The notes under the pieces: generated by a model
The model's database searches: none
Told to the model about the DNA's origin: nothing
Seen by the model: the letters and a program-made list of their open reading frames with translations, nothing else
Shown: positions 1-64,000 of the stretch, in pieces
Numbering within the stretch: position 1 is the first letter of the stretch
Layout of the letters: every line of letters begins with the position of its first letter
Made by a program: the position numbers and the translations under genes
IMG/VR virus record: IMGVR_UViG_3300013005_000034
Coordinates: 1 to 64,000 of that record
Length of the DNA stretch: 64,000 nucleotides
Source: a virus
Reading direction: 5' to 3' (one strand)

Positions 1-1
1 A

Positions 2-148
2 CAAAAATTAGAAAAATTTATTGTAAAAGGCAATCAAATAGCAGTTGAAGCAATTTTAGAACAAGCCAAAGAAATGGAAAACCAACAATTGAAAGAAAAA
101 TACGATAATGGGTATGCTAATGGGCAAAGAGATTTAATTATAAACTAA
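2..148 (+). CDS. Partial (5' end outside window) small phage protein, KAKEMEKQQ family
   Basis: Open frame QKLEKFIVKGNQIAVEAILEQAKEMENQQ, closely similar to 28040..28297. Confidence 0.7.
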   Translation, partial: QKLEKFIVKGNQIAVEAILEQAKEMENQQLKEKYDNGYANGQRDLIIN

Positions 149-166
149 CAACTAAAAACAAATAAA

Positions 167-433
167 ATGACACATAAAGAAAAAGCAAAACAATTAGTAG
201 ATAAATTTTATCAAACAACTCCAAACGAAGTATGGTATAATCACCCAATAGGATTAAAAGAAGAATATAAAGCGTGGGAACAGTCTAAACAATGTGCTTT
301 AATAGCAGTTGATGAGATATTAAATTCAAGTCCAAGTTTACCAGTATTAGGCGATGGAGGTACTTATGGTGAAGATATAGAGTTATCAACTAAATATTGG
401 CAAGAAGTAAAAATTGAAATAAATAAATTATAA
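167..433 (+). CDS. Hypothetical phage protein
   Basis: 88-aa ORF after an A-rich leader, tightly packed. Confidence 0.7.
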   Translation: MTHKEKAKQLVDKFYQTTPNEVWYNHPIGLKEEYKAWEQSKQCALIAVDEILNSSPSLPVLGDGGTYGEDIELSTKYWQEVKIEINKL

Positions 434-444
434 AAACAAATAAC

Positions 445-666
445 ATGAGAAAAGTAATGTATCAACAATGGTTGCCAGATGCAACACCAACAGGAAGTAG
501 TCAATTAAAATTATCAGAAGAAAGGGTTGGTTTTTTACATCAATGGGGGCTTGAATTAAAAGAAAGTGGAGAAAATATTTGTTCATATTCAGTTGCTATA
601 ATTGAAGATGAAGAAACTAAAGGAGTATTGACTACATATCCGCATCTTGTAACTTTTATAGATTAA
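445..666 (+). CDS. Hypothetical phage protein
   Basis: 73-aa ORF in the + strand run. Confidence 0.65.
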   Translation: MRKVMYQQWLPDATPTGSSQLKLSEERVGFLHQWGLELKESGENICSYSVAIIEDEETKGVLTTYPHLVTFID

Positions 667-694
667 CCAATACAAACAACTAAAAACACAAAAC

Positions 695-901
695 ATGGAA
701 CACAAACCAAAAATTAAGGATAAAATAAGAGTTAAAACCAAACTTGATGGAGAAAAACTTTGTGAAATTGATTGGCTAAATGATAAAACCATACATTTTA
801 AAAATAAAAGCAATTTTGGTATGACTGTAAATTATGATAGAGTTATATATACAAATAACTCTTGGAGAGGTGCTAATTTCACATATACAAGTTTCAACTA
901 A
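695..901 (+). CDS. Hypothetical phage protein
   Basis: 68-aa ORF preceded by the aacaactaaaaac junction motif. Confidence 0.6.
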   Translation: MEHKPKIKDKIRVKTKLDGEKLCEIDWLNDKTIHFKNKSNFGMTVNYDRVIYTNNSWRGANFTYTSFN

Positions 902-912
902 AAACAAATAAA

Positions 913-1101
913 ATGAAAAATAAAATTTTAGCATTATTGATTGCATTTAGTTTTGTAATAGGAGTAATTGGTTTTTTCTTATGTATTATTTCATACACTT
1001 ATAATTTTATAATTGTTTCTTTGGCTATTTGTATATTATATTATTTATATATACTTTATAAAGTTTGGCTTGAAATATTTAATGAAAAAAATAACAACTA
1101 A
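913..1101 (+). CDS. Small two-TM membrane protein
   Basis: Two hydrophobic stretches. Confidence 0.6.
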   Translation: MKNKILALLIAFSFVIGVIGFFLCIISYTYNFIIVSLAICILYYLYILYKVWLEIFNEKNNN

Positions 1102-1111
1102 AAAAAACAAC

Positions 1112-1825
1112 ATGAAACATAAACTAATTAACACAAAAAACTACTTACTTGTTGTAAGTGATGAACAAATAAAAAAAGATGATTGGGTTTATAATGAAAT
1201 CTCAAAAGAAATTTATCAGTTTGTAGAGATTAATGTTTCTTATGAGAAAAAAATCATTGCTCATTTACCACTAAACAACTATCCTATTCTTTTTACCTTT
1301 TACTCTCCAAACGTATGGGTTAGTATAAATCCAGTGATTAGTATTCCATTACTTCCCCCACTTGAACCACTTGAACAAGAATATGATGTTGAGAAGTTGG
1401 CAAAAGAATATTCCTTAAAAACAAATAAGGGACATTTGTATGATTTATATCCAAATTGTGACCAAACTTTATATGAAGTTAGTTTCGATGATTTTAAAGC
1501 AGTTTACAACAAAGCCCGAGAGAATTTCAAATACACAGAAAGACAACTTGATGTTGCTATTGATTGGGCTATAAAAAAAGGTAGAGAAGGCGATGTTACA
1601 ATTACTGATATTGATAATTTTATCCAATCCCTATCACTACCAAAGATGCCTGTTGCTTTTAAGTGTGAGGTTGAATGGATTAACTCTAAAGAAGATGTTG
1701 GAAATAATTTTACCAATGTTGCATTGTTTGAAGAAAGTATAAATCAGTATGATGCAATATTGATGCCTAAAACAACTACCACTCCCGAAGGACAAACTAT
1801 TTGGGTAGGAGAATATATTTATTAA
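1112..1825 (+). CDS. Paralogous phage protein family (IAHLPLNN...PKMPV...VGEYIY), copy 1
   Basis: Start moved to ATG 1112 (MKHKLINT) by alignment with 11503..12081 and 26861..27481. Confidence 0.8.
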   Translation: MKHKLINTKNYLLVVSDEQIKKDDWVYNEISKEIYQFVEINVSYEKKIIAHLPLNNYPILFTFYSPNVWVSINPVISIPLLPPLEPLEQEYDVEKLAKEYSLKTNKGHLYDLYPNCDQTLYEVSFDDFKAVYNKARENFKYTERQLDVAIDWAIKKGREGDVTITDIDNFIQSLSLPKMPVAFKCEVEWINSKEDVGNNFTNVALFEESINQYDAILMPKTTTTPEGQTIWVGEYIY

Positions 1826-1842
1826 AAACTAAAAAAAATAAA

Positions 1843-2064
1843 ATGAAAGGATTTTTAATTTTTTGTGCAGCAACTATTTTGTTGATGGTAGGGCTTCAAT
1901 ACTTTGACAGTAAGCAAGACCCTTACAATGAAGGTACTCATTGGGATTATTCAATAATGTGTGAGGATGGTTTCAAATATAAGGTTTTAAGCAGAAATAG
2001 AGGCACTATACCTTGCAAAAATAGTGATGGAACTCTTTTAAAATGCAACCAAAAAAGATATTAA
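1843..2064 (+). CDS. Small protein with N-terminal TM/signal and Cys-rich C-terminus
   Basis: MKGFLIFCAATILLMVGL; start moved to ATG 1843. Confidence 0.6.
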   Translation: MKGFLIFCAATILLMVGLQYFDSKQDPYNEGTHWDYSIMCEDGFKYKVLSRNRGTIPCKNSDGTLLKCNQKRY

Positions 2065-2586
2065 ATGAAAAAATATAAAATTGAATTATCAGAACAGCAA
2101 ATGATGTTAATTGCTAATTGTCTTGAAGATTTGTCAAGGTTTGCATCAGGTCAATCTGAAATGAGATATACAGTTGAAGAAATGTTGCGTGGCTTATCGT
2201 TTGATGAACAAATGAAAAAACGTGATGAGGTTGAAGAATTATTAAAGAAAGCTAAAAGAGTATTATTGCCTAATTTTCCTGATAATGCAAGTAAAGGTTA
2301 TAATGGTAGTGAGTTTATTGGAAATACTTATCAGATTTACAGAAGTATATTATACCAATTAGCCAAAGATAATAACTGGAATAATGTTTATTCTTCACCT
2401 GCTTTGCCAAGTGGTAATTTAGGGACAATTAAAATTGAATTGGTTGATGTAAAACAAAATACAGCCTTGCAATTGCAACAAGCTGGTGTTATAAAATCGG
2501 TTTGCGAACATAAGCATATTTCGGGTGGATATTTTGGAGGTGATAAGTATATTGTAAAATGTAAAGATTGCGATGAAATAACTTAG
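2065..2586 (+). CDS. Hypothetical protein; C-terminal Cys/His segment lies inside cassette 1
   Basis: ORF reads through the GTT at 2488 (AG-V-IKS). Confidence 0.7.
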   Translation: MKKYKIELSEQQMMLIANCLEDLSRFASGQSEMRYTVEEMLRGLSFDEQMKKRDEVEELLKKAKRVLLPNFPDNASKGYNGSEFIGNTYQIYRSILYQLAKDNNWNNVYSSPALPSGNLGTIKIELVDVKQNTALQLQQAGVIKSVCEHKHISGGYFGGDKYIVKCKDCDEIT

Positions 2587-2599
2587 CAAACTGACTTAT

Positions 2600-2664
2600 A
2601 ACGTTTTGCAGCTAATGGCTGTGAGCTTCTGAAAGTGGGCTGAAAATAGCCATTAGGTGCTGTT
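2600..2664. repeat. attC-like hairpin linker 1
   Basis: aac gtttt gcagctaatggct...agccattaggtgc t gtt. Confidence 0.8.
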
Positions 2665-2710
2665 ATGTTTTAGTTTTATTTTATTAATTTTTAAAAAAAG
2701 CGAAGGAATT

Positions 2711-3085
2711 ATGAAACAATTATTTGAAGAAAAAGAACTTATTGGAAAAACAATAGCTCAGGTTTTAATGCCAAAAGAAAGCTATCAAGATATGTGGATA
2801 AAATTTACCGACAATTCTTTTGCTGTATTTGATACGGAGGATAGGACGGAAGGGTTTGGACAAGAAAGGCGTATTCTTGTTATTTCTGATTGGGAAAAAG
2901 ACAATACAAATGAAGAATTAGTTGAGTTAGGACTAATAACAAAAGCTGAACACAAATACGCATTGGAGGAGGAAGAAAAAAGATACAAAAAAGAAAGAGC
3001 TGAACGAGACGCTGTTGAGCAAAAAAGAATTGAAGATTACGAGAAGGAACAACTTGCCAAACTTAAAACGAAATACGATGCGTAG
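2711..3085 (+). CDS. Cassette 2 cargo, hypothetical protein
   Basis: ATG 2711 just inside the left arm; stop just before the right arm. Confidence 0.75.
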   Translation: MKQLFEEKELIGKTIAQVLMPKESYQDMWIKFTDNSFAVFDTEDRTEGFGQERRILVISDWEKDNTNEELVELGLITKAEHKYALEEEEKRYKKERAERDAVEQKRIEDYEKEQLAKLKTKYDA

Positions 3086-3118
3086 GCTTTTAAAAATTAA
3101 TAAAATAAAATTGAACAC

Positions 3119-3245
3119 AACGGCACTCGGCTAAACTCTCGTTGCCGACTTAAATATGAGAGATAAACTTAATTAAAAGCACAAAATTATGAGTACAAAA
3201 AATATTTCAAACGAAGAAAAAGACAATGGAGTTTTAGCCGATGTT
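3119..3245. repeat. attC-like linker 2, contains the start of the next ORF
   Basis: tcggctaaactc...gagttttagccga t gtt; ATG at 3189 in the loop. Confidence 0.8.
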
Positions 3246-3419
3246 ATGCAACGTGATTTATATGCAGAATTACGTTCATCAGGTAGTATGACTTCTGACC
3301 AATGCTGTGAAGTTTTAGATTGGACAGAAAAATTACCAATACAAATTATAGGGTTAAATAATGTTAAGGTTTCAATAGTGCAAGGTGTTATTAGGGTAGA
3401 ACCTAATCATGTTGCATAA
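3189..3419 (+). CDS. Cassette 3 cargo, hypothetical protein
   Basis: Starts in the linker; stop TAA overlaps the terminal AAC. Confidence 0.7.
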   Translation: MSTKNISNEEKDNGVLADVMQRDLYAELRSSGSMTSDQCCEVLDWTEKLPIQIIGLNNVKVSIVQGVIRVEPNHVA

Positions 3420-3464
3420 CGTTTTGCGTATAAAAAATCGTTTTAATGTTTTTTATACGCTGTT
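3418..3464. repeat. Short attC-like linker, near-identical to 17502-17548 and 23985-24031
   Basis: gcgtataaaaaa tcgttttaatg ttttttatacgc. Confidence 0.9.
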
Positions 3465-3570
3465 ATAACCAGTAGGGATTATTTAGTAGTAACTTTAATC
3501 GGAGAACTGAACAAAAAATTAAAACAAAAAAAAGCGAATAATTTTTTAATAACTAATAAATAAAAACAAA

Positions 3571-4026
3571 ATGATGACAATTTCTAAATTAGCTTCTGAA
3601 ATCAGGGGCGAAAACAACAAAAAAGAATCTGAAAATGATTACAAAAGATTAACTGATACTTTGAAGCAATTCAATGAAGATTTCAAAGAGGTTGTTTGTG
3701 ATTTAATTAAATGTGAGGTTAAATACGAACCTTGTTTTTGGTATAAAAGTGATAACGATGGGCAATATCATATTTTCCCACACGAAACCAAATTAGATTT
3801 AAAAATGAATGGTGGAAGTGGTGGAACTTGTATTGCTAATTCTATTCTTTTCACATTTAATCACAATGGAGAAACAAGAAAGAAAAGATTATTTTATACG
3901 GAAAATAAAGGTTGGTATTATATTGCTCGTAGAGGAAATCACATGAATGATGATTATTTAATAAAAGATTACAGAAAAGACTTCATATTATACCTTGATA
4001 GTTATTTTGAAGGTGAATATAAATAA
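3571..4026 (+). CDS. Cassette 4 cargo, hypothetical protein
   Basis: 151-aa ORF filling the cassette. Confidence 0.75.
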   Translation: MMTISKLASEIRGENNKKESENDYKRLTDTLKQFNEDFKEVVCDLIKCEVKYEPCFWYKSDNDGQYHIFPHETKLDLKMNGGSGGTCIANSILFTFNHNGETRKKRLFYTENKGWYYIARRGNHMNDDYLIKDYRKDFILYLDSYFEGEYK

Positions 4027-4105
4027 ATCATTTGTGGGTGGGCTTTTTTGTTTTAATTTTTTGAACAATAAAGTTAATTCGGAGCAGTCCACCCCTATTG
4101 GTTAT

Positions 4106-4195
4106 AACGTTTTGCAGCTAACAGAAGTGGCTGCTTGTAAGAACTTCTGAATTAAAAACAAATGCTTGTAGCAGCCATTTTTGTTAGGTGCTGTT
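4106..4195. repeat. attC-like linker 4
   Basis: gcagctaacagaagtggctgct...agcagccatttttgttaggtgc. Confidence 0.8.
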
Positions 4196-4220
4196 ATAGG
4201 CTGTAAAAAATTAAAAAGCG

Positions 4221-4421
4221 ATGGAATTACAACTGATTAACTTAGGTAGAAACAACATTAACAAAACTATTGTTGTGAAAAACGAAAAAGCAATGTGGCG
4301 TGAACTTTCTAAACATTTAATGAGCAAAGGAATTGAACTTTCACCAACTGACGAACCGAATAAATACGATGTGTATGTAGGAATGTTTAGAAATGTTGGA
4401 CAGGTGATTATTAAAGAGTAA
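4221..4421 (+). CDS. Cassette 5 cargo, hypothetical protein
   Basis: 66-aa ORF between the arms. Confidence 0.7.
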   Translation: MELQLINLGRNNINKTIVVKNEKAMWRELSKHLMSKGIELSPTDEPNKYDVYVGMFRNVGQVIIKE

Positions 4422-4453
4422 CTGTGCGTAGGCTTTAATTTTTTATTGCCTAT

Positions 4454-4534
4454 AACGGTAGGAATTTGCGTCTGTTGATTTTTTACCAACAAGACAATAG
4501 ACGCTTAAAAAATCAATAGCGCAAATTTATTGTT
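4454..4534. repeat. attC-like linker 5
   Basis: aatttgcg(t)ctgttgatttt...aaaatcaatagcgcaaatt with one bulged T. Confidence 0.8.
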
Positions 4535-4557
4535 GGGCGCAGTTAAATTAAATCGGA

Positions 4558-4740
4558 ATGAGCAAACAAACAACTTGGAGCGAAAGAGCAAAATGCTATG
4601 ACGCAAAACACACAGAAAATGGAACAATATTATATTATGTGTGCCTTATTACAGGGAAGAAAACAGAATTGAAACACCCTGATAAACTTGCTTTATCGGC
4701 ATATATTGGGCATATAGGGGCTTTAGTGCAGTCCTATTAA
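4558..4740 (+). CDS. Cassette 6 cargo, hypothetical protein
   Basis: 60-aa ORF between the arms. Confidence 0.65.
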   Translation: MSKQTTWSERAKCYDAKHTENGTILYYVCLITGKKTELKHPDKLALSAYIGHIGALVQSY

Positions 4741-4748
4741 TTGCGCCC

Positions 4749-4871
4749 AACGGCTACGGCTATACGCAGTTGCGAACTTAAAAATTAAACAAAATGATAA
4801 AAAAAGAAGATTACTTAAAAGCAAAAGAAACCGTTGAAAAATACGAAGAGCAATTGCGTATAGCCGATGTT
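4749..4871. repeat. attC-like linker 6, contains the start of the next ORF
   Basis: cggctatacgcagttgc...gcaattgcgtatagccg; ATG 4794 in the loop. Confidence 0.8.
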
Positions 4872-5024
4872 ATGCGTAGTGCTAATTGCTACAATGAACT
4901 GAAAGCATTTTTGCAAGAGAAAAAGAAAAGTCCAAGATTATGCGCTTGGGATAGTGTTCACCATCAAGAGATATGGGATAAAATGCTTGAACTCGAACAG
5001 AAGTATTCAGAGCATTACGCATAA
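4794..5024 (+). CDS. Cassette 7 cargo, hypothetical protein
   Basis: Starts in the linker, ends at TAA(C). Confidence 0.7.
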   Translation: MIKKEDYLKAKETVEKYEEQLRIADVMRSANCYNELKAFLQEKKKSPRLCAWDSVHHQEIWDKMLELEQKYSEHYA

Positions 5025-5107
5025 CGGTTGAGGCTATGAGCAGTTGCCTTATAAATACTGCTCAATTAACCACAAATGTTGATAGGCAATTGCTTATAGC
5101 CTTTGTT
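5023..5107. repeat. attC-like linker 7
   Basis: aggctatgagcagttgcct...aggcaattgcttatagcct. Confidence 0.8.
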
Positions 5108-5124
5108 AGCACCAGTTTTTTATT

Positions 5125-5379
5125 ATGAATTACGAAGAAATAAAACAAAAAGTAACGGACAGAGAAATCAACTGTGAACAAGCATTTGAAAGCCTTGCAG
5201 AAATCGGTTATTGTCCAAATTTATTAAACGATGATAACGGTCATTGGGCTGTTAAATTTGATGGCTTTCAAAATGTGCCAATGGGTGATGAACCTGATGA
5301 TATTTCAACTACTTGTTTTATTGAAGCAAAGGATTGGAAAGATAGTATTTACGAAGCACTTGTTTGGGCGTTGTCCTAA
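5125..5379 (+). CDS. Cassette 8 cargo, hypothetical protein
   Basis: 84-aa ORF between the arms. Confidence 0.7.
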   Translation: MNYEEIKQKVTDREINCEQAFESLAEIGYCPNLLNDDNGHWAVKFDGFQNVPMGDEPDDISTTCFIEAKDWKDSIYEALVWALS

Positions 5380-5389
5380 AATTGGTGCT

Positions 5390-5484
5390 AACGTTTTGTG
5401 GCTTTGTGTCTGTTATTTTGGCTTGCAGACACTCGCCTTTAAAGATAAATTTTATAGCCAAAATAATAGCACAAAACCACTGTT
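5390..5484. repeat. attC-like linker 8
   Basis: gtggctttgtg(t)ctgttattttggct...agccaaaataatagcacaaaaccac. Confidence 0.8.
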
Positions 5485-5512
5485 AGTGGCTGGTGCGGTA
5501 AATTAAGAACAA

Positions 5513-5725
5513 ATGTTTAATAACAATCAAATTCAAAAAGTAGAAATAGACCAAGAAAAGAAAAAACTTTATGTCTATTATGTTCAGGACAACTCACATT
5601 TAATGAGTAACCCACCTCCGCCACCAAGTTATTATAGAGAAGTTTTTTCTTTTGATAATTTGGAATTTATTGAAAAGGAATATGCAAAAGTAGAACGAGG
5701 ATTTGAAAAGGTAACGTGGTCGTAG
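5513..5725 (+). CDS. Cassette 9 cargo, hypothetical protein
   Basis: 70-aa ORF between the arms. Confidence 0.7.
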   Translation: MFNNNQIQKVEIDQEKKKLYVYYVQDNSHLMSNPPPPPSYYREVFSFDNLEFIEKEYAKVERGFEKVTWS

Positions 5726-5736
5726 CACTTGCCACT

Positions 5737-5853
5737 AACGGTTCTCGGCTTGGCGAAGTTGCCGAACACAAAACTTCATTAGAATTACAAATTTTTAAAT
5801 TTAGATAAAATGTCAAACGAAGAACTAAACGGCAATTTTGCCAAACCGATGTT
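5737..5853. repeat. attC-like linker 9, contains the start of the methyltransferase
   Basis: tcggcttggcgaagttgccg...cggcaattttgccaaaccga; ATG 5810. Confidence 0.8.
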
Positions 5854-6466
5854 ACCTGCCGTTGTGGGTTCTCAAAGGAAATACCAAATTATTTACGCTG
5901 ACCCTGCTTGGTCACACTATAACGATATGACCGTTACTGTGCAACAGAATAAAGCAAAGGATTTTATTAGTAGAAACCCATATCCAGTAATGTCAAGTTC
6001 AGATATAAAAGCGTTGCCAATAAAAGATATAGCCGATGAAAATTGCATTTTGTTTATATGGACTACGGACTATCATTTATCAAGATGCTGTGAAGTGATA
6101 AAGGCTTGGGGATTTGAATATAAAACAGTTGGTTTTGTGTGGCAAAAGTTGAATAAACAAAATAAGCCTGTATGCTTTATGGGAAACTACACTTTGAAAA
6201 GTGGCGTAGAAATATGTTTATTAGCCACAAAGGGTAAGGGGGCTGCCAAATTAGTTAAGAAACGAAATGTAAGGTCGTTAGTTCAAAGCCAACGTGAAGA
6301 ACATAGTAAGAAACCCGATGAAGTAAGAAATAGAATAGTAGAACTTTGTGGCGATATACCAAGAGTAGAATTATTTGCAAGGGAAAATCACGATGGGTGG
6401 GATGCTTGGGGTAATGAAGTGGAAGAAAGTATCAACTTGGAAACGTCTGCTAACAATGGCAGGTAA
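5810..6466 (+). CDS. MT-A70 family adenine methyltransferase (cassette 10 cargo)
   Basis: IIYADPAW, LFIWT, AWGFEYKT, HSKKP, ELFAR, GWDAWGNE motifs. Confidence 0.9.
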   Translation: MSNEELNGNFAKPMLPAVVGSQRKYQIIYADPAWSHYNDMTVTVQQNKAKDFISRNPYPVMSSSDIKALPIKDIADENCILFIWTTDYHLSRCCEVIKAWGFEYKTVGFVWQKLNKQNKPVCFMGNYTLKSGVEICLLATKGKGAAKLVKKRNVRSLVQSQREEHSKKPDEVRNRIVELCGDIPRVELFARENHDGWDAWGNEVEESINLETSANNGR

Positions 6467-6514
6467 CGGTTTGCGTATAAGAGCCGTTTTTTCAATGGCT
6501 TCTTATACGCTGTT
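6465..6514. repeat. attC-like linker 10
   Basis: gcgtataagagcc...ggcttcttatacgc. Confidence 0.8.
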
Positions 6515-6570
6515 ATGCTCTCGTTTTGCGTGGGTGGGCTTGATAAAATATTAACTTAAAAAATATACAA

Positions 6571-6807
6571 ATGGAAATTGAAACAGTATCAGATTTAGCA
6601 AATGTAATAGCCGATTGGATTGGTGTTTATGGAGCTTGTAAAGACGAAGGTAAAAGTGATGGGTGCGAATTTTCTGAAAAGAAAGTTGCTTGTTGCAGAG
6701 TAGGATTTACAATGCACTTAGAGGAACGAATTAGAGAGGCTGTTGAAAATGATAAGAAAATTGAGGAAATGAATTTGCGTGAGCTGGCAAAGCAAAATGG
6801 AGCATAA
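6571..6807 (+). CDS. Cassette 11 cargo, hypothetical protein
   Basis: Ends at TAA(C) of the right arm. Confidence 0.7.
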   Translation: MEIETVSDLANVIADWIGVYGACKDEGKSDGCEFSEKKVACCRVGFTMHLEERIREAVENDKKIEEMNLRELAKQNGA

Positions 6808-6808
6808 C

Positions 6809-6894
6809 TCCAATCTTTGCGCTATATTAATGGAAATAAAAAGTTATTAACAATAGTATAATTAGATTATTTTATTACCTATATTTACCACAAT
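6809..6894 (+). promoter_or_regulatory. Conserved array-terminal element, copy 1 (attI-like site plus probable promoter)
   Basis: tttgcgctatattaatggaaataaaaagttattaacaatagtataatt shared with 18412-18496 and 25098-25183. Confidence 0.7.
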
Positions 6895-6909
6895 TAAAAA
6901 CCGAACAAA

Positions 6910-7344
6910 ATGCAAAATAACAAAACAGAATTTAAGATTAGGAATTTTTTTATAGATGAAAAAAATTATCTTCAAATTAAGAGTAATGATAAATTAATAT
7001 TCTTAACTCTATACTTAAATGGAGAAAAAAGAGGTAGGAATATAGGAACTGTTACTAAATCTACCCGAACAATATTTATGAAACGCAAAGTAGATAAACA
7101 TTTATTTAGGAAATTGAACGCTTGGGGGTTCAACGATTATGTTTTAAGAAATCAAAGTACATTCGATTTTGTGAGTTTAAGCGATGATAAAGGAAACCAT
7201 TGGAGTAAGATACCTGTAAGTATGATTTTAGAGGGAGCTACATACTTAAATTTTAAAAGTCAGGGATTTGAATTACAAAGATTTGTTTCTTTGGAAGATT
7301 TAGAGAAATATAAAGTAAAAAAAGAAGATAATACGAGATTTTAA
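6910..7344 (+). CDS. Hypothetical phage protein
   Basis: 144-aa ORF downstream of the terminal element. Confidence 0.75.
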   Translation: MQNNKTEFKIRNFFIDEKNYLQIKSNDKLIFLTLYLNGEKRGRNIGTVTKSTRTIFMKRKVDKHLFRKLNAWGFNDYVLRNQSTFDFVSLSDDKGNHWSKIPVSMILEGATYLNFKSQGFELQRFVSLEDLEKYKVKKEDNTRF

Positions 7345-7345
7345 G

Positions 7346-7837
7346 ATGAATACTGGAAACTATATGATAGATGGGGATGATGGTAGCCATTGCTTTTCTC
7401 CCTATCACAATTCAAGTAAATGTGAACTTTGCAAAGAACTTGAAGAAGAATTGGAAAAAGAACAAGAATTAGACGAAGATTTGGAAAATGATAATAACGA
7501 TGTTTTTGAATCTGAACACAAATTGCCTTTTTTAGTTGCTGAATATCCATTGAATTTAGATACTAAACACAAATGGATATGCTTTAAAGTTGGAACTTGC
7601 GAAGGACTTTGGAGATGCACCTATACGAGTTATGAGATTTTAGCACTTAAAAACAAAGAAAAAGGTAACGGACACCTCAACGATGTTTTTCAATGGTTTG
7701 AAATGAGTAGCAAAAGAGATAATAAAACTCTAAAGGTAAAAGAAGTTTGGAACGAGCGATTTCAAAACCACTTGCAAAAAAGAGGATTTAAAAGATGTTC
7801 GGCTTTTGATTTTGAAAAAACTTTTAAAAATAATTAA
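7346..7837 (+). CDS. Hypothetical protein, possible GNAT-like C-terminal domain
   Basis: KEKGNGHL...NERFQNHLQKRGF resembles GNAT motifs A/B; weak. Confidence 0.45.
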   Translation: MNTGNYMIDGDDGSHCFSPYHNSSKCELCKELEEELEKEQELDEDLENDNNDVFESEHKLPFLVAEYPLNLDTKHKWICFKVGTCEGLWRCTYTSYEILALKNKEKGNGHLNDVFQWFEMSSKRDNKTLKVKEVWNERFQNHLQKRGFKRCSAFDFEKTFKNN

Positions 7838-8140
7838 ATGGGAATGTTTGATGATTTGGTAATTGACAAAGTTCACTTACCTGACGAGTTGAAAAATTAT
7901 GAAAATGGTTGGCAGACAAAATCGCTTGATTGCTATATGAATTTTATTAAAATTGATGAAAATGGTAGTTTGTTTGAAACTATATGTCATTATCACAATG
8001 AAAAAGAAAGTCCAAGAAGAAAATATCATATCGGAGAAGTAAGATTTTACCAAAATATAAATGATGTTTGGTATGTCTTTGTCGCCTTTTTTGATGATGG
8101 AAAGATGTTTAGATTAATACAAGTAGAGCCAAAAAAATAA
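7838..8140 (+). CDS. Hypothetical phage protein (MGMFD...QTKSLD type)
   Basis: N-terminal motif familiar from small phage proteins. Confidence 0.7.
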   Translation: MGMFDDLVIDKVHLPDELKNYENGWQTKSLDCYMNFIKIDENGSLFETICHYHNEKESPRRKYHIGEVRFYQNINDVWYVFVAFFDDGKMFRLIQVEPKK

Positions 8141-8144
8141 TTTT

Positions 8145-8966
8145 ATGGAAAAAATATTTAAAATTCAACATATAAACGATTTACTTATCGTTGAATTTAG
8201 AAAATTAGTAGCCGAAGATTGCGAATTAGTATCTGATTCGGGATGTTTAATATCTATGCAAGAAAAATACATTAGCAGGAAAATAGTTTATTCGGTTAAA
8301 AAAGAATTAATCCAAGAAATAAAAGATTTTATCTCTTTAATTAAAGAAAAGAAAAATCATTATTTAGAATTTATGGCATTTGATGGTAAATTATTTATAA
8401 AAATAGAGGACAAATACCTTCGTGATGATTTTATCAAATACATAGATTTAATTGCTAATGAAATAGTATTGGATAAATCTAAATATTTAGATTTTAGAGG
8501 ATGTAAAACTGAACAAGATAAAGATAAGAAAATAGAAAAATTAAAAAAACAGGTTGATTTCTATGAATCTGAAAAATTGAGTTTTCTTGATGCTCATTTG
8601 GATTATCTAAATATGGAAATTGAAAAGTTAATTAAATATATCAATAAAGAAACTGAAAATGAACTTGTCATTTATATTACGAGTGGAGAATGTATAGAAA
8701 ACATAAGCGATGAAAAACTACTGGATTTATCAAGAGAATCAAAAAAACTATCTATTGAACTTGCAGTATTATCTGAACGAAGAAATGTAATAAATGAGGA
8801 ACTATCTAAGTTAAAAAGGCAAATTGTTATGGATAGGCTAATTTCAAATGATTTTACCATAACTGATGAATACGGAAATAAATATACTTTGCCTGAATCA
8901 ACAACTGAAAGAGTAAAAGAAAAATTGAACACGAGCTTTATTCCTAAAAAACATATTAAGATATAA
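8145..8966 (+). CDS. Hypothetical coiled-coil protein
   Basis: 273-aa charged ORF. Confidence 0.7.
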   Translation: MEKIFKIQHINDLLIVEFRKLVAEDCELVSDSGCLISMQEKYISRKIVYSVKKELIQEIKDFISLIKEKKNHYLEFMAFDGKLFIKIEDKYLRDDFIKYIDLIANEIVLDKSKYLDFRGCKTEQDKDKKIEKLKKQVDFYESEKLSFLDAHLDYLNMEIEKLIKYINKETENELVIYITSGECIENISDEKLLDLSRESKKLSIELAVLSERRNVINEELSKLKRQIVMDRLISNDFTITDEYGNKYTLPESTTERVKEKLNTSFIPKKHIKI

Positions 8967-9046
8967 TTTTAAAACTGATTATCAATACTATATAATAAAA
9001 AATTAAAATTTAACATTTACAATATTGACAATTAAAGTAAATTGAC

Positions 9047-9054
9047 TATATTTG
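9047..9054 (+). promoter_or_regulatory. Bacteroidota sigma-70 -7 element
   Basis: TATATTTG (TAnnTTTG) in an intergenic gap upstream of 9095. Confidence 0.55.
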
Positions 9055-9094
9055 TAAAAGTTTTAAATACCATTAAAAAATTCTACGGTCAAAA

Positions 9095-9592
9095 ATGAAT
9101 TTATTTATTTTATCAAACAGCAAAGAGGAATCGGCAATATTCCATACAGACAAACATATTGTTAAAATGCCGACTGAACTAAGTCAAATGTTATCGTTTG
9201 CTTATCATCATTCTAATTTATGGAAACATAATAATCCTGAATTTATTATGCAGTTTTCCAAAACACACGATTTGCACCCTTGCTCAAAATGGATGCGTGA
9301 AAGTTTATCTAACTGGATTTATAGTTGTGAGTTTGGATTAGAGCTATATAAAGAGTATCAGTTTAGATTCAATAAACCCGACAAACATCAAAGAGCAAAA
9401 AAAATATTTGAATTTTCACTAAACAACCCTCCTAATATTAAAGATATTGGCTTAACCCCTTTCGTTTGCGCTATGCCCGATGAAGTTAAGATTAGCGATT
9501 GTGCGGTATCTAATTACAGAAATTACTATAATAAATCGAAAACCCATTTGTTTAAGTGGACAGCAAGAAATAAACCTTATTGGATATATTAA
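9095..9592 (+). CDS. Pyrimidine-dimer DNA glycosylase/DenV-like protein
   Basis: MNLFIL...HTDKHIVKMPTELSQMLS...HPCSKW...YRNYY pattern. Confidence 0.75.
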   Translation: MNLFILSNSKEESAIFHTDKHIVKMPTELSQMLSFAYHHSNLWKHNNPEFIMQFSKTHDLHPCSKWMRESLSNWIYSCEFGLELYKEYQFRFNKPDKHQRAKKIFEFSLNNPPNIKDIGLTPFVCAMPDEVKISDCAVSNYRNYYNKSKTHLFKWTARNKPYWIY

Positions 9593-9602
9593 AAATAACA
9601 CT

Positions 9603-9908
9603 ATGAGAAAAACCTACAAAAAAATCAAACTTCAATTAGATACTGGGAAGATATTTGTTGAGGATGTAACCGAAAGTAACTTTCATCCCTCGCAAGTAAA
9701 TGAAATAATAAATGAAATAAATGATAAACACGATTATTCATTTACAATAGCAGAATCAAAATCAGTAAAAAAACAAACTATATCTTTAATCAAATACCAT
9801 TTGAGAAAAGTTGAAAAAGAGTTAAGTTATTTTAGAAGGCATCAGGAGTGTTACCAAAAGGCACTTGATAGAGTTTCAACAACAGATTTAATCAATGAAA
9901 ATGAATAA
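9603..9908 (+). CDS. Hypothetical protein
   Basis: Start moved to ATG 9603. Confidence 0.6.
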   Translation: MRKTYKKIKLQLDTGKIFVEDVTESNFHPSQVNEIINEINDKHDYSFTIAESKSVKKQTISLIKYHLRKVEKELSYFRRHQECYQKALDRVSTTDLINENE

Positions 9909-10332
9909 TAAAAGACCTTACAGATTAAAAGGCAATAAGTATCAGTTAGTTAATTTAAAGAAATTAACAGGGGAAGAAGTTTATTTGAGCAGAAACCAAG
10001 TTTTTGAAATAAACAACTTATTATTTGCCATAAAAGAAATTAACATAGAAATTAAAAACATAATCAAAGATGGCAAAAAAGGTACAAATAAAAGATGATT
10101 TAATCACAAATGAAGAATACAAAACTTTGAATATTATCTTAAATAAGATTCGTGTTCAGTTAAATTCCAAGATAAGCATTAGAGATACATTAGATGGCTT
10201 TATTATTATTCAAACTTACAATGATTCAGGAATAATTAGAAGTGAGGTGAAAACAAATAGCATAAAAACTGGTGTTAATTTTCTATATAACAAAATTTAT
10301 TAAATGAAATGTAATTTAAAATTATAATAAAA

Positions 10333-10497
10333 ATGATAAAAGTAGGAAGTGATTTTAGCGGAGTTGGTGCTTTTAATCAAGCACTTATGAGATTAGGTAT
10401 TGATTATGAAGAAGTATTTGCTTGTGAAAGTAAAAGAAAAGAAAAATTAATAATTAAATATGGAAAACTTAAAAAAAGAAATAGCCAAAAATATTAG
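10333..10497 (+). pseudogene. Truncated C5-cytosine DNA methyltransferase remnant
   Basis: MIKVGSDFSGVGAFNQALMRLGIDYEEVFACE matches motifs I-II; the frame then degenerates and stops at 54 aa. Confidence 0.7.
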
Positions 10498-10669
10498 GGC
10501 TAAAAGAAAAGAACTAAAATTAAAGCAACATCAAGTTGCCAAAGAATTAAATATTATACGAAATGCAGTAAGCAGATTGGAAAGTGGCAATCATTTAATT
10601 TCTATTGATGTGCTATATAAACTATGCAAGATATTTAATTGCGAATCCAAAGAAATACTTAAATTCTAA
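10460..10669 (+). CDS. XRE/Cro-type HTH regulator
   Basis: IRAKRKELKLKQHQVAKELNIIRNAVSRLESG. Confidence 0.85.
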   Translation: MENLKKEIAKNIRAKRKELKLKQHQVAKELNIIRNAVSRLESGNHLISIDVLYKLCKIFNCESKEILKF

Positions 10670-10850
10670 AAACATGAAACAAGAAAAAGAACAACAACAA
10701 GAACAACAATCAGCATTAGATTATTTTTGGAAACAAATAAGTAATAAATACTTAGATAGCTATCAAAAAGAATTATTTACTAAATTTTATGAAAAGGCTA
10801 AGTTAATTGAAATAGAACAGCAAAAAAAAACACAATTAAAAATTAAATAA

Positions 10851-11141
10851 ATGGAAGTAGGTCAAACATATTTAGGAAAAGAGATAAAAGAAAAGCACGA
10901 ATTTAACGTGGAGGGTACTTTTGAAAGTTTTTACGCAGCTCGTACTTGGGCAGTAAATAGGGGTTATGAAATAGGCTCTATGGATGGTCGTAATCCAATA
11001 GCAATGATGAAAGGTTATGACTATGTTGCTAAATGGCATAACTTAAACAGGAAAGAACAACAATCTGTTCATGGAGTAATGATTTCAGATTATTTTAGAG
11101 AAAAGCCAGTAACAATATTAATTTTTGAAAATTCAAATTAA
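10851..11141 (+). CDS. Hypothetical phage protein
   Basis: 96-aa ORF. Confidence 0.7.
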   Translation: MEVGQTYLGKEIKEKHEFNVEGTFESFYAARTWAVNRGYEIGSMDGRNPIAMMKGYDYVAKWHNLNRKEQQSVHGVMISDYFREKPVTILIFENSN

Positions 11142-11320
11142 TATTATGAAAAAAACAACACTAATAGCAATCGCACTTTTATTGTTAATAATAATGATAA
11201 CAAATGCAATTTTTAATAAAGACAAAAGTTCAGGATATATTATCGGGATTTGTGCAGGTCTATGTTTTGGTAGAATTTTAGCTGAAATAATATAATGGAA
11301 ACAAAATTTAATTAAAAAGA

Positions 11321-11503
11321 ATGAAAGACCAAAAATTTTTAATAGTAGAAAGCGCAAAAGAAGTGAATGATTATTTAGAAAAAGGATGGGAAGTAGTTTC
11401 GGTTACGCCTCAATCAGTTTCAGTTTCAGTAACTTCTTCTTCTTACGTTTACAAAGAATTAGTAGGGAAGTTTGCAGTAGTAATTCAAAAGATAAAACAA
11501 TAA
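11321..11503 (+). CDS. Small hypothetical protein
   Basis: NDYLEKGWEVVSV pattern. Confidence 0.55.
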   Translation: MKDQKFLIVESAKEVNDYLEKGWEVVSVTPQSVSVSVTSSSYVYKELVGKFAVVIQKIKQ

Positions 11504-12081
11504 TGGAAAATATTATAAACACAGGATATTATATGCTAATAGTAGATGATTCAGAGATTAAAAAGGAAACCTATTGTTATGATTCTATAAACAATATTCT
11601 TGTTTTCTACAAAGGTAGCATGAAGAATATTGGATTTCAAAAAGTGATTAGTCATTTACCACTCAATAACTCACCAATACTTGAAAATGTACCTCTTTTA
11701 CCACCACTTGAAGATGATAATATACATTTTGGAGATTTAAGAAATGTAGATGTAGATTCTTTTATGAGTGGCTACAACAAAGCCGAAGAGAAGTATAATT
11801 TAACTTTAGATAAGTTGCTTGACTTATACATTGAAGAAAGCGGTTATGGTATGGATATGTGGAGTAAAGAAGAAAATGCAACAATGAATATTGTAACTAA
11901 AATCATCCAATCCCTCCAACAACCAAAGATGCCTGTTGGGTTTAAGTGTGAAATAGAAGCAATGAACATAGATGAAATTAGAGAACAAGGAAAAGGTTTT
12001 TTAAATACTAATACAAAGAAATTAAAAACAATAACCAACTCACAAGGTCTTACTCAATTAGTAGGGGAATACATTTATTAA
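11503..12081 (+). CDS. Paralogous family (HLPLNNSPILE...VGEYIY), copy 2
   Basis: Start at ATG 11503 (MENIINTG). Confidence 0.8.
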   Translation: MENIINTGYYMLIVDDSEIKKETYCYDSINNILVFYKGSMKNIGFQKVISHLPLNNSPILENVPLLPPLEDDNIHFGDLRNVDVDSFMSGYNKAEEKYNLTLDKLLDLYIEESGYGMDMWSKEENATMNIVTKIIQSLQQPKMPVGFKCEIEAMNIDEIREQGKGFLNTNTKKLKTITNSQGLTQLVGEYIY

Positions 12082-12100
12082 CTAAAATCAAATAAAAAAA

Positions 12101-13129
12101 ATGAGAACATTAGCATCAATTCAAACAATAAAAGACATACAGCCAATAGAAAATGCCGATAGTATTGAGGTAGCAAGTATATTGGGTTGGAAAGTAGTAG
12201 TGTTGAAAAATCAATTCAAAGTTGGCGATAAGGTTGTTTATTGCGAAATAGATAGTTTATTGCCAGATATTGAAATATTTTCGTTCCTAAAACCAAGAGG
12301 TATGAGAATAAAAACTATTAGATTAAAAGGTCAAATAAGTCAGGGGATTTGCTTTCCGCTATCCACCGTTGAGTATTTTGGCTTACTTCCCGAAGATATG
12401 ATTGAAGGGCAAAATGTAACCGAAGCAATAGGTGTCGTTAAACACGAACCACCTATCCCAGCTTGTTTAAGTGGAGTTATGAAAGGAAAGTTCCCTTCGT
12501 TCATTCCTAAAACAGATGAAACAAGAGTGCAAGTATTACAAAAACTATTAGATAAATACGAGGGAACTAATTGCTACATTACCGAAAAAATTGATGGTAG
12601 TTCCGTTACCTATTACTTAAAAGATGGGGAATTTGGTGTTTGTAGTCGAAATATGGAATTGTTGGAATCCGAAGAAAATACATTTTGGAAAATGGCAAGA
12701 CAACTTAACATTGAAAACAAATTAAGGTCTTATGGAAAAAACATTGCTATACAGGGTGAATCGTTTGGCGAAAAAATACAAGACAACAAACTAAAAATAA
12801 AAGGGCATAGGGTATTATTTTTCAATGCTTTTGATATTGACAGGTTTGAGTATTTTAATTTTGAACAGTTTGCCTTACTAATGGCAAATTTAGGATTGGA
12901 TAATGTTCCTATTTTAGATTTCAACTATAAACTATCTAACAGTATTGATAGAATTATTGAAATGTCAAAAATAAAAAGCACCTTAAATAAAGATGTTTGG
13001 GCGGAGGGAATAGTAATTAGACCTCACAAAGAACGTATTGATTTGATGCTTTCAAATGAAAATTTCAACAATGGTCGTGTAAGTTTTAAAGCAATAAACC
13101 CTGAATTTTTAATTAAGTATGGAGAATAA
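12101..13129 (+). CDS. ATP-dependent RNA ligase, DRB0094 family
   Basis: N-terminal OB-like domain; TEKIDGSS (motif I), EGIVIR (IV), SFKAINPEFL (V). Confidence 0.9.
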   Translation: MRTLASIQTIKDIQPIENADSIEVASILGWKVVVLKNQFKVGDKVVYCEIDSLLPDIEIFSFLKPRGMRIKTIRLKGQISQGICFPLSTVEYFGLLPEDMIEGQNVTEAIGVVKHEPPIPACLSGVMKGKFPSFIPKTDETRVQVLQKLLDKYEGTNCYITEKIDGSSVTYYLKDGEFGVCSRNMELLESEENTFWKMARQLNIENKLRSYGKNIAIQGESFGEKIQDNKLKIKGHRVLFFNAFDIDRFEYFNFEQFALLMANLGLDNVPILDFNYKLSNSIDRIIEMSKIKSTLNKDVWAEGIVIRPHKERIDLMLSNENFNNGRVSFKAINPEFLIKYGE

Positions 13130-13619
13130 AAAAGTATTATTTCTTGACCACGATGGAGTAATTTGTTTGGCTACGGAGTGGGGTAGTCGTTTTAAAAACA
13201 AAGAGGGTTTTGATTCTTTATTTGATAGATTCAATCAAAAGGCAATAAATGTTTTGAATGAAATAATTGATGAAACCGATTGCGAGATAGTTATTAGTTC
13301 TGATTGGAGATTTCATTGCTCATTATCAGAAATGCAACAACTATATAAAATAAGAGGAATAGCAAAACCCCCTATGGCATATACTCGTTCTGATTTAGAT
13401 TGGAAACTATTTTTAGATGTTAATCCCAATAATGAATTAGAAAAAACAAGAGTTATGGAGATATTAAGTTATGTAAAGGAATATAATTTAGTTAATTGGG
13501 TAGCAGTAGATGATATGGATTTAAGTTTATTAGGGAATTTCGTTCATACTCCAAAATCTATGGAGGGAATTAAGCAGTCAGGTGTAAAAGAAAAAATAAT
13601 TAAATTTTTAAACAAATGA
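13119..13619 (+). CDS. HAD phosphatase (Swiss Army Knife RNA-repair type)
   Basis: FLDHDGV, ISSDWR, WVAVDD motifs; overlaps the RNA ligase stop. Confidence 0.85.
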   Translation: MENKKVLFLDHDGVICLATEWGSRFKNKEGFDSLFDRFNQKAINVLNEIIDETDCEIVISSDWRFHCSLSEMQQLYKIRGIAKPPMAYTRSDLDWKLFLDVNPNNELEKTRVMEILSYVKEYNLVNWVAVDDMDLSLLGNFVHTPKSMEGIKQSGVKEKIIKFLNK

Positions 13620-13757
13620 GATATAGAATAATGACAATTATATTGTTTTTCCCTTGCTGTTTGCTTGATTTTTTATTCTTATTAATCATTTATTTGCCTC
13701 TTTGGATAGTATGTGGAACTAAATTAACATCAAGGCAACCACTATTAGAATGGATAT

Positions 13758-14054
13758 TTGAACAATCAAATAATAAACACAATGAAAACTAAAGAAGAAA
13801 TAGAACAGTTGGCAGAAAAAGAATATAGAGAATATCCTAACAACCCTTTAGATGAACCAGCATGGCATTATAACAAGGATATACATTGCCATAAAAAAAG
13901 AAAAGCATTTATCAATGGCTACACTCAATGCCAAGAAAATATTAGTGAAATTTTAAAAAAAGCTATTGAATTTGGTTATCAATTAAGGAACAATAATAAA
14001 CCTATAAATAGTGGAATTGATTGGGTAAATGAATTTAAAAAAACAAAAAAATAA
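13758..14054 (+). CDS. Hypothetical phage protein
   Basis: MKTKEEIEQLAEKEY...AFINGY. Confidence 0.65.
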   Translation: MNNQIINTMKTKEEIEQLAEKEYREYPNNPLDEPAWHYNKDIHCHKKRKAFINGYTQCQENISEILKKAIEFGYQLRNNNKPINSGIDWVNEFKKTKK

Positions 14055-14260
14055 TTTTATCATGAATTGGGAAGCATTTAAAAAAATGACCTTTAAACAA
14101 AAGTTATTCACGATTTTTGTTGTTTGTCCAATATTTTTCATTTTTATTATCCCTTTGAGCAAAGCGGTTGCTAATAAAATCTATGAAAAAAAGAAATATA
14201 AAAAAGTAATCAAAAAAGGTTTGCTTTGGGATACTGAATACTTAATAGAAAAAGACTAAT

Positions 14261-14515
14261 ATGAAAACTAAAGAAGAATTTATAGCAAACTACTTAGATA
14301 AAAGTAAAAGGTTGAAAAACCACAACTTACCTTATGGATTACAGTATCTCATCTTAGTAGCACAGGTAGAAGAAGATGCCGAAAAGAAGTATAAATCTTA
14401 CCTTAAAAAACAACAAAATAATGATATTATTTGTCCTAAATGCGGAGGAGATAGTTGGAAGTTTAATGCTGTAAAAACAACTATTAAATATTGTAAATGT
14501 GGACATGATTTTTAA
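14261..14515 (+). CDS. Hypothetical protein with C-terminal Zn ribbon
   Basis: CPKC...CKCGH. Confidence 0.65.
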   Translation: MKTKEEFIANYLDKSKRLKNHNLPYGLQYLILVAQVEEDAEKKYKSYLKKQQNNDIICPKCGGDSWKFNAVKTTIKYCKCGHDF

Positions 14516-14538
14516 CTCACTAAACAAAAAAGATTAAT

Positions 14539-14769
14539 ATGACTAATGGAGAATATCAACATTTAACAAATGGTTTATTTACTAAACTTAATAGAATAAG
14601 CAAAGTATCTAAATATGCAAAGCAAGAAATTCACGATATTTTAAACGAAGAATTAAGTGAGCAAGATATTGAAATGGCTCATTCTCGTTTTATTTCTATG
14701 ATTGAACAAATTGATATATTATCAAGTGAAATTAAAGAGAATTATAAACTATTAAACAAACAAGACTAA
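14539..14769 (+). CDS. Hypothetical protein ending NKQD
   Basis: ORF track; shared terminus. Confidence 0.6.
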   Translation: MTNGEYQHLTNGLFTKLNRISKVSKYAKQEIHDILNEELSEQDIEMAHSRFISMIEQIDILSSEIKENYKLLNKQD

Positions 14770-14770
14770 T

Positions 14771-14962
14771 ATGAAAAAAACAACATCTATAAAGAAAATA
14801 TTATGCTTTTTAGGAATACACAAATTAGTATATTATCAAAAAGGACTACATACATCTATAATAGGTTGTACAAGATGCAACAAAACATATTTAGTAGGAG
14901 ATGTAGAAATATATAATTGTGATTTTGAATTAAAACTAACAAGTAAAAACAAACAAGATTAA
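14771..14962 (+). CDS. Small Cys/His protein ending NKQD
   Basis: LCFLGIH...CTRC. Confidence 0.6.
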   Translation: MKKTTSIKKILCFLGIHKLVYYQKGLHTSIIGCTRCNKTYLVGDVEIYNCDFELKLTSKNKQD

Positions 14963-14985
14963 TAACAACTAAAAACAAATAACAA

Positions 14986-15273
14986 ATGAAAATACAGCCA
15001 AACAAAAAACTAAATAAGTTAAGCAAATTCGATTTAGAATATGTTTTTAATTCAGCATTTCCAAAAATACCTAAAGAGGTAGATGAAATTATCATAGCTC
15101 ACGAAGAAGATTATGTGTTAATAACTAAATTGGGTTGTACTTTAGTTCTATTTAGCGATTATAGTATTGAGGTGTTTTCAAACATTATGCCTATTAGGGA
15201 AATTAATTTAGTTAATATAACAAACTCTCTAATTGATGTTAGAGCATTAAAAATCGAAAAAAATGAAAAGTAA
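14986..15273 (+). CDS. Hypothetical protein
   Basis: ORF track. Confidence 0.6.
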   Translation: MKIQPNKKLNKLSKFDLEYVFNSAFPKIPKEVDEIIIAHEEDYVLITKLGCTLVLFSDYSIEVFSNIMPIREINLVNITNSLIDVRALKIEKNEK

Positions 15274-15649
15274 AGTAAATACTGAATACAAAAAGTGTAG
15301 TCATTGCGGAAGTGAAAACATGGTGTCTGATTACCACTATAAGAGTGAAGAACTTTATGAGAGTTGCGATGTTTGCGGATTTTACTATTCCAAAATATTA
15401 TTAAATAATATTGAGGATGGTAACTACCCTAATGATTGGAAACCTGAATATAAAGAAACGAAAGGGCTAACTGGATTTGTATTTAAGATTTTCAGTTTTG
15501 ATTTAGAGGGTTTTTCAGTATGCTTTTGTGAAAAAAAGGATTTAGAAGCACTTATAGATAGTTTAGAGAATGACGAATCAGTAGATTTTTTTGGAGTTAC
15601 ATTTAAAGGTAAAAACGGATGTTACAAAACACAAATATTTAAACAATGA
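15263..15649 (+). CDS. Zn-ribbon protein
   Basis: CSHCG...CDVCG. Confidence 0.7.
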   Translation: MKSKVNTEYKKCSHCGSENMVSDYHYKSEELYESCDVCGFYYSKILLNNIEDGNYPNDWKPEYKETKGLTGFVFKIFSFDLEGFSVCFCEKKDLEALIDSLENDESVDFFGVTFKGKNGCYKTQIFKQ

Positions 15650-15927
15650 GAATAGTATCAGAAATTATTAAAACAAACAGGTTGAAAAAAGGAATTTCAA
15701 CAAAAGAATTTTCAAAGTATTTAGGAATATCTGAATCTATGCTTTCGAGAATAGAGGCAGGAAATAGAAAAATTAGTTCTAATAAGCTAAATAAAGTAGC
15801 TAAATTTCTTGAACTCCCTGAAAGAGAAATTAAAGTTCATTATTTAATTGATGACATAAAGAATAAATTTTCAAATGATAGTAATTTTAAAGAAGCAATT
15901 AAAAGATTAAGCCATGAACACAACTGA
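15646..15927 (+). CDS. XRE-type HTH regulator
   Basis: RLKKGISTKEFSKYLGISESMLSRIEAGNR. Confidence 0.85.
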   Translation: MRIVSEIIKTNRLKKGISTKEFSKYLGISESMLSRIEAGNRKISSNKLNKVAKFLELPEREIKVHYLIDDIKNKFSNDSNFKEAIKRLSHEHN

Positions 15928-16252
15928 ACTACTTAATAAAATAAATTACAATCCAAAACTTGTAGAAGAAATTATGAATTTCTTTGAGGGTAAGCATAGA
16001 ATAAAAACATCTTTTGAAAAGTTTTGTAATAAACACTACATAGATGTTAGTCCTTCTATATTGTTTGATTTTTTTGATAGCATAAATATAAAAATAGCAA
16101 TTTTACCTTTAAATAATACTGACTTTTGGACTTGTAGAATTTTTACTACCAATGGTATTATAATTCTAAATGATTTCTACAATAGAAAAGATGCAATATT
16201 AGGCGGATTAGATAGAGCTTTATACATATATAGTAATGGATTTGAATTTTAA
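15914..16252 (+). CDS. Hypothetical protein
   Basis: ORF track, overlapping neighbours. Confidence 0.6.
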   Translation: MNTTELLNKINYNPKLVEEIMNFFEGKHRIKTSFEKFCNKHYIDVSPSILFDFFDSINIKIAILPLNNTDFWTCRIFTTNGIIILNDFYNRKDAILGGLDRALYIYSNGFEF

Positions 16253-16622
16253 TATGAAAACAAAAGATATATTATTGGCAATACAAGAATTTGAAAAAAT
16301 TGATGATTTAATATGTTTCAAAGAAGAAATAAAATCCTTTAATGGTAAATCTCTTAGTATTAATAACCAAGTTTATTTACTTGATAATATAGAGGAATTG
16401 AAAAGATTATATATTAATGAAGTTTGCGAAAAAAGGAAATATACAAAAGATAAGATTGAAAACATTAAAATTTTTGAATATAGAGTTGAAGATTTTATAG
16501 ATATTTTATATTCCCACCTCATCAGCGAAAATCTAATAAGCATAATTTCTAATGCTATTATAAGCGATATTACAACAAAAATTTTTAATGATATTATAAA
16601 AGAAAAAATAAACAATAAATAA
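16236..16622 (+). CDS. Hypothetical protein
   Basis: ORF track. Confidence 0.6.
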   Translation: MDLNFNMKTKDILLAIQEFEKIDDLICFKEEIKSFNGKSLSINNQVYLLDNIEELKRLYINEVCEKRKYTKDKIENIKIFEYRVEDFIDILYSHLISENLISIISNAIISDITTKIFNDIIKEKINNK

Positions 16623-17104
16623 AAAACAAATGGAACAATTAGAACAACAATTAAATGAAAAAATGCTACAAATAGCAAAAGATTACATTCAGAGAAGAAA
16701 TGATAAACCTTTTGAGCAATACGAGGAGGCAAATTATCTTAATGAAAAATACCTTTCAGTAAAAAATGAATTTGAAAAGGAAGGCGATTTTTATATAATC
16801 TTAAATGAGTGCATAAAAGTAGTTTTAGGAAAAACAAAAAAAAATACAATATGAAAATTAAAAAAAGAAAAATTAAAAACCCTTGTACTATTTGTGGTAA
16901 AGAAGTTCGTTGGGGAATTGATGGATGCCCTATTGTTGAAAAAGGCAAAGATTTTGAAACTTTATTGGGTGGAGTAAAAGGTATGAAGCATTATGAGTGC
17001 AAATAAAATTTTTAACATAACGGTTTGCAAATAGGCAATCGTTTTAATGTTGCTTATTTGCTGTTAGCACCAATACGGATTATTAACAACAAAAATTAAA
17101 TAAG

Positions 17105-17491
17105 ATGAAAGAATTTAAAAAAGAAAATTTAGAATTTTACTTACCTGATACATTTAAAGGATTAAGTAAAGATTATTTACTTGAATGTATCTTCAATGAT
17201 GAGATACAGAAAAAATGGAATCCTGATGTTGGAGATATTATTATTGGTTGCACTGGCAATATTTTTGTAATTGGGGTTAAAGAAACATTACATGAAAGTA
17301 TTGGTGGGGCGAGATATTATTTTGGTGGTGGCTCTTGTAATAGAGATGGTGGTAATATATTAGACAGCACATTTTGTTATACCGCAAATGAATCAGGTAA
17401 GTTTTATCACACATTAAAAGGTGAAATTCAAAATATTTATCATTCGTGTATTAGAGATTTTAGATACGTTCCTTATCCACACGAAAGGTAG
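17105..17491 (+). CDS. Cassette cargo, hypothetical protein
   Basis: Between arms gttagcaccaatac/gtattggtgctaac. Confidence 0.75.
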   Translation: MKEFKKENLEFYLPDTFKGLSKDYLLECIFNDEIQKKWNPDVGDIIIGCTGNIFVIGVKETLHESIGGARYYFGGGSCNRDGGNILDSTFCYTANESGKFYHTLKGEIQNIYHSCIRDFRYVPYPHER

Positions 17492-17575
17492 TATTGGTGC
17501 TAACGGTTTGCGTATAAAAAATCGTTTTAATGTTTTTTATACGCTGTTATATTTAGTTTTTTAAAACTTTTACAA

Positions 17576-17761
17576 ATGAAAAATATAGAAGAAGCAATAC
17601 AACTTAACTCAATAGATGAAATTGAGGAAGAAATAAGACAACGAAAGGAATTAAGAGCAACGATGGTTGGTCAATTATATCCAAGAATATTAACTGACGA
17701 GATTTATAAACTCAATGAAAAGTTGTGGAATATAAGACACTCAAAAGTTTTAAAAACTTGA
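17576..17761 (+). CDS. Cassette cargo, hypothetical protein
   Basis: 61-aa ORF between the arms. Confidence 0.65.
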   Translation: MKNIEEAIQLNSIDEIEEEIRQRKELRATMVGQLYPRILTDEIYKLNEKLWNIRHSKVLKT

Positions 17762-17809
17762 ATATAACCGCTAACAGATATATGTAGTTTTAACACAATA
17801 TTTAATAAT

Positions 17810-18058
17810 ATGGAAGAAAGTAAAAATTTAGAACAAAATTTGAATAAGAGTAATGAAAAATTACATATATCTAATGTTAGTTGTAGTTTATCATACCAAC
17901 CAAGTTATGTTGAAACTGTTTGTGAAGGTGTGTTTTTCAGAATTAAAGCACCATTGATATTCAGTGCTGATGTTTTAGCTTATGCTGGTATATTTTCTTT
18001 GTTAGACAAAAAACACACCTTTGAATATTATTGCTTAAAATATCTATCTGAAAGATAA
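17810..18058 (+). CDS. Cassette cargo with linker-encoded N-terminus
   Basis: Starts in the linker loop (MEESKN...LHISN-V-SCS). Confidence 0.65.
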   Translation: MEESKNLEQNLNKSNEKLHISNVSCSLSYQPSYVETVCEGVFFRIKAPLIFSADVLAYAGIFSLLDKKHTFEYYCLKYLSER

Positions 18059-18221
18059 ATTACAACTAACGGTTTGCGTGTATAAGAAGTGGCGGATTAG
18101 AACTCCAAAACTTTCAGCAAACGCAGAACTTAATTAGAATTACAAAACATTAAATAACCAAGAAACCCGCCATTTTTTATACACGCTGTTAGTGGCTGGG
18201 CTTTTCACAAATTGAAACAAA

Positions 18222-18398
18222 ATGAACAAAATATTGATATGTGTATTATTGCAAATCGTTCTTTTTATTCCATTTTATTTGATATGGAGAAATGATTGTA
18301 AAACGATAGGTAAAGACAACTTGGCTGTTAGCTTACAAGAACGATTTTTGTATTGGCTAATATTTTGTCCAATTTGGTTGGTTGGTGTGTTGGATTAG
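18222..18398 (+). CDS. Cassette cargo, 58-aa two-TM protein (not in ORF track)
   Basis: MNKILICVLLQIVLFIPFYLIW...FLYWLIFCPIWLVGVLD. Confidence 0.65.
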   Translation: MNKILICVLLQIVLFIPFYLIWRNDCKTIGKDNLAVSLQERFLYWLIFCPIWLVGVLD

Positions 18399-18411
18399 CC
18401 TTGCCACTAAC

Positions 18412-18496
18412 TTACTTCTTTACGCTACAATTAAGGAAATAAAAAGTTATTAACAATTGCATAATTAAATAAAATAATTACTAATTTTGACCACAA
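18412..18496 (+). promoter_or_regulatory. Conserved array-terminal element, copy 2
   Basis: cgctacaattaaggaaataaaaagttattaacaat...ctaattttgaccac, contains TAATTTTG. Confidence 0.75.
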
Positions 18497-18751
18497 ATGA
18501 TACTAAAGTTTAAATACGGTTTTGAATACAATGATTTTCTTTATGGATGGAACAATAAAGAATTATACAGATTGCCCTCTAAGAGTGGCAATAAATCTTA
18601 TGGATTAAAGAAATTAGATTCTATTGTAGTTGGTAACTCAATTGGATATAGAATTAAACAACAAAAGTTCTCTTTAAAACAACTTAAAGATAGAACGATA
18701 TTCATAGACAAAGAATATCAAGTTATTAGCGATACAGTTGATATACCTTAA
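18497..18751 (+). CDS. Hypothetical protein, weakly similar to 22256..22504
   Basis: ELYRLP...YRIKQQKFSLKQLK. Confidence 0.65.
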   Translation: MILKFKYGFEYNDFLYGWNNKELYRLPSKSGNKSYGLKKLDSIVVGNSIGYRIKQQKFSLKQLKDRTIFIDKEYQVISDTVDIP

Positions 18752-18802
18752 AAAATCACAAACAAACAATAAACCAAAACACAAATCAAAATCACAAACA
18801 AC

Positions 18803-19996
18803 ATGAAAAGACAAACCACCCTCGCAGAATTGGTAACGGAGTTGAAAGACCAAAATCTGCAAAAAAAAGATTTCGTAGTTCCTGCAAATCTTTTATCAAT
18901 GGAAAATGGAAAATTAGTAGTGAACAATTATAGTTCAAACGATTCTCTACAAAAGATACTTACAGAAGTAGGTATTCAATCAGAGGATTCCAATAAACTA
19001 ATTTTAAATTGCTTACCTGTAATTCATCAAAACTTATCAGATAAATGCGATATTCCTCGTAAATACTATAATCGTATTCAAGGACTAAAAGACCAAACAC
19101 TAATTGATACAAATGTTACTCATTGGTTAAAATCCATGAAAGGAAATGTTTTTTTAAGAACATTTATTGACAAAGATGAACAAAATGGATTCGCAAGAGC
19201 ATTACTTTCAGATAGATATAACGTAATTGATAACTTTGATGTTTTATTAGCTACACTTGAAGCAGTTAAGAATAGTGGATTAAACTTAAAGATTGAAGAT
19301 AACGGTTGTGATTTATCAGAATCTAAAATGTATGTAAGATTTGTTGCTCCTGAAATTGAAATTAACGCACCCGATTTATTAAAAAACTACAAAAATCCAA
19401 AAGGTAATAGTAATGTAGGTGATGGTATTATTACTGGATTTGTTGTTACTAATAGCGAAATAGGGCAAGGTTCATTTAATATCAGTCCAAGAGCTGTTAT
19501 ATTAAAGTGCCAAAACGGAATGGTATTTAAAAATGATGCCTTTGGTAAAATTCACTTAGGTTCAAAAATGGAACAATATTCTCAAATTGATTGGAGCGAA
19601 GAAACTAAAAGAAAAAATTACGAGTTAATTCAGGCGCAAGTAAAAGATGCGGTTAAGAAATTCACAAGCGAAGATTTTTTAGCACAAAAAATAAGTGAAT
19701 TAAACGAATATGCTGAAATTGAATTAAAACATCCTATTGAAACAGTTAAGAATGTTAGCAAATTATTAAACATTACCGAAGAAAAAGAAAAAAGTATTCT
19801 TGACTTCTTTATGAGAGGTGGCGATTTTAGTTACATGGGAGTAAGTCAGGCATTAACATTCTTTGCTCACGAAACAAAAGATGCAGACGAAGCTCACGAT
19901 TTAGAAACAACAGCTATTGAAATTTTACCAAAAATTAAAGAGTTGGATAAACCCTCTGTTTCAAAATCAGTTAAAACTCAAATGAGTTTAAATTAA
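18803..19996 (+). CDS. DUF932-family protein
   Basis: RALLSDRYNVIDN, NSEIGQGS, CQNGM motifs. Confidence 0.75.
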   Translation: MKRQTTLAELVTELKDQNLQKKDFVVPANLLSMENGKLVVNNYSSNDSLQKILTEVGIQSEDSNKLILNCLPVIHQNLSDKCDIPRKYYNRIQGLKDQTLIDTNVTHWLKSMKGNVFLRTFIDKDEQNGFARALLSDRYNVIDNFDVLLATLEAVKNSGLNLKIEDNGCDLSESKMYVRFVAPEIEINAPDLLKNYKNPKGNSNVGDGIITGFVVTNSEIGQGSFNISPRAVILKCQNGMVFKNDAFGKIHLGSKMEQYSQIDWSEETKRKNYELIQAQVKDAVKKFTSEDFLAQKISELNEYAEIELKHPIETVKNVSKLLNITEEKEKSILDFFMRGGDFSYMGVSQALTFFAHETKDADEAHDLETTAIEILPKIKELDKPSVSKSVKTQMSLN

Positions 19997-20010
19997 TAAT
20001 TTAGGAAATA

Positions 20011-20040
20011 AAAAAAGGGGGAAATCACGCCCCCTTTCTA
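20011..20040 (+). terminator. Probable intrinsic terminator
   Basis: aaaggggg-aaatcacg-cccccttt hairpin after the DUF932 gene. Confidence 0.55.
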
Positions 20041-20150
20041 AACCAAAGACACTATGTCAAAATAACACTAACGCCACAATAGGCGATACTAAATTATAAA
20101 TTAAATAAACAATTAATTAATTTTTATATTATACAACTAAATTGTAAAAA

Positions 20151-21038
20151 ATGAACATCAGTCAATCACTACTAAAATCCCTATTAGATTATCGTAATGG
20201 AAAAGAATGTGGATTAATATTTAAGGCAAAGTATATAGATGGAAGATACGATTTATTTCCTCCCTCCGATGCACAAAATGTAGGTGCATGGTTTGAATAT
20301 ATGGCTACTGGTAGCATACCTAAAAATGGTATAGTGCCAAAAGCAGAATATATGAAAAGAGGTAAAGATGAAAATGGCAACCCTGAACTTACTGCCGATT
20401 ATCGCTTAATGAGAGAACATATAGATAATTTCAAAAAGAATATGGAGAGTTACTCATTAGATATTATTACAGCAGGAGAAGATATTAAAGTTTTATATCC
20501 TAATTCTTTAGAAGAATATGGAGAAGAAGTTTATTTAACAGGAACTCTTGATGTAAGAGCAAGAGCAAATAAAGATATTTTTGCTAAATACCAAGATACT
20601 ATCGTTAAGGTAGCTTCAAAAGATGAAGAAGTTATTATTGATATTAAAACGACTGGATTGTTAGACGATAAATGGTCGGAAATGGGCTGGGAGATTAATA
20701 ATCTATCAAATAAAATTAAACTTGTTACTCAACCTGTTCACTATAAATTTATTGAGTATTTAAAAACAGACAAAGATGTACCTTTTATATTTATGTTGTT
20801 CAATTCTAAAAACTCAAAAGATGCAAGAATTATTGATTTTAAAGTTGATAGTTCATCTTTTGAAGAACATAAAGCGTTTATTGAATCGGGAGTTGAAAAT
20901 ATGTTGCATTTGAGAAAATATGGTTTCAAAGCGTTGCCATCACTTGAAAAATGTTCAAAATGTCCTTTGAATACTGATTGTAAGTTTAAAGCAGAAATTT
21001 CGCCAATAACTATATTTTATTTTGCTCATCAGGTTTAA
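20151..21038 (+). CDS. PD-(D/E)xK (RecB/Cas4-like) exonuclease
   Basis: GTLDV...IIDIKTT and C-terminal CSKCPLNTDC. Confidence 0.75.
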   Translation: MNISQSLLKSLLDYRNGKECGLIFKAKYIDGRYDLFPPSDAQNVGAWFEYMATGSIPKNGIVPKAEYMKRGKDENGNPELTADYRLMREHIDNFKKNMESYSLDIITAGEDIKVLYPNSLEEYGEEVYLTGTLDVRARANKDIFAKYQDTIVKVASKDEEVIIDIKTTGLLDDKWSEMGWEINNLSNKIKLVTQPVHYKFIEYLKTDKDVPFIFMLFNSKNSKDARIIDFKVDSSSFEEHKAFIESGVENMLHLRKYGFKALPSLEKCSKCPLNTDCKFKAEISPITIFYFAHQV

Positions 21039-21173
21039 TATATTATGTTTGTATCGCACAATTCAACTAAAATGAAATTACAAAAAAAATATTTAAAAAA
21101 AACCTTTAAGCAAGTAGGAATCCTCTATTTTTAGTTGATTGTGCAACCTACTTGCGAGAAGGGATTTTTAATC

Positions 21174-21986
21174 ATGGAAACATCATTAATTATTGAAATT
21201 TCATCTTTGCCTTGTATAGATGATAAAAGAGGGCGTTATAGAACAATAGAATTATATCCAAAAATTAGTGGAATTTATAAAATAACATCTCCTAATGGCT
21301 CTATTTATATTGGTTTATCAAATGATATTTATTATAGGATTTATAGTTGTTATAAGAAATTAAGATGTAAGGCTCAACATAAAATATATAATTCTTTAAT
21401 TAAATATGGTATTGATAATCATAAATTTGAAATTATTCATATTGTTGAAAATTTTGAAGAATATGAGAAAATTAAAATTTTAAGAAAATTAGAAATAGCT
21501 TATATACAAAAATATAATTCATTTTATGGAAATAATAATTTTGGAATGAATTTAACAAAAGGAGGCGAAATAATTGAATTAACAGATGAAACTAAAAAAA
21601 TAATGAATGATAAGAAAAAAGGTAGGATTGTTTCCCAAGAAACAAGAGAAAAGTTAAGGAAAATAAATTTAGGTAAAAAATTATCACAAGAACATAAAGA
21701 TAAAATTAGTATATCTCATAAAGGAAAAATTGTTTCAGAATTAACAAAAAAAAGATTAAGTGAATCTCACAAAGGAGAAAAACATAGTTTTGAACGAATA
21801 CAAAAAAAAATTGGAAGTAAACAAAATCCTGAAACAATAAAAAAAAGAATTGATAAGATTAGCGGTATTAATCATTGGACAAAAAAATATGGCGGTCATT
21901 CAGAGCAAACAAAGATAAAAATAAGTATATCACTCAAAGAAAGGCATAAAAAAATGTCTAATAAGAATGAAAAAAACACTAATTAA
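21174..21986 (+). CDS. GIY-YIG homing endonuclease with NUMOD3 repeats
   Basis: SGIYKIT...IYIGLS; repeated SQETREKL/SEQTKIKIS. Confidence 0.85.
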   Translation: METSLIIEISSLPCIDDKRGRYRTIELYPKISGIYKITSPNGSIYIGLSNDIYYRIYSCYKKLRCKAQHKIYNSLIKYGIDNHKFEIIHIVENFEEYEKIKILRKLEIAYIQKYNSFYGNNNFGMNLTKGGEIIELTDETKKIMNDKKKGRIVSQETREKLRKINLGKKLSQEHKDKISISHKGKIVSELTKKRLSESHKGEKHSFERIQKKIGSKQNPETIKKRIDKISGINHWTKKYGGHSEQTKIKISISLKERHKKMSNKNEKNTN

Positions 21987-22278
21987 AAGAAAAAAATTAA
22001 GTAAGAGTTTAAGAATAAAAATATTTGAGAGGGATAATTATGAATGTCAGTTGTGCTATGACAATTTAATAGATAAAAAAGATTTAAGAGTAATAGACCA
22101 TAAAATACCTCTTTCAAAAGGAGGCAGTAACTCAATATCAAATCTTTGGCTACTTTGTAATGATTGTGATAAAAGAAAGAAAAATAAATTGTTTCCTGAA
22201 TTGATGAAACAATACATAAAGGGTAAGTTAAATTATCTTTCTAATTTAAGATTTAATGGAAATCGTTATAATAAGTGA
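21967..22278 (+). CDS. HNH endonuclease
   Basis: RDNYECQLC...DHKIPLSKGG...NLWLLCNDC. Confidence 0.85.
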   Translation: MKKTLIKRKKLSKSLRIKIFERDNYECQLCYDNLIDKKDLRVIDHKIPLSKGGSNSISNLWLLCNDCDKRKKNKLFPELMKQYIKGKLNYLSNLRFNGNRYNK

Positions 22279-22504
22279 ATATGAAAATTTACCTTACATA
22301 GTTAAAAGCGAGAATGGAGAAATATATCAGTTAAGTTATTATGATACTAAAAAAAGAATTAAAAAATACAAAATATTAATACCTAAAGAGCATAACGGAA
22401 GTATGTATTATAGAATTAATAGTGAGAGATATTCAGATTATAGATTAAAAACAATTGAGATTAAAGTTTATAAAAGAATTAACCTAAATAAAATAAAAAA
22501 ATGA
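22256..22504 (+). CDS. Hypothetical protein
   Basis: ORF track. Confidence 0.6.
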   Translation: MEIVIISEYENLPYIVKSENGEIYQLSYYDTKKRIKKYKILIPKEHNGSMYYRINSERYSDYRLKTIEIKVYKRINLNKIKK

Positions 22505-22791
22505 AACCATTAAAAATCAAAGGAGTTAAATTAAAAAAAGGAGAAGAATTATTACATTATTATCCTTTTTGTTATTGCATAGCAAAATCTACTGAAAGTA
22601 GTGCTTTATTTGTAATACCTCCACAAAATAAAGGAACTGTTGCAGATAATGGTTATTTAAGCGTTTGTTTTGATTATAAATTATGTAAAGATGTAAAAGT
22701 AGGAGATTGGTGCGAAGTAGGTTATATAAGTGATTATAGTAAAGGAGAAAATAAAGTGCTTAAAATATTAAAATCTAAAAAAAATAAATAA
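22501..22791 (+). CDS. Hypothetical protein
   Basis: ORF track. Confidence 0.6.
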   Translation: MKPLKIKGVKLKKGEELLHYYPFCYCIAKSTESSALFVIPPQNKGTVADNGYLSVCFDYKLCKDVKVGDWCEVGYISDYSKGENKVLKILKSKKNK

Positions 22792-23023
22792 TATGAATAA
22801 AAAAATTAATATTATAGGAATCATTATTTTTTTATTTTCTCTTTCATATTTAACAATATACACTATGATTATTGATTTATATTATGGTATATCTATGGGA
22901 TTAATTTCAATTTTATTTATAATAATTATATTAAAAAGTAAAAAAAAGAAAAATGAATAAGTATGGAAAATAAAAATACTTTCTATGGGATTGAAATATT
23001 TAAAAACTAAAAAAAATAAAAAT

Positions 23024-23061
23024 AAATAAAAACAAACAAAATGAAAACAACAAAAACAAAA
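23024..23061 (+). repeat. 38-bp direct repeat, left of array 3 (second copy 25205-25242)
   Basis: aaataaaaacaaacaaaatgaaaacaacaaaaacaaaa at both sites. Confidence 0.7.
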
Positions 23062-23085
23062 ACAAAAATGAAAACAACAAAAAAA

Positions 23086-23313
23086 ATGGAACACAAAAAT
23101 TTGAATACAAAAGAAACCGCCAATAGCGATTTAGGTGCTGTTAGCGGTAGTTTGAGGGAACAATCTCTTGAATGGTTTTTCGCAAAAAGTGAAATTGAGA
23201 AACACGATTTAAAAGACAAACACTTTCCAAACACACCAATACAGCATAGTAGGCAATGGGGATTTCATTTCACTTTTGGTCAAATTGAGGAAATGTATGT
23301 TAAAGAACGGTAA
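23086..23313 (+). CDS. Cassette cargo with linker-derived N-terminus
   Basis: MEHKNLNTKETANSDLGA-V-SGS crosses the GTT at 23140. Confidence 0.7.
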   Translation: MEHKNLNTKETANSDLGAVSGSLREQSLEWFFAKSEIEKHDLKDKHFPNTPIQHSRQWGFHFTFGQIEEMYVKER

Positions 23314-23391
23314 CAAATTACCGCTAACGGTTTGCAAATATATTTCAGTTGCGGTAAAAATAATAATAACTTAATTAAATAAATAAAAAAA

Positions 23392-23946
23392 ATGGAAAAC
23401 ACAAAAAAAGCATACAAAGAAATATTTAAAGTCTTAAATAAATATAAAGATGTTATTGTTATTGATATTAAAACATTAGAGGAAAAATCAAAACTCCATT
23501 TATTTGGATTAGAATTAAAAGAAGTTTACGGACTTGAAATCAATGAGAAACGTATCAATAATATGCAATATCAGGAATTAAAAGACAACGTATATCTAAC
23601 TTTTATTGATAGCGAAACGAGAACTATAAGCTGGGAAGATAATGGCAAAAAACCAAAAGGAGAAAGTTTGATTAAGTTTAGTTATCCAACAGGAGCTTAC
23701 ATTTTTGGTGGAGATTATCCTACTGATTTTTTCCAAAAGTTTTTTTTAGAATTGAAATCATTTAATCCCGATTATTGCGATAGCGCCAATAAAAGCCTGT
23801 ATTTTAAATTGGAAAATGCAAAAGAAATATTTAATAGTTATGATTCAATAATAAAAAAATATTACGAATTAAACAAAGAAGATATTAAACAAAGACAGAT
23901 TTTAAAAATGAAAGCCGATTTAGAAAAATTAGAAGCAAGTAAGTAA
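23392..23946 (+). CDS. Hypothetical protein in a damaged cassette
   Basis: 184-aa ORF; right arm present, left arm missing. Confidence 0.75.
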   Translation: MENTKKAYKEIFKVLNKYKDVIVIDIKTLEEKSKLHLFGLELKEVYGLEINEKRINNMQYQELKDNVYLTFIDSETRTISWEDNGKKPKGESLIKFSYPTGAYIFGGDYPTDFFQKFFLELKSFNPDYCDSANKSLYFKLENAKEIFNSYDSIIKKYYELNKEDIKQRQILKMKADLEKLEASK

Positions 23947-24135
23947 CGCACCCACAGGCGGGGAGGGTTTTAAAACTTGTACCTAACGGTTTGTGTATAA
24001 AAAATCGTTTTAATGTTTTTTATACGCTGTTATAACCAGTAGGGATTATTAAGTACAAATGCTCATTCGGAGAAGTAAACAAAAAATTAAAACAAAAAAA
24101 GTGTAGGGAATAATTAATCAATTAAATAATAAAAA

Positions 24136-25008
24136 ATGACAACAGAAAAACAATTTGGCGACTTATCACATTTTGCAAAAAGAGATGTAGAACTTTTTAG
24201 AAGTTCAGACCAAAACGAAACCGCTATCTATTTTACGGAATTAGAAGATAAGCAAAGAGAAACTGCGAAAGCGTTTTTTGAAATACTGCGATTTGGCTTG
24301 GATGGTGGCGACCATCAAATATATGTTCGTTTCCCAAATACTGACCATTTTGTAGAAATGATTGGTGGTGGATTTGGTTCAGGTAGAGGGTATATGAAAG
24401 TAGCTGATGGTAAAAATGTTTGGGAGGATAAAAACAAAGCACCATTTAGAATCTATTCACATAATAAGGATTTACTTTTCATAATTGGTAGAACTGATTG
24501 GACTGGAGAATTTAATTTTATGACAAAAGTTGCAAGTTATGATAAAGGAAATCCATTCAATCATCCTTATCCTAATGAAACATTTGTGAATTTCAAAGAG
24601 ATTGAAAAAGCACTTTCAATGAAATATTTAAAGATACCTGAAAGTATAAGAAAGATTGAATATTGCTACAAAACTAAAGATACAACACCAAAATATTTTG
24701 TAGTGGATTATCCAGCTTACAATTTCAAATATGACAACCATAGATTTTTTGTGATTGAAAATGAACATATAAAAGAATTTGGGATTAAAAACTTTGTAAG
24801 ATACAAAGATGGTGGAACAACTATCATTACTGTAACCGATGAAAACGGAATTGAACACAAATTCTTTTCACCAACATCATTGCCTGAAAAAACGCTTTGT
24901 GAAAAGTGGGATAAAACTGAATTGATAGAAGCAAGTGAAACTGAAAAGCAAAAACTTACAGAACTTTTGAATTTGAATGTAGAACCAAATATAGTTGACA
25001 AAGAATAA
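24136..25008 (+). CDS. Cassette cargo, hypothetical protein
   Basis: 290-aa ORF inside a shell homologous to cassette 4. Confidence 0.8.
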   Translation: MTTEKQFGDLSHFAKRDVELFRSSDQNETAIYFTELEDKQRETAKAFFEILRFGLDGGDHQIYVRFPNTDHFVEMIGGGFGSGRGYMKVADGKNVWEDKNKAPFRIYSHNKDLLFIIGRTDWTGEFNFMTKVASYDKGNPFNHPYPNETFVNFKEIEKALSMKYLKIPESIRKIEYCYKTKDTTPKYFVVDYPAYNFKYDNHRFFVIENEHIKEFGIKNFVRYKDGGTTIITVTDENGIEHKFFSPTSLPEKTLCEKWDKTELIEASETEKQKLTELLNLNVEPNIVDKE

Positions 25009-25097
25009 TCATTTAGTCATTTGTGTGTGGATTTTTTTGTTTTAATTTTTTGAACGATAAAGTTAATTCGGAGCAGTCCACACCTATTGGTTATAAC

Positions 25098-25183
25098 TTA
25101 TTTATTTGCGCTACAATTAAGGAAATAAAAAGTTATTAACAATAGTATAATTATGTAAAATAATTACTAATTTTGACCACAAT
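25098..25183 (+). promoter_or_regulatory. Conserved array-terminal element, copy 3
   Basis: tttgcgctacaattaaggaaataaaaagttattaacaatagtataatt...taattttgaccac. Confidence 0.75.
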
Positions 25184-25248
25184 ACAGAAAATAAGAAGCA
25201 CGAGAAATAAAAACAAACAAAATGAAAACAACAAAAACAAAATAAAAA

Positions 25249-26064
25249 ATGAAAACAAAAATGAAAACAAAAATTGTAACATTAGCAATCGCATTAGTAT
25301 TAATTTTAACATCATGCGGAACACTTGTAGAGCCTAACTATGGTGGTGTATTAATGCAAAATTATGGAAAGAATGGTAAATCAGATTTTACCGAAGTTCA
25401 GGGGAGGGTATCAACTTGGGGTATGGGAACGGAATTGTATCAAGTGCCTATGTGGGAGCAAAGAGGACAAGTAGATGATACATTACATTTAATTTCTGCC
25501 GATAATAACGAAATTGAAGCATACCCTAAATATTCATATCAGGTAAACAAAGGTCGTTTAGTTGATGTAGTATTTGATAATAGACAATTAGGAAAGGGAA
25601 AAGAATTTTTATCATCTGTTGAAAGTAATTCTTTAGAACCAAGAATTTATGATATTATAAAAGAAGAAAGCCGTAAATATATTACTGATACCCTTATGTC
25701 TATTGGTGGTGCTTTAAAGTTTGAAAAGGATTGTGAGGCATTAGTTAGAAAAGCATTTGAAGATAAAGGTTTCAAACTATTAACTTTTGTCGCTCAACTT
25801 AAATATTCCGATAAAGTTCGAGAAAAGATTGACCAAAGATTAGAGGTTAATACAAACATATCGGTTATTGACCAACAAATAGCAGAACAAAAGAAAAAGA
25901 ATGAATTGGAAAAGTTAAGAACAGAGTTTATTCTTATTCAAAATCAGGCATTAACACAAGCATACCTACAAAACAAATGGCTTGACAAATGGGATGGTAA
26001 GTTAAGCACTTATAGTTCAAATGGTAATATGCCTATTCCAATGATTAATGCAAATCAAAAATAA
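25249..26064 (+). CDS. SPFH/band-7 domain lipoprotein
   Basis: Lipobox LTSC, VEPNYGGV, C-terminal coiled coil and KWLDKWDGKL. Confidence 0.8.
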   Translation: MKTKMKTKIVTLAIALVLILTSCGTLVEPNYGGVLMQNYGKNGKSDFTEVQGRVSTWGMGTELYQVPMWEQRGQVDDTLHLISADNNEIEAYPKYSYQVNKGRLVDVVFDNRQLGKGKEFLSSVESNSLEPRIYDIIKEESRKYITDTLMSIGGALKFEKDCEALVRKAFEDKGFKLLTFVAQLKYSDKVREKIDQRLEVNTNISVIDQQIAEQKKKNELEKLRTEFILIQNQALTQAYLQNKWLDKWDGKLSTYSSNGNMPIPMINANQK

Positions 26065-26292
26065 AATCATAATGAAAAAAATATTTAAAATAGCCATAAT
26101 CTTTTGTGTTATGGCTTTATGTTCCTGCGATTGCGAAGAACATAAATATAGAATAATATCAAATGGGGATGTTTATTTCTCAAATGAATACAAAAAAGAA
26201 GGCGACTGCATAAAGTTTACCAATTACGACAATGGTAAACTAACAATATGCGGTAACTATTCAATAGTAGAAACAATTTCAACACAATAACA

Positions 26293-26856
26293 ATGAAAAA
26301 TACAAAAAAACAAAAAACAAACTATCCATTGTATTATAAATACATAGGGGTTACAACAACAGAGGGTTTTACTAAAGATAGAATTTATAAAATTATAAAT
26401 CGAGAACATTTAGAAACACCTTGCAATTTCATAGATGATTATGGCAAAAAAAATGGACATTCAGGCAATAATCATAAATATTTTAAACCATCAACATTAA
26501 AAGCATTTATGCAACAAGAATCTTTAAATAAAAAAACAAGTATGAAAACAACAAAAAAAACATTAGTAAATACAGATACTAATGGAGCAAAGAAAAACGT
26601 AAAAGATATTCAGTTTTTCGGAGATGGCGATACTTTTAAATTAATTAGCAAAGCATCATCTGTTAAAGAAGGTTGGATGAAATCAACCAAAGCAATGCAA
26701 ATTGATACTGTTGGTTGTGTTGTTCAGGTTACTACACAGCAAGGTAATAATATTGCCGAAGCAGTTACTTTCGTTCCTAATGTAAAAATAAAGGAAACAA
26801 AAGATAAAGAGGGTAAAGTTATTTCAAGAAAACTAATAGCAATATATAATATTTAA
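26293..26856 (+). CDS. Hypothetical phage protein (GWMKSTKAM domain), possibly a two-gene fusion
   Basis: Internal MKTTKK start-like segment followed by a conserved-looking C-terminal domain. Confidence 0.65.
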   Translation: MKNTKKQKTNYPLYYKYIGVTTTEGFTKDRIYKIINREHLETPCNFIDDYGKKNGHSGNNHKYFKPSTLKAFMQQESLNKKTSMKTTKKTLVNTDTNGAKKNVKDIQFFGDGDTFKLISKASSVKEGWMKSTKAMQIDTVGCVVQVTTQQGNNIAEAVTFVPNVKIKETKDKEGKVISRKLIAIYNI

Positions 26857-26860
26857 AACA

Positions 26861-27481
26861 ATGGAACACAAAATTTTAAACACAGGAGATTATCTGATAA
26901 TAGTAGATGACTCAGAGATTAAAGAAGGTGATTGGATTAAACCAAACGCTTATAACACAATTATTAAAGCAACAAAAGTTCATACAACAGAATTTGTTCG
27001 AAGTGGTGTATTAAATGATTGTAAAAAAATCATAGCACACTTACCACTCAACAACTCACCAATACTTGAAGGTGTAATTCTTTTACCACCACTTGAAGAT
27101 GAGGTTGATAAATTTGAATCCTTTTTAGATAGAGAAATAGAATTAGGATTAAATACAAAAGAAACTATTGATAGAATAAAATGGTATTATCAACAATATT
27201 TCAAATCCAAACAGAAAAATTACACAGAGGAGGATTTGATGAAGGCGATTGATATGGCAAGAGAATACACTCCAGATGTAGTTGGATTTACAAAAGATGA
27301 AATCATACAATCCCTTAATCAACCCAAGATGCCTGTTAAGTTTGTGTGCGAGATGAAAAAAGATTATAGAAAAAATGATGATGGTGAACCAATAGGTTTA
27401 CCTGTGCATGAAACTTATAAACCTAAAACAACAACCAACTCACAAGGTATTATTCAATGGGTAGGGGAATATATTTATTAA
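26861..27481 (+). CDS. Paralogous family (IAHLPLNNSPILE...WVGEYIY), copy 3
   Basis: Shared N- and C-terminal blocks. Confidence 0.8.
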   Translation: MEHKILNTGDYLIIVDDSEIKEGDWIKPNAYNTIIKATKVHTTEFVRSGVLNDCKKIIAHLPLNNSPILEGVILLPPLEDEVDKFESFLDREIELGLNTKETIDRIKWYYQQYFKSKQKNYTEEDLMKAIDMAREYTPDVVGFTKDEIIQSLNQPKMPVKFVCEMKKDYRKNDDGEPIGLPVHETYKPKTTTNSQGIIQWVGEYIY

Positions 27482-27501
27482 ACAACTAAAAACAAATAAA
27501 T

Positions 27502-27756
27502 ATGAAAAAACAAACAGCAGTAGAATGGTTCATTGAGCAATTAACTAAAAATCCTCTACCTCAAAGTAAAGATGAATTTATAGATGGAGATTTAGTAGAT
27601 ATTATAAATAAAGCCAAAGAAATGGAAAAGCAGCAGATTATTGATGCTATTGTGGATACTCAAAAAGAGTATATTATCCAAGCAAGTTGTTATCCACCAC
27701 AATTTATTCTTGACAAAGCTTTTAATTATTATAAAGAAACATTTAAACAAGATTAA
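27502..27756 (+). CDS. KQTAVEW...KAKEMEKQQ family protein
   Basis: Motif shared with 28040..28297 and 2..148. Confidence 0.75.
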   Translation: MKKQTAVEWFIEQLTKNPLPQSKDEFIDGDLVDIINKAKEMEKQQIIDAIVDTQKEYIIQASCYPPQFILDKAFNYYKETFKQD

Positions 27757-27774
27757 TAACTAAAAATAAACAAA

Positions 27775-28017
27775 ATGGAAAAAGATGAAATGAAGTGTTT
27801 AAGTTGCAATAAAGTAATTAAAGCACGAAACTTAAAAAGACATAGTAAGGTAAAACTACACTTGAAAAATGTAGAAAAGAAAGTTAATATTATGAAAGAG
27901 TATTCATACGAACAGGTTTGCTCACATACAGATAAGTATTTTGTGGGCGGAGTTTTTGGTGGGTATTGGTGTCCAAAATGTAATAGAAATGTAGATAGTG
28001 AAATTAAACAAGATTAA
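27775..28017 (+). CDS. Zn-finger protein
   Basis: CLSC...H..KLH and CPKC. Confidence 0.6.
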   Translation: MEKDEMKCLSCNKVIKARNLKRHSKVKLHLKNVEKKVNIMKEYSYEQVCSHTDKYFVGGVFGGYWCPKCNRNVDSEIKQD

Positions 28018-28039
28018 TAACAACTAAAAACAAATAAAA

Positions 28040-28297
28040 ATGGAAACTAAAAAACAATCAGCAGTAGAATTTGCAGTGGAACAATTAGAAAAATTTATCC
28101 CTGAAGGTAATCAAATAGCTATTGATGCTATTTTAGAAAAAGCCAAAGCAATGGAAAAACAACAAATTATGGGTCGAAAATATACAGAAAGACAACTTGA
28201 TGATGCTATTAGTTACGGTATAAATAATGGCAGAAAAGGTGATGTTACTATAACAGATATAGATAATTTTATCAACTCACTAAACAAACAAGACTAA
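28040..28297 (+). CDS. Chimeric KAKAMEKQQ / YTERQLD protein
   Basis: C-terminal half matches an internal segment of 1112..1825. Confidence 0.75.
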   Translation: METKKQSAVEFAVEQLEKFIPEGNQIAIDAILEKAKAMEKQQIMGRKYTERQLDDAISYGINNGRKGDVTITDIDNFINSLNKQD

Positions 28298-28346
28298 TAA
28301 CAACTAAAAACTAAAAACAAACAAGATTAATAAATAACAAAATAAC

Positions 28347-28595
28347 ATGAAAAACAACAAAAAACAAACAGAATGTCCTATGAATGAGAACGTATATGAA
28401 AATTGTGCAATAGGTAACAATTATAATGTAGATGGAACAAATTTTGAAATTCCTGAAGTATGGAATCCAACTTTTCAGTTAAGATGGAATAGAAAATTTA
28501 TTCGCCAAACTTATCTTAACACATTAGAGCAACTTTGGATTAATAGTAATACAGGTAGTGCAGAATGGAGAGATATACCACAAGTAGAAAATTAA
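28347..28595 (+). CDS. Hypothetical phage protein
   Basis: QLRW...LEQLW...EWRDIP. Confidence 0.65.
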   Translation: MKNNKKQTECPMNENVYENCAIGNNYNVDGTNFEIPEVWNPTFQLRWNRKFIRQTYLNTLEQLWINSNTGSAEWRDIPQVEN

Positions 28596-28611
28596 TTAAA
28601 AAATAAAAAAA

Positions 28612-28878
28612 ATGATTCAAAAATTTAGAAAAAAGCCAGTAGTAATTGAGGCAATTCAATTTACAAGACATAATTGGCAAGAAGTAAAACAGTTTACAAA
28701 TAATACAGCTCGTGATTTAGTAAATATGACAAAAATTGAAGATAATTGGACTTGTATTATTCCAACTCTTGAGGGTGAACATATAGCAACGGAGGGAGAT
28801 TGGATTATCAAAGGAGTTAATAATGAATTTTATCCCTGTAAACCTGATATTTTTGAAAAAACTTACGAATTAGCATAA
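28612..28878 (+). CDS. Conserved phage protein (PGDYG-like)
   Basis: KFRKKPVVIEAIQF...TLEG...GDWIIKG...YPCKPDIFEKTYE. Confidence 0.8.
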   Translation: MIQKFRKKPVVIEAIQFTRHNWQEVKQFTNNTARDLVNMTKIEDNWTCIIPTLEGEHIATEGDWIIKGVNNEFYPCKPDIFEKTYELA

Positions 28879-29129
28879 TACAAAAAATCAAACTAATAAG
28901 AATGGAAGATAAATTATTTGAAACCGACTACACAAAAGAATTTTACAAGATTGAAATTACTGTTTGTGAAAATGGAAATCTTTTTGGAGTAACGCAAATT
29001 GATAAAAACCATAAAATAACTTATGATTCAGTTATCGGAACTCTTGAAATTGTAAAAAACAATTATATCCAAAAACAAAGCGAGGAGAATAGAAAATTAT
29101 ATAATAAAACAAAAAAAGTAAAAAAATAA

Positions 29130-29504
29130 ATGGAGGCAGCAACAATTTGGACACCAAGCACAATAAAAGAGTGGCTGGAAGAAAGAATAGAATTTACAAA
29201 TACAATTTTAAATTTAGCAGAAGTGATAGACGACAACCAAAAGGCACAAATGGTTTCTGATTTTACTCTTGCTAATCAAAACTTTACTTATTGCTTAAAA
29301 CTATACGATGAAAGAAGTAATGATGAGAATTTACGTTTATTCAAAAATTTGGCATTAAAATTACTTTTTGATATTTCTTACGAATTTGATAAGCAAGAAA
29401 ATAAATGTGTTACTATTCATGGAATTACTTTTCCAACCAATGAAAAGTCAGATTCTTTACCGCAGAGATTTTGGGATAATCAAAAAAGTGGAGAGATGCT
29501 TTAA
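29130..29504 (+). CDS. Hypothetical protein
   Basis: ORF track. Confidence 0.65.
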   Translation: MEAATIWTPSTIKEWLEERIEFTNTILNLAEVIDDNQKAQMVSDFTLANQNFTYCLKLYDERSNDENLRLFKNLALKLLFDISYEFDKQENKCVTIHGITFPTNEKSDSLPQRFWDNQKSGEML

Positions 29505-29703
29505 GTAATATTTATAATCAAATTATTTCACTATAATAAAAAATAAAAAATGGAATTAAAAATTTTCAAAATCGTAATTTTTTTAGCGTTATTTATTTTC
29601 GCTATTAACTTATCAATTAAAATATTCAACACTTATGATGCTTGGCTTGGTATAGGTATGGGCATAGTGAGTTTTGGTTTTATAATTGTAATCATTAAGC
29701 AAA

Positions 29704-30231
29704 TTGGAAAACTATTTTAATATGAAAGAATTAATTACAATAGCCTTATTTTTATCAAGCATTATAGTTGGCGCACAAACTCCATTAGAAGATAGATACG
29801 ATGTGTTTGATAGCATTTCTAATGATGGAATTGAATTTATACCTAAATACGAAGGAGCATTTGTTGATTCTGAAAACAGGAGTGATACAATTGTTGTTTA
29901 TCCTTACATTTGTTACTATGAGTTTGAAGGATTTAAAATCGAAGGGATTTGGTTTCATTTTTTAAATAAGTTTGAGAAAGTTAAAAATGCTGATTTTGTT
30001 TTTGAAAAAGAAACAATCTCTTTACATACTTGCAAATCTCAAAATCAAACTAAATTTAATAAAAAATATATCATGTCAGCAAAAAGCAAGGTTAAGCCAA
30101 ATGCTTTTTTAACGCCATTATACATGATTAACTTTAATAGTAAAACTTATATTCCTGTAAATAATTGCGATGTCTATTTTATATATATGCTTAATGTAAT
30201 TGAAGATTTAAAGTCTAACTGGTTAAAATAG
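29704..30231 (+). CDS. Secreted hypothetical protein
   Basis: Signal-like MKELITIALFLSSIIVGAQ. Confidence 0.6.
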   Translation: MENYFNMKELITIALFLSSIIVGAQTPLEDRYDVFDSISNDGIEFIPKYEGAFVDSENRSDTIVVYPYICYYEFEGFKIEGIWFHFLNKFEKVKNADFVFEKETISLHTCKSQNQTKFNKKYIMSAKSKVKPNAFLTPLYMINFNSKTYIPVNNCDVYFIYMLNVIEDLKSNWLK

Positions 30232-30271
30232 GGAATTAAAAAACAAAAAAACAACTAAAAAACTAAAAAAA

Positions 30272-31156
30272 ATGACACTATTAAGCGAACAATTTAACGA
30301 AAAACCAACAGTAAACTATGATTTAAAAGTAAACTCTGTTGAAGTTTTTGAGGCAGACACAAGAGCAAACATTGACATTCAGGTTAGCACAGCAAAAAAA
30401 TACAAGAGGCATTTACCAACAGTTCTTGAAAATATATTATTTCTTGCAACCCAAGACAAAGAAACAGCAGAAAATTGTTTCTATGCTTTAAAAAGAGATG
30501 GCAAAGTAATTCGTGGAGCAAGTATAAGATTAGCCGAAATTATTTCTAATTGCTATGGTAATTTGAGAGCAAGTGCAAGAATTATTGCTAATGATGGAAA
30601 GTTAGTAACTGCACAAGGACTTTGCTGGGATTTAGAAAACAATGTAGCATATTCGGTAGAAGTTAGAAGAAAGATAACCAATAAAGATGGAAAACCTTTT
30701 AGTGAGGATATGCAAGTCGTTACATCAAATGCAGCTTGTGCTATTGCTATTCGTAATGCAGTATTCAAGTGTATTCCTTTAGCTTTAACCAGTAGAGTTC
30801 AGGATAAGATTAAGCAAGTAATGATGGGAGAGGAAAAAGATTTTTCTACTATTAGAAAAAATGCAGTTGATTATTTTGAAAAACAAGGAGTTGGTGTAAA
30901 AAATATACTTGCTTTATTTGAGAAAAAATCAGTAGAAGAACTAACGAGAGAAGATGTTTTTGATTTAAGAGGTATAGCAACAGCGATAAAAGATGGCGAT
31001 ACTACTATTGAACAAGCATTTTCAGTAGCTCCAAAATCAAATCCATTCGGTAAGGCATCAAAGATTTTATCTATTCCACAAGATGAAAAAGAAGAAGAAA
31101 TTTTAGTGGTAAAAGAAGAACAAGTTAAAATTGAATTAGATGATAATACCAAATGA
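30272..31156 (+). CDS. Phage DNA recombination/annealing-type protein (uncertain)
   Basis: RGASIRLAE..YGNL motif, acidic tail, position in the replication module. Confidence 0.5.
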   Translation: MTLLSEQFNEKPTVNYDLKVNSVEVFEADTRANIDIQVSTAKKYKRHLPTVLENILFLATQDKETAENCFYALKRDGKVIRGASIRLAEIISNCYGNLRASARIIANDGKLVTAQGLCWDLENNVAYSVEVRRKITNKDGKPFSEDMQVVTSNAACAIAIRNAVFKCIPLALTSRVQDKIKQVMMGEEKDFSTIRKNAVDYFEKQGVGVKNILALFEKKSVEELTREDVFDLRGIATAIKDGDTTIEQAFSVAPKSNPFGKASKILSIPQDEKEEEILVVKEEQVKIELDDNTK

Positions 31157-31353
31157 GGATTTTCTTTCTGAAAACAAATCTGAATATCAGGAATACGAAA
31201 AATTAAATGCTTATCAAAAGAAATGTTTGAGTGCAACAAACTATTGGCGAGTTATGAGTGGTTTAAAAGAAATTAAAGTTCCTGCCGAAGATGTTGATTA
31301 TTACAAATATTTTAACAGAAGTTGTTTTGATAAATACAATAAAAAGGTAAAGT

Positions 31354-31854
31354 ATGCCAAATTCGTTTGAAAAATACCTATCAATTGAAGATTTAGAACA
31401 TATTCGGGTAGTTAATTACATAAAAGACAAACTACCCGAAATTGTTGCATTTCATGTTCCCAATGAGGGAAAGAAGTCGCCTTTTGAACGCTATAAACAT
31501 AGTTTGATGGGCGCACTAAAAGGTTGCCCTGACTTTGCTTTTATGTTTCCTAAATACAAATCTTTAGATTCAAAAGAAATACTTTATCATGGATTTTTTA
31601 TTGAATTAAAAGCTCCCGAACATAGCAAAGTTGTTTTAAAAGGCAAAGATGCAGGTAAATTAGTTAAAAGAAAAGGTAAGTTAAGTCCTGAACAAAAGGA
31701 AGTTTTGGATAAACTGACTAATATAGGTTATTATTCGGTTTGTTGTTTTGGTTCGGAGGATGCTATAAAAGTAATCAATGAATACTTTGCTGAATATTTA
31801 GAGTTGAAAAAAAAATTAAGGTTAAAAGAAATTTTTAAAAATAAAATTGATTAA
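31354..31854 (+). CDS. VRR-NUC domain nuclease
   Basis: FHVPNEG, GCPD, IELK, LSPEQK. Confidence 0.8.
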   Translation: MPNSFEKYLSIEDLEHIRVVNYIKDKLPEIVAFHVPNEGKKSPFERYKHSLMGALKGCPDFAFMFPKYKSLDSKEILYHGFFIELKAPEHSKVVLKGKDAGKLVKRKGKLSPEQKEVLDKLTNIGYYSVCCFGSEDAIKVINEYFAEYLELKKKLRLKEIFKNKID

Positions 31855-31856
31855 TA

Positions 31857-32144
31857 TTGCTAAAAGTAAAAATGGAAATTTTTAGATTAAACCACGATGA
31901 AATTCCCGAAGAATATTTTGTAATTCGAGTAGATAATTCATACCAATACCTACATTTTGAAAATAATAGTTTCTTTTTTAAAGAAAGATTTCATGGCTGC
32001 TTTGTTACTTCAAATGAAATAGCTGATGAAATAATAAATCATATAAAAGATATTTCAGAAAGTAAACAGAAAATAAAAAAAGTGAAATTTAATAATGCTT
32101 ATAAAAAGCATGGTATTTTAGAGAAACAAGTTTTTTACAATTAA
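31857..32144 (+). CDS. Hypothetical protein
   Basis: ORF track. Confidence 0.55.
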   Translation: MLKVKMEIFRLNHDEIPEEYFVIRVDNSYQYLHFENNSFFFKERFHGCFVTSNEIADEIINHIKDISESKQKIKKVKFNNAYKKHGILEKQVFYN

Positions 32145-32156
32145 AATTTATTTAAA

Positions 32157-32867
32157 ATGATTAGAGTAACTAAACCCGAAAAGTGGAAAGATACTTTCTT
32201 TCTTAATCTGAAACCTATTGAAAAATTAGTTTTCATTTACATTTACGAAAACTGCGATGATGCAGGTTTTTTTGATATTAACTTTAGTAGAATGACAACT
32301 GATATAGGAATTGATAATAAAACTATATCTGAATCATTAAACAAGTTAGAGAAAACATACTTAACCAGTGTTGATGCTGATAGGATTTGGTTAAAGAAAT
32401 TTTTATTACACCAAAATAGATTACCATTAGATTTATCTTCGACAGAGGGTAACTTTATAAAGTTTCAAATTGAAAGTAATATCATTAAATTCAATAATCC
32501 AAAAGATTTTCAAGATATTCTAAATAACATTAAAAAGAAAACAACAAAAGTTAAATCAGAATTTATAAAACCATCTATTGAACAAGTTGTAGAAAGTTTT
32601 AGAGCAGGAGAATGGTCTTTTGTTCCTGAATATGAAATTGTTTCTATTTTTGATTATTACGAAAGTGTTGGTTGGAAAGTAGGAAAAAAACCTATGGCTG
32701 ATTGGAAAAAAGCATTTATAGGTTGTTTTAGGAGAGGTATGAGTAAAAATAAATACAAACAAAATGACAACAAGTCAGCACCAAGCAAAATGGATATGAT
32801 TATTAAAGGAAATGAAAAGATTAATGGATTTGACTTTAACACCTTATTACAAAAGGAAAAGCCCTAA
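32157..32867 (+). CDS. Phage replication initiator/replisome organiser
   Basis: N-terminal wHTH (WKDTFFLNL...ENCDDAG); C-terminal FDYYESVGWKVGKKPMADWK. Confidence 0.7.
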   Translation: MIRVTKPEKWKDTFFLNLKPIEKLVFIYIYENCDDAGFFDINFSRMTTDIGIDNKTISESLNKLEKTYLTSVDADRIWLKKFLLHQNRLPLDLSSTEGNFIKFQIESNIIKFNNPKDFQDILNNIKKKTTKVKSEFIKPSIEQVVESFRAGEWSFVPEYEIVSIFDYYESVGWKVGKKPMADWKKAFIGCFRRGMSKNKYKQNDNKSAPSKMDMIIKGNEKINGFDFNTLLQKEKP

Positions 32868-32930
32868 ATTAATAGGGCTAATCTGAATAAAAATACAAAC
32901 TAATTGAAACATGAAAATCGTTGCTAATTT

Positions 32931-33833
32931 ATGGAAAACAATCAAATAATCCAAACAGAAAACACAAATATTCAAATAAAAACTTTAGATAATACTTTAG
33001 TTTATGGAGATTTAACATTAAACGACATTAAGAATAGTTCAATTTCCAAAGCTAATAAGGAAATTATTATATCTAAATTTGGAGAAAAGCAAATAAAACA
33101 TTTAGACCCAAACTATGCAGGAGAGAAATTAAAAACTGCTATTAACCTTACAATATTTGAATCAGGATTTAAAGTAGATAATATTTCTGAACTTATACTA
33201 ATGATTATTAAAGATATATTTACAGATTTCAGTCATCTTACTATTTCGGAGTGTAGTATAGCTTTTAGGAATGGAGTAAGAGGTTTGTTAGGTGATTTTA
33301 TGGGTTTATCGGTTAGGACTTTTTACAATTGGTTAATTACATATAATGAAACAATAAAAGCCGAAGCGATAAAACAACTTCAATATATCAGAAAAGAAAA
33401 AGTAATAACCGATGAAGATAAAGAAAGAATAAAATGGGAATGGTTAAATACTTTTATTAAAGATTTTGAATTATATAAAAAAGAAGGAGTTATTGAGCAA
33501 TTAGATTTTAATAATGGTTTTTATGAATATTGCGTAAAAACTGGAATAGGATATTTGACTATTAAAGAAAAACTTGAAATTAAAGAGTTAGCTAAAAAAA
33601 GAATATTAAGTGCTAATAATGTTTTAAACGCAAAAAATTCAGATGAAAGGAAATCTTTTAAATCAATAGTAAGTTCGATAGCCAATAATACATATAATAA
33701 AACTGCTGAAATTCAAATTGTTTCAGAATCTAAAAGAATTGCTCTTAAAATAATTTACGATAAATTAATTGAAAAGGAAATTGATTTACGAAAAGCTGTA
33801 ATTGAATACGAAGAAAAAGAAAAGGCGAATTAA
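32931..33833 (+). CDS. Replication-associated protein (helicase-loader position)
   Basis: Follows the initiator; AFRNGVRG...SVRTFYNWL. Confidence 0.5.
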   Translation: MENNQIIQTENTNIQIKTLDNTLVYGDLTLNDIKNSSISKANKEIIISKFGEKQIKHLDPNYAGEKLKTAINLTIFESGFKVDNISELILMIIKDIFTDFSHLTISECSIAFRNGVRGLLGDFMGLSVRTFYNWLITYNETIKAEAIKQLQYIRKEKVITDEDKERIKWEWLNTFIKDFELYKKEGVIEQLDFNNGFYEYCVKTGIGYLTIKEKLEIKELAKKRILSANNVLNAKNSDERKSFKSIVSSIANNTYNKTAEIQIVSESKRIALKIIYDKLIEKEIDLRKAVIEYEEKEKAN

Positions 33834-33843
33834 TTTCGCCTTA
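33822..33843. terminator. Hairpin at the convergence of the two transcription blocks
   Basis: aaggcgaa-ttaat-ttcgcctt flanked by A/T runs. Confidence 0.6.
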
Positions 33844-34170
33844 TTTTTTTTTGTTACCTAATCCTTTCCAAAATTTGCACCAAGCATCGTAATCTACATC
33901 ACCTCTTACCCAAGAGCAAATACCTGCTTTTCTCAATGGCTGAACATAATAATATTTACAATTACCACAAAATACATTAGGGTATGGAGTTGGGTCTGCA
34001 TACTTTGAATCTTTTTTACTCATTTTGTAAGGTGGAGTTCCTTTGCCATCTCCTAACACAAACCATAAGAAAGGATTTTTGCTCATATATTCCTCTCCCA
34101 TTTTTCTGTAAGCATCCCAAGCTGTTTTAATCCATTCGGGAGCATTTTTTAAAGCATCTGTATAATCCAT
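33841..34170 (-). CDS. HiPIP-like four-cysteine protein
   Basis: Y...CGNCKYY...CSWVRGDVDYDAWCKFW matches HiPIP Cys spacing. Confidence 0.65.
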   Translation of the reverse strand: MDYTDALKNAPEWIKTAWDAYRKMGEEYMSKNPFLWFVLGDGKGTPPYKMSKKDSKYADPTPYPNVFCGNCKYYYVQPLRKAGICSWVRGDVDYDAWCKFWKGLGNKKK

Positions 34171-34171
34171 T

Positions 34172-34348
34172 TTACTTTATTTTACTTTTTTCTATTTCGT
34201 TTTTTAAATGTTTTCTTTGTTTCATTGTTAAATCAATCAAAAGCAAAGTTGATACAATTGTTAAAACAATAGATGCTATTGCTAAACCTCTTTCCCCTTT
34301 AAACCCTTGACCTGTATAATTTTGCATAGGACTTCTGTTAATTGTCAT
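34172..34348 (-). CDS. 58-aa single-TM protein (not in ORF track)
   Basis: MTINRSP...GLAIASIVLTIVSTLLLIDL. Confidence 0.6.
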   Translation of the reverse strand: MTINRSPMQNYTGQGFKGERGLAIASIVLTIVSTLLLIDLTMKQRKHLKNEIEKSKIK

Positions 34349-34365
34349 TTTATTTTCTATTAATG

Positions 34366-34767
34366 TTATTTGCTTTTTAATAAGTTGCTTAAAATTTCGT
34401 GCGCTTTATCATCAACAAGTTGTTTCCAATCTTCCTGACCTGTTTTTATTTGATTTCTTATATTGGTAGCAGAAATATTTGCTATTTCTCCGCTAACTTT
34501 AATTTCTTTTACTTCATATCCTACACCACGCCCATAATTTACAGAAGCTATATCAGGAATGATAATTACTTTAACTAATTCATTACCCTCATATATTTTT
34601 TCCCAAATACTTTTAACTTCTTCGGCTGTCAATGGATTACTTTCGTCTGTTGCTACATCACGAATAGCTATCATAATTGGCAAACCTTTGTTAAGGTATT
34701 CATTGAAAATTGTTTGGTGTCCTTTGTGTGGGCTTTGGTATCTACCAATAAATAAATTATATTTCAT
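34366..34767 (-). CDS. HxGH-class nucleotidyltransferase (cytidylyltransferase-like)
   Basis: FIGRYQSPHKGH and ISATNIR. Confidence 0.8.
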   Translation of the reverse strand: MKYNLFIGRYQSPHKGHQTIFNEYLNKGLPIMIAIRDVATDESNPLTAEEVKSIWEKIYEGNELVKVIIIPDIASVNYGRGVGYEVKEIKVSGEIANISATNIRNQIKTGQEDWKQLVDDKAHEILSNLLKSK

Positions 34768-34792
34768 AGTGTTTTAGTTTTTGTAAATATAA

Positions 34793-35458
34793 TTATTTTT
34801 TATTAATTACCTGACTACCAATATATCCTGCACCCAATCCTATTGCAAAATTAACCCACATCTTTTCATACCACTTCTTTTTTGGCTCATAAACATAACC
34901 ACTTATATTTGAAGTTACTATGTATGGATTTGAGTTATTTACATCAACAACTAATTTATTTTTTAATTTTAAAAACCCCTCTCTTTTTTCTCCAATAACA
35001 ATTTTTGATTCATTAGGTATTTTTAAACTATCTATTGTTAAACCAGTATTTGAAACTTTAGTATAAAATTGAAAATCTTTATTAATCTTATTTGCTGAAA
35101 ACGGTTTAAAGTCGCAAGGTATAATTCTATCAAACGGAACTACTATTTCTTTTATTATTGTAGTTTCCCTTAAAGTTACAGCACCATTTATAACTTTAAA
35201 TTGTTTTATCCAATCCATTAATGTATCATTTGTTGCAAGTAAAGTTCTCATTTGTTTTTGAGAATTTAATGATAACGCTCTATTTGTGTTTATTTCAAGA
35301 CCAAGTTTTGTTTTATAAACTTGCGCTTCTGTTTTATAATTTGAAATATCATCAATCAAATCATCTACCTTTTTTTGATTACAACCCTCTCTGAATAATA
35401 AAACTATAAGAATTATTATTATAAAAAAAGAATATATTTTATTTAAGTCAAATCTCAT
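34793..35458 (-). CDS. Membrane-anchored coiled-coil protein, spanin-like
   Basis: N-terminal TM, KKKWYEK plus hydrophobic C-terminus, adjacent to lysis genes. Confidence 0.5.
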   Translation of the reverse strand: MRFDLNKIYSFFIIIILIVLLFREGCNQKKVDDLIDDISNYKTEAQVYKTKLGLEINTNRALSLNSQKQMRTLLATNDTLMDWIKQFKVINGAVTLRETTIIKEIVVPFDRIIPCDFKPFSANKINKDFQFYTKVSNTGLTIDSLKIPNESKIVIGEKREGFLKLKNKLVVDVNNSNPYIVTSNISGYVYEPKKKWYEKMWVNFAIGLGAGYIGSQVINKK

Positions 35459-35459
35459 T

Positions 35460-35777
35460 TCAATTATTTTTAACTCTACTTGCGTACATATTCATTAATG
35501 ACTTGAACAAACTTTGAGTTTGATAACCTGCTAAAACGGCAGTAGCTTTATTGATAGGGAATATGTCTTTTAAACTGCTATCTGTTAATACAACTAAAAT
35601 AACAGGTATCATAATTAAACTTGCAACTATTGTATATATGTTCTTTTTAACATGACTTTTTAGTTTAAAGTCGGGAGTTTGATTTAAGTCAGCAACCTTT
35701 AATAGAATGTGAATAGCCATTCCTGCGTAAGCAAGTAACCAATGTATTAAATCTATTCCTAAAAAAATTTTGTCCAT
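35460..35777 (-). CDS. Putative holin
   Basis: 105 aa, 2-3 TM segments, next to the endolysin. Confidence 0.55.
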   Translation of the reverse strand: MDKIFLGIDLIHWLLAYAGMAIHILLKVADLNQTPDFKLKSHVKKNIYTIVASLIMIPVILVVLTDSSLKDIFPINKATAVLAGYQTQSLFKSLMNMYASRVKNN

Positions 35778-35782
35778 TTTGT

Positions 35783-36019
35783 TTATTTGTTTTGTTTTAT
35801 AATATAAGGGGGATATATTCTAACTATACCACCATCACTATTTTTATAACATAAAGTATCACTATCAAAACTTATACTATCCGTATTCCAAATAGCATAT
35901 TTCAAACCAACTTTTGTATCAACCCAACCTGAAATTTGATATTTATAATCTCCTTCTTTACAAAAGTTTAATGTCAAAGTTAAAAAACAAAGCGTTAGTA
36001 TTTTAATTAAATTATACAC
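35783..36019 (-). CDS. Small putative lipoprotein
   Basis: Signal peptide ending LNFC. Confidence 0.5.
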   Translation of the reverse strand: MYNLIKILTLCFLTLTLNFCKEGDYKYQISGWVDTKVGLKYAIWNTDSISFDSDTLCYKNSDGGIVRIYPPYIIKQNK

Positions 36020-36031
36020 TTCAAGATATTA

Positions 36032-37349
36032 GTGAACTACCCACCCACGCCACAGGCGATGGGATGGGCTTCAAGGGTTAACGCTCCAACTAACGTTGGC
36101 AACTTACCTTGATTTTTCCTATCCGTTCCAGATAAGATATTTTTTAATGCAAATGATTTAATATTTATGGCAGCATTCAAATCCCTCGAAACTACTTCAC
36201 CGCACTTCGGACAAGTCCATTCTCTATCTTTTAGAGTTAGGTCTTTGTTTGTGTATCCACAGTTTGCGTGTAGTTTGCTTGATGGCTCAAATCTGCCAAT
36301 TTTTAGAATGTTTTTACCGTGCCATTCTGCTTTGTATTCTAACATAGTTACAAAAGTTGACCACCCTGCATCACTTATTGATTGTGCAAGTTTGTGGTTC
36401 TTTACCATATTAGAAACTGCTAAATCTTCTATTGCTAAACTATCGTGGTTCTTGATTAGTTCGCTTGAAGTTTTATGTAAGAAGTCTTTTCTTTGGTTAG
36501 CTACTTTTTCGTGTAGTATAGCCAACTTATGTTTTGTTCTTTTTCCTTTGTGCTTTGAGTATTTTCGTTGCACATACTTTAATTTACTTTGTGCTTTACG
36601 AACGAATTTAGGATTATCAAATTCCTGTCCATCAGATGCAACAAGGTATGTTTTAATTCCTAAATCTATTCCAACGGTTGTGCTTTCTTTAATCGGTGCT
36701 TTTGGTTTAATTGCTTCACCAGTTTCACAAAGTATAGAAACAAAATATTTACCTGTTGGAGTTCTGCTAATTGTGGCTTGCCTTATTTCTCCTTTGATTT
36801 GTCGGTGCAGAACAATATCAATTCCTTTTTTAAATTTAGGAATAACAAGTTTACCATCTTCTAAAGATACATTTTGTGGTATATTGAAACTACCACCGTT
36901 TGATTTCTTTTTAAAATTAGGGAAACTGTTTTGTCCTTTAAAAAAAGCTGTATATGCTTTGTCTAAGTTAGTAATTGATTGTTGTAAGGATTGGCTGTTT
37001 ATTTCTTTAAGCCATTCACATTCAGTTTTAAGGTCTTTTAATTGGCTATGTAAGGCAAAGCAACTTAAATTAACTTTATTTCCAGCCCAAGCCATCTGTT
37101 TACATTCTAAGGCTAAATTAAACACAAAACGACTTGCTCCAATATGCTTATTCAGCAAAATGGATTGTTCCTTTGTAGGAGATAAACGATATTTAAAAGC
37201 CTTTAGCATCAATTATAAATATGTACAAATATACAAAAGTTTAAAGAAACAACAACATTTATTTAAAATAATTATCAACATTTAATAGATAAGGTCGCTT
37301 TCATCCCACCCACGCTAAAAAGCGATGAGTGGGCTTTTGCTCCCATTCT
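36032..37349 (-). mobile_element. Non-autonomous IS200/IS605-family element (tnpB only)
   Basis: Inserted 3' of TTAC; left-end guide AAAG plus hairpin, right-end guide GAAG plus hairpin, ends TCAC; no target duplication. Confidence 0.85.
36037..37212 (-). CDS. tnpB: RNA-guided endonuclease TnpB
   Basis: KAFKYRL HTH; RuvC residues in GIDLG, IEDL and RDLNAAINI; Zn ribbon CPKCG. Confidence 0.95.
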   Translation of the reverse strand: MMLKAFKYRLSPTKEQSILLNKHIGASRFVFNLALECKQMAWAGNKVNLSCFALHSQLKDLKTECEWLKEINSQSLQQSITNLDKAYTAFFKGQNSFPNFKKKSNGGSFNIPQNVSLEDGKLVIPKFKKGIDIVLHRQIKGEIRQATISRTPTGKYFVSILCETGEAIKPKAPIKESTTVGIDLGIKTYLVASDGQEFDNPKFVRKAQSKLKYVQRKYSKHKGKRTKHKLAILHEKVANQRKDFLHKTSSELIKNHDSLAIEDLAVSNMVKNHKLAQSISDAGWSTFVTMLEYKAEWHGKNILKIGRFEPSSKLHANCGYTNKDLTLKDREWTCPKCGEVVSRDLNAAINIKSFALKNILSGTDRKNQGKLPTLVGALTLEAHPIACGVGG

Positions 37350-37956
37350 GTAAAGAATAATATTTTTTAGTTAGAGTAATACGTTCAGCAAGTCCGTTCA
37401 CTCCTCCATTAATCTTTTTAGTTACTGCCGTAATTGTTGCATCATCAATTCCTTTATCACAAATACTCCATAAACCATTTTTATCAAAAAAGTAAAATGC
37501 TGATTCAAATGCAAATTCAGTCGCAACTAAATCAGGATTCGCCATAATTTCAGGCTTATTCAAAAACTTTGAAAATGCTTCAAAATTTGATTTCCCAGTA
37601 AGCTGCAATGCTCCTCTACCTCTAAATTTGAAACCTTCTCCACTTGCTTCATCTCCATTACCCATTCGACTTGCGTAAACTCTATTAGCTATTCTTTCAG
37701 GTTTCCTTTCATATCCCTGCGCTTCAGTTAAAGTTTTAAAATATTTAGGGAATGTTTTTAGTAAACCTTGTGCTGAATAATTTAAGTTTTCAGAAAAAAC
37801 TTTGAAATGACCAGTTTCGTGAGAAGTCTGTCCAAAAAAATGCGCTGCCCTTATTGGCGACATTTTATAAAAATTCATTGCTGCTTTTAGAGTTCCTACT
37901 CCCAAAACCCCATCGGCTATTGTGCCAATTTTTGTTTGTAGAATTTTTAAACTCAT
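37315..37956 (-). CDS. GH19-family endolysin (C-terminus altered by the IS)
   Basis: FFGQTSHETG, ENLNYSA, FRGRGALQLTG, TKKINGG. Confidence 0.9.
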   Translation of the reverse strand: MSLKILQTKIGTIADGVLGVGTLKAAMNFYKMSPIRAAHFFGQTSHETGHFKVFSENLNYSAQGLLKTFPKYFKTLTEAQGYERKPERIANRVYASRMGNGDEASGEGFKFRGRGALQLTGKSNFEAFSKFLNKPEIMANPDLVATEFAFESAFYFFDKNGLWSICDKGIDDATITAVTKKINGGVNGLAERITLTKKYYSLQNGSKSPLIAF

Positions 37957-38645
37957 TTTTTCTCGTTTTTAATCACAACAAAATACTTTGGTGCTTTTGC
38001 CAAATCTATTTTACCATCAGAAGTTAAAGGAACTTTTGTCATTGTAACAGAATTTCCTACATTACCTCCTATTGTTTCCGCTATACCATTCTTAATTCCA
38101 ACAACAATATCCGTATGAGAACTAAAAGAACCTGTCGTATCATAATTAACTCCACTTTGTCTTGCAAAACCAACTAAATCACCAACTTGCAATTTTACCT
38201 CATTAGGCTTATATCCTTTGAATGGTTTATCATTATTTAATTTTCTATTCTTAATACTATCAACAATATAAGTTGAATGAGATGGCGAATATTTCCAATC
38301 GCTACCTGCACCCGATTTTTTCATAAGATAAGAAATGAAAGCTGCACTCCACGCTTCATCAGTCATTTGTCTATCAGACCAATTTTTTACTCCTGCACCC
38401 TCTCTCCAATATTCTCTTAATCTTTCCATTGTTGATGGGTCGCCCTCTTTTATTTGACCATTTTTCCAATAGTTCCATTCTGAAATGGCTGTATCTTTTA
38501 GTTTATTTACAAAATCTGAAATCATTTGATAGCCCTCCGATAATTTACTTTTAATTGATTTTCTATATATAACAATTAATGTTATGGCAGTTATACCTAA
38601 CATTCCTGCTATAATCCATTTTTCTTTATTTGTTAGTGCCTTCAT
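37953..38645 (-). CDS. DUF2272/CHAP-like hydrolase with N-terminal TM
   Basis: AWSAAFIS, SHSTYI, SHTDIV, IGGNV. Confidence 0.75.
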   Translation of the reverse strand: MKALTNKEKWIIAGMLGITAITLIVIYRKSIKSKLSEGYQMISDFVNKLKDTAISEWNYWKNGQIKEGDPSTMERLREYWREGAGVKNWSDRQMTDEAWSAAFISYLMKKSGAGSDWKYSPSHSTYIVDSIKNRKLNNDKPFKGYKPNEVKLQVGDLVGFARQSGVNYDTTGSFSSHTDIVVGIKNGIAETIGGNVGNSVTMTKVPLTSDGKIDLAKAPKYFVVIKNEKK

Positions 38646-38865
38646 TTAGTTTTTTTGTTTCTAAATAGTTTTTTGCATTATAATACAAGGTACAACCACC
38701 TATGACAACAAGCGATAAACTTAACCATGTAGGTAAAACTTTTCTATATTGTATTCCTCCATATATTAAAATAGGTGCAATAACGTAAACATCAATAAGT
38801 CGGATATTCTGACTTTTTTGCATTTCTTTTACAGTTGTCTGTATTTGTTCTTTAATTTCCATCAT
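38626..38865 (-). CDS. Two-TM membrane protein
   Basis: KSQNIRLIDVYVIAP plus hydrophobic segments. Confidence 0.65.
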   Translation of the reverse strand: MMEIKEQIQTTVKEMQKSQNIRLIDVYVIAPILIYGGIQYRKVLPTWLSLSLVVIGGCTLYYNAKNYLETKKLNEGTNK

Positions 38866-39467
38866 AAAGTATTATCAATGCTCTTTCCTATTTCTTTATA
38901 AATTGGCAAATTTGAATGAGGGTCTTTTACTGAACCGATTGCAGGATTTATAATTTTAACTCCCTCGTTTTCAAATTTTTTATAATAGGCATTAACTTTT
39001 GTTTCGGTTACATCTTTGTTTCCTCCCCAACCCCAAGAACCTTTTACTACAAAAAGTTTTGAATTAGGAAAAACTCTTTTTAGTTCATTAACTAAGCCAT
39101 TAATATCTTCGTTAGCATTAAAACCACCATTTGTTCCTATGTTAATTACAACATTTTTAATGTCTTTTGTGATTGGATATTTAGATACAGCATCTTTTAA
39201 CCACTTCAAACCCATGCCACCTTTCCACAAAACATTTTCGCTACCAACACTCCCAAGCATTTGAACTTTACTTGATTGTTTTTTTATGAATGGTGTTTGG
39301 CTATCTCCAATTATAATACTTCTTCCGCTAACTAATTCATCTTTATTTTCTTCTTTATCAGTTATTGATTTATCTTTCGTTACAAAATAATAGATTGCAC
39401 CTCCAATAACTAAAATTGATGCGCCTATACCTAAACCTATTAATAATTGTTTAGTATTATCTTTCAT
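38862..39467 (-). CDS. SGNH/GDSL-like hydrolase with N-terminal TM
   Basis: IIGDSQ, IGTNG, DPH. Confidence 0.7.
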   Translation of the reverse strand: MKDNTKQLLIGLGIGASILVIGGAIYYFVTKDKSITDKEENKDELVSGRSIIIGDSQTPFIKKQSSKVQMLGSVGSENVLWKGGMGLKWLKDAVSKYPITKDIKNVVINIGTNGGFNANEDINGLVNELKRVFPNSKLFVVKGSWGWGGNKDVTETKVNAYYKKFENEGVKIINPAIGSVKDPHSNLPIYKEIGKSIDNTL

Positions 39468-40213
39468 TTTAATTTTATAGTTTTTGATTTAATGAGATAA
39501 AAACCTAAACCAGTTAAGCCAACTAATATTATTACAATAGGCATCCAATTTCTTTTTGTAAATTGAGCTGTTTCTATTACTATATCTTTAAATTTTTTTT
39601 TAGCTTCTTCTATTGAGTAAGGAAAATAATCAAGTGAAAACACAGGATTTGATAGTGCTTTCATTGTATAATCTTTTGGAGTTCTAATACCTGCATTTGC
39701 TCTTTGAACATTTTCAGGAAATACATAGTTAGGATTACTAACTGATACAGGATAAAATATAGTCATAAACAATTGTCCTTGCGTAAAGCTATCAGGTACT
39801 TTGCCATTTACTAATACTTTTCTTAAACCTCTACTCAAAAAGCCATCTACATATTCCATTTGCTCCTTGAAAGACATTTTTCTTAATTTATCAGTTCCAA
39901 CAGCATCACTACCATCGGCTTTTGCATAATACATAGTTTTACCTCCAATCTTTGTCATAAATTGAATTAAACCAGTTGCACCTATGCTATTTGTTATTTC
40001 GGGATTGAAAGTTCCTGCCGATTCGTGTCGGAATAAGTTGATTAACCACTCAAAAGGCAAACCATACTTATCGGCTACATCTGAAACTTTTTGTAAATCT
40101 GTTTTTGTTACGTTGTAAATGGGATAACCTCCATACTTATAACCTTGCTTTATTCGGTTTTGTATGTAGTCGTATGCTTTATTTATAGATTCTTGCCTAT
40201 TATAAACACTCAC
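39464..40213 (-). CDS. Lysozyme-fold lytic transglycosylase with C-terminal TM
   Basis: HESAGTFNP...GATGLIQF...EQMEYV. Confidence 0.75.
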   Translation of the reverse strand: MSVYNRQESINKAYDYIQNRIKQGYKYGGYPIYNVTKTDLQKVSDVADKYGLPFEWLINLFRHESAGTFNPEITNSIGATGLIQFMTKIGGKTMYYAKADGSDAVGTDKLRKMSFKEQMEYVDGFLSRGLRKVLVNGKVPDSFTQGQLFMTIFYPVSVSNPNYVFPENVQRANAGIRTPKDYTMKALSNPVFSLDYFPYSIEEAKKKFKDIVIETAQFTKRNWMPIVIILVGLTGLGFYLIKSKTIKLK

Positions 40214-40221
40214 TTTTACTA

Positions 40222-40395
40222 TTATTTATAACCTTCGTCTTTTAATTTTCTTAAAGATAGACGATTTACTTTAATTGACAAAGAAAAAGCATAAACACTT
40301 AATCCAAAAATTAAAACCCCCATAGTAAAACCTATAATTTTACCTGCCTTGCCTCCATTTTGCTTAACTTGTTGTATTGCTATTTCGGGTGTCAT
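40222..40395 (-). CDS. 57-aa single-TM protein (not in ORF track)
   Basis: MTPEIAIQQ...IIGFTMGVLIFGLSVYAFSL. Confidence 0.6.
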   Translation of the reverse strand: MTPEIAIQQVKQNGGKAGKIIGFTMGVLIFGLSVYAFSLSIKVNRLSLRKLKDEGYK

Positions 40396-40397
40396 TA

Positions 40398-40763
40398 TTA
40401 TTTTCTTTTACCGTTCATTTCAATAAGAATTTTCATCATTTCCTCTTGGCTTTTTCTTATTTCTTTAATATCACTATTCAGATTGTCTATCTGCTCTTTA
40501 TTTGAAGTCGTGTAAATTCCTGTTTCCGAAAGATTAATCTTTATTTCAGAAACATCTTTTTTTAGTTCTTTTATATCGTTTGCTGTTTCTGTTTTGTTCT
40601 CATTTAATTCCGATATGTTATTAACAGTATTGTAATAAAAACTATAAGATGTTAAAAATGCTCCTATTATTGTTACTACTAATGCGCCAAGAATTGTTTT
40701 GATAAGATGATTCTGTAATGATTTAAAAGTCAATCTTTCATCAATTTCAACGGATTTGCTCAT
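40398..40763 (-). CDS. TM plus coiled-coil protein
   Basis: One TM followed by heptad repeats. Confidence 0.6.
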   Translation of the reverse strand: MSKSVEIDERLTFKSLQNHLIKTILGALVVTIIGAFLTSYSFYYNTVNNISELNENKTETANDIKELKKDVSEIKINLSETGIYTTSNKEQIDNLNSDIKEIRKSQEEMMKILIEMNGKRK

Positions 40764-40844
40764 ATTGTAAAGTTTTTTTTTTCAAAAATAATTAAAAAAA
40801 ACTATTGTATTATAATTTTTAAACTTTACGTTTTTTTTGTAAAA

Positions 40845-41681
40845 TCAAAAATAGTCGAAAGCATCATAAAACCATTTGAAGTTTGCTTTTACGTTTGATG
40901 AGATTGCAGTACCCAATAACTCATCGTAATCTTTTTTTAATGGTTGTATGTTTGGTTTAATTGTATGGTCGCCATATATTCCAAAATCTGAAATTCTATC
41001 ATTTTCAACGGTCATCTGCTTTATATTATTGTAATCTAATTCACAATAAGGTTCATCTATAAACTCATAAACTTTTTTCATTGTTTCTTCGGGCTTCTTA
41101 CTAAATTCCTCTGCACGAATAACAAGCATATTCTTTATTGTTTTAGTTTGAATGGCATTGAATATCCTTTTTAGTGCTATTCCGAGTGGGGGGTCGCTTA
41201 ACCAATGATTAACTCTTTGTTCAATTGTTATAAATTGTTGTTGCGAAGGATTATCCCTGATGTCTAATATAGATGGATTTTCTCTCCACTTTTTTTCAAA
41301 AGATGATAATACTGAACGAATATCCCTTACCATAACTATAATTTTAGCATCAGGATTTATTTCCCATAAAAAAGGTGCGTAATGAACCCAACCTCTGCTT
41401 TTATCCAAGTAAATTTCAGCATCCTCTTTTTGTTTGCACATATATTCAGCATAGCCTTTCATTCCCTCTCTACAAAAGTTTAAAAAACTTTCGTGCATAA
41501 TATCTTCGGTTAATGCTGATTTGACTTCGGGAGTTGAAGAATAGTTGCCACGACTTGAATAAATGTATTCCAATAGGGGTGAAGTTTCACCTCCAACTAT
41601 TCTTGGATTATTAGCAAGGGTGTTGCACATAAGAGTTGTCATCGCTCTTGGCAAACCAGTAGTATATATTATTTTTTTCAT
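40845..41681 (-). CDS. Sulfotransferase family protein
   Basis: GLPRAMTT (5'-PSB loop), DKSRGW, MVRDIRSVLSS (3'-PB). Confidence 0.85.
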   Translation of the reverse strand: MKKIIYTTGLPRAMTTLMCNTLANNPRIVGGETSPLLEYIYSSRGNYSSTPEVKSALTEDIMHESFLNFCREGMKGYAEYMCKQKEDAEIYLDKSRGWVHYAPFLWEINPDAKIIVMVRDIRSVLSSFEKKWRENPSILDIRDNPSQQQFITIEQRVNHWLSDPPLGIALKRIFNAIQTKTIKNMLVIRAEEFSKKPEETMKKVYEFIDEPYCELDYNNIKQMTVENDRISDFGIYGDHTIKPNIQPLKKDYDELLGTAISSNVKANFKWFYDAFDYF

Positions 41682-41722
41682 AGTGTTTGATTTTTATTGA
41701 TTCTTTGGTTTATGAAAATAGA

Positions 41723-41760
41723 AAAGTTTGCCACTAATTTAGTAGCAAACCTTTTTATTT
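41723..41760. terminator. Probable terminator
   Basis: gtttgccactaa-t-ttagtagcaaac with flanking A/T runs. Confidence 0.5.
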
Positions 41761-41766
41761 AATTTT

Positions 41767-42081
41767 TTACTTTGCAGGTGCAGGTTCAGCATCATGCAAA
41801 GTTTTAAACTCTGCTTTTAAAGCATCTAACTTTGCACTATCAACATCAGCAAATTTTACAGAAAAACTACCCTCTTTTTCTTTTGATAAATAAGATACTT
41901 TATGTGAATCAAAGATATTAATTGCATGATAATCTTTATCCTGAACATCAGCAGGTTTTTTAGATTTAATGTCATCTACTACCGCTTGTAATTTTGTAAA
42001 TTTACTTTTATCTGTTTTGTAATTTACATCTTTGGAGATAATTTGTGCTTCTCCGTAACTGAAAATGTGAATTGTACTCAT
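41767..42081 (-). CDS. Hypothetical protein
   Basis: ORF track. Confidence 0.65.
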   Translation of the reverse strand: MSTIHIFSYGEAQIISKDVNYKTDKSKFTKLQAVVDDIKSKKPADVQDKDYHAINIFDSHKVSYLSKEKEGSFSVKFADVDSAKLDALKAEFKTLHDAEPAPAK

Positions 42082-42115
42082 TTTGTTTTTTTATTTTTAT
42101 TATTTATTTTAATTG

Positions 42116-43033
42116 TTACTGAACAATATTTTTTAATCCTTGATTGGATAATGAATCTAATATTCTTTCTGTGCTGAACAATTTAGTTCCCTCTTTGAAA
42201 GGACATTGGTATATGTTTCCTGAAATATCATAAGGTTCAAGAAAACTATCTCCTAATACATCAATTTCATCCTCTACTTCGGTAACAATATTATCGTGAA
42301 TAGGATAACCTAAAATTTCAGGACTATTTCTTACCCACAATACAGTTGATGGCTTATCTAAAGCACAAGCAATATGTTGGCAAACAGAATCTATTAATAA
42401 TCTTTTATCAGAAAATTTCACTAAAATCATTAATTCTCTTAAATTCCCTTTAAATTGCTCAACATTAGGTAAAGCAAGTTGGTCATCTCTGCGAACTTGT
42501 ATAATTCTATGTGTATTTCTAAATTTATCTACCACTTCGTTTGCAGTTCCATAAGGCATATCTCTCATCCAAGAAAATTTAATATCTTGAACAGCACCAC
42601 CATTACTCTGAACTAAAAAGTATGGTTGATTAAATAAACCATATTTGTTAATGCAATAATCTATTTCTCTTTGGTTGAAATAAACTTGTGGTCTTTCGCC
42701 ATCGTATTTAACTCCAACAAGTGAACACCAAATATCAATTAAATGTTTCTTTTTAAGAATATAGTCATTTGTTGAATATGGCTCTAATCCGAAAATTTTA
42801 ATGTTTTCTCTATCTTTTACAAAATCTAAATAGAAATTTTCAGTATTGCCAAACGTATAAATTCTATAAACATCAGGATTATACATCCAAATTTCTTTAT
42901 AGGCAGTTACAACAATAATTTTAGCTTTTTCGTTTGATTTTTTAAGTGCATTTACGACTGCTGTGGCTAATACGTTTTTACCTGCACCTCCGTTTATTGT
43001 GAAAACATAGATTTGCTCATCTTTATTTAACAT
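42116..43033 (-). CDS. GT9-like (heptosyltransferase-like) glycosyltransferase
   Basis: GGAGKNVLATAVV...YNPDV...IDSVCQHIACALDKPSTVLW. Confidence 0.75.
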   Translation of the reverse strand: MLNKDEQIYVFTINGGAGKNVLATAVVNALKKSNEKAKIIVVTAYKEIWMYNPDVYRIYTFGNTENFYLDFVKDRENIKIFGLEPYSTNDYILKKKHLIDIWCSLVGVKYDGERPQVYFNQREIDYCINKYGLFNQPYFLVQSNGGAVQDIKFSWMRDMPYGTANEVVDKFRNTHRIIQVRRDDQLALPNVEQFKGNLRELMILVKFSDKRLLIDSVCQHIACALDKPSTVLWVRNSPEILGYPIHDNIVTEVEDEIDVLGDSFLEPYDISGNIYQCPFKEGTKLFSTERILDSLSNQGLKNIVQ

Positions 43034-43108
43034 AGTTGTATGGTTTTAAGATACAAATATAATGTTTTTTTTAGGTTTAAAATATACTAACAATTCATTA
43101 GTTATTTT

Positions 43109-43981
43109 TTAATATATCTTATTTAATACAAAAATATCACTATAAATTGAGTTTCCTACATTCGCTGAACCCCATTGTGCAGTTACATCTAAAGTATTAG
43201 GAATGGTAGTATCAAATGTAGTGTTATTAATAGTATAAAATCCATAACCCTCTTGTGTTCCACTTGCTAATTTAAGAATGTGCATATTACCAAAAGTAAC
43301 TATTGATGCTACTCCTGCTCCTCCAATAGTTCTTATTGTAAAATTTATATTTAACTGCCAAACTTGGTTTGTAATGTTAGGCATTACTAATGGATTAGAT
43401 TGAGCCAATACTGTGCTTCCTGCCTTAACTCTAATTGTAAGTGTTTCATTATTTTGTGCGGACATTAATCCTCCAAATATTGCAACAAAACTATCTGCTA
43501 CTGAAAATCCATTTGCAGGTACAGACAAAGTTCCAACTCCGCCATTTATTAAAGTTCCCTCTGTCGTTGTTGCTGTTATTGGGGTGCTATCTGATGTTTG
43601 CGCAAACAAACCATAATTCGTTGCAGGTATTGGAGGCGGTATAATACCCCCTTGTAAAGTCCATGTATTTGATGAAGTTTTAATTAGTTCACACATACAA
43701 TATTGAGATGCTAAACTCAATATGCCTGACTGACTATTTATTGTAACTCCTAAACTTGCTAAAATAGATGTTTGTCCTACTCCTGATTGTAAAACATATA
43801 TTCTTGTGCCAATTAGAAAATCAACCGAACTATCATTGGGTATAGTAACTGTATTGGCAGTTGCTAAATCCATAATAATTAATTTTGATGGGTCGAAAAT
43901 ACCAAGAACATAATTACTTATTTGATTATTTATATGTAGATTTTGAGTTTCGTTAAACTCTATTCCATTAAATATTGGCAT
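43109..43981 (-). CDS. Virion/fibre-associated protein; N-terminal domain paralogous to 51184..51573
   Basis: ANTVTIPND..VDFL.GTR.YVLQ.G.GQTSI...WTLQGGI. Confidence 0.7.
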   Translation of the reverse strand: MPIFNGIEFNETQNLHINNQISNYVLGIFDPSKLIIMDLATANTVTIPNDSSVDFLIGTRIYVLQSGVGQTSILASLGVTINSQSGILSLASQYCMCELIKTSSNTWTLQGGIIPPPIPATNYGLFAQTSDSTPITATTTEGTLINGGVGTLSVPANGFSVADSFVAIFGGLMSAQNNETLTIRVKAGSTVLAQSNPLVMPNITNQVWQLNINFTIRTIGGAGVASIVTFGNMHILKLASGTQEGYGFYTINNTTFDTTIPNTLDVTAQWGSANVGNSIYSDIFVLNKIY

Positions 43982-43996
43982 TTTTTATAATAAATT

Positions 43997-46900
43997 TTAT
44001 ATTGATTTTGTCATATTAGGGTCGCCAACTAAATATTTAGGTACTGAATATGTCATTTGATTTTGAACACTTGGGTCATTTTTAGCAATTCCATTAGGGG
44101 ATTGATTATTATATCTTGTACCTCTCGCATTAGTAGAACTCTTTTTTGTATTAGTGAGCATCAATAATTGTTGAGGTCTTGATAATGTGCAATTATTTAC
44201 ATTAACAAACTTTGCTATTTTCTCAAAATTATCAGTAAACGCTATTGTATAATTAGTTGTTGATGTTGAAGAAATAATTGTTTGCAATTCAGGTGAGCCA
44301 TTAAAAAACTCATTCATTGTTATAGTGTTACCTGCTGTTATAACTACATCATCAAAGTTTATTTTATTGCAATTAACAAATGTTGAATTACCTGTTATGT
44401 TTAAAGTTGAGTTTTTTGTATTTACTTTACCATTTCTATATGTAAAAGTATTTGCTCCAGCAAAATAAACATTTCCACTTAATGTTAAAACACCACTTGT
44501 ATTTATTGTAAAATTTGCACTTATTGATTGATTTGCAACAGTTTGATTTGTAGTCCATGTTCCTGAGCCTACATAATATATTTGCACTGTTCCACCAAAA
44601 GGTGCTAACAAATTTGAATTACCTATTCTAATATTTCTTGAAATATATAAATTTGCACTATTCATTGTCGTACCTGTACCAGCGGTAAAAGCATTAGTTA
44701 ATAAATCATTTGTGTAAATATTAGTATTATTAAAATTAAGATTAAATGCGTTACCATTACTCGGTTGTGGTTGTAAAACATTACAGATTATAGAGCCATT
44801 TCCTGCATAAGTAGTTGTTGAAGCAACACCTCCATTAGTTAAAGAAAAAGTGTTTAAAATACTTAAATCACTTGTTAATGTAAATGTTCTTGCTGTTCCA
44901 CCACTACTTGTTAATGCAATATTATACCATGACATACCTGCTGTATCTAAATTTACTGAAAACCAAGTATTTGTATTGCTTAATAAAATATTAAGAGTGT
45001 TTGAATTTGTAGAAGAATCAACTGTTCCTGAAATATAAGTTATTGTATTTACGGAGTAATAAATATTAGCACCTAAAGTTAAAGTTCCTGATGTGTTTAT
45101 ATTTATGTTTTTTAATATGTATCCAGCAGCAGTATGATTCCAAGTTCCTGTTCCCGTAAAGTTTATTATAGATGAACCAACAATACTTGGAGTAGTTGTA
45201 ACTAATAATCCACCTACATTTATATCACTATTATTGATTGTCATGCTTGTACCACCTCCTGATAATGTTAAAGTTCCTGATAATGTAAAATTGTTTGTTA
45301 ATGTAAATGTTGGGTTAGTTCCACTAAAAGTTGCATTATTCCAAACTATACCATCTGTAACAAATGTTGTACTTGCATTTGAATTTAATCTTGAATTATT
45401 AGTTGTAGTATCAACAGTTCCTCCTGATGCTACAAATGTTAATGTTCTTGTTCGATAATAAACATTAGCACCAATAGTTAAAACTCCACTTGTTTTATCT
45501 ATTATAAGGTTATTTGATAAATATTGAGTTGATGAATGTGTCCAAGATTGGCTTCCTGTACCATTAATTCTAATAGTGGAAGTGCCTGTGGTTTCACCAT
45601 TATTTGCTATTAGTAAGTTTCCTGACACATTTATATTAAATAAACCATTTATAGTACAAGCTCCACCACCTGAACTTGTGGTAAAATTCCCCCCAACATT
45701 AAAATCACTATTTAAAGTTATGGTAGGTGTACCAGCAGTAATTGAAACATTACCCCATGTCATACCACTTGTATTAAATGTGCAAGTATTTCCAGCAATA
45801 TCTAAAGTAGAACCTGAAGTGTTTACTGTTCCATTTAGATAAGTTAAAGTTTTACCACCTGTTAAATAACCATAAGTAACAGTACCACTTATAGTAATAG
45901 TTCCTAATGTATCTATTGTTAAATTATTAACTATTCTTCCAACTTGACCAACTGTTCTTGACCATGTTCCTGTACCACTCATAGTGATTAAAGTTGTACC
46001 ATCAATAACACCATTAGCAGTTATATTTATATTTCCTGTTATAAAAATAGTGTTTGAATTAAATATGTGAGTACCTGTGTTGGTTAATGAATAATTGGTA
46101 ATTGTAATGTTGTTTGGCAATGTAGTTGTGCCTCCACCAGCAGATGTACCTGTTATTAAACTACCTGTTGGATTAAATAAATTTCCTCCTGTTGAAAAAC
46201 CTAAAGTGCTTGAATTGTTAATTGTTAATATACCTATTATATTCCAATCACTTGTTAAAGTTATGGTAGTAGCAACACTTGAACTAAAAGTTACATTATT
46301 CCAATTTATACCATTGGTATTAAGAGTGGTTGAAGCTGATATATTTAAAGTAGAACTTCCTGCATTTACAGTTCCTCCACTTGCAACATAAGTTAATGTT
46401 CCTGTATTATAAGTTAATGTTCCTGATAAATTAAGAACACCACTTGATTTATCTATTGTTAAGTTATTTCTAATCTGATGATTACCACTTGCCGTTAATG
46501 TTTGGGTAGCTGTACCAGTTATTTTTATAGCAGCACTACCTGTATAAGTGCCATTATTGAAAATAGTAATATTTCCAAATGCTTGAACTTCTTGTGTAGG
46601 GTCAAAAACATTATTTCTTGTTATTACAGGACTTGTAGTAGAAGATAATGTTAATAAAGCATTTATTTTAAAAGTATCTAATAAATTAACTTGTGGTGAT
46701 GTAGCACCAATAGTTATTGGTATATCCCAATTTGTATTTGCTGTTGTTATACTTTGTGTTGTTGTACCACCTATAATTATCCCACCTGTTCCTGCATAAC
46801 TAAAAACTGATGCGCTTCTTGTTAGATTTCCAGTTATTGTAAGATTAGCACTAAAAGTTATAGTGTTTGTGTAACCACTAAAATTTATATCAACACATTG

Positions 46901-47038
46901 ACGAGAGTTTGAAACTGTAACTTGCCCTGATGTTCCATTTAAAATAACACTATCAGTAGTTAAAGGCGCAACACCCCCTACCCAAGTAGAGCCATCATTC
47001 CAATTACCACCACCTGCTGCTGCTGTAATAGTAGCCAT
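43997..47038 (-). CDS. Large beta-helix-type fibre/spike protein
   Basis: 1013 aa, T/G/N/S-rich with recurring NNLTID.SGVLT and TFNT.GM.W.N units. Confidence 0.7.
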   Translation of the reverse strand: MATITAAAGGGNWNDGSTWVGGVAPLTTDSVILNGTSGQVTVSNSRQCVDINFSGYTNTITFSANLTITGNLTRSASVFSYAGTGGIIIGGTTTQSITTANTNWDIPITIGATSPQVNLLDTFKINALLTLSSTTSPVITRNNVFDPTQEVQAFGNITIFNNGTYTGSAAIKITGTATQTLTASGNHQIRNNLTIDKSSGVLNLSGTLTYNTGTLTYVASGGTVNAGSSTLNISASTTLNTNGINWNNVTFSSSVATTITLTSDWNIIGILTINNSSTLGFSTGGNLFNPTGSLITGTSAGGGTTTLPNNITITNYSLTNTGTHIFNSNTIFITGNINITANGVIDGTTLITMSGTGTWSRTVGQVGRIVNNLTIDTLGTITISGTVTYGYLTGGKTLTYLNGTVNTSGSTLDIAGNTCTFNTSGMTWGNVSITAGTPTITLNSDFNVGGNFTTSSGGGACTINGLFNINVSGNLLIANNGETTGTSTIRINGTGSQSWTHSSTQYLSNNLIIDKTSGVLTIGANVYYRTRTLTFVASGGTVDTTTNNSRLNSNASTTFVTDGIVWNNATFSGTNPTFTLTNNFTLSGTLTLSGGGTSMTINNSDINVGGLLVTTTPSIVGSSIINFTGTGTWNHTAAGYILKNININTSGTLTLGANIYYSVNTITYISGTVDSSTNSNTLNILLSNTNTWFSVNLDTAGMSWYNIALTSSGGTARTFTLTSDLSILNTFSLTNGGVASTTTYAGNGSIICNVLQPQPSNGNAFNLNFNNTNIYTNDLLTNAFTAGTGTTMNSANLYISRNIRIGNSNLLAPFGGTVQIYYVGSGTWTTNQTVANQSISANFTINTSGVLTLSGNVYFAGANTFTYRNGKVNTKNSTLNITGNSTFVNCNKINFDDVVITAGNTITMNEFFNGSPELQTIISSTSTTNYTIAFTDNFEKIAKFVNVNNCTLSRPQQLLMLTNTKKSSTNARGTRYNNQSPNGIAKNDPSVQNQMTYSVPKYLVGDPNMTKSI

Positions 47039-47051
47039 AACTTATAATTTA

Positions 47052-47468
47052 TTAATAATCTCCTGCAAAAGCACAAGCATCAATGTTATCTGCTATTGTT
47101 GCCCAATTAGTAGAAGTAACTGAAATTTTTTCTCCTGTCTTTAAAATTATTGGTTGGTCGAAAGTGTAAATAGCAGTTGCTCCTAAGTTAGTTGCGGATT
47201 TTAATGTTCCAGCAGGAAATAAAACTTGTCCTATAAGTCGTATTGTTGCTCCTGTTGTTAAGAACATATTTACTCTTGTCGCAGTTGAGGCAGTTGTTGA
47301 AGCACCAGAGTTATTAAACCTGATGCCATCTACTCTTGCGCCATTTGCACCTGCTGTTACTACATCAACAAGTGTTCCTCCTCCGCTATTATCACTATTA
47401 GCGGCTGCTATTCTCGCAGGTGTAAAATTACCTTGAAGGATAAATATGGGTGTGGTGTTTACTGGCAT
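47052..47468 (-). CDS. Small beta-rich virion protein
   Basis: MPVNTTPIF...TAGANGARVD...LKTGEKI. Confidence 0.65.
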   Translation of the reverse strand: MPVNTTPIFILQGNFTPARIAAANSDNSGGGTLVDVVTAGANGARVDGIRFNNSGASTTASTATRVNMFLTTGATIRLIGQVLFPAGTLKSATNLGATAIYTFDQPIILKTGEKISVTSTNWATIADNIDACAFAGDY

Positions 47469-47471
47469 CGA

Positions 47472-47735
47472 TTAAATTATTTGAGGGGGTTTGTTTTCGT
47501 TTTGATAATCTATTAGTTCTTGTTCGCTAAACTCTTTTACAGTTATAGCAACATTATTGTTCTGCACTATTCTATTTATGTGTATTCCTTGAATACCAAT
47601 AGGAGTTGCAGCTCCTTTAATTTCATAAGAGTAATACACTCCATCATCTCCCATATAGTCGCAAAGATATACAACTTCATCAGGTAATGGAACACTCTCA
47701 ATTATATGCCCATCAGGCGCAGGATATGTCATCAT
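47472..47735 (-). CDS. Hypothetical protein
   Basis: ORF track. Confidence 0.6.
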   Translation of the reverse strand: MMTYPAPDGHIIESVPLPDEVVYLCDYMGDDGVYYSYEIKGAATPIGIQGIHINRIVQNNNVAITVKEFSEQELIDYQNENKPPQII

Positions 47736-47762
47736 TTTTTATGTATTTTTTATTTTTAAAAT

Positions 47763-48266
47763 TCAAATATAATTATAGTAATTGAATAAATTAACAGCAG
47801 GTGGAGCATAATTTTCAAATTTATTATCCACATATTCCTTTACTGCATTTTGTGTAGGATATAGAGTATTACTATTTCCTAAATTAATATCTGTTGATTT
47901 ATTAGCAACATTTTCAGGGGTAAACCCTAAAGCATTTTGTTTTTCATTAAAAGTATTCCAATCAGTTGAAGATAAATAACCATCAGTCGTGTTATTTGAT
48001 TGTGAAATACTAATATCGGGAGTATCACCCCCACTTGAAGATAAAGGTTCAGTTGCAGTAACATCAGTAACAGTTCCGCTTCCTCCTCCACCTCCTAATA
48101 CTAACCAATTTGTGCCATTTGAATAATAATATTCTCCATTCCAATAAACAATTCGCTTGGTATTAGAACTTGCAGGGCTTTGCGTTATATCCAAAGTATC
48201 AGCCTTTAGATTAACCACTTGGTTACTCTGCAAATCTACATTAACAAAAAATTTTCTTTCAGACAT
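47763..48266 (-). CDS. Fibre-type protein
   Basis: GTVTDV...GYLSSTDWNTFNEKQNALGFTPEN...YPTQNAVKEYVD. Confidence 0.7.
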   Translation of the reverse strand: MSERKFFVNVDLQSNQVVNLKADTLDITQSPASSNTKRIVYWNGEYYYSNGTNWLVLGGGGGSGTVTDVTATEPLSSSGGDTPDISISQSNNTTDGYLSSTDWNTFNEKQNALGFTPENVANKSTDINLGNSNTLYPTQNAVKEYVDNKFENYAPPAVNLFNYYNYI

Positions 48267-48342
48267 TATTATTTATTTAACACAAATATATAAAAAACGA
48301 AAAAAACTAAATCAATTTAATAATTAAGTTTTTTTTTTAAAA

Positions 48343-48370
48343 TATCCCCTCTATATTTCAAGAGGGGATT
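48343..48370. terminator. Intrinsic terminator for the 48380 gene
   Basis: atcccctct-atatttca-agaggggat. Confidence 0.6.
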
Positions 48371-48379
48371 ATTTAATTT

Positions 48380-50452
48380 TTATTTAGAAACACCTACACT
48401 TACAGATGCAGGAGGAGCAATGTTAGATTTTAATATAATTGTATTAACATTATAAAGTTCAACTGCAAATTCTACTAAATTACCTGAAACATAAGCAGAT
48501 ACTTTTGGAGAAGCAGATTCAATGTTATGAGCTACTTGTAAAGAGTAATAACCTTTTACAGCATCATAAGTCCAATCAGTATCAGCAAATGTTCCACTAA
48601 ATACAGCGTTACCTAATTGAGTATCTACATAGTTCTTAGTAGCAGCATCTTGAGCAGATGTTGGTTCAGGTAAGTTGTTAATAGTATTAGTATTTTGGAA
48701 GTCTAAGTTAGAAACAACATTTATAGTATCACTAACGTCTATACTGGAAAGTAAATTTGTATGAACTTCATTTCCTTTTATTTGTTCTGCATTATAAATA
48801 ACATTATTACCCATGTCAATATTACCTGACATAGTACCACCTGCTAAGTCTAATTTAAGAGCAAGACCAGCATCCGCATAATCTTCTGCATTTCCCTGAG
48901 CAAGTGCAGCAGTGTCATCTACATATTTTTTAGGAGTTGCATCAGCTACATTGATAGGAGTAGGTAAATTAGTAATAGCATTACCATTAGCATCTAATGA
49001 ATCTACTAAAGATGCTGATGTTAATCCTACGCTACTAATGTTATTTCCATTAGCATTGATACTATTGTTCAAAGATATATCTTGACCAGCTATACCACTT
49101 AAACTTGCAGCAGCTATATCATTAACATTACTAATATCATAACCTCCCATGTCAATACTACCCGACATAGTACCACCTGCTAAATCTAACTTAGTAGCAG
49201 CTAAACCATCTGTATAAGAATTAGCATTTGATTGTGCAGCATCAGCTTTTGCAGTAGCATCAGCAGAAGCAGTTGCTTCAGCATTTGATTGTGCAGTTGA
49301 AGCAGCAGTATCTACATAAATCTTACTGGCAGCATCATTATCAGCAATTGGGTTTGCTAAATCCGTTACAGAATTACCACCCATCTCAATATTGCCCGAC
49401 ATAGTACCACCTGCTAAATCTAACTTAGTAGCAAGACCAGTGTCAGTGTAACTATTAGCATTTGATTCTGCTGTATTAGCAGCATTTGTAGCAAATGTTT
49501 CAGCATTACTTTGAGCTGTGTTAGCAGCAGTTGTAGCAAAACTTTCAGCATTTGATTGTGCAGCATCAGCTTTTGCAGTAGCATCAGCAGAAGCATTTGC
49601 CTCAGCATTTGATTGTGCAGTTGAAGCAGCATTATCTACATAATCTTTGTTAGCTGCATCACCTCCGTTTACTGGAGCAGGTAAATTAGTAATAGCATTA
49701 CTATTAGCATCTAAAGCATTTGCTAATTTAGCATCATGAATAGGTGAAGCATTAGTATATATATCTCCACCTTCATTTACTGTTAAACCATTAGTATTAA
49801 CACCACCAGCAATAAAAGAATTAACATTACTAATATCATTACCATCCATATCAAGACTGCCACTCATTACTTGACTGCCATTTCTTGATAATTTATCATC
49901 TGTTAAACCACTAATTGAATTATTAATGTCAGCAAGTTGAGAAGAAGCAGCAAAAGTAGCAGGAGTTAATACAACTGCACCACCTTCTGTTCCAGCATCA
50001 ACCTCAGCTTGTGTAGCTAATCTTACAATACCATCTACTGAATCAGTAGCAATAACTACATTACCTTGAATAATTAACCAATCACCAATAGAAGCACCAG
50101 CAGCATCAACTTTAGCAATTAAAGAATCACCAACTTGAACTGATTCTCCTAAGAAAGAACCTGCTGTTTCTACAACCCAAAAGAAACCTTTTAAAGCTGA
50201 ACCATCTGTAATGTCTGGAGTGTTTGTTGACGCATCATAACCTGTTTGTAAAATCAAACCACCTGTTACTGCTGAAATATCAGACAAGTCAGCTACTTGT
50301 TGAACACTTGAACCATTATAGTATTCTAATCTTGTTCCATTGTACTGAAATGAACCACCTTTGGTCATATCAGAGTTCGAACCAATCGTTGCGTTGTTTA
50401 ACGCATTGCCTTGTAGATTAATATCTACAAAAAACTTTTTGTCTACTGCCAT
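48380..50452 (-). CDS. Trimeric fibre protein with internal repeats
   Basis: Repeated DAATKxYVD, KLDLAGGTMSG and AQSNAE units. Confidence 0.8.
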   Translation of the reverse strand: MAVDKKFFVDINLQGNALNNATIGSNSDMTKGGSFQYNGTRLEYYNGSSVQQVADLSDISAVTGGLILQTGYDASTNTPDITDGSALKGFFWVVETAGSFLGESVQVGDSLIAKVDAAGASIGDWLIIQGNVVIATDSVDGIVRLATQAEVDAGTEGGAVVLTPATFAASSQLADINNSISGLTDDKLSRNGSQVMSGSLDMDGNDISNVNSFIAGGVNTNGLTVNEGGDIYTNASPIHDAKLANALDANSNAITNLPAPVNGGDAANKDYVDNAASTAQSNAEANASADATAKADAAQSNAESFATTAANTAQSNAETFATNAANTAESNANSYTDTGLATKLDLAGGTMSGNIEMGGNSVTDLANPIADNDAASKIYVDTAASTAQSNAEATASADATAKADAAQSNANSYTDGLAATKLDLAGGTMSGSIDMGGYDISNVNDIAAASLSGIAGQDISLNNSINANGNNISSVGLTSASLVDSLDANGNAITNLPTPINVADATPKKYVDDTAALAQGNAEDYADAGLALKLDLAGGTMSGNIDMGNNVIYNAEQIKGNEVHTNLLSSIDVSDTINVVSNLDFQNTNTINNLPEPTSAQDAATKNYVDTQLGNAVFSGTFADTDWTYDAVKGYYSLQVAHNIESASPKVSAYVSGNLVEFAVELYNVNTIILKSNIAPPASVSVGVSK

Positions 50453-50520
50453 TTTTTTTTGTTTTTTATTTTTTTTATTTATATTCCCTCACCATGAGGA
50501 AAATGTTTTTTTATTTTAAA

Positions 50521-51090
50521 TCAGTTACAATACACATATCCCGTTATTGCTGAATTAAATTCAACTTTAACAGTATTATTATTTAACCAAGTTATATTAC
50601 CAATTATCTCTTGAAAATCATTATCTACAATCTGAACCGCACATCTTTTATCTAAATTATGATTTACCACCCAACTACTTGCATTTGTAATTTGTTGATA
50701 TACAAAATTTTTATCATTTCCTCCACCACCACCTGATGTAGTGTAAGTGAAATTTGCGTTCCACAAGGTATCTGAAATAGGTTTTACAGTAACATTTCCA
50801 TTATTTTGATTTATAACCAAATTAGAAATGTTATTAGAAAAAATTTCACCTGAATTTGTGCTAATAGTTATATTATTAACAGATGCGTTATTTGATATAT
50901 CTGTAACGGTTAAATTGAATATGCTACCGCCTAAATTAAATCCTGACCTCGAATTAAAGTTTATAATATCGCTTATTTTAGGGAGTATTAGATTAATAGC
51001 ACCCGAAGATGTATCACATAATATATTGACATCCGAAACAGATACATTTTGTGTACCTGCGTTTACTATTCGTGAATAAGGAAAAGTCAT
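50521..51090 (-). CDS. Virion protein
   Basis: C-terminal ASSWVVNHNL...GYVYCN domain. Confidence 0.65.
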   Translation of the reverse strand: MTFPYSRIVNAGTQNVSVSDVNILCDTSSGAINLILPKISDIINFNSRSGFNLGGSIFNLTVTDISNNASVNNITISTNSGEIFSNNISNLVINQNNGNVTVKPISDTLWNANFTYTTSGGGGGNDKNFVYQQITNASSWVVNHNLDKRCAVQIVDNDFQEIIGNITWLNNNTVKVEFNSAITGYVYCN

Positions 51091-51183
51091 TATTCTAAAC
51101 TACTTTCAACAAAGTTAAGATAAAAAAAAATTGATTTTATAACTTTATCCTATACGATAATTTAGTAAATATTGACAACAATA

Positions 51184-51573
51184 CTACTCGAAATTGTAAT
51201 AGTTGAAAAGTGCATCAGAAGTGGAATTTCCTCCACCACCTGCCGTAATACCTCCTTGTAAAGTCCAAGTATCAGCAGCTATTTTTATTAACTCACACAT
51301 AGCGTATTGAGCAATTAAATCTAAAACACCGCCTTGACTATTTATTGTAACTCCAACTCCACCATTTATAGAAGTTTGACCTGCACCTGCTTGGAGAACA
51401 TATACTCTTGTTCCTAATAGAAAATCTACTGTCGCATCATTTGGAATAGTAACCGTATTTGCACTACCTACATTCATTATAATCAAAGTAGAAGTATCAG
51501 TTTTTTGCAAAACATAACTTGCTACTTGATTATTAAGTTTTAAATTCTCGGTTTGTAAAAATTCTAAAGACAT
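51184..51573 (-). CDS. Virion protein, paralog of the 43109 N-terminal domain
   Basis: Direct sequence similarity. Confidence 0.7.
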   Translation of the reverse strand: MSLEFLQTENLKLNNQVASYVLQKTDTSTLIIMNVGSANTVTIPNDATVDFLLGTRVYVLQAGAGQTSINGGVGVTINSQGGVLDLIAQYAMCELIKIAADTWTLQGGITAGGGGNSTSDALFNYYNFE

Positions 51574-51588
51574 TTTTTATTTTTTAAA

Positions 51589-54021
51589 TTACCAAGCGAC
51601 TTCTTCAAAATAAACACTTGCTACAATTCTAAAAGTTGAGCCATTTGCTGTTGTTGGAGCAACCATTGTTAATTGTAAATCATTACTTCCACCAACTGCG
51701 TAAGTTAAATCAGATGTACTCATAGTTGCATCTGATTGATTTGCAACTCTTGTTTGTACGCCACTTATACTTGAAGTTCCACCAACACGTTTAAAGAAAA
51801 ATGTATCAGTTGCATATTTAACATCTCCAACAATAACTGTACCTGTACCAACTGATGTTGCAACCATAACCCACTTAACCATTACGTTCCAAGCTCTATT
51901 ATTTCCGTTTGGTAAAATTGTTTGAGAAGTACCATCAAGATATAATATAGATGTTCCTGCTGAATTTAATGTAGCTAATTTTCTTGCAATAACTTTTGAA
52001 GATTGAGCATCACCAACAGATGCGAAAAATCCACTTGAATAAGCGTTTTGAGAATATAAATAAGAGTAACCACCGTAGCCACCACTAATTGTAGAATAAG
52101 TACACGAAGCTGTGTTTAGATAACCACCACCTATTGTAGAAGTACAACCCGATGAATTATTGCAATAACCTCCACTTATTGTTGAATAATTGCCTGATGC
52201 TGTATTAAAATATCCAGCTCCAATGAATGAACCAATACCCGATGCGTTATTATTATATCCACCGCTTATAGTCGAATACTGTTGTGTTGTCAAATTTTGA
52301 AATCCACCTCCAATAGTTGAATATTTACCTGCATTACAAATTGTTGGTGCTACTGAAAAACAATTATTTGTGCTATCCCAAGTACCTCCTGTCGTATTAT
52401 TTCCAACGCCACCTGATACTGTTGCTCCTACGGAATAACATCCACTTGTTGAATTACAAATATTATTACATTGACCACCTCCAACAAAAGAATAGAAACC
52501 TTGTACTAAATTCGCATAACCTCCACTAATTGTTGAAATAATCCCTGATGCTGTATTACAAATACCACCCGATATAGTGCTTATCTCACCCGAAGCCACG
52601 TTATTTGCTCCGCCACCTATTGTACCGCAAGAGCAACTCGCTGTATTTCCATTACCACCCGATATTGTCGTGTTTGCTGCCGATGCTATATTACCTTCAC
52701 CGCCACCTATAACACTTGCAATTCCTGAAACTGTATTGCCATAACCACCACTAATAGTCGAACGATAAATAGTAACCGAATTAGCTGAACCTCCACCTAT
52801 CGTTGATGTATAACAAGAAATTATATTGTTATAACCACCCGAAATTGTAGAAAATGCTGCTATATTTGATACGCCACCATCTACACAATTTGCATAACCA
52901 CCCGATATTGTATTAGATGATGTACTACATTGAATAAGGTTTTTATATCCCCCCGAAACTGTATTGTTCCCTACAATATATGTTTTTCCACCAGTATAAG
53001 GAGTTGAATTAGTACATATACAATTTTGATAACCACCGCCTATAACATTAGGTAAACAAGCAACTATTTCACAATATGGAGTTGCTGCACATATTTTATT
53101 TTGAAAACCACCAAAAATTGAAGAGTATTTATAATCTATAAGATTTGAATCCCCTCCTCCTATTGAAGAATATAAACCCGATGCAGTATTTTGACGACCT
53201 CCGTTAATTGTTGAGTAATTTGCTGACGCTGAATTATTACGACCACCTGCAATGTTTGAATAATTACCCGATGAAGTATTTGCGAATCCACCTGCAACTG
53301 TTGAAAAACAAGCACTTGAAATATTCCCACTTCCACCACCTATGGTAGCATAATTAGCGGATGAAGTATTACAATATCCACCACTTATGGTAGTGTAATT
53401 ACAACTTGAATTATTATTTCGACCACCACTTATTGAAGAATATACACCCGATGCTGTATTCCCACATCCTCCACCTATTGTAGCATAGTTTTGATTTGAA
53501 GTATTATTAGCTCCTCCCCCTACATTAGCAAATAAACTTGATGCTGTGTTAAAACAGCCACCACTAATTGTAGTATAAGGTTTAGTTGCTGAATTAGAAT
53601 AACCTCCACTAACGATTGTATAATCACAACTTGATATATTGTTATATCCGCCACTAATAGTTGAGTAAACACCTGATGCAGTATTTCCACGACCTCCGCC
53701 AATGGTTGATAGATTACATGATGCTATATTATTATATCCTCCACTAACTGTTGTATAATCACAAGATGCAGTGTTACCTCTACCGCCACTTACAGTTGAG
53801 GAATAGTTTGATGATGTATTCTGATACCCTCCTCCAACGCTTGAATAATTACCCGATGCAGTATTATTAACTCCTAAAGCTGTTGAATAAATTCCCGAAG
53901 AACTATTACTATTCCCACAACGATATGAACTACCTGAACCTGCTCCAAGCAAAATAACAGCATTTCCACCGCCACCGCCTCCACCCGAAGTTCCTGTCCA
54001 TCCAAAATTTGAAATTTCCAT
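51589..54021 (-). CDS. YadA/Hep-Hag-like beta-roll fibre (about 15-aa STISGGxxN repeats)
   Basis: Dozens of tandem GGxxNxAS repeats, Cys-rich. Confidence 0.8.
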   Translation of the reverse strand: MEISNFGWTGTSGGGGGGGNAVILLGAGSGSSYRCGNSNSSSGIYSTALGVNNTASGNYSSVGGGYQNTSSNYSSTVSGGRGNTASCDYTTVSGGYNNIASCNLSTIGGGRGNTASGVYSTISGGYNNISSCDYTIVSGGYSNSATKPYTTISGGCFNTASSLFANVGGGANNTSNQNYATIGGGCGNTASGVYSSISGGRNNNSSCNYTTISGGYCNTSSANYATIGGGSGNISSACFSTVAGGFANTSSGNYSNIAGGRNNSASANYSTINGGRQNTASGLYSSIGGGDSNLIDYKYSSIFGGFQNKICAATPYCEIVACLPNVIGGGYQNCICTNSTPYTGGKTYIVGNNTVSGGYKNLIQCSTSSNTISGGYANCVDGGVSNIAAFSTISGGYNNIISCYTSTIGGGSANSVTIYRSTISGGYGNTVSGIASVIGGGEGNIASAANTTISGGNGNTASCSCGTIGGGANNVASGEISTISGGICNTASGIISTISGGYANLVQGFYSFVGGGQCNNICNSTSGCYSVGATVSGGVGNNTTGGTWDSTNNCFSVAPTICNAGKYSTIGGGFQNLTTQQYSTISGGYNNNASGIGSFIGAGYFNTASGNYSTISGGYCNNSSGCTSTIGGGYLNTASCTYSTISGGYGGYSYLYSQNAYSSGFFASVGDAQSSKVIARKLATLNSAGTSILYLDGTSQTILPNGNNRAWNVMVKWVMVATSVGTGTVIVGDVKYATDTFFFKRVGGTSSISGVQTRVANQSDATMSTSDLTYAVGGSNDLQLTMVAPTTANGSTFRIVASVYFEEVAW

Positions 54022-54040
54022 TTAATAAGTTTTAATAAGT

Positions 54041-54313
54041 TTAACGAGCAATTATTTCAATAGTTCCGCCAGTCGCATCAATTATAAATTCACTAATGTA
54101 TTTAGATTGTTCTGAACTTACTGTTACAGGCTCACCAACTACAAGTGGAATTGGAGCTGAACTTATAGCGCCTAAAGGCTTTGTTCCTGAATATGTACCT
54201 GCACCTGCTGTTAATTTTAAAGCAACTGCTGTAATACCAAATTCTTCATTTATAGTTAAAGTACCTGCTGATAAAACGTAGGTAAATATTGGTTGTTTCT
54301 TATCAAAACTCAT
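54041..54313 (-). CDS. Small all-beta structural protein
   Basis: 90 aa with alternating hydrophobic pattern. Confidence 0.55.
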   Translation of the reverse strand: MSFDKKQPIFTYVLSAGTLTINEEFGITAVALKLTAGAGTYSGTKPLGAISSAPIPLVVGEPVTVSSEQSKYISEFIIDATGGTIEIIAR

Positions 54314-54339
54314 TTTTATTTTATTTTTTCATAAAGCGA

Positions 54340-54702
54340 TTAAATATAGTCATCTAAATTTAATGGCTTTACTGGGTTTGTTTCTTTAAATAAATAAAGT
54401 AACGGTTCACAATCATCAGTTTTTGTGTAAATTCTTACATTTACTAAAGGTTCAGGTATTGAATTTTTTTTGGAAATAGTATCAATAATTGTATTTAACT
54501 TATTTCCTACCATAAAAGCAACTATTGAATTTAAGTTCAATGCTGTTGCGATGTTGGTTTGCTCTAAAATTTCCGAATTTTTCATAATCTCGTATTTAAG
54601 ATTATCATTTGGTTTAGAAATTTTAATTCTCAATTCCTTCTCGCTGATTTTGTGTTTGCTACTCAATGAACGAATTGCGTTTTTTAGTGTTTCCTTAATC
54701 AT
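54340..54702 (-). CDS. Hypothetical protein
   Basis: ORF track. Confidence 0.6.
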   Translation of the reverse strand: MIKETLKNAIRSLSSKHKISEKELRIKISKPNDNLKYEIMKNSEILEQTNIATALNLNSIVAFMVGNKLNTIIDTISKKNSIPEPLVNVRIYTKTDDCEPLLYLFKETNPVKPLNLDDYI

Positions 54703-54773
54703 AGTGTCTAATTTAGTTTGATTTGATTTTTATTTTGATTTTCTTTGGTTTTCACTTGACAAATTTAACAAAT

Positions 54774-55298
54774 TTAATCACATTTTTTAGCGTTTGGATT
54801 AGGTGTTAATAATTCTTGCAATGTAACATCTTCCTCAAAAGGTATTTCTTTTAATGAAATTCCTCCTGTTTTTGCTGAAAAATATCCTTTTGTTGTTATT
54901 ACAAGTTTTTCTTTGTCATAAATTATTGGTGCTATATTGGTTAAACCTGCTCTTAATAAATCTTTTGGATTAAACTCAAAGTCAAGTTTAATTGTAGTAG
55001 ACGATTTGCTATAAAGCGTTTGTTTTTCTATCTTTTTAATCTTAGTTATAAATAATTTATTTACATAAATATTAAAATTTAGATTTGAGATTTCTATTGT
55101 TAAATCACTTTCATTTACAATTTTAAAAAACAAAGTAATTTTTACGTTATCTAATCCTAATGTATGAATGATACCACCCGAAATAGTATAACAAGCATCT
55201 TTTAATAAGTTGAATTGATTTTTAAAGTATGCAATTAAACTAATTAAAGCTAAAGATATACCCCCTATTATTAATCCGTTTCTTAATCCTTTATTCAT
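54774..55298 (-). CDS. LEA_2-like protein with N-terminal TM
   Basis: TM followed by KIVNESDLTIEISNLNFNIYVN. Confidence 0.6.
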   Translation of the reverse strand: MNKGLRNGLIIGGISLALISLIAYFKNQFNLLKDACYTISGGIIHTLGLDNVKITLFFKIVNESDLTIEISNLNFNIYVNKLFITKIKKIEKQTLYSKSSTTIKLDFEFNPKDLLRAGLTNIAPIIYDKEKLVITTKGYFSAKTGGISLKEIPFEEDVTLQELLTPNPNAKKCD

Positions 55299-55336
55299 TT
55301 TTTAATTTTTTATCGAATGTTGCAAATATCGTGATT

Positions 55337-56884
55337 TTACATATCATTTTTAATCTGATAAAAGAAATCTTTTACCGAAACTTTTGATAATGGCACTAAA
55401 TTATCAAATTTATTTCCATTAATCGGCTTAACTTTATTTCTAAATAAATCAAAATTATCAGTTTTTGTTAAAAGTTTTGATTTTTCAAGCTGTTGCTGAA
55501 CTAAAATCAACTTAACTGACGATTGACCCTGAATAGTAAAGTTTGAAAGAGAAGTATTTGCATCTAAAGTAAAACCCCTATTACCAAAATCAATTTTTGA
55601 TACTGATGCTTGGAACTGATTAACATTCAAAGACAAAGCAGGGAATTTAGGATAGTAAAAAGCCTTACCATTTGCATCTTTTGTTGTTGCGTATATTACC
55701 TGATTTATGTTAGCAATGTTATTTGAATATAACATAAATTGCTTAACATTAACAGGGTTGTATAGTAAATCTCTTACAAAGTCGTTATAATTAAAGCTAC
55801 CACCTATGTATGTTGTTGTGGTTACAGCAGGGGAAACAAATCCCGATGTATTATTTGAGTTATTAGCAGTATATAAAGTGTTGCTTAAATTGTTATACGC
55901 AGAAGCTATTGGGCTACCTGCCATACTTATAGTTGATGCTACTGAATTAGTTATTGCATTTATTTCAACAATCGTATTTGAAAAAAAACAAGCAACATAT
56001 ATTATATTTAATTGAGAATTGTATGACAAATCAAAAGGGGAAGCACCAATAGGTATTGTAGCTATTACTGTATTAGTGTTACAATCTATAACTGAAATAT
56101 CATTACTGCCATTATTGCTTACATACATACAGTTATTAAATGGGCAATATTGAATATATATAGGTGAAGCACCAACGGGTATTGGTAAACCAACAACCGT
56201 ATTACTAAAACAATCTATTACATAAACGCCATTCGTTAATGTATCAGGGATATACATAGCGTTATTTGTAGTGTTATATTCTATTCTCAATGAACTTGTA
56301 GCTAATGGTATTGTAGATATAATTGTATTTGTATTACAATCTAAAATACCAATAACACTTGATATAAGTTGAGATACTACATAAATAGTATTATTTGTAG
56401 TGTTTAAAGCTAAACCATTTGTTCCAAAAAAAGGCAATAAAATTGTGGTAATGTCTAAATTAGTTGCGCAATCAACAACTCTAATTTGATTATTATTAAG
56501 ATATATATAAATAGTATTGTTAATACTATTATATAATACTTCTTGAGGTATTCCTATTGTTGCGGTAGAAGTAAATATTACTGAATTTGTATTACAATCT
56601 ATTACGTTAAAATCATTAGAACTTTGATTTATAACATACATAGTATTGTTCGTGGTATTGTAGGCTATATCTAATGGATTAGTTCCAACAGTAATAGGAG
56701 TTCCAACAACACTCGGAGGTAAAGTTGGTGCAGGTACGGTTTGAACATTTGTCAAAGTTGTTGTATTAAATAAATCATAACTTACAGGCAAACCAGTAGC
56801 ATTAACTAAATCAAATTCAGTCAAATAATACTGATTTTGATTTATGCCATACTTTTCTCCCTCTGTTTTATTAATTATACTCAT
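55337..56884 (-). CDS. YVTN-type beta-propeller inserted in a beta-sandwich protein
   Basis: About seven repeats of P..IAYN..NN.MYV.N..SN..SVIDCNTN.V. Confidence 0.75.
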   Translation of the reverse strand: MSIINKTEGEKYGINQNQYYLTEFDLVNATGLPVSYDLFNTTTLTNVQTVPAPTLPPSVVGTPITVGTNPLDIAYNTTNNTMYVINQSSNDFNVIDCNTNSVIFTSTATIGIPQEVLYNSINNTIYIYLNNNQIRVVDCATNLDITTILLPFFGTNGLALNTTNNTIYVVSQLISSVIGILDCNTNTIISTIPLATSSLRIEYNTTNNAMYIPDTLTNGVYVIDCFSNTVVGLPIPVGASPIYIQYCPFNNCMYVSNNGSNDISVIDCNTNTVIATIPIGASPFDLSYNSQLNIIYVACFFSNTIVEINAITNSVASTISMAGSPIASAYNNLSNTLYTANNSNNTSGFVSPAVTTTTYIGGSFNYNDFVRDLLYNPVNVKQFMLYSNNIANINQVIYATTKDANGKAFYYPKFPALSLNVNQFQASVSKIDFGNRGFTLDANTSLSNFTIQGQSSVKLILVQQQLEKSKLLTKTDNFDLFRNKVKPINGNKFDNLVPLSKVSVKDFFYQIKNDM

Positions 56885-57270
56885 TCGTATATTTTTGAAA
56901 TTATTTCAAGAAATTTTTTGTTTTCTTCTTCCGTTCTATTTATTAGTGTCTTATAAATTATATCGTAAAAACTTTTAACATCTTCAAATTTCATTTTCTC
57001 GATGGTTTCTTTTTTATCAACTAATTTACTTAAATCATAACCAAACTGAATAGGTTGTTCGAGATATTTAATCCCCTCAAAGAACTCATCAAGGTTATTT
57101 ATGTTTTTGTACCTCTCTCTTAATTCATTTAACTTTTGTTCGTCTTTACTTTTATTTCTTTTATCAATAAAGTATTTTACAGCAAAATATCCTCCGACTA
57201 AAATTGTTGGAAGAACAACCCATGCTGTTACTTTTGTTGCCTTACTATTTAAAATATTTTTAAAGTTCAT
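56881..57270 (-). CDS. N-terminal TM-anchored protein
   Basis: AWVVLPTILVGGYFAVKYF. Confidence 0.65.
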   Translation of the reverse strand: MNFKNILNSKATKVTAWVVLPTILVGGYFAVKYFIDKRNKSKDEQKLNELRERYKNINNLDEFFEGIKYLEQPIQFGYDLSKLVDKKETIEKMKFEDVKSFYDIIYKTLINRTEEENKKFLEIISKIYE

Positions 57271-57926
57271 TAAATTAAAATATCTAATAATCCGTTTGTA
57301 CCTACTAATTTTGTTATATAAGCAGATGGCTCTTTAGGTAAAATTGAAACCAAATCCTCTACACTACCTTTATGATTAATAGTTTTTTTAGCTATTTTAC
57401 CATAACGACCTGCATTATAAATTACTGCAACTTTATCTAAACGAGGAACTCCGTTTTCAGTAAACTCATCGGCTAATTGCTTAATTATTATACTACCTAT
57501 CAGAATGTTTAATTCAGGATTAAATAATTCTTTTTTACCAATCCACGTTTTACCTGTACTTTTTTGATTCTTTTTTAGTTTTTCAAGATTTTTCATCTTG
57601 CTACCTAAATGCTTTTTCAATATTTCTTCTTCATCGTTGCTTAATCTACCACTTGATTTTTCGTAAACTAAGGCATCTGATGCTGTCGCCAAACCAACCT
57701 GCATAATCCCGATGGCATAAACAGTTTCAGCAGTTTCCTTTCCACCTGATTCAATGAAAATGAAACTTTTTATTATTTCATCATTCAATCCAGTAATTTT
57801 AGAAATATTATTAATTATTTTACCATACTTAGTTACTATGACATCTTCAATTTTATCCTTAATCAAAGGAATTTGTTTAGCTTCATAGAATTTTAAAGTT
57901 GTTGCAGGTATTTTTAATTTTGCCAT
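57270..57926 (-). CDS. SLT-family lytic transglycosylase
   Basis: IESGG, AIGIMQV, LFNPELNILIG, YNAG. Confidence 0.8.
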   Translation of the reverse strand: MAKLKIPATTLKFYEAKQIPLIKDKIEDVIVTKYGKIINNISKITGLNDEIIKSFIFIESGGKETAETVYAIGIMQVGLATASDALVYEKSSGRLSNDEEEILKKHLGSKMKNLEKLKKNQKSTGKTWIGKKELFNPELNILIGSIIIKQLADEFTENGVPRLDKVAVIYNAGRYGKIAKKTINHKGSVEDLVSILPKEPSAYITKLVGTNGLLDILI

Positions 57927-57930
57927 GATT

Positions 57931-58095
57931 TTATTCTCTTACAAATTGTATTTTACTTTGTTTTGATTCTGCTGTTACTTTATTTTCATCTATGTTAGGT
58001 TCATTTTTTGAAAATTTCTTATAAAGAAAATATCCTCCTACCGCAAGTGCTAAACCACCCACAACATATAAAATAGTTTTTGTTGTATTGTTCAT
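57931..58095 (-). CDS. 54-aa TM-anchored protein (not in ORF track)
   Basis: ILYVVGGLALAVGGYFLYKK. Confidence 0.65.
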   Translation of the reverse strand: MNNTTKTILYVVGGLALAVGGYFLYKKFSKNEPNIDENKVTAESKQSKIQFVRE

Positions 58096-58098
58096 AAT

Positions 58099-58623
58099 TT
58101 AAACTAATTGATTACTTAATGTGTTTTTTATTGGATTCGCTAAAGGACTTTTTGTCAAATCTACAACTTCTTTTATAACTTTAAACTCTACTCTCCTATT
58201 TTTTTCTCTACCTTCTTCGGTTGAATTATCTGCAATAGGTTTTGTACTACCAAATCCATCTGCTTCAATTCTTGTAGGTTTTATACCTTTATCTTCTAAA
58301 TATTTCTTAACAGAGTTTGCTCTTGCTTTAGATAGCTTTAAATTATAATCAGCCGAACCTTTATTATCAGTATGACCTTCTAATTTTAAATTCCACTCTT
58401 TTTCTCTTAAAACATTTACTATTTCATCTAAAAAAGGAAATGAACTCGGTTTGATAACATCTTTGTTAAATTCAAACTGCAAATTATCATAAGCATCTTT
58501 GAAAACTTTTTCAGGACTTAAATTAGGTTTTGGTTTTGGCTTTCTTCTAAATGCTAAATACAACCCAAACGCTAAAGCAACTACTACTGCTCCCCCAATA
58601 ATTAATTTATTCTTATTATTCAT
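58099..58623 (-). CDS. OmpA C-terminal (peptidoglycan-binding) domain protein with N-terminal TM
   Basis: LEGHTD, YNLKLSKARA, GFGSTKP, NRRVEF. Confidence 0.9.
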   Translation of the reverse strand: MNNKNKLIIGGAVVVALAFGLYLAFRRKPKPKPNLSPEKVFKDAYDNLQFEFNKDVIKPSSFPFLDEIVNVLREKEWNLKLEGHTDNKGSADYNLKLSKARANSVKKYLEDKGIKPTRIEADGFGSTKPIADNSTEEGREKNRRVEFKVIKEVVDLTKSPLANPIKNTLSNQLV

Positions 58624-59066
58624 TTTTTACTTTTTAATATAAACAATCCTACCGTTACACCTAATAATAATCCACCTAAACTATACATTATTTTATTCTT
58701 TCCAAATCTTTCAGCAACAAAATAAGCTAATATTCCACCGCCTAAACCTGTAATACTTGGTATTGTGTAATTATTTTTTTTATCTCCCTCAATACTTGAA
58801 GTTTTTTCAAAATATTGTTTAAAGTTTTCTTTTGCTCCCGAATAAATTTTTTGCTCTTTATTTGTGTTTGCAAATTTAATTACACGAAAACGATATATTA
58901 TTTGATTTCCCTTTTTAACTTTCTGAATAACATAAATAGCATCTCCCTCATTGAGAACGCCATCAGTATTCCCATTAGGGAGTAAAAGTTCAAGTTTTTT
59001 TACAACTTCATAAACTTTTTTCCTCCCTTTACGAATTACTTCATTATCGGAAAAGTTAGAATACAT
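58620..59066 (-). CDS. Protein with two C-terminal TM segments
   Basis: Gly-rich hydrophobic C-terminus. Confidence 0.65.
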   Translation of the reverse strand: MYSNFSDNEVIRKGRKKVYEVVKKLELLLPNGNTDGVLNEGDAIYVIQKVKKGNQIIYRFRVIKFANTNKEQKIYSGAKENFKQYFEKTSSIEGDKKNNYTIPSITGLGGGILAYFVAERFGKNKIMYSLGGLLLGVTVGLFILKSKK

Positions 59067-59067
59067 T

Positions 59068-59718
59068 TTATATTGCAGTTATTACATCAGCCCAATTAAC
59101 CCAAAATTCAAACATAGCCTTATCGTTTATATCTTTAGGATAAGAAGATATGTTTTTAAATTTTGCTACAATTTTATTTTTTAATGGGTCTTTCTTTAAA
59201 TCAATTAAAACGCCAACATATTGACCTTGTTCAAAATTGCCTCTACCATCTCCGCCACCTTTAATATAAGGCTTTGTAGTGTATTCTGATGTAAAAGAAT
59301 TTATTAATTTTTTAGCAATAAATCTTTTATCTTTGTATTTTGATAATTCATTTGGCAAATTAATCTGTTCTGCTAATTTTTTAACATCATCTTTATAAGC
59401 AGAGCCAAATTCTTTATAAGCTGCTCTAATTGTTGAGTTATCAGGTTTACCTATTGGGTCTAATTTATCTCCATTAAAACGCCAGTCAGGATAATTTTTA
59501 TTCATCCATACACGAAAAGCATCTCCTTGTTCTTGGTTAAATCCTGTTGAATCATAAGAAGTTGTTGAAGTTGTTGTAGTTGTTTCATTTGTGCCTTTTC
59601 CTTCTTCTTCTTTTTTTGGCTCATTAGTAAGTTTATTTTTATTTCTCATCCACCAAAATACACCACCGCCTATTAATAATGCCGATGCAATTCCAATCCA
59701 AATTACTTTTTTGTTCAT
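59068..59718 (-). CDS. N-terminal TM-anchored protein
   Basis: Start moved to ATG 59718 (MNKKVIWIGIASALLIGGGVFWW). Confidence 0.7.
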   Translation of the reverse strand: MNKKVIWIGIASALLIGGGVFWWMRNKNKLTNEPKKEEEGKGTNETTTTTSTTSYDSTGFNQEQGDAFRVWMNKNYPDWRFNGDKLDPIGKPDNSTIRAAYKEFGSAYKDDVKKLAEQINLPNELSKYKDKRFIAKKLINSFTSEYTTKPYIKGGGDGRGNFEQGQYVGVLIDLKKDPLKNKIVAKFKNISSYPKDINDKAMFEFWVNWADVITAI

Positions 59719-59737
59719 TTTGCTATATTTTAATAAA

Positions 59738-59926
59738 TTATTCTTGAATTTTTTGCATAGCTTCCTTAAAAGCATAAATCGCAATTAGAGTTGTTAATGC
59801 ACCAACTGCAATTACACCTGCGCTTTTGCCTTTAACTCCATTGATTAAAGCATTAATTCCACCATAACCAACTACTAAACTTCCTACGATTACAGTTGCA
59901 TCTGTTACTTTTCCTAAAGTTCTCAT
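59738..59926 (-). CDS. Small two-TM protein
   Basis: Hydrophobic 62-aa ORF. Confidence 0.65.
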   Translation of the reverse strand: MRTLGKVTDATVIVGSLVVGYGGINALINGVKGKSAGVIAVGALTTLIAIYAFKEAMQKIQE

Positions 59927-59956
59927 TTTGTTTTTATTTTATTTGTTTTTTATTTA

Positions 59957-60460
59957 TTAAAGCGTTATTCCAATTTTCTTCAAATGCTCTCTTAAAACTT
60001 TACCAGTAGTTAAATAATCTGTTTGTTCTTTTAACAATTCAGGTAGAGGATATTTTTCACTAATTTGCCCAAAAGAACCACAATAACTAATATCTCTAAC
60101 ATCAAATTCTTTAACTAAATAATACCAATCAATAGGAGCTTTTACTAATTTGATTATTGAACTTACAACCATTGCTTCGGTAGTTATTGCCTCACATCCA
60201 TCAAATTGTTTTTGTATGTAATTTGCTAATGAACTATATGCTGAAATATTGCTATCACTAAGTTTTTTACCTTCTTTTTTCAATTTTTCATACATAGATT
60301 TAGCATCTTTAACGGTAGCTTTTACCTCTTGCGTTTCTTCAATGTCTTTTATTTTTCTATAAATTTTATAACCAATAAAACCTATACCACCTACAATTAC
60401 TACTGCTATTGTACCTTTTGCCCATTGAGGCAATTGAGTGAAATATTCTCCTGTTTTCAT
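59957..60460 (-). CDS. N-terminal TM-anchored protein
   Basis: WAKGTIAVVIVGGIGFIGYKIYRK. Confidence 0.7.
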   Translation of the reverse strand: MKTGEYFTQLPQWAKGTIAVVIVGGIGFIGYKIYRKIKDIEETQEVKATVKDAKSMYEKLKKEGKKLSDSNISAYSSLANYIQKQFDGCEAITTEAMVVSSIIKLVKAPIDWYYLVKEFDVRDISYCGSFGQISEKYPLPELLKEQTDYLTTGKVLREHLKKIGITL

Positions 60461-60461
60461 A

Positions 60462-60821
60462 TTAAATTATTGCCTTGTTTAAATTTTCCCAAATAGAATT
60501 ACCCTCAATAGTATTTCCTTCGTCAATAATTAGTTTCTTTCCACCATCAAGATAAGTTCCTTTTTTTAAATATCCAGTTATTCCTTTTGTAGTAATAGAA
60601 AATCTATTATTATTGAAAAAAGCAGCTTGATTTTTACCGTTATTAAAATCAACCATAACTGTATCTTTAGCTGAATTAATCAGTTTTGCTCCCCCTAAAT
60701 TATCTGCAACATCATCAAAGTTTTTCTTATCAGAATTTCTATATATTAAAAAATAATAAACTGCACCTATTAATCCTAATGTCGCTGCAACTGCGATTAT
60801 CCCTTTTGTATTTTTATTCAT
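60462..60821 (-). CDS. N-terminal TM-anchored protein
   Basis: GIIAVAATLGLIGAVYYFLI. Confidence 0.7.
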   Translation of the reverse strand: MNKNTKGIIAVAATLGLIGAVYYFLIYRNSDKKNFDDVADNLGGAKLINSAKDTVMVDFNNGKNQAAFFNNNRFSITTKGITGYLKKGTYLDGGKKLIIDEGNTIEGNSIWENLNKAII

Positions 60822-61248
60822 GACCTTTTTGTTCTAATTTATAATAAGGCTTCAAAAAGCATTTAACATATTTTTTTCCACTTATGAAGTCATAAGGATA
60901 TTTAGGCTCACGACCTAAAGCTATTCTCATATCTTCCATGCTCATTTCAACTACCGTTTCGCCTCCATGCTCAAATTTCTTTTTTAAATTATCGTCAGAA
61001 TGTTTTTTATCATCTCTTGATTCGTGATAAATTTGTTTTACATCATCAGGATAATTCCCATCACTATCTTTTTTAAATTTTTCAATTTCAGATTTCAATG
61101 GTCTTTTAAATCTTAATTTTTTACCTTTTTTGTTTAAAGTTCCATCTTTTTTAGTAAGAGCATCAATTCCATCTGTTTTGAAACGATAACCAGTTGGTTT
61201 TGCTTTTACTGCCTTATCTTTAGCACTTGCTTTTTTCTTCTTTGCCAT
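60814..61248 (-). CDS. Basic protein with FEHGG motif and shared C-terminal domain
   Basis: LGREPKYP...KCFLKPYYKL resembles the C-terminus of 61271..63442. Confidence 0.7.
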   Translation of the reverse strand: MAKKKKASAKDKAVKAKPTGYRFKTDGIDALTKKDGTLNKKGKKLRFKRPLKSEIEKFKKDSDGNYPDDVKQIYHESRDDKKHSDDNLKKKFEHGGETVVEMSMEDMRIALGREPKYPYDFISGKKYVKCFLKPYYKLEQKGHE

Positions 61249-61270
61249 TTTTATTTTGGGTTTTTGAAAA

Positions 61271-63442
61271 TTAAATTTTATAAAAATTTCTTAAATATGC
61301 TTTTTCTAAAACTAAACTACCTATAACTTGTTTTGGATAGTTTGGTTCATGTCCTAATATTTTTGTTAATTTACATATACAGATTTCGCCATTCTGTAAA
61401 TTTTCACGAACTAACATTTCAGCAGATTTAGAAAATTCTTTTGATGCTGATTTTAAATCATCTTGGTATTCGATTCCACCGCCTGTTTCTTTGTAGTATT
61501 CTTTAGGTTTAACTTCATAGTGTAATTTTAAATTTGGTTTATTTAATTTTACAGACAATATTTCCCTTTCTTTAATAGCTTCATAAGGTGTATTATGTAT
61601 TGAAATAATTTTATTTGTTTTATTATCTATAACGTATGATATTGATGGCTTATATAACTGCCAACTTTCATCGTACTTTGCGTTGGGATTTCCAATAAAC
61701 GTATCGCCTACTTTATAATTCCCAACCCCACCGCCATTGGCGTATCTTTTAGGAATTGTATCAAAATAATCTTGCATATAAGTTGCCATTCCATCTATGT
61801 AATATTCAAAACTATTATATCCATTTTTTTCTAATTTTGATATTTTAGAATAACCTCTTTTTATGCTTTTTGCAAATTCTTCTGCTTCTTTTAAATTATC
61901 TGTCCAAAAAGATTTTGATTTAGGGTTGTTTTCTAATTCATTTACATAACCTACCTGATATTTACTTATACCATGACCAACCCCACCGCCATTGGCGTAT
62001 TCCATAACTTCTGGAAATAAATCTAATCCTTTTTTTGTAAATTTCCATTTTGAAGTGTCAATATCTTCAATAGTATTCGCTTTTATTGTATTCCATCTAT
62101 TCCCTAATACATCAACAATATTAATGTAAAATTTTCCCGTTTTTGGTTCAAAGTAGTAACTATTATCTTTATATTCAGCTATTAAAATTTTACTTTCAAC
62201 CCCACCGCCATTTTTAAATCTCTTTAATTTCCAATTATAAAATTCATCTAATATGTATTTTTCAGCATTTTCCCAATCTTCGGGTACATTTTGTCCCCAT
62301 TCAATTTCGTCATTCATCCTACTTGATGATGGTGCTTCAATAATATAACCATCATAATCAAGAATTGATGCGCCTTCGCTATCTTCTGTTTCAAAAGAGA
62401 AATCATAACGACCAAGCCTTCTATCCGTATTGTCAGAAAAATCAATATTTTTAATTATTTCCTTGTTTGACAAAACCATTCCTCCCATTTCATATCCATT
62501 ATCGGCAAGGCTATAATAATTATCTGAATTTGGAACTATTATCATGCTATCTAAAACGGTTACATTAAACATTTTTAATGCAGTTTTAACTTGTTGATAT
62601 AATTTAATATCTGCTTCGCTCGGTCTATTATTTCCGCTTGGATGATTGTGTGCTAAAATTACACCTTTAGATAATGTTTTTAAAGCTAAAGCACCAATCA
62701 TTTCAACATCAACTAAAGTAGAATTAATTGCGCCTTTTGTATGTTCATAATATCCTATTGGCTCATTTGCATTGTTTAAAAACAATACGTTCAATTCTTC
62801 ACGAACATTTATGCTTTCTTTATTCCAAAGTTGTTTAAAAATTTCGTAAGCATCTCTTGAACTACCAATTTTTGTTTTTTCAATGCCAAAATCTTGACGA
62901 ACAAGTGTAATATCAATAAGTGCAATATCAATTTCGCTAATCTTTTGATTATTAGGCTCATTTATAACAATAGGAGTTTCTGAACTTAAATCAGGATATT
63001 TCATTATTCCGCCAGTAGCAAATTTTTTTTGACTTGCTCTATTGCCAATTTTATAATCTAAATGATGATATAAGTTATCAATATCATTAGCTGATATAGC
63101 TAATTTATTCTCTTGCCATGACATTAACTTAGAACCGCCTTTAATCATTTCAATTAACTTGTTAGCGTATTTTGAAATTGATAAAAGTTGTTTTTTAAAT
63201 ATCATTCCTCCCTCATCAAATTTTTCCCAGCCCTCTAATGAGTGTGCAACATCGGAAACATTTTGTTCAATACGAGTAAGTTTCATCTTTACCCATTCTT
63301 CTAAATTACTTTCTTCGGTTACGATAATATCTAATTTAACAGCATACTCATAAATCATATCAAGATTTATTAATGCCATTTTTTTATCAAAATCAAATAC
63401 ATCAAAAACTCCACCTAAATCGTATTTATCCCAATGTTTCAT
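61271..63442 (-). CDS. Polyvalent protein with a RadC/JAB domain and repeated [FY]xxGG linkers
   Basis: REELNVLFLN...ILAHNHPSGNNRPSEADI...VLDSMII; YDLGG, FDEGG, FATGG, YEMGG, FKNGG, YANGG x2. Confidence 0.8.
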   Translation of the reverse strand: MKHWDKYDLGGVFDVFDFDKKMALINLDMIYEYAVKLDIIVTEESNLEEWVKMKLTRIEQNVSDVAHSLEGWEKFDEGGMIFKKQLLSISKYANKLIEMIKGGSKLMSWQENKLAISANDIDNLYHHLDYKIGNRASQKKFATGGIMKYPDLSSETPIVINEPNNQKISEIDIALIDITLVRQDFGIEKTKIGSSRDAYEIFKQLWNKESINVREELNVLFLNNANEPIGYYEHTKGAINSTLVDVEMIGALALKTLSKGVILAHNHPSGNNRPSEADIKLYQQVKTALKMFNVTVLDSMIIVPNSDNYYSLADNGYEMGGMVLSNKEIIKNIDFSDNTDRRLGRYDFSFETEDSEGASILDYDGYIIEAPSSSRMNDEIEWGQNVPEDWENAEKYILDEFYNWKLKRFKNGGGVESKILIAEYKDNSYYFEPKTGKFYINIVDVLGNRWNTIKANTIEDIDTSKWKFTKKGLDLFPEVMEYANGGGVGHGISKYQVGYVNELENNPKSKSFWTDNLKEAEEFAKSIKRGYSKISKLEKNGYNSFEYYIDGMATYMQDYFDTIPKRYANGGGVGNYKVGDTFIGNPNAKYDESWQLYKPSISYVIDNKTNKIISIHNTPYEAIKEREILSVKLNKPNLKLHYEVKPKEYYKETGGGIEYQDDLKSASKEFSKSAEMLVRENLQNGEICICKLTKILGHEPNYPKQVIGSLVLEKAYLRNFYKI

Positions 63443-63472
63443 TATTTTATTTTTTTTTTAATCTTACGTTTT

Positions 63473-64000
63473 TCATTTATTTTTTATATTTTCCCAATAA
63501 AGTTTTCTTACATCACTCATAATTTTTTTTGTTGCTTCGCTATGTTTTTTTCCAAAAAATGTATTTTTCTTATTAGATAATCTCAATTTTGCCATTTCAC
63601 TTAATTTCTTTTTAGTTTCATCTGTCATAAATATTTTTCTTCCAGAAATTCTTTTTTTAATGTGTTCTGGAGATTGTTTTTTTCCTAATTTTGACAATCT
63701 CATATTTATTTTAGCCTGTTCGCTCATGGGCTTTTTCATATTTATAGTTTGAGCCTCTGTCATTTTTTTTCCTTTATTCCATGGTGTTTTTCCCTTTAGT
63801 GATTCGCTTATTTTTTTCTTACATTCATCACTTAAATTAATACCCCTTAATTTACTTGGCTTACCAATTTTTGATAAACTCATTTTTAATATTGATTCTT
63901 TAGAATGATGTTTTCCAGTTATAAAAGGTTTAACCCCTTTTTTAGACAAACTCATTTTTAATCTTGATTCTTTACTCTTTTTTTTACCTAATGAAGATAA
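63473..64000 (-). CDS. Partial homing-endonuclease-type protein (NUMOD3 repeats), 5' end outside window
   Basis: GKKHSEATKK-type repeats; frame open to the window edge. Confidence 0.75.
   Translation of the reverse strand, partial: LSSLGKKKSKESRLKMSLSKKGVKPFITGKHHSKESILKMSLSKIGKPSKLRGINLSDECKKKISESLKGKTPWNKGKKMTEAQTINMKKPMSEQAKINMRLSKLGKKQSPEHIKKRISGRKIFMTDETKKKLSEMAKLRLSNKKNTFFGKKHSEATKKIMSDVRKLYWENIKNK

Follow-up and report, generated by a model that had tools for sequence, protein, structure and literature searches.

Three cassette arrays of a lake phage as probable integron-type arrays of a Bacteroidota-specific kind

In CTX-type elements, a Xer-family recombinase of the host acts on a hairpin that is folded from one strand of the phage DNA, and the whole phage genome is integrated at dif. 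Surveys performed with IntegronFinder retrieved hardly any integrons in Bacteroidetes (PMC9024848), and in the Polaribacter phage P12002L a CALIN with two predicted attC sites was described (Qi et al., 2023; PMC9892861). HattCI predicted both P12002L_attC1 and attC2, the latter being predicted by Infernal in addition; attC2 is the site that did recombine, and section 3.4 and Table S3 of that study report no verified recombinants of P12002L_attC1 with the class 1 integrase IntI1 (PMC9892861). In T4-type phages, PeSLs were described as promoter-terminator motifs that work via homologous recombination (PMC2839356; PMC4122927). The stretch of DNA analysed here, the window, comprises the first 64,000 nucleotides of the IMG/VR virus record IMGVR_UViG_3300013005_000034, in which genes separated by hairpin-forming linkers are organized in three arrays (Table 1). 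We assign a probability of roughly 0.6 to the reading that these are integron-type cassette arrays of a Bacteroidota-specific kind, with reversed gene polarity and probably recombined by an enzyme of the host.

The first-pass annotation of the window had proposed three arrays with 17 units running from GTT to AAC, and every element that it described was recovered. The units measure 115 to 1069 bp, and an eighteenth array gene with no recognisable left arm lies between the linkers at 23326 and 23985. The ends of each unit, its arms, are complementary to each other: in an anchored alignment of the left arm with the reverse complement of the right arm, own-arm pairs reached a mean score of 13.0 (median 12), whereas the 272 non-cognate pairs had a mean of 4.6 in the same alignment. 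The claim that an arm matches only its own partner stands, with shared arm families as the exceptions, as high non-cognate scores are confined to the pairs U3/U17, U7/U11, and U8/U14, whose members share an arm family and carry unrelated cargo proteins; the arms of U17, about 75 nt in length, are common to U3. At arm position 11, a G.T wobble is conserved. The stop codon overlaps TAAC in several units (e.g., 3189-3419, 4794-5024, 5810-6466, and 6571-6807), as had been noticed at first reading.

Table 1. Coordinates of arrays, units, linkers (AAC to GTT in array 1) and associated elements in the window.
Feature	Position	Strand	Description
Array 1	2488..6808	+	11 units U0-U10, each with GTT start, AAC end and self-complementary ends
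U0	2488-2602	+	
Linker	2600-2664	+	attC-like
U1	2662-3121	+	
Linker	3119-3245	+	attC-like
U2	3243-3420	+	
Linker	3418-3464	+	attC-like
U3	3462-4108	+	
Linker	4106-4195	+	attC-like
U4	4193-4456	+	
Linker	4454-4534	+	attC-like
U5	4532-4751	+	
Linker	4749-4871	+	attC-like
U6	4869-5025	+	
Linker	5023-5107	+	attC-like
U7	5105-5392	+	
Linker	5390-5484	+	attC-like
U8	5482-5739	+	
Linker	5737-5853	+	attC-like
U9	5851-6467	+	
U9 cargo	5810..6466	+	MT-A70 family DNA methyltransferase; Pfam PF05063 1.3e-30; phrog_359 DNA methyltransferase
Linker	6465-6514	+	attC-like
U10	6512-6808	+	
Array-1 terminal element	6809..6900	+	directly after last AAC; one of three homologous copies
Array 2	17019..18411	+	U11-U14
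Linker	17019-17065	+	
U11	17063-17504	+	
Linker	17502-17548	+	
U12	17546-17768	+	
Linker	17766-17878	+	atypical
U13	17876-18070	+	
Linker	18068-18190	+	
U14	18188-18411	+	
Array-2 terminal element	18412..18496	+	second copy of common ~75-nt sequence
Array 3	23140..25097	+	U15, decayed linker, gene, linker, U17
U15	23140-23328	+	3' part of ORF 23041-23313
Linker	23326 onward	+	decayed
Gene	23392-23946	+	
Linker	23985-24031	+	
U17	24029-25097	+	
Array-3 terminal element	25098..25183	+	third copy

The 16 linkers of the three arrays follow the pattern YAAC, 5 nt, stem-loop, 1-2 nt, and GTTR, with a length of 47-127 nt. With fixed settings, a linker detector gave 11 hits on the + strand of the window against 2 on the - strand, compared with a mean of 0.95 and a maximum of 4 in 100 dinucleotide shuffles; the hairpin pattern proposed initially is confirmed. 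At the linker base on the + strand, YAACG is paired with TGTTR in a 5-bp box, the spacer forms a one-sided bulge of 4-5 nt on the 5' side only, and above the bulge follows an imperfect hairpin of 33-115 nt. The array 1 linkers fold with -12 to -34 kcal/mol and are G.T-rich on the + strand; in 27 phage hairpins, 71 G.T/T.G pairs stand against 5 C.A mismatches, and the + strand gives the more stable fold in 22 of the 27. Good folding is limited to the + strand because this strand is G.T-rich, and it is therefore the counterpart of the 'bottom strand' of integron attC sites. Compensatory double changes at 12 of the 21 consensus pairs (11 linkers from 8 sources) show by covariation that the linker structure is under selection. 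Hairpins between the genes of a cluster that is read in one direction might also be ordinary terminators of transcription or targets of RNase III, a reading which is disfavoured and hardly credible, since the stems are not followed by a T-run, terminator-like hairpins number 4 with 2.4 expected and only one of them overlaps a linker, and neither type of element has invariant TAAC/GTTA borders and arm pairing across a gene. The linkers are thus not intrinsic terminators, a role that the first-pass annotation had named as incompatible with its cassette interpretation. A scan covering sigma-70 only, with Bacteroidota promoter types outside its range, revealed no promoter in the linkers, and in array 1 neither sigma-70-like promoters nor terminators were in excess.

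The linker family is widespread in phages of Flavobacteriia, including IMG/VR contigs, Baltic Flavobacterium isolates and Polaribacter phage P12002S, which displays the full cassette architecture. In IMG/VR, at least 14 loci qualify as true linkers, having stems of at least 8 pairs, and their source phage genomes have no proteins in common; likewise, no protein is common to the six linker-bearing phages that were compared. Furthermore, seven MAG contigs carry the linker family, of which six are labelled Bacteroidota and one Gammaproteobacteria. In cultured relatives, cassettes are visibly gained, lost, and reordered, precisely at the borders of the hairpins. Comparison of seven near-identical Baltic phages gave 70 breakpoint clusters, which are non-independent events; 60 of them hold TAAC[GT] and 5 more sit at T-GTTA only, compared with a null mean of 5.0 and a maximum of 12. 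A 506-bp cassette indel with TAACGTT at both borders and flanks of 99.9% identity distinguishes mumin6-1 from mumin6-3, and the block order differs between mumin and hattifnatt/snusmum/snork. In lake metagenomes, one contig goes on beyond position 18411, where array 2 ends, and enters a further linker-like sequence, and another contig fuses the U14 arm with the U8 gene. The relatives hence do not show the fixed gene order that had been named as a counterargument at the outset, nor do most of their breakpoints fall away from AAC/GTT, the other such counterargument, and the phage arrays combine complementary cassette ends with gain and loss at the core, both of which are traits of integrons.

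Such exchanges could also be explained without a site-specific enzyme, if TAACGTT and the stem bases served as portable homology for homologous or microhomology recombination, or for slippage across hairpins, between co-infecting phages, similar to the PeSLs of T4-type phages (PMC2839356; PMC4122927). The 506-bp indel carries 7 nt of microhomology and some breakpoints fall 10-26 nt within shared stems, observations which homologous recombination or replication slippage fit equally well, and a recombinase is absent from most phages. Portable homology leaves unexplained, however, why unit ends are complementary over 14-75 nt, why the G.T bias affects one strand, why the wobble at arm position 11 is conserved, and why the same sites form arrays beside a chromosomal tyrosine recombinase, and we regard it as unlikely.

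These chromosomal arrays link the linkers to an enzyme. In Bacteroidota chromosomes, the same linkers are arrayed directly downstream of a Xer-like tyrosine recombinase: locus L125 holds two linkers approximately 100 nt from a 370-aa tyrosine recombinase, one of which is identical to window positions 6465-6514 at 49 of 50 nt, the 2.84-Mb chromosome L184 as well as L186 have arrays of three to four detected linkers beside the recombinase gene, and one linker was detected in L185. Among 401 sampled Bacteroidota genomes, about 30 contain a close homologue of the recombinase (about 50-72% identity), and by the strict detector a canonical linker lies within 1.5 kb of it at 8 of 30 loci, in the same relative orientation at seven of these and in the other orientation at L168. 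The cognate-end signature is present in chromosomal arrays as well (e.g., L184 8608/10419 and L186 13202/13833). NCBIfam names the enzyme 'site-specific tyrosine recombinase/integron integrase', its nearest solved relatives are XerA proteins rather than IntI, and on TIGR02249 it scores 194-210 bits, below the cut-off of 265, with the alignment split into two segments between which model positions 180-237 are missing. As it lacks the IntI-specific insertion, the loci are not integrons in the strict sense of an IntI beside an array; the earlier term 'integron-like' gains support from a Xer/IntI-like tyrosine recombinase adjoining them. An IS200/IS605-kind single-strand transposon, whose hairpin-guided units would insert 3' of TAAC and be moved by a HUH (Y1) transposase, would agree with the indel falling exactly after TAAC, with the strand specificity of the hairpins and with a stand-alone TnpB gene of the phage (36037-37209). 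It is nevertheless very improbable, as that gene is 11 kb distant and on the opposite strand, the proteins scanned with Pfam and PHROGs included no Y1 transposase, and the chromosomal arrays adjoin a tyrosine recombinase instead.

The orientation of the genes bears on the choice between DNA and RNA. In phages, linker and gene lie on the same strand in 37 cases and on opposite strands in 1, whereas the genes of chromosomal arrays are opposite to the linker strand in 9 cases and on it in 2, the latter arrangement being that of L177; the integron layout, in which a gene precedes its own site, is thus found in chromosomes (9/11) while the site comes first in phages (37/38). The 'reverse polarity' proposed for the phage arrays is accordingly literal with respect to chromosomal Bacteroidota arrays. 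The loops of linkers 3119, 4749, and 5737 contain the ribosome site and the start codon of the following gene, and for this reason GTT falls within the ORF. It is conceivable that linkers and arm pairing act as RNA elements in a polycistronic early mRNA, in processing, end protection or translation control, with shuffling as a by-product. The G.U bias on the sense strand, the three sequestered start codons, the co-orientation of linkers and genes in phages, and an RNA ligase and a HAD RNA-repair domain encoded by the phage would be consistent with such a role. We judge it quite improbable: in chromosomes the G.T bias (43 vs. 2) stays with the same DNA strand although the genes lie opposite to it, no Rfam family matched the linkers, and no RNase is common to the compared phages. 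As the folding strand is unchanged while the genes switch strands, single-stranded DNA is favoured over mRNA as the folded molecule, which gives indirect backing to the folded single-stranded DNA suggested earlier.

On the preferred reading of integron-type arrays, each linker would be an attC-like recombination site, and a cassette would extend from after AA|C, the predicted cut, through its own linker, GTT, arm, gene, and second arm to the next AA. In the circular cassette the two arms would flank the cassette's own linker and lengthen its basal helix to 14-75 bp, with G.T at position 11; opening of the circle at the linker and its insertion into an array would then place one arm on each side of the gene. 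A cassette that is an opened circle would have arms that pair solely with the other end of their own unit. A tyrosine recombinase (PF00589) was found neither in 73.6 kb of the phage record, which is estimated to be 62% complete, nor in the complete phages G001, mumin6-1, and P12002S; given its absence from the 73.6 kb, we infer that catalysis is likely performed by a host recombinase, with phage DNA in single-stranded form as its substrate. Part of the exchange may stem from homologous recombination at conserved linker bases. As the phage genes are on the folding strand, the site is 5' of the gene and transcribed.

The cargo of the arrays is accessory and consists of DNA methyltransferases and numerous small proteins with no assigned function; of all array cargo in the window, the U9 methyltransferase alone matched a Pfam family. 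The cassette-borne DNA methyltransferases are anti-restriction functions. By visual comparison, every array closes with AAC followed by a common element of about 75 nt. The copy after array 1 holds GTTATTAAC and a TAnnTTTG-like box, which we take to be a putative promoter motif, and this element is a candidate attI-like site and/or promoter of the following operon. Chromosomal arrays beside the recombinase end alike, in AAC|TYAYTTAT.

A broader proposal, which we put forward tentatively, is that a second integron-like system, not recognised before, is common to Bacteroidota and the virulent phages that infect them, and that phages which lack a recombinase borrow the host enzyme during infection and swap anti-defence cassettes, methyltransferases for example, by which host range would shift on ecological time scales. 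Such a shared system would comprise a Xer-like recombinase lacking the insertion, attC-type sites with long arms, a common cassette pool, and arrays of reversed polarity. If this is true, integron-type cassette capture is not confined to IntI-bearing bacteria, and a simpler Xer-like enzyme drives it in Bacteroidota, with lytic phages of abundant aquatic Flavobacteriia also within its reach. This would account for the hypervariability of the early regions in such phages, and a concrete mechanism would be provided for the methyltransferase differences that were linked to plating efficiency (Nilsson et al.; PMC7077304). As cultured phage-host pairs exist, namely Muminvirus on Flavobacterium sp. 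LMO6/LMO9 and the Polaribacter phages, the mechanism is directly testable. For annotation, current integron finders appear to overlook the recombinase and most of the sites.

In comparison with known systems, the arrays share with integrons and CALINs an imperfect palindrome that has AAC/GTT cores at its base and varies in its distal part, the folding of one strand, mostly one gene per cassette, and complementary cassette ends, which in integrons arise because the cassette is a permuted circle and would do so here as well. Moreover, as in integrons and CALINs, chromosomal arrays adjoin a tyrosine recombinase of the Xer/IntI lineage and arrays that lack a recombinase occur elsewhere; provided that the linkers count as attC-type sites, the phage arrays, with at least two such sites and no integrase nearby, are CALINs. 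The first-pass annotation had emphasized complementarity beyond the 7-bp core and a 5-nt spacer, and both differences hold: the helix of integron attC sites has 7 bp, whereas the basal helix here would extend over 14-75 bp and has G.T conserved at position 11, and the spacer, with 5 nt on one side against 1 on the other, is a one-sided bulge of 4-5 nt unlike that of attC. In addition, the recombinase lacks the IntI insertion and is in line with its cassettes, whereas the integron integrase is divergent, and the phage gene is on the folding strand with the site 5' of it, unlike in integron cassettes. P12002L_attC1 is a short-type member of the present family (YAAC, 5 nt, stem, the conserved loop TCGTTTTAATG, stem, and GTTA), its published 'bottom' strand corresponds to the + strand here, and the CALIN of P12002L, sister phage of P12002S, carries two methyltransferase genes; attC2 is atypical for the family (PMC9892861). 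The initial view that the architecture was undescribed thus has to be corrected for this one site, already predicted as attC; that study reported two predicted sites in P12002L, and neither the array-wide organization nor cognate arms, a link to a recombinase or strain-level shuffling. Like the linkers, PeSLs are repeated intergenic stem-loops that bound small accessory genes in hyperplastic regions where swaps occur (PMC2839356; PMC4122927); unlike the PeSLs there described, the linkers have invariant AAC/GTT borders, arm pairing across the gene, and a chromosomal recombinase partner. Finally, unlike CTX-type integration, the system proposed here would exchange single-gene cassettes within arrays.

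The 17 units in the window, each running from GTT to AAC, were confirmed in the form described by the first-pass annotation by reading the sequence of 2400-7000 and 16600-25400; the shortest has 115 bp (2488-2602) and the longest 1069 bp (24029-25097). The claim that an arm, i.e., one of the two mutually complementary ends of a unit, matches the other arm of its own unit also proved correct when each left arm was scored against the reverse complement of each right arm, with the alignment anchored on GTT and AAC: own-arm scores had a mean of 13.0 and a median of 12, and the 272 other combinations a mean of 4.6. The few high off-diagonal scores derive from three unit pairs with a common arm family (U3/U17, U7/U11, and U8/U14), and despite this common family the cargo proteins within each pair are unrelated. 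At position 11 the arms conserve a G.T wobble, and they follow the patterns GTTRnnnnn[AT]G[TG] on the left and ATT(G)nnnnnnAAC on the right. The ORF 2065-2586 is a fusion, the final 36 codons of which come from the 115-bp unit U0; residues 1-128 of its product are 78% identical to the product of a gene that is a cassette by itself in G004, another linker-bearing phage genome, and the U0 arms belong to an arm family present in G004 too.

The linkers joining the units have the reported layout as well, namely YAAC and GTTR as borders, with a five-base spacer (mostly GKTTN) after YAAC, one or two bases before GTTR, and a hairpin in between; they are 47-127 nt in length. One fixed detector found 11 linkers on the + strand and 2 on the - strand of the window, whereas 100 dinucleotide shuffles gave 0.95 on average and never more than 4; the linker 17766-17878 is atypical and the linker from 23326 is decayed. 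The linkers at 3119, 4749, and 5737 have long loops in which the next gene has its start codon and ribosome site, which places the GTT inside the ORF. The linker structure is under selection, and this on one strand. When 11 short linkers, taken from the window and seven further sources, were aligned, 12 of 21 consensus pairs kept their pairing through two-sided changes, and 27 curated hairpins of the window phage and G004 contain 71 G.T/T.G pairs vs. 5 C.A single mismatches, the + strand being more stable in 22 of them. In the consensus YAACG pairs with TGTTR, and the site thus has a 5-bp box at its base, with a bulge of 4 nt on one side only. A linker subfamily with GGCTTGGCGAAG (window 5737-5853; G004 48620 and 49734) has a C.A mismatch that is conserved in position five of the stem, which may act as an extrahelical or unpaired mark. 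The reading of the linkers as terminators or promoters was rejected, as a scan of array 1 for terminators and sigma-70-type promoters showed no excess of either. The arrays are closed by homologous elements (see table), each of which has a TAnnTTTG-like box before the next gene and also contains the minimal GTTA/TAAC palindrome GTTATTAAC.

Whether the fold acts as RNA or as DNA can be judged from gene orientation. With a strict detector, linker-adjacent genes share the linker strand in phages (37/38) and lie opposite to it in chromosomal loci (9/11, the locus L177 being the exception). At the chromosomal sites it is nevertheless the same linker strand that has 43 G.T/T.G vs. 2 C.A pairs and that is more stable in 9 of 13 cases. 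A fold selected in mRNA would track the genes; the observed fold tracks the site, which fits a single-stranded DNA substrate, and the + strand fits the equivalent of the attC "bottom strand". According to Table S3 of Qi et al., the bottom strand of P12002L_attC1, a predicted site of the Polaribacter phage P12002L, has the same polarity (PMC9892861).

The proposed shuffling was borne out among cultured phages. By blastn in distant mode, the same architecture is present in Muminvirus and its relatives, Baltic Sea siphophages with Flavobacterium sp. LMO6/LMO9 as hosts, and their arrays are mosaics of blocks that are 97-100% identical. One gene of mumin6-1 is missing in mumin6-3 and mumin6-4; the 506-bp difference has TAACGTT at both borders and consists of one linker (with the gene start in the loop), GTT, the gene, and AAC. 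When seven loci were compared pairwise in both directions by megablast (HSPs with a length of 80 nt or more and an identity of 95% or more), TAAC[GT] was found in 60 of 70 breakpoint clusters, which are non-independent as the same events recur from several genomes, and T-GTTA only in 5 more; random intervals of the same size contained TAAC[GT] in 5.0/70 on average and in 12 at most (500 trials). Two of the five other clusters sit 17-20 nt within a shared stem just past a TAAC, and for mumin6-1 alone 10 of 11 internal clusters are at borders (9 TAAC, 1 GTTA). The array ends vary by whole cassettes appended past the last TAAC, and the gene order is not fixed, with two small-gene blocks being reversed in order between mumin and hattifnatt/snusmum/snork. 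These arrays carry one to five DNA methyltransferase genes apiece, and the isolation paper ties methyltransferase content to plating efficiency (PMC7077304); hairpins, stem-loops, inverted repeats, and palindromes have zero occurrences in its main text (PMC7077304). For the window itself, large portions of array 1 are present in lake-water metagenomes of 2018-2025. Two hints come from four lake metagenomes, available as short Logan contigs that break at repeats and give most joints sides of ~21 nt: one contig appears to extend array 2 beyond its last AAC (18411) by GTTTT and a new stem, and another seems to link the left arm of U14 with the U8 gene. Window parts uncovered by these contigs are uninformative.

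The linkers form a family that is common among phages of Flavobacteriia, unrelated ones included. A degenerate pattern scan of IMG/VR gave at least 117 stretches, and 16 matches passed the stem filter among the matches listed, those failing it being dismissed as chance matches; two of the 16 represent one weak 7-pair hairpin and are not linkers, so that true linker loci number at least 14, and several of these have cognate arms and additional linkers close by. Among the linker-bearing genomes are two complete phages of 39.5 kb and 45.7 kb, both having terminal repeats, and a fragment of 53.7 kb. No protein is common to six linker-bearing phages (blastp, 1e-6) except a GIY-YIG homing endonuclease in three, and G004 has only one gene in common with the window phage. 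Similarity between linker-bearing contigs is limited to the linker and up to ~100 nt downstream; in unrelated phages it begins at TAAC, crosses the linker, and reaches into the 5' part of the next unit. P12002S, the sister of P12002L, has the full architecture with CAAC/GTTG cores. A stricter pattern matched seven MAG contigs among one-genome-per-species contigs, six of them labelled Bacteroidota and one Gammaproteobacteria. G004 also contains 29-nt "empty" units composed of GTTA, stem, the conserved loop TCGTTTTAATG, stem, and TAAC (reverse strand 24449-24477 and 50770-50798; loci L122-L124), and in one of its long linker loops (50647-50770) the motif GGTTCGA, which resembles a tRNA T-arm, occurs twice.

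The window, with a G+C content of ~28%, covers the first 64 kb of one virus record of 73,651 bp that has an estimated completeness of 62% (CheckV-type). The + strand genes up to ~33.8 kb are small and mostly of unknown function, and the late genes, including tail-fibre and endolysin genes, are on the - strand; the TnpB-type gene (see table) sits where the + block switches to the - block, with no TnpA seen adjoining. A tRNA scan of the window, a megablast search of positions 1-25000 against the phage collection, and an Rfam search at gathering thresholds each gave no match. The closest relatives at the protein level are the IMG/VR loci L002 and L003, with 80% identity to the product of 18803-19996; they contain no linkers and yielded no breakpoint information. 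They keep the flanking core genes and have 5-6 kb of tightly packed small genes at the position of array 2. The RNA ligase and the HAD-domain protein probably serve in tRNA repair against host anticodon nucleases. RNA circularisation by this ligase was considered and dropped, as other array-bearing phages are without it.

A candidate enzyme lies beside the chromosomal arrays. The order in the chromosomal locus L125, which belongs to the MAG contigs matched by the stricter pattern, is linker, esterase cassette with the gene on the opposite strand, second linker, small cassette, array end, and recombinase. The second linker is 49/50 identical to window 6465-6514, and the array end reads AAC followed by TAGTATATACC... 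with two direct repeats; ~100 nt beyond is the 3' end of the gene for a 370-aa tyrosine recombinase. Chromosomal array ends adjoining the recombinase have a similar start, AAC followed by TYAYTTAT, and direct repeats, and the cargo of the bacterial arrays is clearly cellular, not phage-like. In NCBIfam, the L125 recombinase scores 208 bits with NF040815 ("site-specific tyrosine recombinase/integron integrase"; cut-off 220) and 194 bits with TIGR02249 (integron integrase; cut-off 265), the latter split into two stretches with model positions 180-237 missing between them, and three further array-adjacent homologues behave in the same way. By sequence, the nearest solved structures are archaeal XerA proteins, followed by IntI4. 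Close homologues (~50-72% identity) occur in ~30 of 401 evenly sampled Bacteroidota genomes; 8 of 30 retrieved recombinase loci have a canonical linker (mostly 123-124 nt) within 1.5 kb, and the relative orientation of linker and recombinase is identical in 7 of these 8. Arrays adjoin the recombinase in the loci L184 (four linkers detected; 2.84-Mb chromosome) and L186 (three), and only one linker was detected beside it in L185. In these stretches the cognate arms have the same G.T wobble and all array genes are co-directional with the recombinase, i.e., antisense to the linker as written; a Flavobacteriaceae MAG has this layout too. The recombinase locus L188 of a Flavobacterium MAG showed no canonical linker by the strict detector. 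PF00589 had no match in the window's record, the linker-bearing phage G001, mumin6-1, and P12002S, so that their enzyme would have to be the host's. The phage G003 encodes a distant Xer-like recombinase, 33% identical to the L125 protein across 186 aligned residues, ~1.5 kb from the G003 linkers and on the same strand, which could be an ordinary integrase or an array enzyme.

Table. Coordinates of features in the window and, where a locus is named, in retrieved loci.
Feature	Position	Strand	Remarks
Array-terminal elements	6809-6900; 18412-18496; 25098-25183		Three homologous ~75-nt copies after the last AAC; close arrays 1-3
RNA ligase	12101-13129		PHA02142 OB-fold and RNA_ligase
HAD domain, "Swiss Army Knife" RNA-repair type	13119-13619		Follows the RNA ligase
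Free-standing homing-endonuclease genes	21174-21986; 21967-22278; L001 74-1039	- (L001)	Two of GIY-YIG/NUMOD3 type, one HNH; no protein other than the GIY-YIG type is shared with some further linker-bearing phages
Stand-alone TnpB-type gene	36037-37209	-	OrfB_IS605, Cas12f1-like TNB, and HTH_OrfB_IS605 domains; phrog_506 at 1.4e-120
Esterase	L125 820-1950	-	PHB-depolymerase-like, T9SS sorting tail; in a chromosomal cassette
Xer-like tyrosine recombinase of G003	L136 6867-7760	-	NF040815, 144 bits; G003 is a complete 45.7-kb phage

By analogy with integrons, the folding strand would be cut between AA and C. A cassette would then begin with this C and end with the next AA, and comprise, in order, its own linker, GTT, and the gene between its two arms; a cassette so defined is exactly the 506-bp indel, and it fits the similarity between phages from TAAC through the linker to the 5' part of the next unit. 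In the circular cassette the arms would flank their own linker and thereby lengthen the basal helix; in the arrayed cassette they lie on both sides of the gene and could, in single-stranded DNA, bring the two adjacent sites into proximity. The rarer breakpoints between T and GTTA may represent events on the other strand or homologous exchange, and homologous recombination may have a share in the shuffling as a whole.

Overall, what the first-pass annotation observed was confirmed, and its interpretation as a phage-borne, reverse-polarity integron-like cassette system shuffled via folded single-stranded DNA is supported in its main lines. Its statement that no description is known holds in part. 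In openly accessible full texts we found no description of long cognate arms, a reversal of polarity, an architecture of whole arrays in Flavobacteriia phages, border-precise shuffling, or a Xer-like partner in Bacteroidota. However, a single site had already been predicted: Qi et al. (2023) reported CALINs in virulent phages, including P12002L with two methyltransferase genes (PMC9892861), and their P12002L_attC1, a HattCI-only prediction that gave no verified recombinants with IntI1 (PMC9892861), is a short-type member of the window's linker family, conserved loop included. A review lists Bacteroidota among the integron-carrying phyla (PMC8618304), and for Bacteroidetes proper the IntegronFinder 2.0 paper reports only In0 elements and one complete integron, in Salinibacter (PMC9024848). 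A classification of tyrosine recombinases describes the IntI insertion as "not fully conserved" in the integron-like subgroup (PMC8138268). We class the system with integrons and CALINs as a variant, outside strict-sense membership because the IntI insertion, present in integrons in the strict sense, is absent from the Bacteroidota array recombinase, the linkers have a different site geometry, and the genes of the phage arrays have reversed polarity.

Follow-up and report, generated by a model that had tools for sequence, protein, structure and literature searches.

The arms that flank the gene cassettes of a lake-water phage differ in sequence from one cassette to the next, and almost all of them keep a mispair at one and the same position. 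We wanted to know what this imperfection says about the way the cassettes move. The original prediction had taken it as a sign that a folded single strand is recognized and one strand selected, by analogy with the extrahelical bases of attC. The window analysed here (64,000 nucleotides of the IMG/VR virus record IMGVR_UViG_3300013005_000034) comes from a phage carrying rows of swappable cassettes, mostly with one ORF each; the whole record spans 73.6 kb, with an estimated completeness of 62%.

Three cassette arrays in the window

Three arrays were delimited (2488-6808, 17022-18411 and 23140-25097), and all genuine modules of the window lie on the + strand. In each unit a hairpin, called Y, is followed by an arm beginning with GTTA, the ORF, and the complementary arm ending in TAAC. 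The fuller layout is G, a spacer of 4-5 nt, hairpin Y, T, GTTA-arm X, ORF, and arm X'-TAAC. Behind each array stands a conserved sequence of about 85 nt, from which a 23-mer recurs exactly at 6832, 18435 and 25121 (chance expectation 0.01); this sequence is promoter-like and is possibly a landing site. A conserved hairpin and partly similar arms are common to many cassettes, indicating that the cassettes are related. Start codons sit inside the loops of some Y hairpins. No transposase gene was found inside the cassette units of the window. The features are the following.

Array 1
2488-2602, +: unit 1, atypical; arms 2488-2505 and 2586-2602, junction AAC ending at 2602; one extra base in the left arm, G facing T; contains the C-terminal codons of ORF 2065-2586
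2603-3121, +: unit; Y hairpin 2603-2661, cassette 2662-3121; arms of about 35 nt (2662-2696 and 3087-3121) with a 1-nt bulge and G:T; ORF 2711-3085 matches phrog_33653 (function unknown)
3122-3420, +: unit; Y hairpin 3122-3242, its loop including the start codon of ORF 3189-3419; cassette 3243-3420, G:T at position 11
3421-4108, +: unit; Y hairpin 3421-3461 with a widely conserved loop; cassette 3462-4108, G:T at 11, ORF 3571-4026
4109-4456, +: unit; Y hairpin 4109-4192, cassette 4193-4456, T.T at 10 and G:T at 11, ORF 4221-4421
4457-4751, +: unit; Y hairpin 4457-4531, cassette 4532-4751, G:T at 11, ORF 4558-4740
4752-5025, +: unit; Y hairpin 4752-4868, its loop including the start of ORF 4794-5024; cassette 4869-5025, G:T at 11
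5026-5392, +: unit; Y hairpin 5026-5104, cassette 5105-5392, G:T at 11, ORF 5125-5379
5393-5739, +: unit; Y hairpin 5393-5481, resembling hairpins of Muminvirus phages; cassette 5482-5739, T.T at 10 and G:T at 11, ORF 5513-5725
5740-6467, +: unit; Y hairpin 5740-5850, cassette 5851-6467, G:T at 11; ORF 5810-6466, an MT-A70 DNA methyltransferase, starts within the hairpin loop
6468-6808, +: final unit; Y hairpin 6468-6511, cassette 6512-6808, 1-nt bulge and G:T, ORF 6571-6807
6809-6895, +: post-array sequence, copy 1

Array 2
17022-17504, +: unit 1; Y hairpin 17022-17062, cassette 17063-17504, ORF 17105-17491
17505-17768, +: unit; Y hairpin 17505-17545 (conserved loop), cassette 17546-17768, ORF 17576-17761; an orphan right-arm remnant (17769-17775) lies directly behind
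17776-18070, +: unit; Y-like hairpin 17776-17875, its loop including the start of ORF 17810-18058; cassette 17876-18070, G:T at 11
18071-18411, +: final unit; Y hairpin 18071-18187, cassette 18188-18411, T.T at 10 and G:T at 11, ORF 18222-18398
18412-18496, +: post-array sequence, copy 2

Array 3
23140-23328, +: first cassette, G:T at 11; ORF 23041-23313 starts upstream of the left arm
23329-23987, +: irregular unit with a start like a Y left arm and a CCTAAC end; ORF 23392-23946; matching arms were sought here and not found
23988-25097, +: final unit; Y hairpin 23988-24028 (conserved loop), cassette 24029-25097, G:T at 11
25098-25185, +: post-array sequence, copy 3

Cassettes 24029-25097 and 3462-4108 have identical arms and about 70 identical nt at each end, and the ORF of the former (24136-25008) differs from that of the latter.

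A mispair fixed at position 11 of variable arms

Arm pairs of the window were read directly and searched for as inverted repeats anchored on GTT and AAC. Nine pairs (3243/3420, 3462/4108, 4532/4751, 4869/5025, 5105/5392, 5851/6467, 17876/18070, 23140/23328 and 24029/25097) are mismatched solely at position 11 (11/12 match), where the left arm has G and the reverse complement of the right arm has A, so that G faces T. At positions 10-11, pairs 4193/4456, 5482/5739 and 18188/18411 set TG against AA, which gives T.T and G:T, and pair 17546/17768 has T.G at 9 and T.C at 12 besides the G:T. These are the 13 cassettes of 17 for which the original prediction had claimed a left-arm G opposite T at this position. 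Its exceptions were also recovered: in 2488/2602, 2662/3121 and 6512/6808, said to have the G:T after a 1-nt insertion, one extra left-arm base was read and G is again opposite T, while 17063/17504, described as the sole perfect pair, matches at 12/12 and is the only arm pair of the window fully matched at position 11.

The naive inverted-repeat search was noisy, with 318 pairs against 199-262 across 20 shuffles. Therefore, cassettes were redefined by their context (a junction AAC/G, the slash marking the boundary, then a local hairpin and GTT), and the arms of consecutive junctions were paired without using positions 10-20. Of the 96 distinct gapless pairs obtained, a single one had a Watson-Crick pair at position 11, 85 had G:T there and 10 had a different mismatch; positions 12, 13, 14 and 15 of the same pairs were paired in 93, 88, 88 and 73. 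Two more data sets of different ascertainment had a Watson-Crick pair at position 11 in 0/43 and 0/72. The enrichment likewise held in 245 distinct pairs from the window and other viral and genome contigs, also paired blind to positions 10-20: a Watson-Crick pair at position 11 was counted once, G:T 169 times, a left-arm bulge plus G 57 times and something else 18 times. The non-Watson-Crick states also include T.T pairs, double mismatches and bulges. The polarity of the mispair is constant as well, the right arm having T in 124 and the left arm G in 114 of 125 gapless pairs. The mispair is positional and not random; it belongs to the outer stem, at a distance of 11 bp outward of the crossover. 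Arm positions 1-9 and 12-15 are complementary although the sequences differ between cassettes, and the arms covary within pairs. Since the mispair is kept across 84 different pentamers at positions 5-9 among 173 pairs (71 in a set of 130 pairs), shared arm ancestry is not the explanation.

Units move at TAAC/G and many arrays end at a recombinase gene

Comparison of near-identical Muminvirus genomes, and of contigs from lake metagenomes, shows units gained or lost exactly at TAAC/G. The Muminvirus genomes, with flanks 99.9-100% identical, differ by whole units that start after TAAC and finish in TAAC, and the differing units share just TAACGTT. For the phage of the window, 61 other letters link 4751 to 6870 in one lake-metagenome contig (run X9), 258 letters link 2439 to 4749 in another (X3), and the array of one lake-metagenome variant stops exactly at 4751; loose contig ends were found at 3424, 5736 and 6809. 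Mapping places the crossover somewhere in the shared TAACG(T/G)T. With this boundary, each hairpin moves together with the cassette downstream of it. The two arms alone do not delimit the mobile unit, whose left boundary precedes the hairpin.

Many such phages encode a Xer-like tyrosine recombinase of 265-280 aa without the IntI-specific insert, its gene starting about 52 nt past the last TAAC junction, next to a conserved attI-like motif. In array-bearing records, 12/12 tyrosine-recombinase genes start 16-65 nt after the last AAC, and a search starting from the recombinase found same-strand upstream modules at 64/69 loci (module tally: 172 upstream, 8 downstream and 35 on the opposite strand). 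A motif like AAC/TACTATATGTA (at most 3 mismatches) occurs in 51/65 distinct upstream regions versus 8/325 control segments, at a median of 52 nt ahead of the start codon. The recombinase falls in the Xer/IntI group, keeps the Arg, Lys, His-x-x-Arg, His and Tyr positions in 7/7 aligned copies, has 23 residues where IntI4 has 65, and scores under the curated integron-integrase cut-offs; its nearest solved structures are of the XerA type (4a8e and 5hxy), ahead of IntI4 and XerD. The record of the window contains arrays only, a tyrosine recombinase and an attI-like motif not being found in its 73.6 kb (about 62% complete). The recombinase was also not found in six near-complete array-bearing viral records, three Muminvirus or Hattifnattvirus genomes, and P12002L, where it could act only in trans.

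The two strands of the joined site are unequal

The arms become one stem only in the excised circular form: when a unit is joined as a circle, the right arm, Y and the left arm are contiguous and make one long hairpin. The ORF-sense strand of the joined site folds more stably in 128/130 cases, with a mean gain of 4.2 kcal/mol (DNA parameters). On this strand the mispair is a wobble, on the opposite one a C.A mismatch, and the strands are thereby unequal. For the window, folding the top strand yields an uninterrupted stem and folding the bottom strand a stem with a 1x1 mismatch. At the remaining paired stem positions, 23 wobbles were counted versus 5 A.C-type mismatches. The ORF lies on the wobble-bearing strand in 127/130 units.

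Proposed mechanism and alternative explanations

We favour, at a probability of roughly 0.6, that the arms form the outer stem of a structure-specific recombination site resembling attC, as part of an integron-like system in phages that infect Flavobacteriia. A cassette would be excised as a circle in which X', Y and X are contiguous on the ORF-sense strand and fold into one hairpin made of an X'/X stem of some 15 bp, a 4-5-nt bulge immediately 3' of TAAC, and the stem-loop Y. The recombinase would bind the folded strand and cut after TAA(C) on the 5' arm, and the cut strand would be exchanged with another junction or an attI-like site (TAAC/TAYTATATGTA). For the phage of the window, the enzyme would need to be supplied by the missing part of the genome, a co-infecting phage or the host. 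The never-paired T, 11 nt before the cleavage point and thus about one helical turn away, would serve as a recognition and register mark; its partner is usually G, at times T, and at times comes with an extra bulged base. The strand inequality due to the mispair would let only one strand recombine and cassettes insert in a single orientation. We infer that the substrate is single-stranded and which strand is cleaved; the mispair may be what the enzyme reads, guiding recognition and strand choice. Counter-points to this mechanism, besides the records without a recombinase, are that cassette 17063 pairs perfectly yet persists, and that some units (23329-23987; P12002L) have unmatched arms.

An unlikely explanation is that the arms pair in RNA, bracketing each ORF in an mRNA helix of some 15 bp whose pairs include a G.U wobble and which acts in processing, stability or translation, for instance as a signal for a double-strand-specific RNase, cassette mobility being a separate matter. 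G.U is a standard RNA pair, some start codons lie in hairpin loops, and, since the ORF-sense strand is also the transcript, the location of the ORF on the wobble strand, the tolerance of wobbles (23 to 5) and the higher stability of the top strand fit an RNA helix equally. However, neutral wobble tolerance leaves the obligatory non-Watson-Crick state of a single position, with its T.T pairs, double mismatches and bulges, unexplained. Moreover, the end of the stem coincides with the DNA crossover, only in circular DNA is the stem continuous with Y, and the link to a recombinase and an attI-like site is a DNA-level feature; an Rfam search gave no matching family, and the terminator-likeness of the hairpins did not exceed background.

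Binding of the arms as duplex terminal inverted repeats, like transposon ends, with G versus A marking the left and the right end, would suit inverted repeats with conserved GTTA/TAAC tips that flank cassettes and differ consistently at one place. It is improbable: the inner arms vary and yet covary, which base pairing explains and a protein reading sequence cannot, the left boundary of the mobile unit is before the hairpin, and the units are without a transposase gene. Similarly improbable is a single-stranded circle made by an HUH (Y1) transposase of the IS200/IS605 kind, with insertion 3' of TAAC and Y as the subterminal recognition element. Units do lie 3' of TAAC and each recreates it, which would yield tandem arrays, the hairpin is a few nucleotides from the left junction, and the window has an IS605-type TnpB gene (36037-37212). 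This gene, however, is distant from the arrays and encoded on the opposite strand, a Y1 transposase was sought in the record and not found, there is no local right-end hairpin, and the gene consistently linked to array ends encodes a tyrosine recombinase. Least credible of all is a mispair without function, inherited from one ancestral arm or left by a mutation or repair bias. The relatedness of the cassettes speaks for it, but position 11 is Watson-Crick in 1/245 pairs while its neighbours turned over with compensatory changes, three differently ascertained sets gave an equal outcome, and a bias would not be limited to one position and polarity; the position-11 counts largely refute it.

Relation to known systems

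As in integrons and CALINs, the phage arrays consist of mostly single-ORF cassettes in one orientation, their sites are imperfect palindromes of variable sequence with conserved AAC and GTT tips and a crossover at the tip, the circular form has an outer stem, an unpaired spacer and an inner stem-loop on structurally unequal strands, and a recombinase gene lies beside a distinct attI-like site at one array end. In contrast to integrons, the recombinase has no IntI-specific domain and stays below the integron-integrase cut-offs, the outer stem is about 15 bp versus 7, the two sides of the spacer have 4-5 nt and 1 nt, the ORFs are on the strand equivalent to the attC bottom strand so that the hairpin precedes the ORF (127/130), and the hosts are phages of Bacteroidota. 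Classical integrons are rare in this phylum according to PMC9024848, and PMC5027507 ascribes attC strand selectivity to three unpaired features.

The phage enzyme is, like Xer and archaeal XerA, a small two-domain tyrosine recombinase, closest to the XerA type. On integration of the CTX phage of Vibrio, Xer recombinases use a hairpin formed by one strand. Unlike that system, the phages have arrays of many cassettes with variable sites instead of one dif-like site, a duplex site of the dif-like 11-6-11 layout was not identified in them, and the enzyme is phage-encoded at the array end. With IS200/IS605 elements they share strand specificity and a hairpin near the junction after a short conserved tetranucleotide, whereas their arms pair at long range without a second subterminal hairpin and the gene linked to the arrays encodes a tyrosine recombinase of the Xer/IntI group.

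The covarying arms, the fixed place and polarity of the mispair, the unequal strands, the mobility by the arms and the cognate recombinase are in line with the predicted recognition of a folded strand and strand selection, which we regard as partly supported. The comparison with the extrahelical bases of attC holds as an analogy and not as structural homology, because those bases are read through an IntI domain that the phage recombinase does not have; they also lie in the inner (L-box) stem and not in the outer one. In print, the sole precedent found is a CALIN call in Polaribacter phage P12002L, where the same kind of array architecture is seen in the sequence; PMC9892861 reports that IntI1 recombined a site of this array into attI1 when the bottom strand was delivered, whereas the top strand yielded no recombinants. 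The mispair is probably the mark by which this integron-like recombination system, newly recognised in phages of Flavobacteria, picks the right DNA strand.

Organization of the cassette arrays in the window

The window is AT-rich (about 28% G+C), its parent record of 73.6 kb is estimated to be 62% complete, and near-identical DNA is present in lake-water metagenomes. Three stretches of the window are built on a repeated plan:

2488-6808, plus strand: array 1, a repeated-plan stretch
17022-18411, plus strand: array 2, a repeated-plan stretch
23140-25097, plus strand: array 3, a repeated-plan stretch

The order in each unit is a junction (...TAAC|G), a short spacer, a local hairpin called Y (41-122 nt in the window), usually a single T, a left arm starting with GTTA, an ORF, and a right arm ending in TAAC, which within each cassette is the reverse complement of the left arm. 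The tips (...TAAC and GTTA...), the spacer, and the inner stem-loop were seen at every junction, with a stem extended to about 15 bp and an asymmetric spacer. A context-based module finder called 17 modules on the plus strand and one on the minus strand. Inspection of its output showed that 14 of the 17 were genuine and that the minus-strand one was spurious, so that all genuine modules are on the plus strand. The same sequence of about 85 nt follows each of the three arrays, and one of its 23-mers was found exactly three times (0.01 expected). The cassette ORFs are small, and most have no family; an MT-A70 DNA methyltransferase is encoded by one, and another has a match to a PHROG of unknown function. 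Plain GTTRRRY motifs were not enriched in the window (137 found vs 149.5 expected), an Rfam search gave no family match, and terminator and promoter scans gave no signal beyond that of shuffled sequences.

Two cassettes have the same arms and about 70-80 conserved nt at both ends (3462-3545 and 4030-4108 in one, 24029-24110 and 25010-25097 in the other), and their ORFs differ (151 aa vs 290 aa). The shared ends, which include a perfect inverted repeat of 20-21 nt, may represent a cassette frame or a regulatory element; a left-end motif resembling them follows the arm in many other loci. The ORF starts at 3189, 4794, 5810, and 17810 sit in hairpin loops, and the reading frames cross the left arm as well as the hairpin's 3' half. 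Therefore, arm and hairpin are also coding there. One type of Y, found in the window at 3432-3450, 17516-17534, and 23999-24017, has a conserved 11-nt loop that is also present in at least 119 viral contigs. Its stem covaries, with different stems at 17022-17062 of the window, in Polaribacter phage P12002L, and in many other loci. The conservation suggests that the loop itself may be read by something; to our knowledge, attC loops lack such conservation.

Other genes of the window were looked at as well. A 391-aa IS605-type TnpB gene (36037-37212, minus strand; domains OrfB_IS605, Cas12f1-like TNB, and HTH_OrfB_IS605) encodes an RNA-guided nuclease, here within a phage genome; it is apparently unrelated to the arrays, and no Y1 transposase is found anywhere in the record. 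Between arrays 2 and 3, the ORF at 21135-21986 has a weak NUMOD3 match and by eye looks like a GIY-YIG-type homing endonuclease, and the ORF at 21967-22278 by eye looks like an HNH nuclease.

Position 11 of the arms is maintained as a mispair

The original prediction was that in 13 of 17 cassettes a G at position 11 of the left arm, counted from GTT, faces a T in the right arm. Reading the arms directly and searching for them gave the same tally: left G vs right T at position 11 is the sole difference in nine arm pairs, three others have a T.T at position 10 plus the G:T at 11, and the pair 17546/17768 has the G:T and two other mismatches. The three cassettes said to carry an extra left-arm base (2488, 2662, and 6512) do so, with the G again opposite a T, and 17063/17504 is indeed the single perfect pair.

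We then looked at homologous cassettes. Since a context-free arm search was swamped by background, it was replaced by a junction-defined pairing, in which junctions were recognized by context alone (AAC|G, then a hairpin, then GTT) and each arm following a junction was compared with the arm preceding the next one. This gave 333 arm pairs, 184 of which match at 8 or 9 of positions 1-9; 130 of those are distinct, and 96 of the distinct pairs are gapless.

Table. Pairing at arm positions 10-15 in the 96 gapless distinct arm pairs
Position 10: paired in 64/96; remainder mostly T.T
Position 11: Watson-Crick 1, G:T 85, other mismatch 10
Position 12: paired in 93/96
Position 13: paired in 88/96
Position 14: paired in 88/96
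Position 15: paired in 73/96

No Watson-Crick pair was found at position 11 in 43 new arm pairs from genome contigs, nor in 72 more pairs from loci ascertained by their recombinase (G:T in 56, a bulge with G in 14, a bulge without G in one, and T.T in one). In gapless pairs, the right arm has T at this position in 124/125 and the left arm has G in 114/125. The other paired stem positions showed 23 wobbles vs 5 A.C-type mismatches, and the pentamers at positions 5-9 were of 84 different kinds over the first 173 arm pairs. Positional enrichment across many homologous cassettes thus bears out the predicted mispair, which is strongly non-random, and the diversity of pentamers argues against shared ancestry of the arms as its explanation. 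Altogether, these results indicate that the mispair is maintained as the remainder of the stem turns over by compensatory change.

The joined site is predicted to fold more stably on the ORF-sense strand

If a unit were to close into a circle, its right arm, Y, and left arm would become contiguous. We folded this joined (circular-form) site with DNA parameters. The ORF-sense strand gave one hairpin, with a stem of about 15-16 bp including the G:T, a 4-5-nt bulge just 3' of TAAC, and the Y stem-loop. The two strands are unequal: the stem of the opposite strand is interrupted by a 1x1 C.A mismatch, and that strand is the less stable one, the ORF-sense strand being favored in 128/130 units by a mean of 4.2 kcal/mol. 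The 3' spacer is a single T in 87/130 units, and the 5' spacer, of 4-5 nt, begins with G. The longest ORF is on the module strand in 127/130 units.

The hairpin moves with the downstream cassette

Muminvirus genomes with flanks 99.9-100% identical differ by blocks that begin right after ...TAAC and end in ...TAAC; for example, mumin9-2 has a block of about 500 bp that mumin6-3 lacks. The bases common to the joints are TAACGTT or TAACG only. Since the blocks start right after TAAC, the hairpin moves with the cassette downstream of it, and the mobile unit consists of Y, arm, ORF, and second arm.

The window was also compared with metagenome contigs. For this, runs X1 and X2, a possible source of the window, were excluded, as were joints whose sides were short (20-34 letters), and parts of the stretch without contig cover in run X9 were not counted as evidence. 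A 7.7 kb lake contig from run X9 is identical to window 1500-4751 but for one letter, continues with 61 other letters, and resumes at 6870; joining 4751 to 6870, it is therefore without the five units at 4752-6808. A contig from run X3 joins the window at 4749 out of a different 258-letter segment, and metagenome contigs diverge at 3424, 5736, and 6809, each at a junction. A joint of 4108 to 6816 in runs X3 and X4 was rejected, since it carries the letters found after the identical arm of the third array and most likely comes from that locus. As in integrons, cassettes are bounded at the crossover, here within TAAC|G(T/G)T at a resolution of 5-7 shared bases. Among the listed loci, the choice of G, T, or A following AAC|G segregates with neither neighbor, and the crossover is therefore not narrowed further.

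Many related phages carry a Xer-like recombinase and an attI-like site

The window's record, at 73.6 kb and an estimated 62% completeness, has no match to PF00589 or PF01797 and no relative of the recombinase of related array-bearing phages; the part of the phage genome outside the record may still encode one. In 11 of 38 array-bearing records, a tyrosine recombinase is encoded, with 12 genes in all, and 12/12 begin 16-65 nt past a last ...AAC|, co-oriented with the cassettes. At about 265-280 aa, these proteins combine an N-terminal domain of SAM-like type with a catalytic Phage_integrase domain. Their best curated matches, 'XerA / integron integrase', XerD, XerC, and 'integron integrase', are all under cut-off (TIGR02249, 147-170 bits vs 265; PRK15417, 92-108 vs 435). 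Among solved structures, XerA proteins are the nearest, followed by IntI4 and then by XerD. The alignment to IntI4 (2a3v) is in two pieces, with 23 recombinase residues facing 65 of IntI4, meaning that the IntI-specific insert is missing from the phage enzyme. The catalytic Arg, Lys, His-x-x-Arg, His, and Tyr positions are kept in 7/7 aligned copies. Relatives are encoded on 405 viral contigs, and at E <= 1e-20 the family includes 4556 proteins in the database, with no name more specific than 'XerD'. These numbers make the system a common one in lakes and seas, yet it is unannotated.

Starting from the recombinase, we fetched 69 loci with at least 300 nt upstream each. Same-strand modules lie upstream of the gene in 64/69 loci, and the modules numbered 172 upstream, 8 downstream, and 35 on the other strand. 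A strict attI-like pattern matched 9/69 loci, and a mismatch-tolerant count with controls was used instead: an AAC|TACTATATGTA-like motif (up to 3 mismatches) is present in 51/65 distinct upstream regions vs 8/325 random control segments, at a median of 52 nt before the recombinase start codon. The layout in related phages is that of an integron platform, with an integrase gene, an attI-like site, and then cassettes. In three of the comparison loci (L134, L248, and L257), a minimal 'empty' site directly adjoins the attI-like motif, a short way upstream of the recombinase gene. This site has no ORF, and in it the conserved 11-nt loop caps a 9-bp GTTA.../...TAAC stem. As for the window, candidate attI-like motifs were rejected (27 matches with up to 3 mismatches vs 19.8 expected), the best one, at 35624, being inside a minus-strand coding block.

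The same architecture is found in other phages

Flavobacterium phages of the genera Muminvirus and Hattifnattvirus, as well as Polaribacter phage P12002L, have the same architecture. The 20-nt core of one Y loop is found exactly in at least 119 IMG/VR contigs and in 77 genome-contig stretches, mostly from Flavobacteriaceae and other Bacteroidota, with some MAG contigs otherwise labelled. Loci L146, L153, L163, L165, L166, L181, and L191 are archaea-binned contigs (Nanoarchaeota, Woesearchaeota, and Methanolobus) and one Aliivibrio chromosome; mis-binning of phage contigs into MAGs is the probable explanation. Long arrays obeying the same G:T rule are found in L153 and L165. In the P12002L array (locus L009, 29240-32290, minus strand), the best partner for the first right arm is the left arm of the third downstream unit, a pattern that insertion of two units into an originally continuous arm'-hairpin-arm site would produce. 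The two arms of one unit mismatch each other.

Comparison with known systems

An integron sensu stricto has an IntI integrase, a tyrosine recombinase with an IntI-specific additional domain. Its attC sites are imperfect inverted repeats with RYYYAAC ... GTTRRRY tips and a variable inner sequence, in which the extrahelical bases of the L-box direct recognition of the bottom strand; in classical cassettes, the crossover is at G|TT and the ORF is on the top strand with attC downstream of it. The system studied here works like an integron yet departs from it in three defining respects. The window's record is without a recombinase, and the enzymes of related arrays are without the IntI-specific domain. 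The conserved imperfection, judged by its location, is position 11 of the outer stem and not an L-box extrahelical base. Finally, the hairpin is upstream of the ORF within the unit, and in 127/130 units the ORF-bearing strand corresponds to the attC bottom strand. An integrase gene beside attI is found in related phages but not in the window, whose arrays end in their different conserved ~85-nt sequence and not in an attI-like motif.

To be a CALIN, a locus needs at least two attC sites identified by the attC model and no neighboring intI. Operationally, the window has three clusters of such sites without integrase, the sites being known here from their arm and hairpin architecture. IS200/IS605 elements are characterized by a Y1 (HUH) transposase together with a subterminal hairpin at each end, whereas here the record has no PF01797 match and each unit has one local hairpin. 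The dif site bound by XerC/XerD is a 28-bp duplex with two 11-bp arms around a 6-bp center.

The nearest published statement that we found, in the available part of Qi et al. (2023, PMC9892861), is the listing in P12002L of a CALIN with two methyltransferases. There, one of two predicted P12002L attC sites was integrated into attI1 by IntI1 as bottom strand, and no recombinants were obtained from its top strand. According to the accessible part of the Muminvirus paper (PMC7077304), variable methyltransferase content tracks plating efficiency on different hosts; no discussion of repeats or hairpins was found in that part. Within the full-text literature searched, which leaves subscription journals outside, we found neither the extended arms nor their position-11 mispair described, and the same holds for the attI-like motif and for a Xer-like integrase at the ends of arrays.

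A possible mechanism and its meaning

A tyrosine recombinase monomer cleaves the strand whose binding arm is 5' of the central region. Since the crossover falls toward the right arm at the junction, the ORF-sense strand would be the one that is cleaved, at TAA(C)|, with the polarity of the attC bottom strand. The arm stem would be occupied by one monomer and Y by another, and the 4-5-nt bulge would serve as the central region. The never-paired T would lie about one helical turn outward from the cut, where it could be read by the enzyme, possibly flipped out; it would fix the register and mark the strand, so that cassettes would enter in one orientation. We give a probability of about 0.6 to this mechanism, in which the folded ORF-sense strand is recombined and the mispair serves as register and strand mark. 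The comparative evidence supports the predicted recognition of a folded strand and strand selection, as far as sequences can tell. The main rival is that arm pairing acts as a helix at the RNA level, because the strand favored in folding is also the transcript. However, an RNA helix leaves unexplained why a non-Watson-Crick state is obligatory and is reached in several ways at one position, and why the stem abuts a DNA crossover.

A broader claim, to which we grant slightly less than an even chance, is that Bacteroidota phages have a distinct, widespread gene-capture system of the integron type, to which these arrays belong. Such a system would combine a Xer-like integrase of its own, devoid of the IntI domain, with a separate attI (TAAC|TAYTATATGTA) and with long attC-like hairpins in which the T, usually in a G:T wobble, would replace the attC extrahelical bases for strand selection and cleavage register. 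It would shuffle methyltransferases and other small accessory genes between phages. If true, this would be a second, independently organized recombination that reads the shape of DNA and not its sequence. The enzyme being closer to Xer than to IntI, it bears directly on the evolution of integron integrases from Xer-like ancestors, as presented in the available part of PMC4792948. One mispair at a fixed distance from the cut offers a simple, testable structural determinant, and the system could become a cassette-insertion tool for Bacteroidota. It would also account for the swapping of methyltransferase genes among Flavobacteria phages.

Follow-up and report, generated by a model that had tools for sequence, protein, structure and literature searches.

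Integrase-free clusters of attC sites have been described in virulent phages by Qi et al. 2023 (PMC9892861), whose main text counts 17 CALINs and finds components of integrons in 21 phages. The same text describes methyltransferase cassettes in Polaribacter phage P12002L, a Flavobacteriaceae phage, proposes restriction escape as their role and notes 'divergent directions' for the predicted attCs of this phage; 'start codon' and 'upstream of' do not occur in the main text, and 'orientation' appears there only in a methods sense. A second kind of cassette, PeSL, is known from T4-type phages, where, as outlined in PMC2839356 and PMC4122927, short conserved stem-loops bracket small ORFans in hyperplastic early regions, with gene shuffling. 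Finally, the 'inverted integrase' integrons of the Treponema type, as summarized in 10.1101/030866, have an inverted integrase and keep the gene-then-attC order.

The window analysed here is a stretch of 64,000 nucleotides (positions 1–64000) of a lake-water Flavobacterium-type phage record of 73,651 bases, 62% complete, which carries three arrays of integron-style cassettes (A, B and C). The linkers are attC-type hairpins, in which TAAC(G) is followed by a 4-nt bulge, a long stem and loop, and GTTA. Very probably they are the recombination hairpins of a Bacteroidota integron-like system, of which the phage carries three arrays, and each hairpin moves with its downstream gene. The arrays comprise the following features.

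2600–2664 (+): L1, first hairpin of array A, from AAC to GTT, seen in the sequence; fold z −4.92
3119–3245 (+): L2 hairpin, loop ATG at 3189; z −0.59; flank complement to L3 of 7 nt, 13 with one mismatch
3189–3419 (+): cassette ORF, 76 aa, start in the L2 loop, TAA stop in the L3 TAAC box
3418–3464 (+): L3 hairpin, near-identical to L12 and LC2; z −3.51
4106–4195 (+): L4 hairpin; z −4.26
4454–4534 (+): L5 hairpin; z −4.09
4749–4871 (+): L6 hairpin, loop ATG at 4794; z −3.66
4794–5024 (+): cassette ORF, 76 aa, start in the L6 loop, TAA stop in the L7 TAAC box
5023–5107 (+): L7 hairpin; z −3.09
5390–5484 (+): L8 hairpin; z −5.11
5737–5853 (+): L9 hairpin, class II, loop ATG at 5810; z −2.58
5810–6466 (+): MT-A70 DNA methyltransferase cassette ORF, 218 aa, start in the L9 loop, TAA stop in the L10 TAAC box
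6465–6514 (+): L10 hairpin; z −6.55
6806–6905 (+): right end of array A, bare ...GAGCATAAC, then conserved docking and promoter module with the 23-nt motif at 6832
17019–17065 (+): L11, first hairpin of array B; z −2.59
17502–17548 (+): L12 hairpin; z −4.36
17766–17878 (+): L13 hairpin, loop ATG at 17810; z −2.20
17810–18058 (+): cassette ORF, 82 aa, start in the L13 loop
18068–18190 (+): L14 hairpin; z −3.49
18409–18496 (+): right end of array B, bare ...GCCACTAAC, then docking and promoter module with a copy of the 23-nt motif
23115–23142 (+): half site consisting of a right arm, at the left end of array C; crossed by ORF 23086–23313
23326–23350 (+): very short hairpin-like site after ORF 23086, with no flank complement to the next site
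23985–24031 (+): LC2 hairpin, near-identical to L3; z −2.82
25095–25185 (+): right end of array C, bare ...GGTTATAAC, then docking and promoter module with a copy of the 23-nt motif

The 15 full sites in the window span 47–127 nt and form imperfect hairpins closed by inverted RYYYAAC...GTTRRRY core boxes, as attC sites do. When folded as DNA, 14 of them reach z ≤ −2.2, and only 0–7 of 200 shuffles fold equally well; L2 folds weakly (z −0.59), no better than its own shuffles. Compensatory changes were detected at 12 of 23 predicted pairs in a set of 64 related hairpins. In the folds and in the consensus, the 4-nt bulge (KTTY) and the exchanged AAC box share an arm, the opposite arm being without a bulge. 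Hairpins L3, L12 and LC2 are near-identical to one another. Arrays A and B (10 and 4 sites) open with a full hairpin, and the left end of array C (1–3 sites) is a half site; the clusters correspond to CALINs, in which two or more attC sites follow one another in the absence of a nearby integrase, and the 73.6 kb yielded no integrase. The cargo is mostly ORFan, with no PHROG assignment for 15 of the 17 cassette ORFs in the window. The phage also encodes a PD-(D/E)XK-like exonuclease and nucleases, and its record contains an IS605-type TnpB ORF at 36040–37209.

Between adjacent sites, 5–11 perfectly complementary bases extend beyond GTT and AAC in 15 of 17 pairs, versus 7 of 290 non-adjacent control pairs, and the bases flanking one and the same hairpin show a complementarity of only 0–3. 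In these 15 pairs, the bases to the right of GTT are the reverse complement of those to the left of the next AAC, which is the signature of an integron cassette. On the right, all three arrays end in a gene followed by RYYYAAC and the 23-nt motif GGAAATAAAAAGTTATTAACAAT, which occurs in only three copies in 73,651 bases, with no further copy found there even when up to 5 substitutions were allowed. These docking modules look like repeated promoter units with a putative TAnnTTTG-type −7 box. Promoter-like units are confined to the three terminal modules, and the inter-gene hairpins have exact AAC junctions. One contig goes on directly after 18411 with the beginning of another hairpin (run X4).

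The first-pass annotation had proposed that the mobile unit is a linker plus its downstream gene, with crossover at the coding-strand AAC. This proposal fits four clean cassette events in near-identical Flavobacterium phages, the right ends of all three arrays in the window, and the places that the integrase and attI occupy in bacterial arrays with the same hairpin family. The cross-genome check of co-segregation that it had called for supports it, since the four blocks moved among the lillamy and snork phages begin with a hairpin and end with a gene plus AAC. Between lillamy9-1 and 9-3, a 439-bp segment made of a hairpin and an ORF and ending ...GAGTTATAAC is internal in one genome, whereas the other carries it at its terminal ...CTTGCTTATAAC/TACAAT site (the slash marks the junction), with 100% identity around the event. 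A 470-bp indel between lillamy 9-3 and 9-7, again a hairpin plus a gene, is located between ...GGTTTAAC/ and the next hairpin. Snork6-1 and 6-2 differ by the presence or absence of a single hairpin-plus-gene cassette at the terminal AAC/, and snork6-1 and lillamy9-3 by a block of two cassettes, hairpin first, ending ...GCGGCTAAC/; in one more event among the relatives, a replacement, the boundaries are of the same types. The indel junctions in the lillamy and snork phages lie at AAC/, placing the cassette boundary within the GTT or AAC triplet. The window's own phage yielded no mobility event; two relatives of it, at ~76% DNA identity, are without hairpins in the matching 21 kb.

As had also been annotated, the linkers at 3418 and 23985 are near-identical, and the same termini, GTTATAACCAGTAGGG... 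and ...CCTATTGGTTATAAC, come after both. The same hairpin, including its loop ATG and first codons, was found joined to different gene bodies, and in mymlan6-1 the right flank of one hairpin is unmatched to the end of its cassette; for these two reasons, a further process has to operate as well, either exchange on the hairpin's right side or homologous recombination of the ordinary kind. The cassette at 5104 is preceded by a different right arm in run X5, which counts against the explanation that we favor.

Shuffling of the PeSL kind would account for such joins in another way: the hairpins would be conserved terminator- or promoter-type motifs, and genes would be swapped via ordinary homologous recombination with no site-specific recombinase. 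Hairpins joined to different bodies are what this mechanism predicts, the near-identical L3, L12 and LC2 together with the common 12–16-nt 'shells' could serve as homology patches, the three docking modules resemble repeated promoter units with a putative TAnnTTTG-type −7 box, and a PD-(D/E)XK-like exonuclease and nucleases are encoded by the phage. PeSL cassettes are moreover a described feature of T4-type phages, at least in the account of PMC2839356. The junctions observed here, however, share only 5–12 nt and are always AAC-ended, and every gene has its own inverted repeat around it, brackets that homologous recombination does not yield. The same hairpin family is also arrayed beside tyrosine recombinase genes in bacteria. 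We regard PeSL-like shuffling as improbable.

In bacteria, the class II hairpin pattern was detected at 56 genome loci, nearly all of them in Bacteroidota and many in co-oriented arrays. L9 shares 88.9% identity over 126 nt with the hairpin of a bacterial MAG array (L018), which is fused there to a different ORF. The ORF lies on the strand opposite the hairpin in 45 of 67 bacterial intervals, which corresponds to the canonical ORF-then-attC order, whereas hairpin and ORF share a strand, with the hairpin before the ORF, in 110 of 115 intervals from 80 viral loci (Fisher p 2e-20). The hairpin-before-ORF order recurs in 14 of 15 intervals of the window and the Mumin/Lillamy loci, and our scan of P12002L recovered 3 hairpins, all in the phage-array orientation on the coding strand. 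An ORF that precedes its attC on the coding strand, as is canonical, is found in most bacterial arrays and is not the rule in the phages. The order annotated as 'opposite to canonical' stands even when the comparison is with bacterial members of this hairpin family, whose ORFs are on the other strand; what is inverted is the phage coding strand and not the recombination geometry, since the crossover, once read on the gene strand of the bacteria, is the usual G/TT of R'.

Wherever a tyrosine recombinase homologue was seen, at 5 bacterial loci and 1 viral locus, it was located right of the hairpins in the present orientation. In Kaistella jeonii, the last cassette ends ...TTTCTGCTAAC/; next come a site that contains inverted repeats and the integrase gene, the latter being co-directional with the cassette genes in this species, in Marivirga tractuosa and at locus L043. 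The array-linked bacterial recombinase scores 201 bits on TIGR02249 (cut-off 265), matching only model positions 2–179 and 239–315; it is devoid of the IntI-specific segment in the middle of that model and passes NF040815 (Xer/integron integrase) at 220.9 versus 220. An adjacent integrase with an IntI-specific domain, which characterizes complete integrons, was not found. Searches for a recombinase in the 62% complete phage record returned none (0 TIGR02249 candidates; Pfam on 133 ORFs; tblastn), and none was found in the complete genome of lillamy9-1. We infer that the enzyme acting on the window's phage is most likely a host Xer-like tyrosine recombinase, without the IntI-specific domain, working in trans.

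That the linkers supply the start codon of the downstream gene, as had been suggested, is too general for this window, since it applies to 4 of the 15 full hairpins and to one half-hairpin; the other 11 cassettes start after the GTT. ORFs 3189–3419, 4794–5024, 5810–6466 and 17810–18058 begin in the linker loop, with an ATG 44–73 nt past the left AAC box, and each continues through the right arm and the GTT. The annotated peptides VLADVMQ, RIADVMR, AKPMLPA, HISNVSC, DLGAVSG and QAGVIKS are all present, in two frames across the linker: five have GTT as a codon, and one (5810) uses the CCG ATG TTA frame. ORF 23086–23313 crosses the right-arm-only half site TTAGGTGCT GTTAGCGGT, which is similar to the right arms of L1 and L4 and has a 7-nt complement (12 with one mismatch) before the AAC at 23326. 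The parallel assignment of ORF 2065 to a half-linker was not confirmed: the proposed half site is 423 nt downstream of the ORF start, and the support for it is a 7-nt match (GTTATAA/TTATAAC) that, by our own estimate, is fairly frequent by chance in AT-rich sequence.

The A fraction of the loop-ATG leaders is 0.53–0.73, versus 0.63 ± 0.16 at the phage's other starts and 0.13–0.33 at ATGs after the GTT; for ORF 3189–3419, whose frame is kept in 3 close homologues, the values are 0.60 for the leader and 0.13 for the ATG after the GTT. The loop-coded residues of this ORF are more variable (8 of the first 14 versus about 8 of 62 elsewhere), which would fit a weakly constrained or untranslated leader. 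In ORF 5810–6466, Pfam PF05063 (1.3e-30) covers residues 25–203 and phrog_359 residues 21–209. Among the 84 class II hairpins of viral contigs, 57 carry a loop ATG with a frame open for at least 50 codons past the GTT, against an expected one third (binomial p 1e-10). The 54 complete loop-start ORFs fall into 38 body clusters, yet have stereotyped N-termini in common, and use the three frames 40, 0 and 14 times. DNA methyltransferases account for 13 of the 47 loop-start ORFs that were scanned, and the Pfam domain begins at residue 18–43 in 11 of these 13, which makes a start further along hard to accommodate in those 11. Taken together, the leader context, the conserved frame and the positions at which the methyltransferase domains begin suggest that the loop ATG is the start actually used.

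Alternatively, the canonical order might apply in the phage too, in which case the hairpin would belong to the upstream gene, exchange would occur at the coding-strand GTT and the loop ATGs would be accidental. The gap from the end of an ORF to the next AAC box is indeed 0–40 nt, and in 4 of 17 ORFs the TAA of that box is the stop codon, as is often seen in canonical cassettes. The phage hairpins also have extra unpaired bases on the 5' arm of the coding strand, the arm on which the top strand of a canonical attC carries its extrahelical bases. Yet all four clean indel or translocation blocks start with a hairpin and end with a gene plus AAC, the arrays terminate in a gene and a bare AAC with no hairpin, the integrase is on the side expected for exchange at the coding-strand AAC, and 57 of the 84 loop ATGs share their frame with a long ORF. 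The indel boundaries contradict this order, which is very unlikely. We give almost no credence to a third idea, in which an HUH (Y1) transposase inserts 'peel and paste' single-strand elements of an IS200/IS605-like kind 3' of TAAC and the hairpins form the element ends. In its favor, every insertion falls directly 3' of ..TAAC with the hairpin just inside the left end, and a TnpB ORF is present (36040–37209), but the 133 ORFs include no TnpA/Y1 transposase, each unit has a single hairpin instead of two subterminal ones, and it is to tyrosine recombinases that the bacterial arrays are linked.

Under the attC-type explanation, a cassette on the phage coding strand reads C, 4-nt bulge, stem-loop-stem, GTTRRRY, ORF and RYYYAA, so that the hairpin would travel with the gene downstream of it. 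The site of exchange would be the AAC box at the base of each hairpin's left arm, and incoming cassettes would dock at the bare ...AAC/ at the right end of an array. The chemistry would be the canonical G/TT exchange in R' read from the other strand, with the phage ORF coded on the strand corresponding to the 'bottom' strand of bacterial arrays. In phage mRNA, the hairpin would act as a 5' leader; the loop of the long hairpins (about 120 nt) would hold an A-rich leader, the ATG and the first 13–25 codons, after which the right arm and the GTT would be translated in one of two open frames, and the terminal ...TAA of a cassette often doubles as its stop codon.

A broader proposal, to which we assign an even chance, is that Bacteroidota and virulent phages share a non-canonical integron-like system with attC hairpins of about 120 nt, a bulge beside the exchanged box and an Xer-like integrase without the IntI domain. 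In its phage version, the cassettes would be inverted, attC would serve as 5' leader, start codon and portable N-terminal tag on dozens of unrelated proteins, docking would occur at phage-borne attI-like promoter modules, and a host enzyme would shuffle the cassettes during infection. If true, phages could swap methyltransferases and ORFan early genes on demand.

Like the integron cassettes of sedentary chromosomal integrons, the phage cassettes have RYYYAAC/GTTRRRY boxes at the foot of the hairpin and exchange within the AAC/GTT triplet, are bracketed by complementary outer box halves, form co-oriented arrays with mostly ORFan cargo and receive newcomers at one end, beside the integrase-proximal site. 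They differ in that the phage ORF is on the other strand, which puts the phage attC in front of its gene, where it can include the start codon. In the textbook picture of attC, a central spacer is unpaired and the arm facing the exchanged box carries extrahelical bases; the phage sites, with a 4-nt bulge directly beside that box, probably differ from it. With PeSL cassettes, as presented in PMC2839356 and PMC4122927, they share stem-loop motifs around small ORFan genes in virulent phages and a link to gene shuffling; PeSLs are promoter-terminator composites thought to be driven by homologous recombination, whereas the phage hairpins have exact AAC boundaries and inverted-repeat flanks of their own and are members of a bacterial integron-like family. 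In the direction of the integrase gene, Kaistella jeonii, Marivirga tractuosa and L043 resemble the 'inverted integrase' integrons mentioned in 10.1101/030866; in the phage, the inverted elements, with respect to attC, are the cassette ORFs. Compared with the phage CALINs in the main text of PMC9892861, inverted gene order is here the rule, natural cassette moves are observed, and one hairpin subclass alone occurs in at least 119 IMG/VR contigs.

The attC-type hairpins of the window comprise 15 full sites, one very short site and one half site consisting of a right arm only, all on the + strand. They start with YTAAC(G) and end with (T)GTTR, and their arrays occupy three stretches:

2600-6808, + strand, array A
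17019-18411, + strand, array B
23115-25097, + strand, array C

DNA folding and the consensus of 64 related hairpins agree on one plan. The foot pairs over 5 bp (TAACG/TGTTA); a 4-nt bulge, confined to the 5' arm, comes next, and the hairpin is completed by a long stem and a loop that varies. This structure exceeds chance: the DNA fold has z ≤ -2.2 in 14 of the 15 full hairpins, the exception being the one at 3119-3245 (z -0.59), and 12 of the 23 predicted pairs in the 64-sequence alignment have compensatory changes on both sides (one pair, for example, is UA in 40 and GC in 20). Our initial hairpin scans were either overly strict or overly permissive (the permissive scan yielded 69 and 67 matches, versus 41-57 in shuffles), and we used hand-checked sites and a stricter scan instead. 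An Rfam gathering search and a tRNA scan of the window each returned no match.

The 5-11 bases right of a GTT are the exact reverse complement of those left of the next AAC in 15 of 17 pairs of neighbouring sites, a match that often extends to 12-14 bases if one mismatch is allowed, whereas the two flanks of a single hairpin are complementary over 0-3 bases only. Non-adjacent control pairs reached 5 complementary bases in 7 of 290 cases. It is thus the gene and not the hairpin that is bracketed by its own inverted repeat, as is likewise the case for integron cassettes. The flank signature alone cannot reveal which of its two neighbouring genes a hairpin belongs to. We also observed cassette shells that share termini around different ORFs, one pair at 3462-3480/4090-4108 and 24029-24047/25080-25097 and a second at 5482-5496/5726-5739 and 18188-18202/18398-18411. 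The different ORFs share termini of 12-16 nt together with portions of their untranslated ends, so that cargo seems to have been exchanged inside a constant cassette frame. Several cassettes of the window and of the isolated Flavobacterium phage mymlan6-1 carry an (A)TTCGGAG motif 20-60 nt inside both ends:

Window, about 3510, 4080, 24070 and 25070, (A)TTCGGAG motif
mymlan6-1 (L001), about 3150, 3975 and 4760, (A)TTCGGAG motif

The first-pass annotation had proposed that the mobile unit is a linker plus its downstream gene and that crossover takes place at the coding-strand AAC, and both proposals agree with the array ends and with the indels between isolated phages. The right-hand end has the same make-up in all three arrays, namely a gene, a bare RYYYAAC and a common module; on the left, arrays A and B open with a full hairpin. 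This arrangement is as predicted by exchange at the AAC box, whereas exchange at the coding-strand GTT would predict its mirror image. The common module contains a 23-nt core, GGAAATAAAAAGTTATTAACAAT, located 24-26 nt past the terminal AAC:

Window 6832, docking motif of array A
Window 18435, docking motif of array B
Window 25121, docking motif of array C

The record holds exactly three copies of this core, and allowing as many as 5 substitutions adds none; each copy lies upstream of a TAnnTTTG-like box and of the phage gene that comes next. Judging from this layout, the region seems to combine a promoter with a site reserved for docking. No exact match was found in other viral contigs, the window's own record being excluded. 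We also considered the terminal module as a cassette itself and rejected this reading, as a partner of its GTTATTAAC was sought and no ATTGTTAATAAC was found.

The same kind of arrays is present in the isolated Flavobacterium phages that we compared. The lillamy9-1 and lillamy9-3 genomes, both 38,268 bp long and 100% identical around the event, differ by the placement of a 439-bp segment, which occupies an internal array position in one and the right array end in the other. The segment has its hairpin directly after ..ATAAC, followed by one ORF and the end ..GAGTTATAAC, and both of its empty sites are intact. Comparison of lillamy9-3 with 9-7 revealed an indel of 470 bp, again a hairpin plus a gene between such boundaries, and, additionally, one cassette replacement. 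One hairpin-plus-gene cassette is present or absent between snork6-1 and snork6-2 at the terminal ..CTTGCTTATAAC/TACAAT (the slash marks the boundary), and snork6-1 differs from lillamy9-3 by a two-cassette block with the hairpin first and the end ..GCGGCTAAC/. In all clean events, the inserted block opens with a hairpin and closes with a gene and AAC. Identical hairpins nevertheless precede different gene bodies and one mismatched hairpin/cassette pair occurs in mymlan, which indicates that exchange also takes place right of the hairpin, via recombination of the other strand or via homology.

We compared contigs of four lake metagenome runs with the window and observed that they break at hairpins. 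Most of the joints listed have only 20-21 letters on their shorter side, and stretches of the window not covered by contigs were given no weight. The joints 2490 to 8380, 4205 to 6464 and 16298 to 17017 were discarded for this reason; nothing site-like lies at 8380. One contig runs past the last base (C, 18411) of the AAC that terminates array B and into another hairpin start, which hints weakly at docking in the window lineage since the contig may derive from another genome sharing that cassette. Contig depth in run X7 reaches 95-277 over window 5707-6907, with isolated peaks of up to about 1000, versus about 3-15 in most other bins, and the sequence similarity spans 5806 to 5859. These limits indicate that a much more abundant lake organism has the same ATG-plus-right-arm module with no left arm and another gene.

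The first-pass annotation had also stated that linkers supply the start codon of the downstream gene. This would hold for 4 of the 15 full hairpins of the window and fails for the other 11. The four have an ATG in the loop, from which the ORF reads through the right arm and the GTT:

3119-3245, + strand, hairpin L2, loop start of ORF 3189
4749-4871, + strand, hairpin L6, loop start of ORF 4794
5737-5853, + strand, hairpin L9 (class II), loop start of ORF 5810
17766-17878, + strand, hairpin L13, loop start of ORF 17810

All six stereotyped peptides quoted there were recovered, and ORF 23086 does cross a half site, the right arm of which is similar to the L1 and L4 right arms. A half-linker at ORF 2065 is unsupported, as the ORF begins 423 nt earlier and the supposed half site is a 7-nt match. 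The use of two frames was borne out by the wider data, with frame counts of 40, 0 and 14; the third frame hits TAG where the right box is GTTAG.

Several observations suggest that the loop ATG is likely to be the start codon. The loop ATGs of the window have A-rich leaders like other gene starts, which the in-frame ATGs after the GTT lack. Among class II hairpins, a loop ATG whose frame stays open for 50 codons or more beyond the GTT is present in 57 of 84 viral cases versus 8 of 56 bacterial ones (Fisher p 2e-10). The 54 complete loop-start ORFs of the viral loci have stereotyped N-termini (for example ...NGNFAKPML..., ...ALNKTDVS... and ...QSCQTDVSGS...) on bodies that form 38 clusters. A Pfam scan of 47 loop-start ORFs, with 7 look-alike rows omitted, identified 13 DNA methyltransferases (7 N6/N4 and 6 C5). 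The methyltransferase domain begins at residue 18-43 in 11 of these, which, for those 11 only, leaves little room for a start downstream of the hairpin. In the KPML frame, an ATG overlapping the GTT could serve as an alternative start. ORF 3189 has only three close relatives, at 87-92% identity, which do not bear on the choice of its start codon.

A family search pattern derived from hairpin L9 and a mymlan hairpin matches at least 119 viral contigs. In bacterial genomes it matches 56 loci, which belong almost exclusively to Bacteroidota, the few others being from Ignavibacteriota and further groups; the counts reported here are from 80 viral and 56 bacterial loci. The longer ORF lies on the hairpin strand in 110 of 115 scorable viral inter-hairpin intervals versus 22 of 67 bacterial ones (Fisher p 2e-20); inverted cassette use is widespread in Bacteroidota phages. 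The bacterial element, about 126 nt long, is strongly conserved, and many bacterial loci are co-oriented arrays with the same bulge asymmetry, such as the 8 hairpins within 8 kb of Kaistella jeonii. ORFs in these arrays are on the strand opposite to the hairpins, so that the bacterial order is gene then hairpin, as in canonical integrons.

In phage orientation, the hairpins have a tyrosine recombinase homologue to their right in all 5 bacterial loci having one and in the single viral locus (of 80) with such a gene. In Kaistella, the last cassette ends ..TTTCTGCTAAC/ and is followed by a short inverted-repeat region and the recombinase gene. Strand and recombinase position together indicate that the phage AAC crossover is the ordinary G/TT exchange of the integrase-distal box, seen on the other strand, and the right end of the phage arrays corresponds to attI. 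Of the earlier description of the phage sites as opposite to canonical cassettes, the inverted gene order and coding strand therefore stand, whereas the recombination chemistry is canonical. One reading of the inverted order is that phage transcription crosses the array in the direction of the docking site; the promoter of bacterial arrays points from attI into the cassettes.

Array-linked recombinases were found at the following loci:

L067, 1147-2190, - strand, array-linked recombinase
L065, L068, L069, L043 and L094, further array-linked recombinases

The array-linked recombinase passed model NF040815 (220.9 versus 220 bits) and missed the integron-integrase model (201 versus 265 bits), of which only positions 2-179 and 239-315 were matched; the IntI-specific segment is thus absent and the enzyme is Xer-like. 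The Bacteroidota array-linked recombinases are extended by about 75 aa at the N-terminus and are without the IntI-specific segment; those of L065 and L068 are interrupted by stops or frameshifts. No recombinase was found in the window record or in the complete lillamy9-1 genome, and blastp between the two phages detected one shared protein, an HTH match, and no common recombinase candidate. A host enzyme acting in trans on the phage cassettes is therefore the economical inference. One hairpin of L018, an array in a bacterial MAG, shares 88.9% identity with L9, ATG and first codons included, and is joined there to another ORF, of 153 aa. Two phage-type inverted-ORF cassettes, one with an L9-type loop start, occupy the integrase-proximal end of this canonical array (reverse complement 5361-6579) and may reflect exchange between host arrays and phages.

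The record itself is 73,651 bases long (CheckV completeness estimate 62%), the window being its first 64 kb, with a GC content of 25-37%; the genes switch from the + to the - strand at about 33.9 kb. It has a tailed-phage gene set of structural, lysis and early genes. DNA similarity to the phage collection is confined to a single 140-nt stretch (3382-3523), hairpin L3 with its right flank, for which 37 of 40 matches are Flavobacterium phage records. Over the query gene, the window phage shares about 76% DNA identity with two relatives, L007 and L008 (protein identity 80% and 79%), which have no hairpins across the corresponding 21 kb; we rejected them as empty-site references, as they are too distant for precise definition. 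Two further features lie elsewhere in the window:

36040-37209, - strand, IS605-type TnpB/OrfB ORF of 390 aa (PF01385, PF07282, PF12323), inside the phage with no TnpA seen; GC-rich hairpin-like ends near 35986-36127 and 37254-37385
12101-13616, RNA ligase (PF09414 and PHA02142 OB-fold domain) adjoining a HAD_SAK_2 protein, likely an RNA-repair pair

Integrons are seen as bacterial stores of promoterless genes each followed by attC, and virulent phages use such sites reversed and at scale, the viral contigs matched representing one hairpin subclass alone. An attC can then be read as a translation-initiation module and not only as a recombination site, and loop starts would explain the stereotyped N-terminal peptides on unrelated phage proteins. 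Our data also suggest a concrete route for phage exchange of anti-restriction methyltransferases, which bears on host range, and indicate a large Bacteroidota cassette system of a family that current tools may miss. The lillamy9-1/9-3 pair provides a ready-made experimental system.

A full-text literature search returned no account of phage cassettes in inverted order or of attC sites that contain a start, and the matches inspected do not mention Flavobacteria. For Baltic Flavobacterium phages, host efficiency has been linked to methyltransferase content (PMC7077304); "hairpin", "stem-loop" and "cassette" are all absent from that article. The IntegronFinder papers report a single complete integron in Bacteroidetes (version 2.0) and, earlier, judged attC-near recombinases without the IntI C-terminal domain not to be IntI. 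A published study describes integrase-less attC clusters in phages, Polaribacter phage P12002L with its methyltransferase cassettes among them, and shows that phage attCs recombine with IntI1 (PMC9892861); neither "start codon" nor "upstream of" occurs in its main text. Our scan of P12002L detected three hairpins, all in phage-type orientation. By function, the nearest phage analogue is provided by the PeSL cassettes of T4-type phages, and our findings support the view that the phage arrays are a variant of integron cassettes, or phage CALINs.
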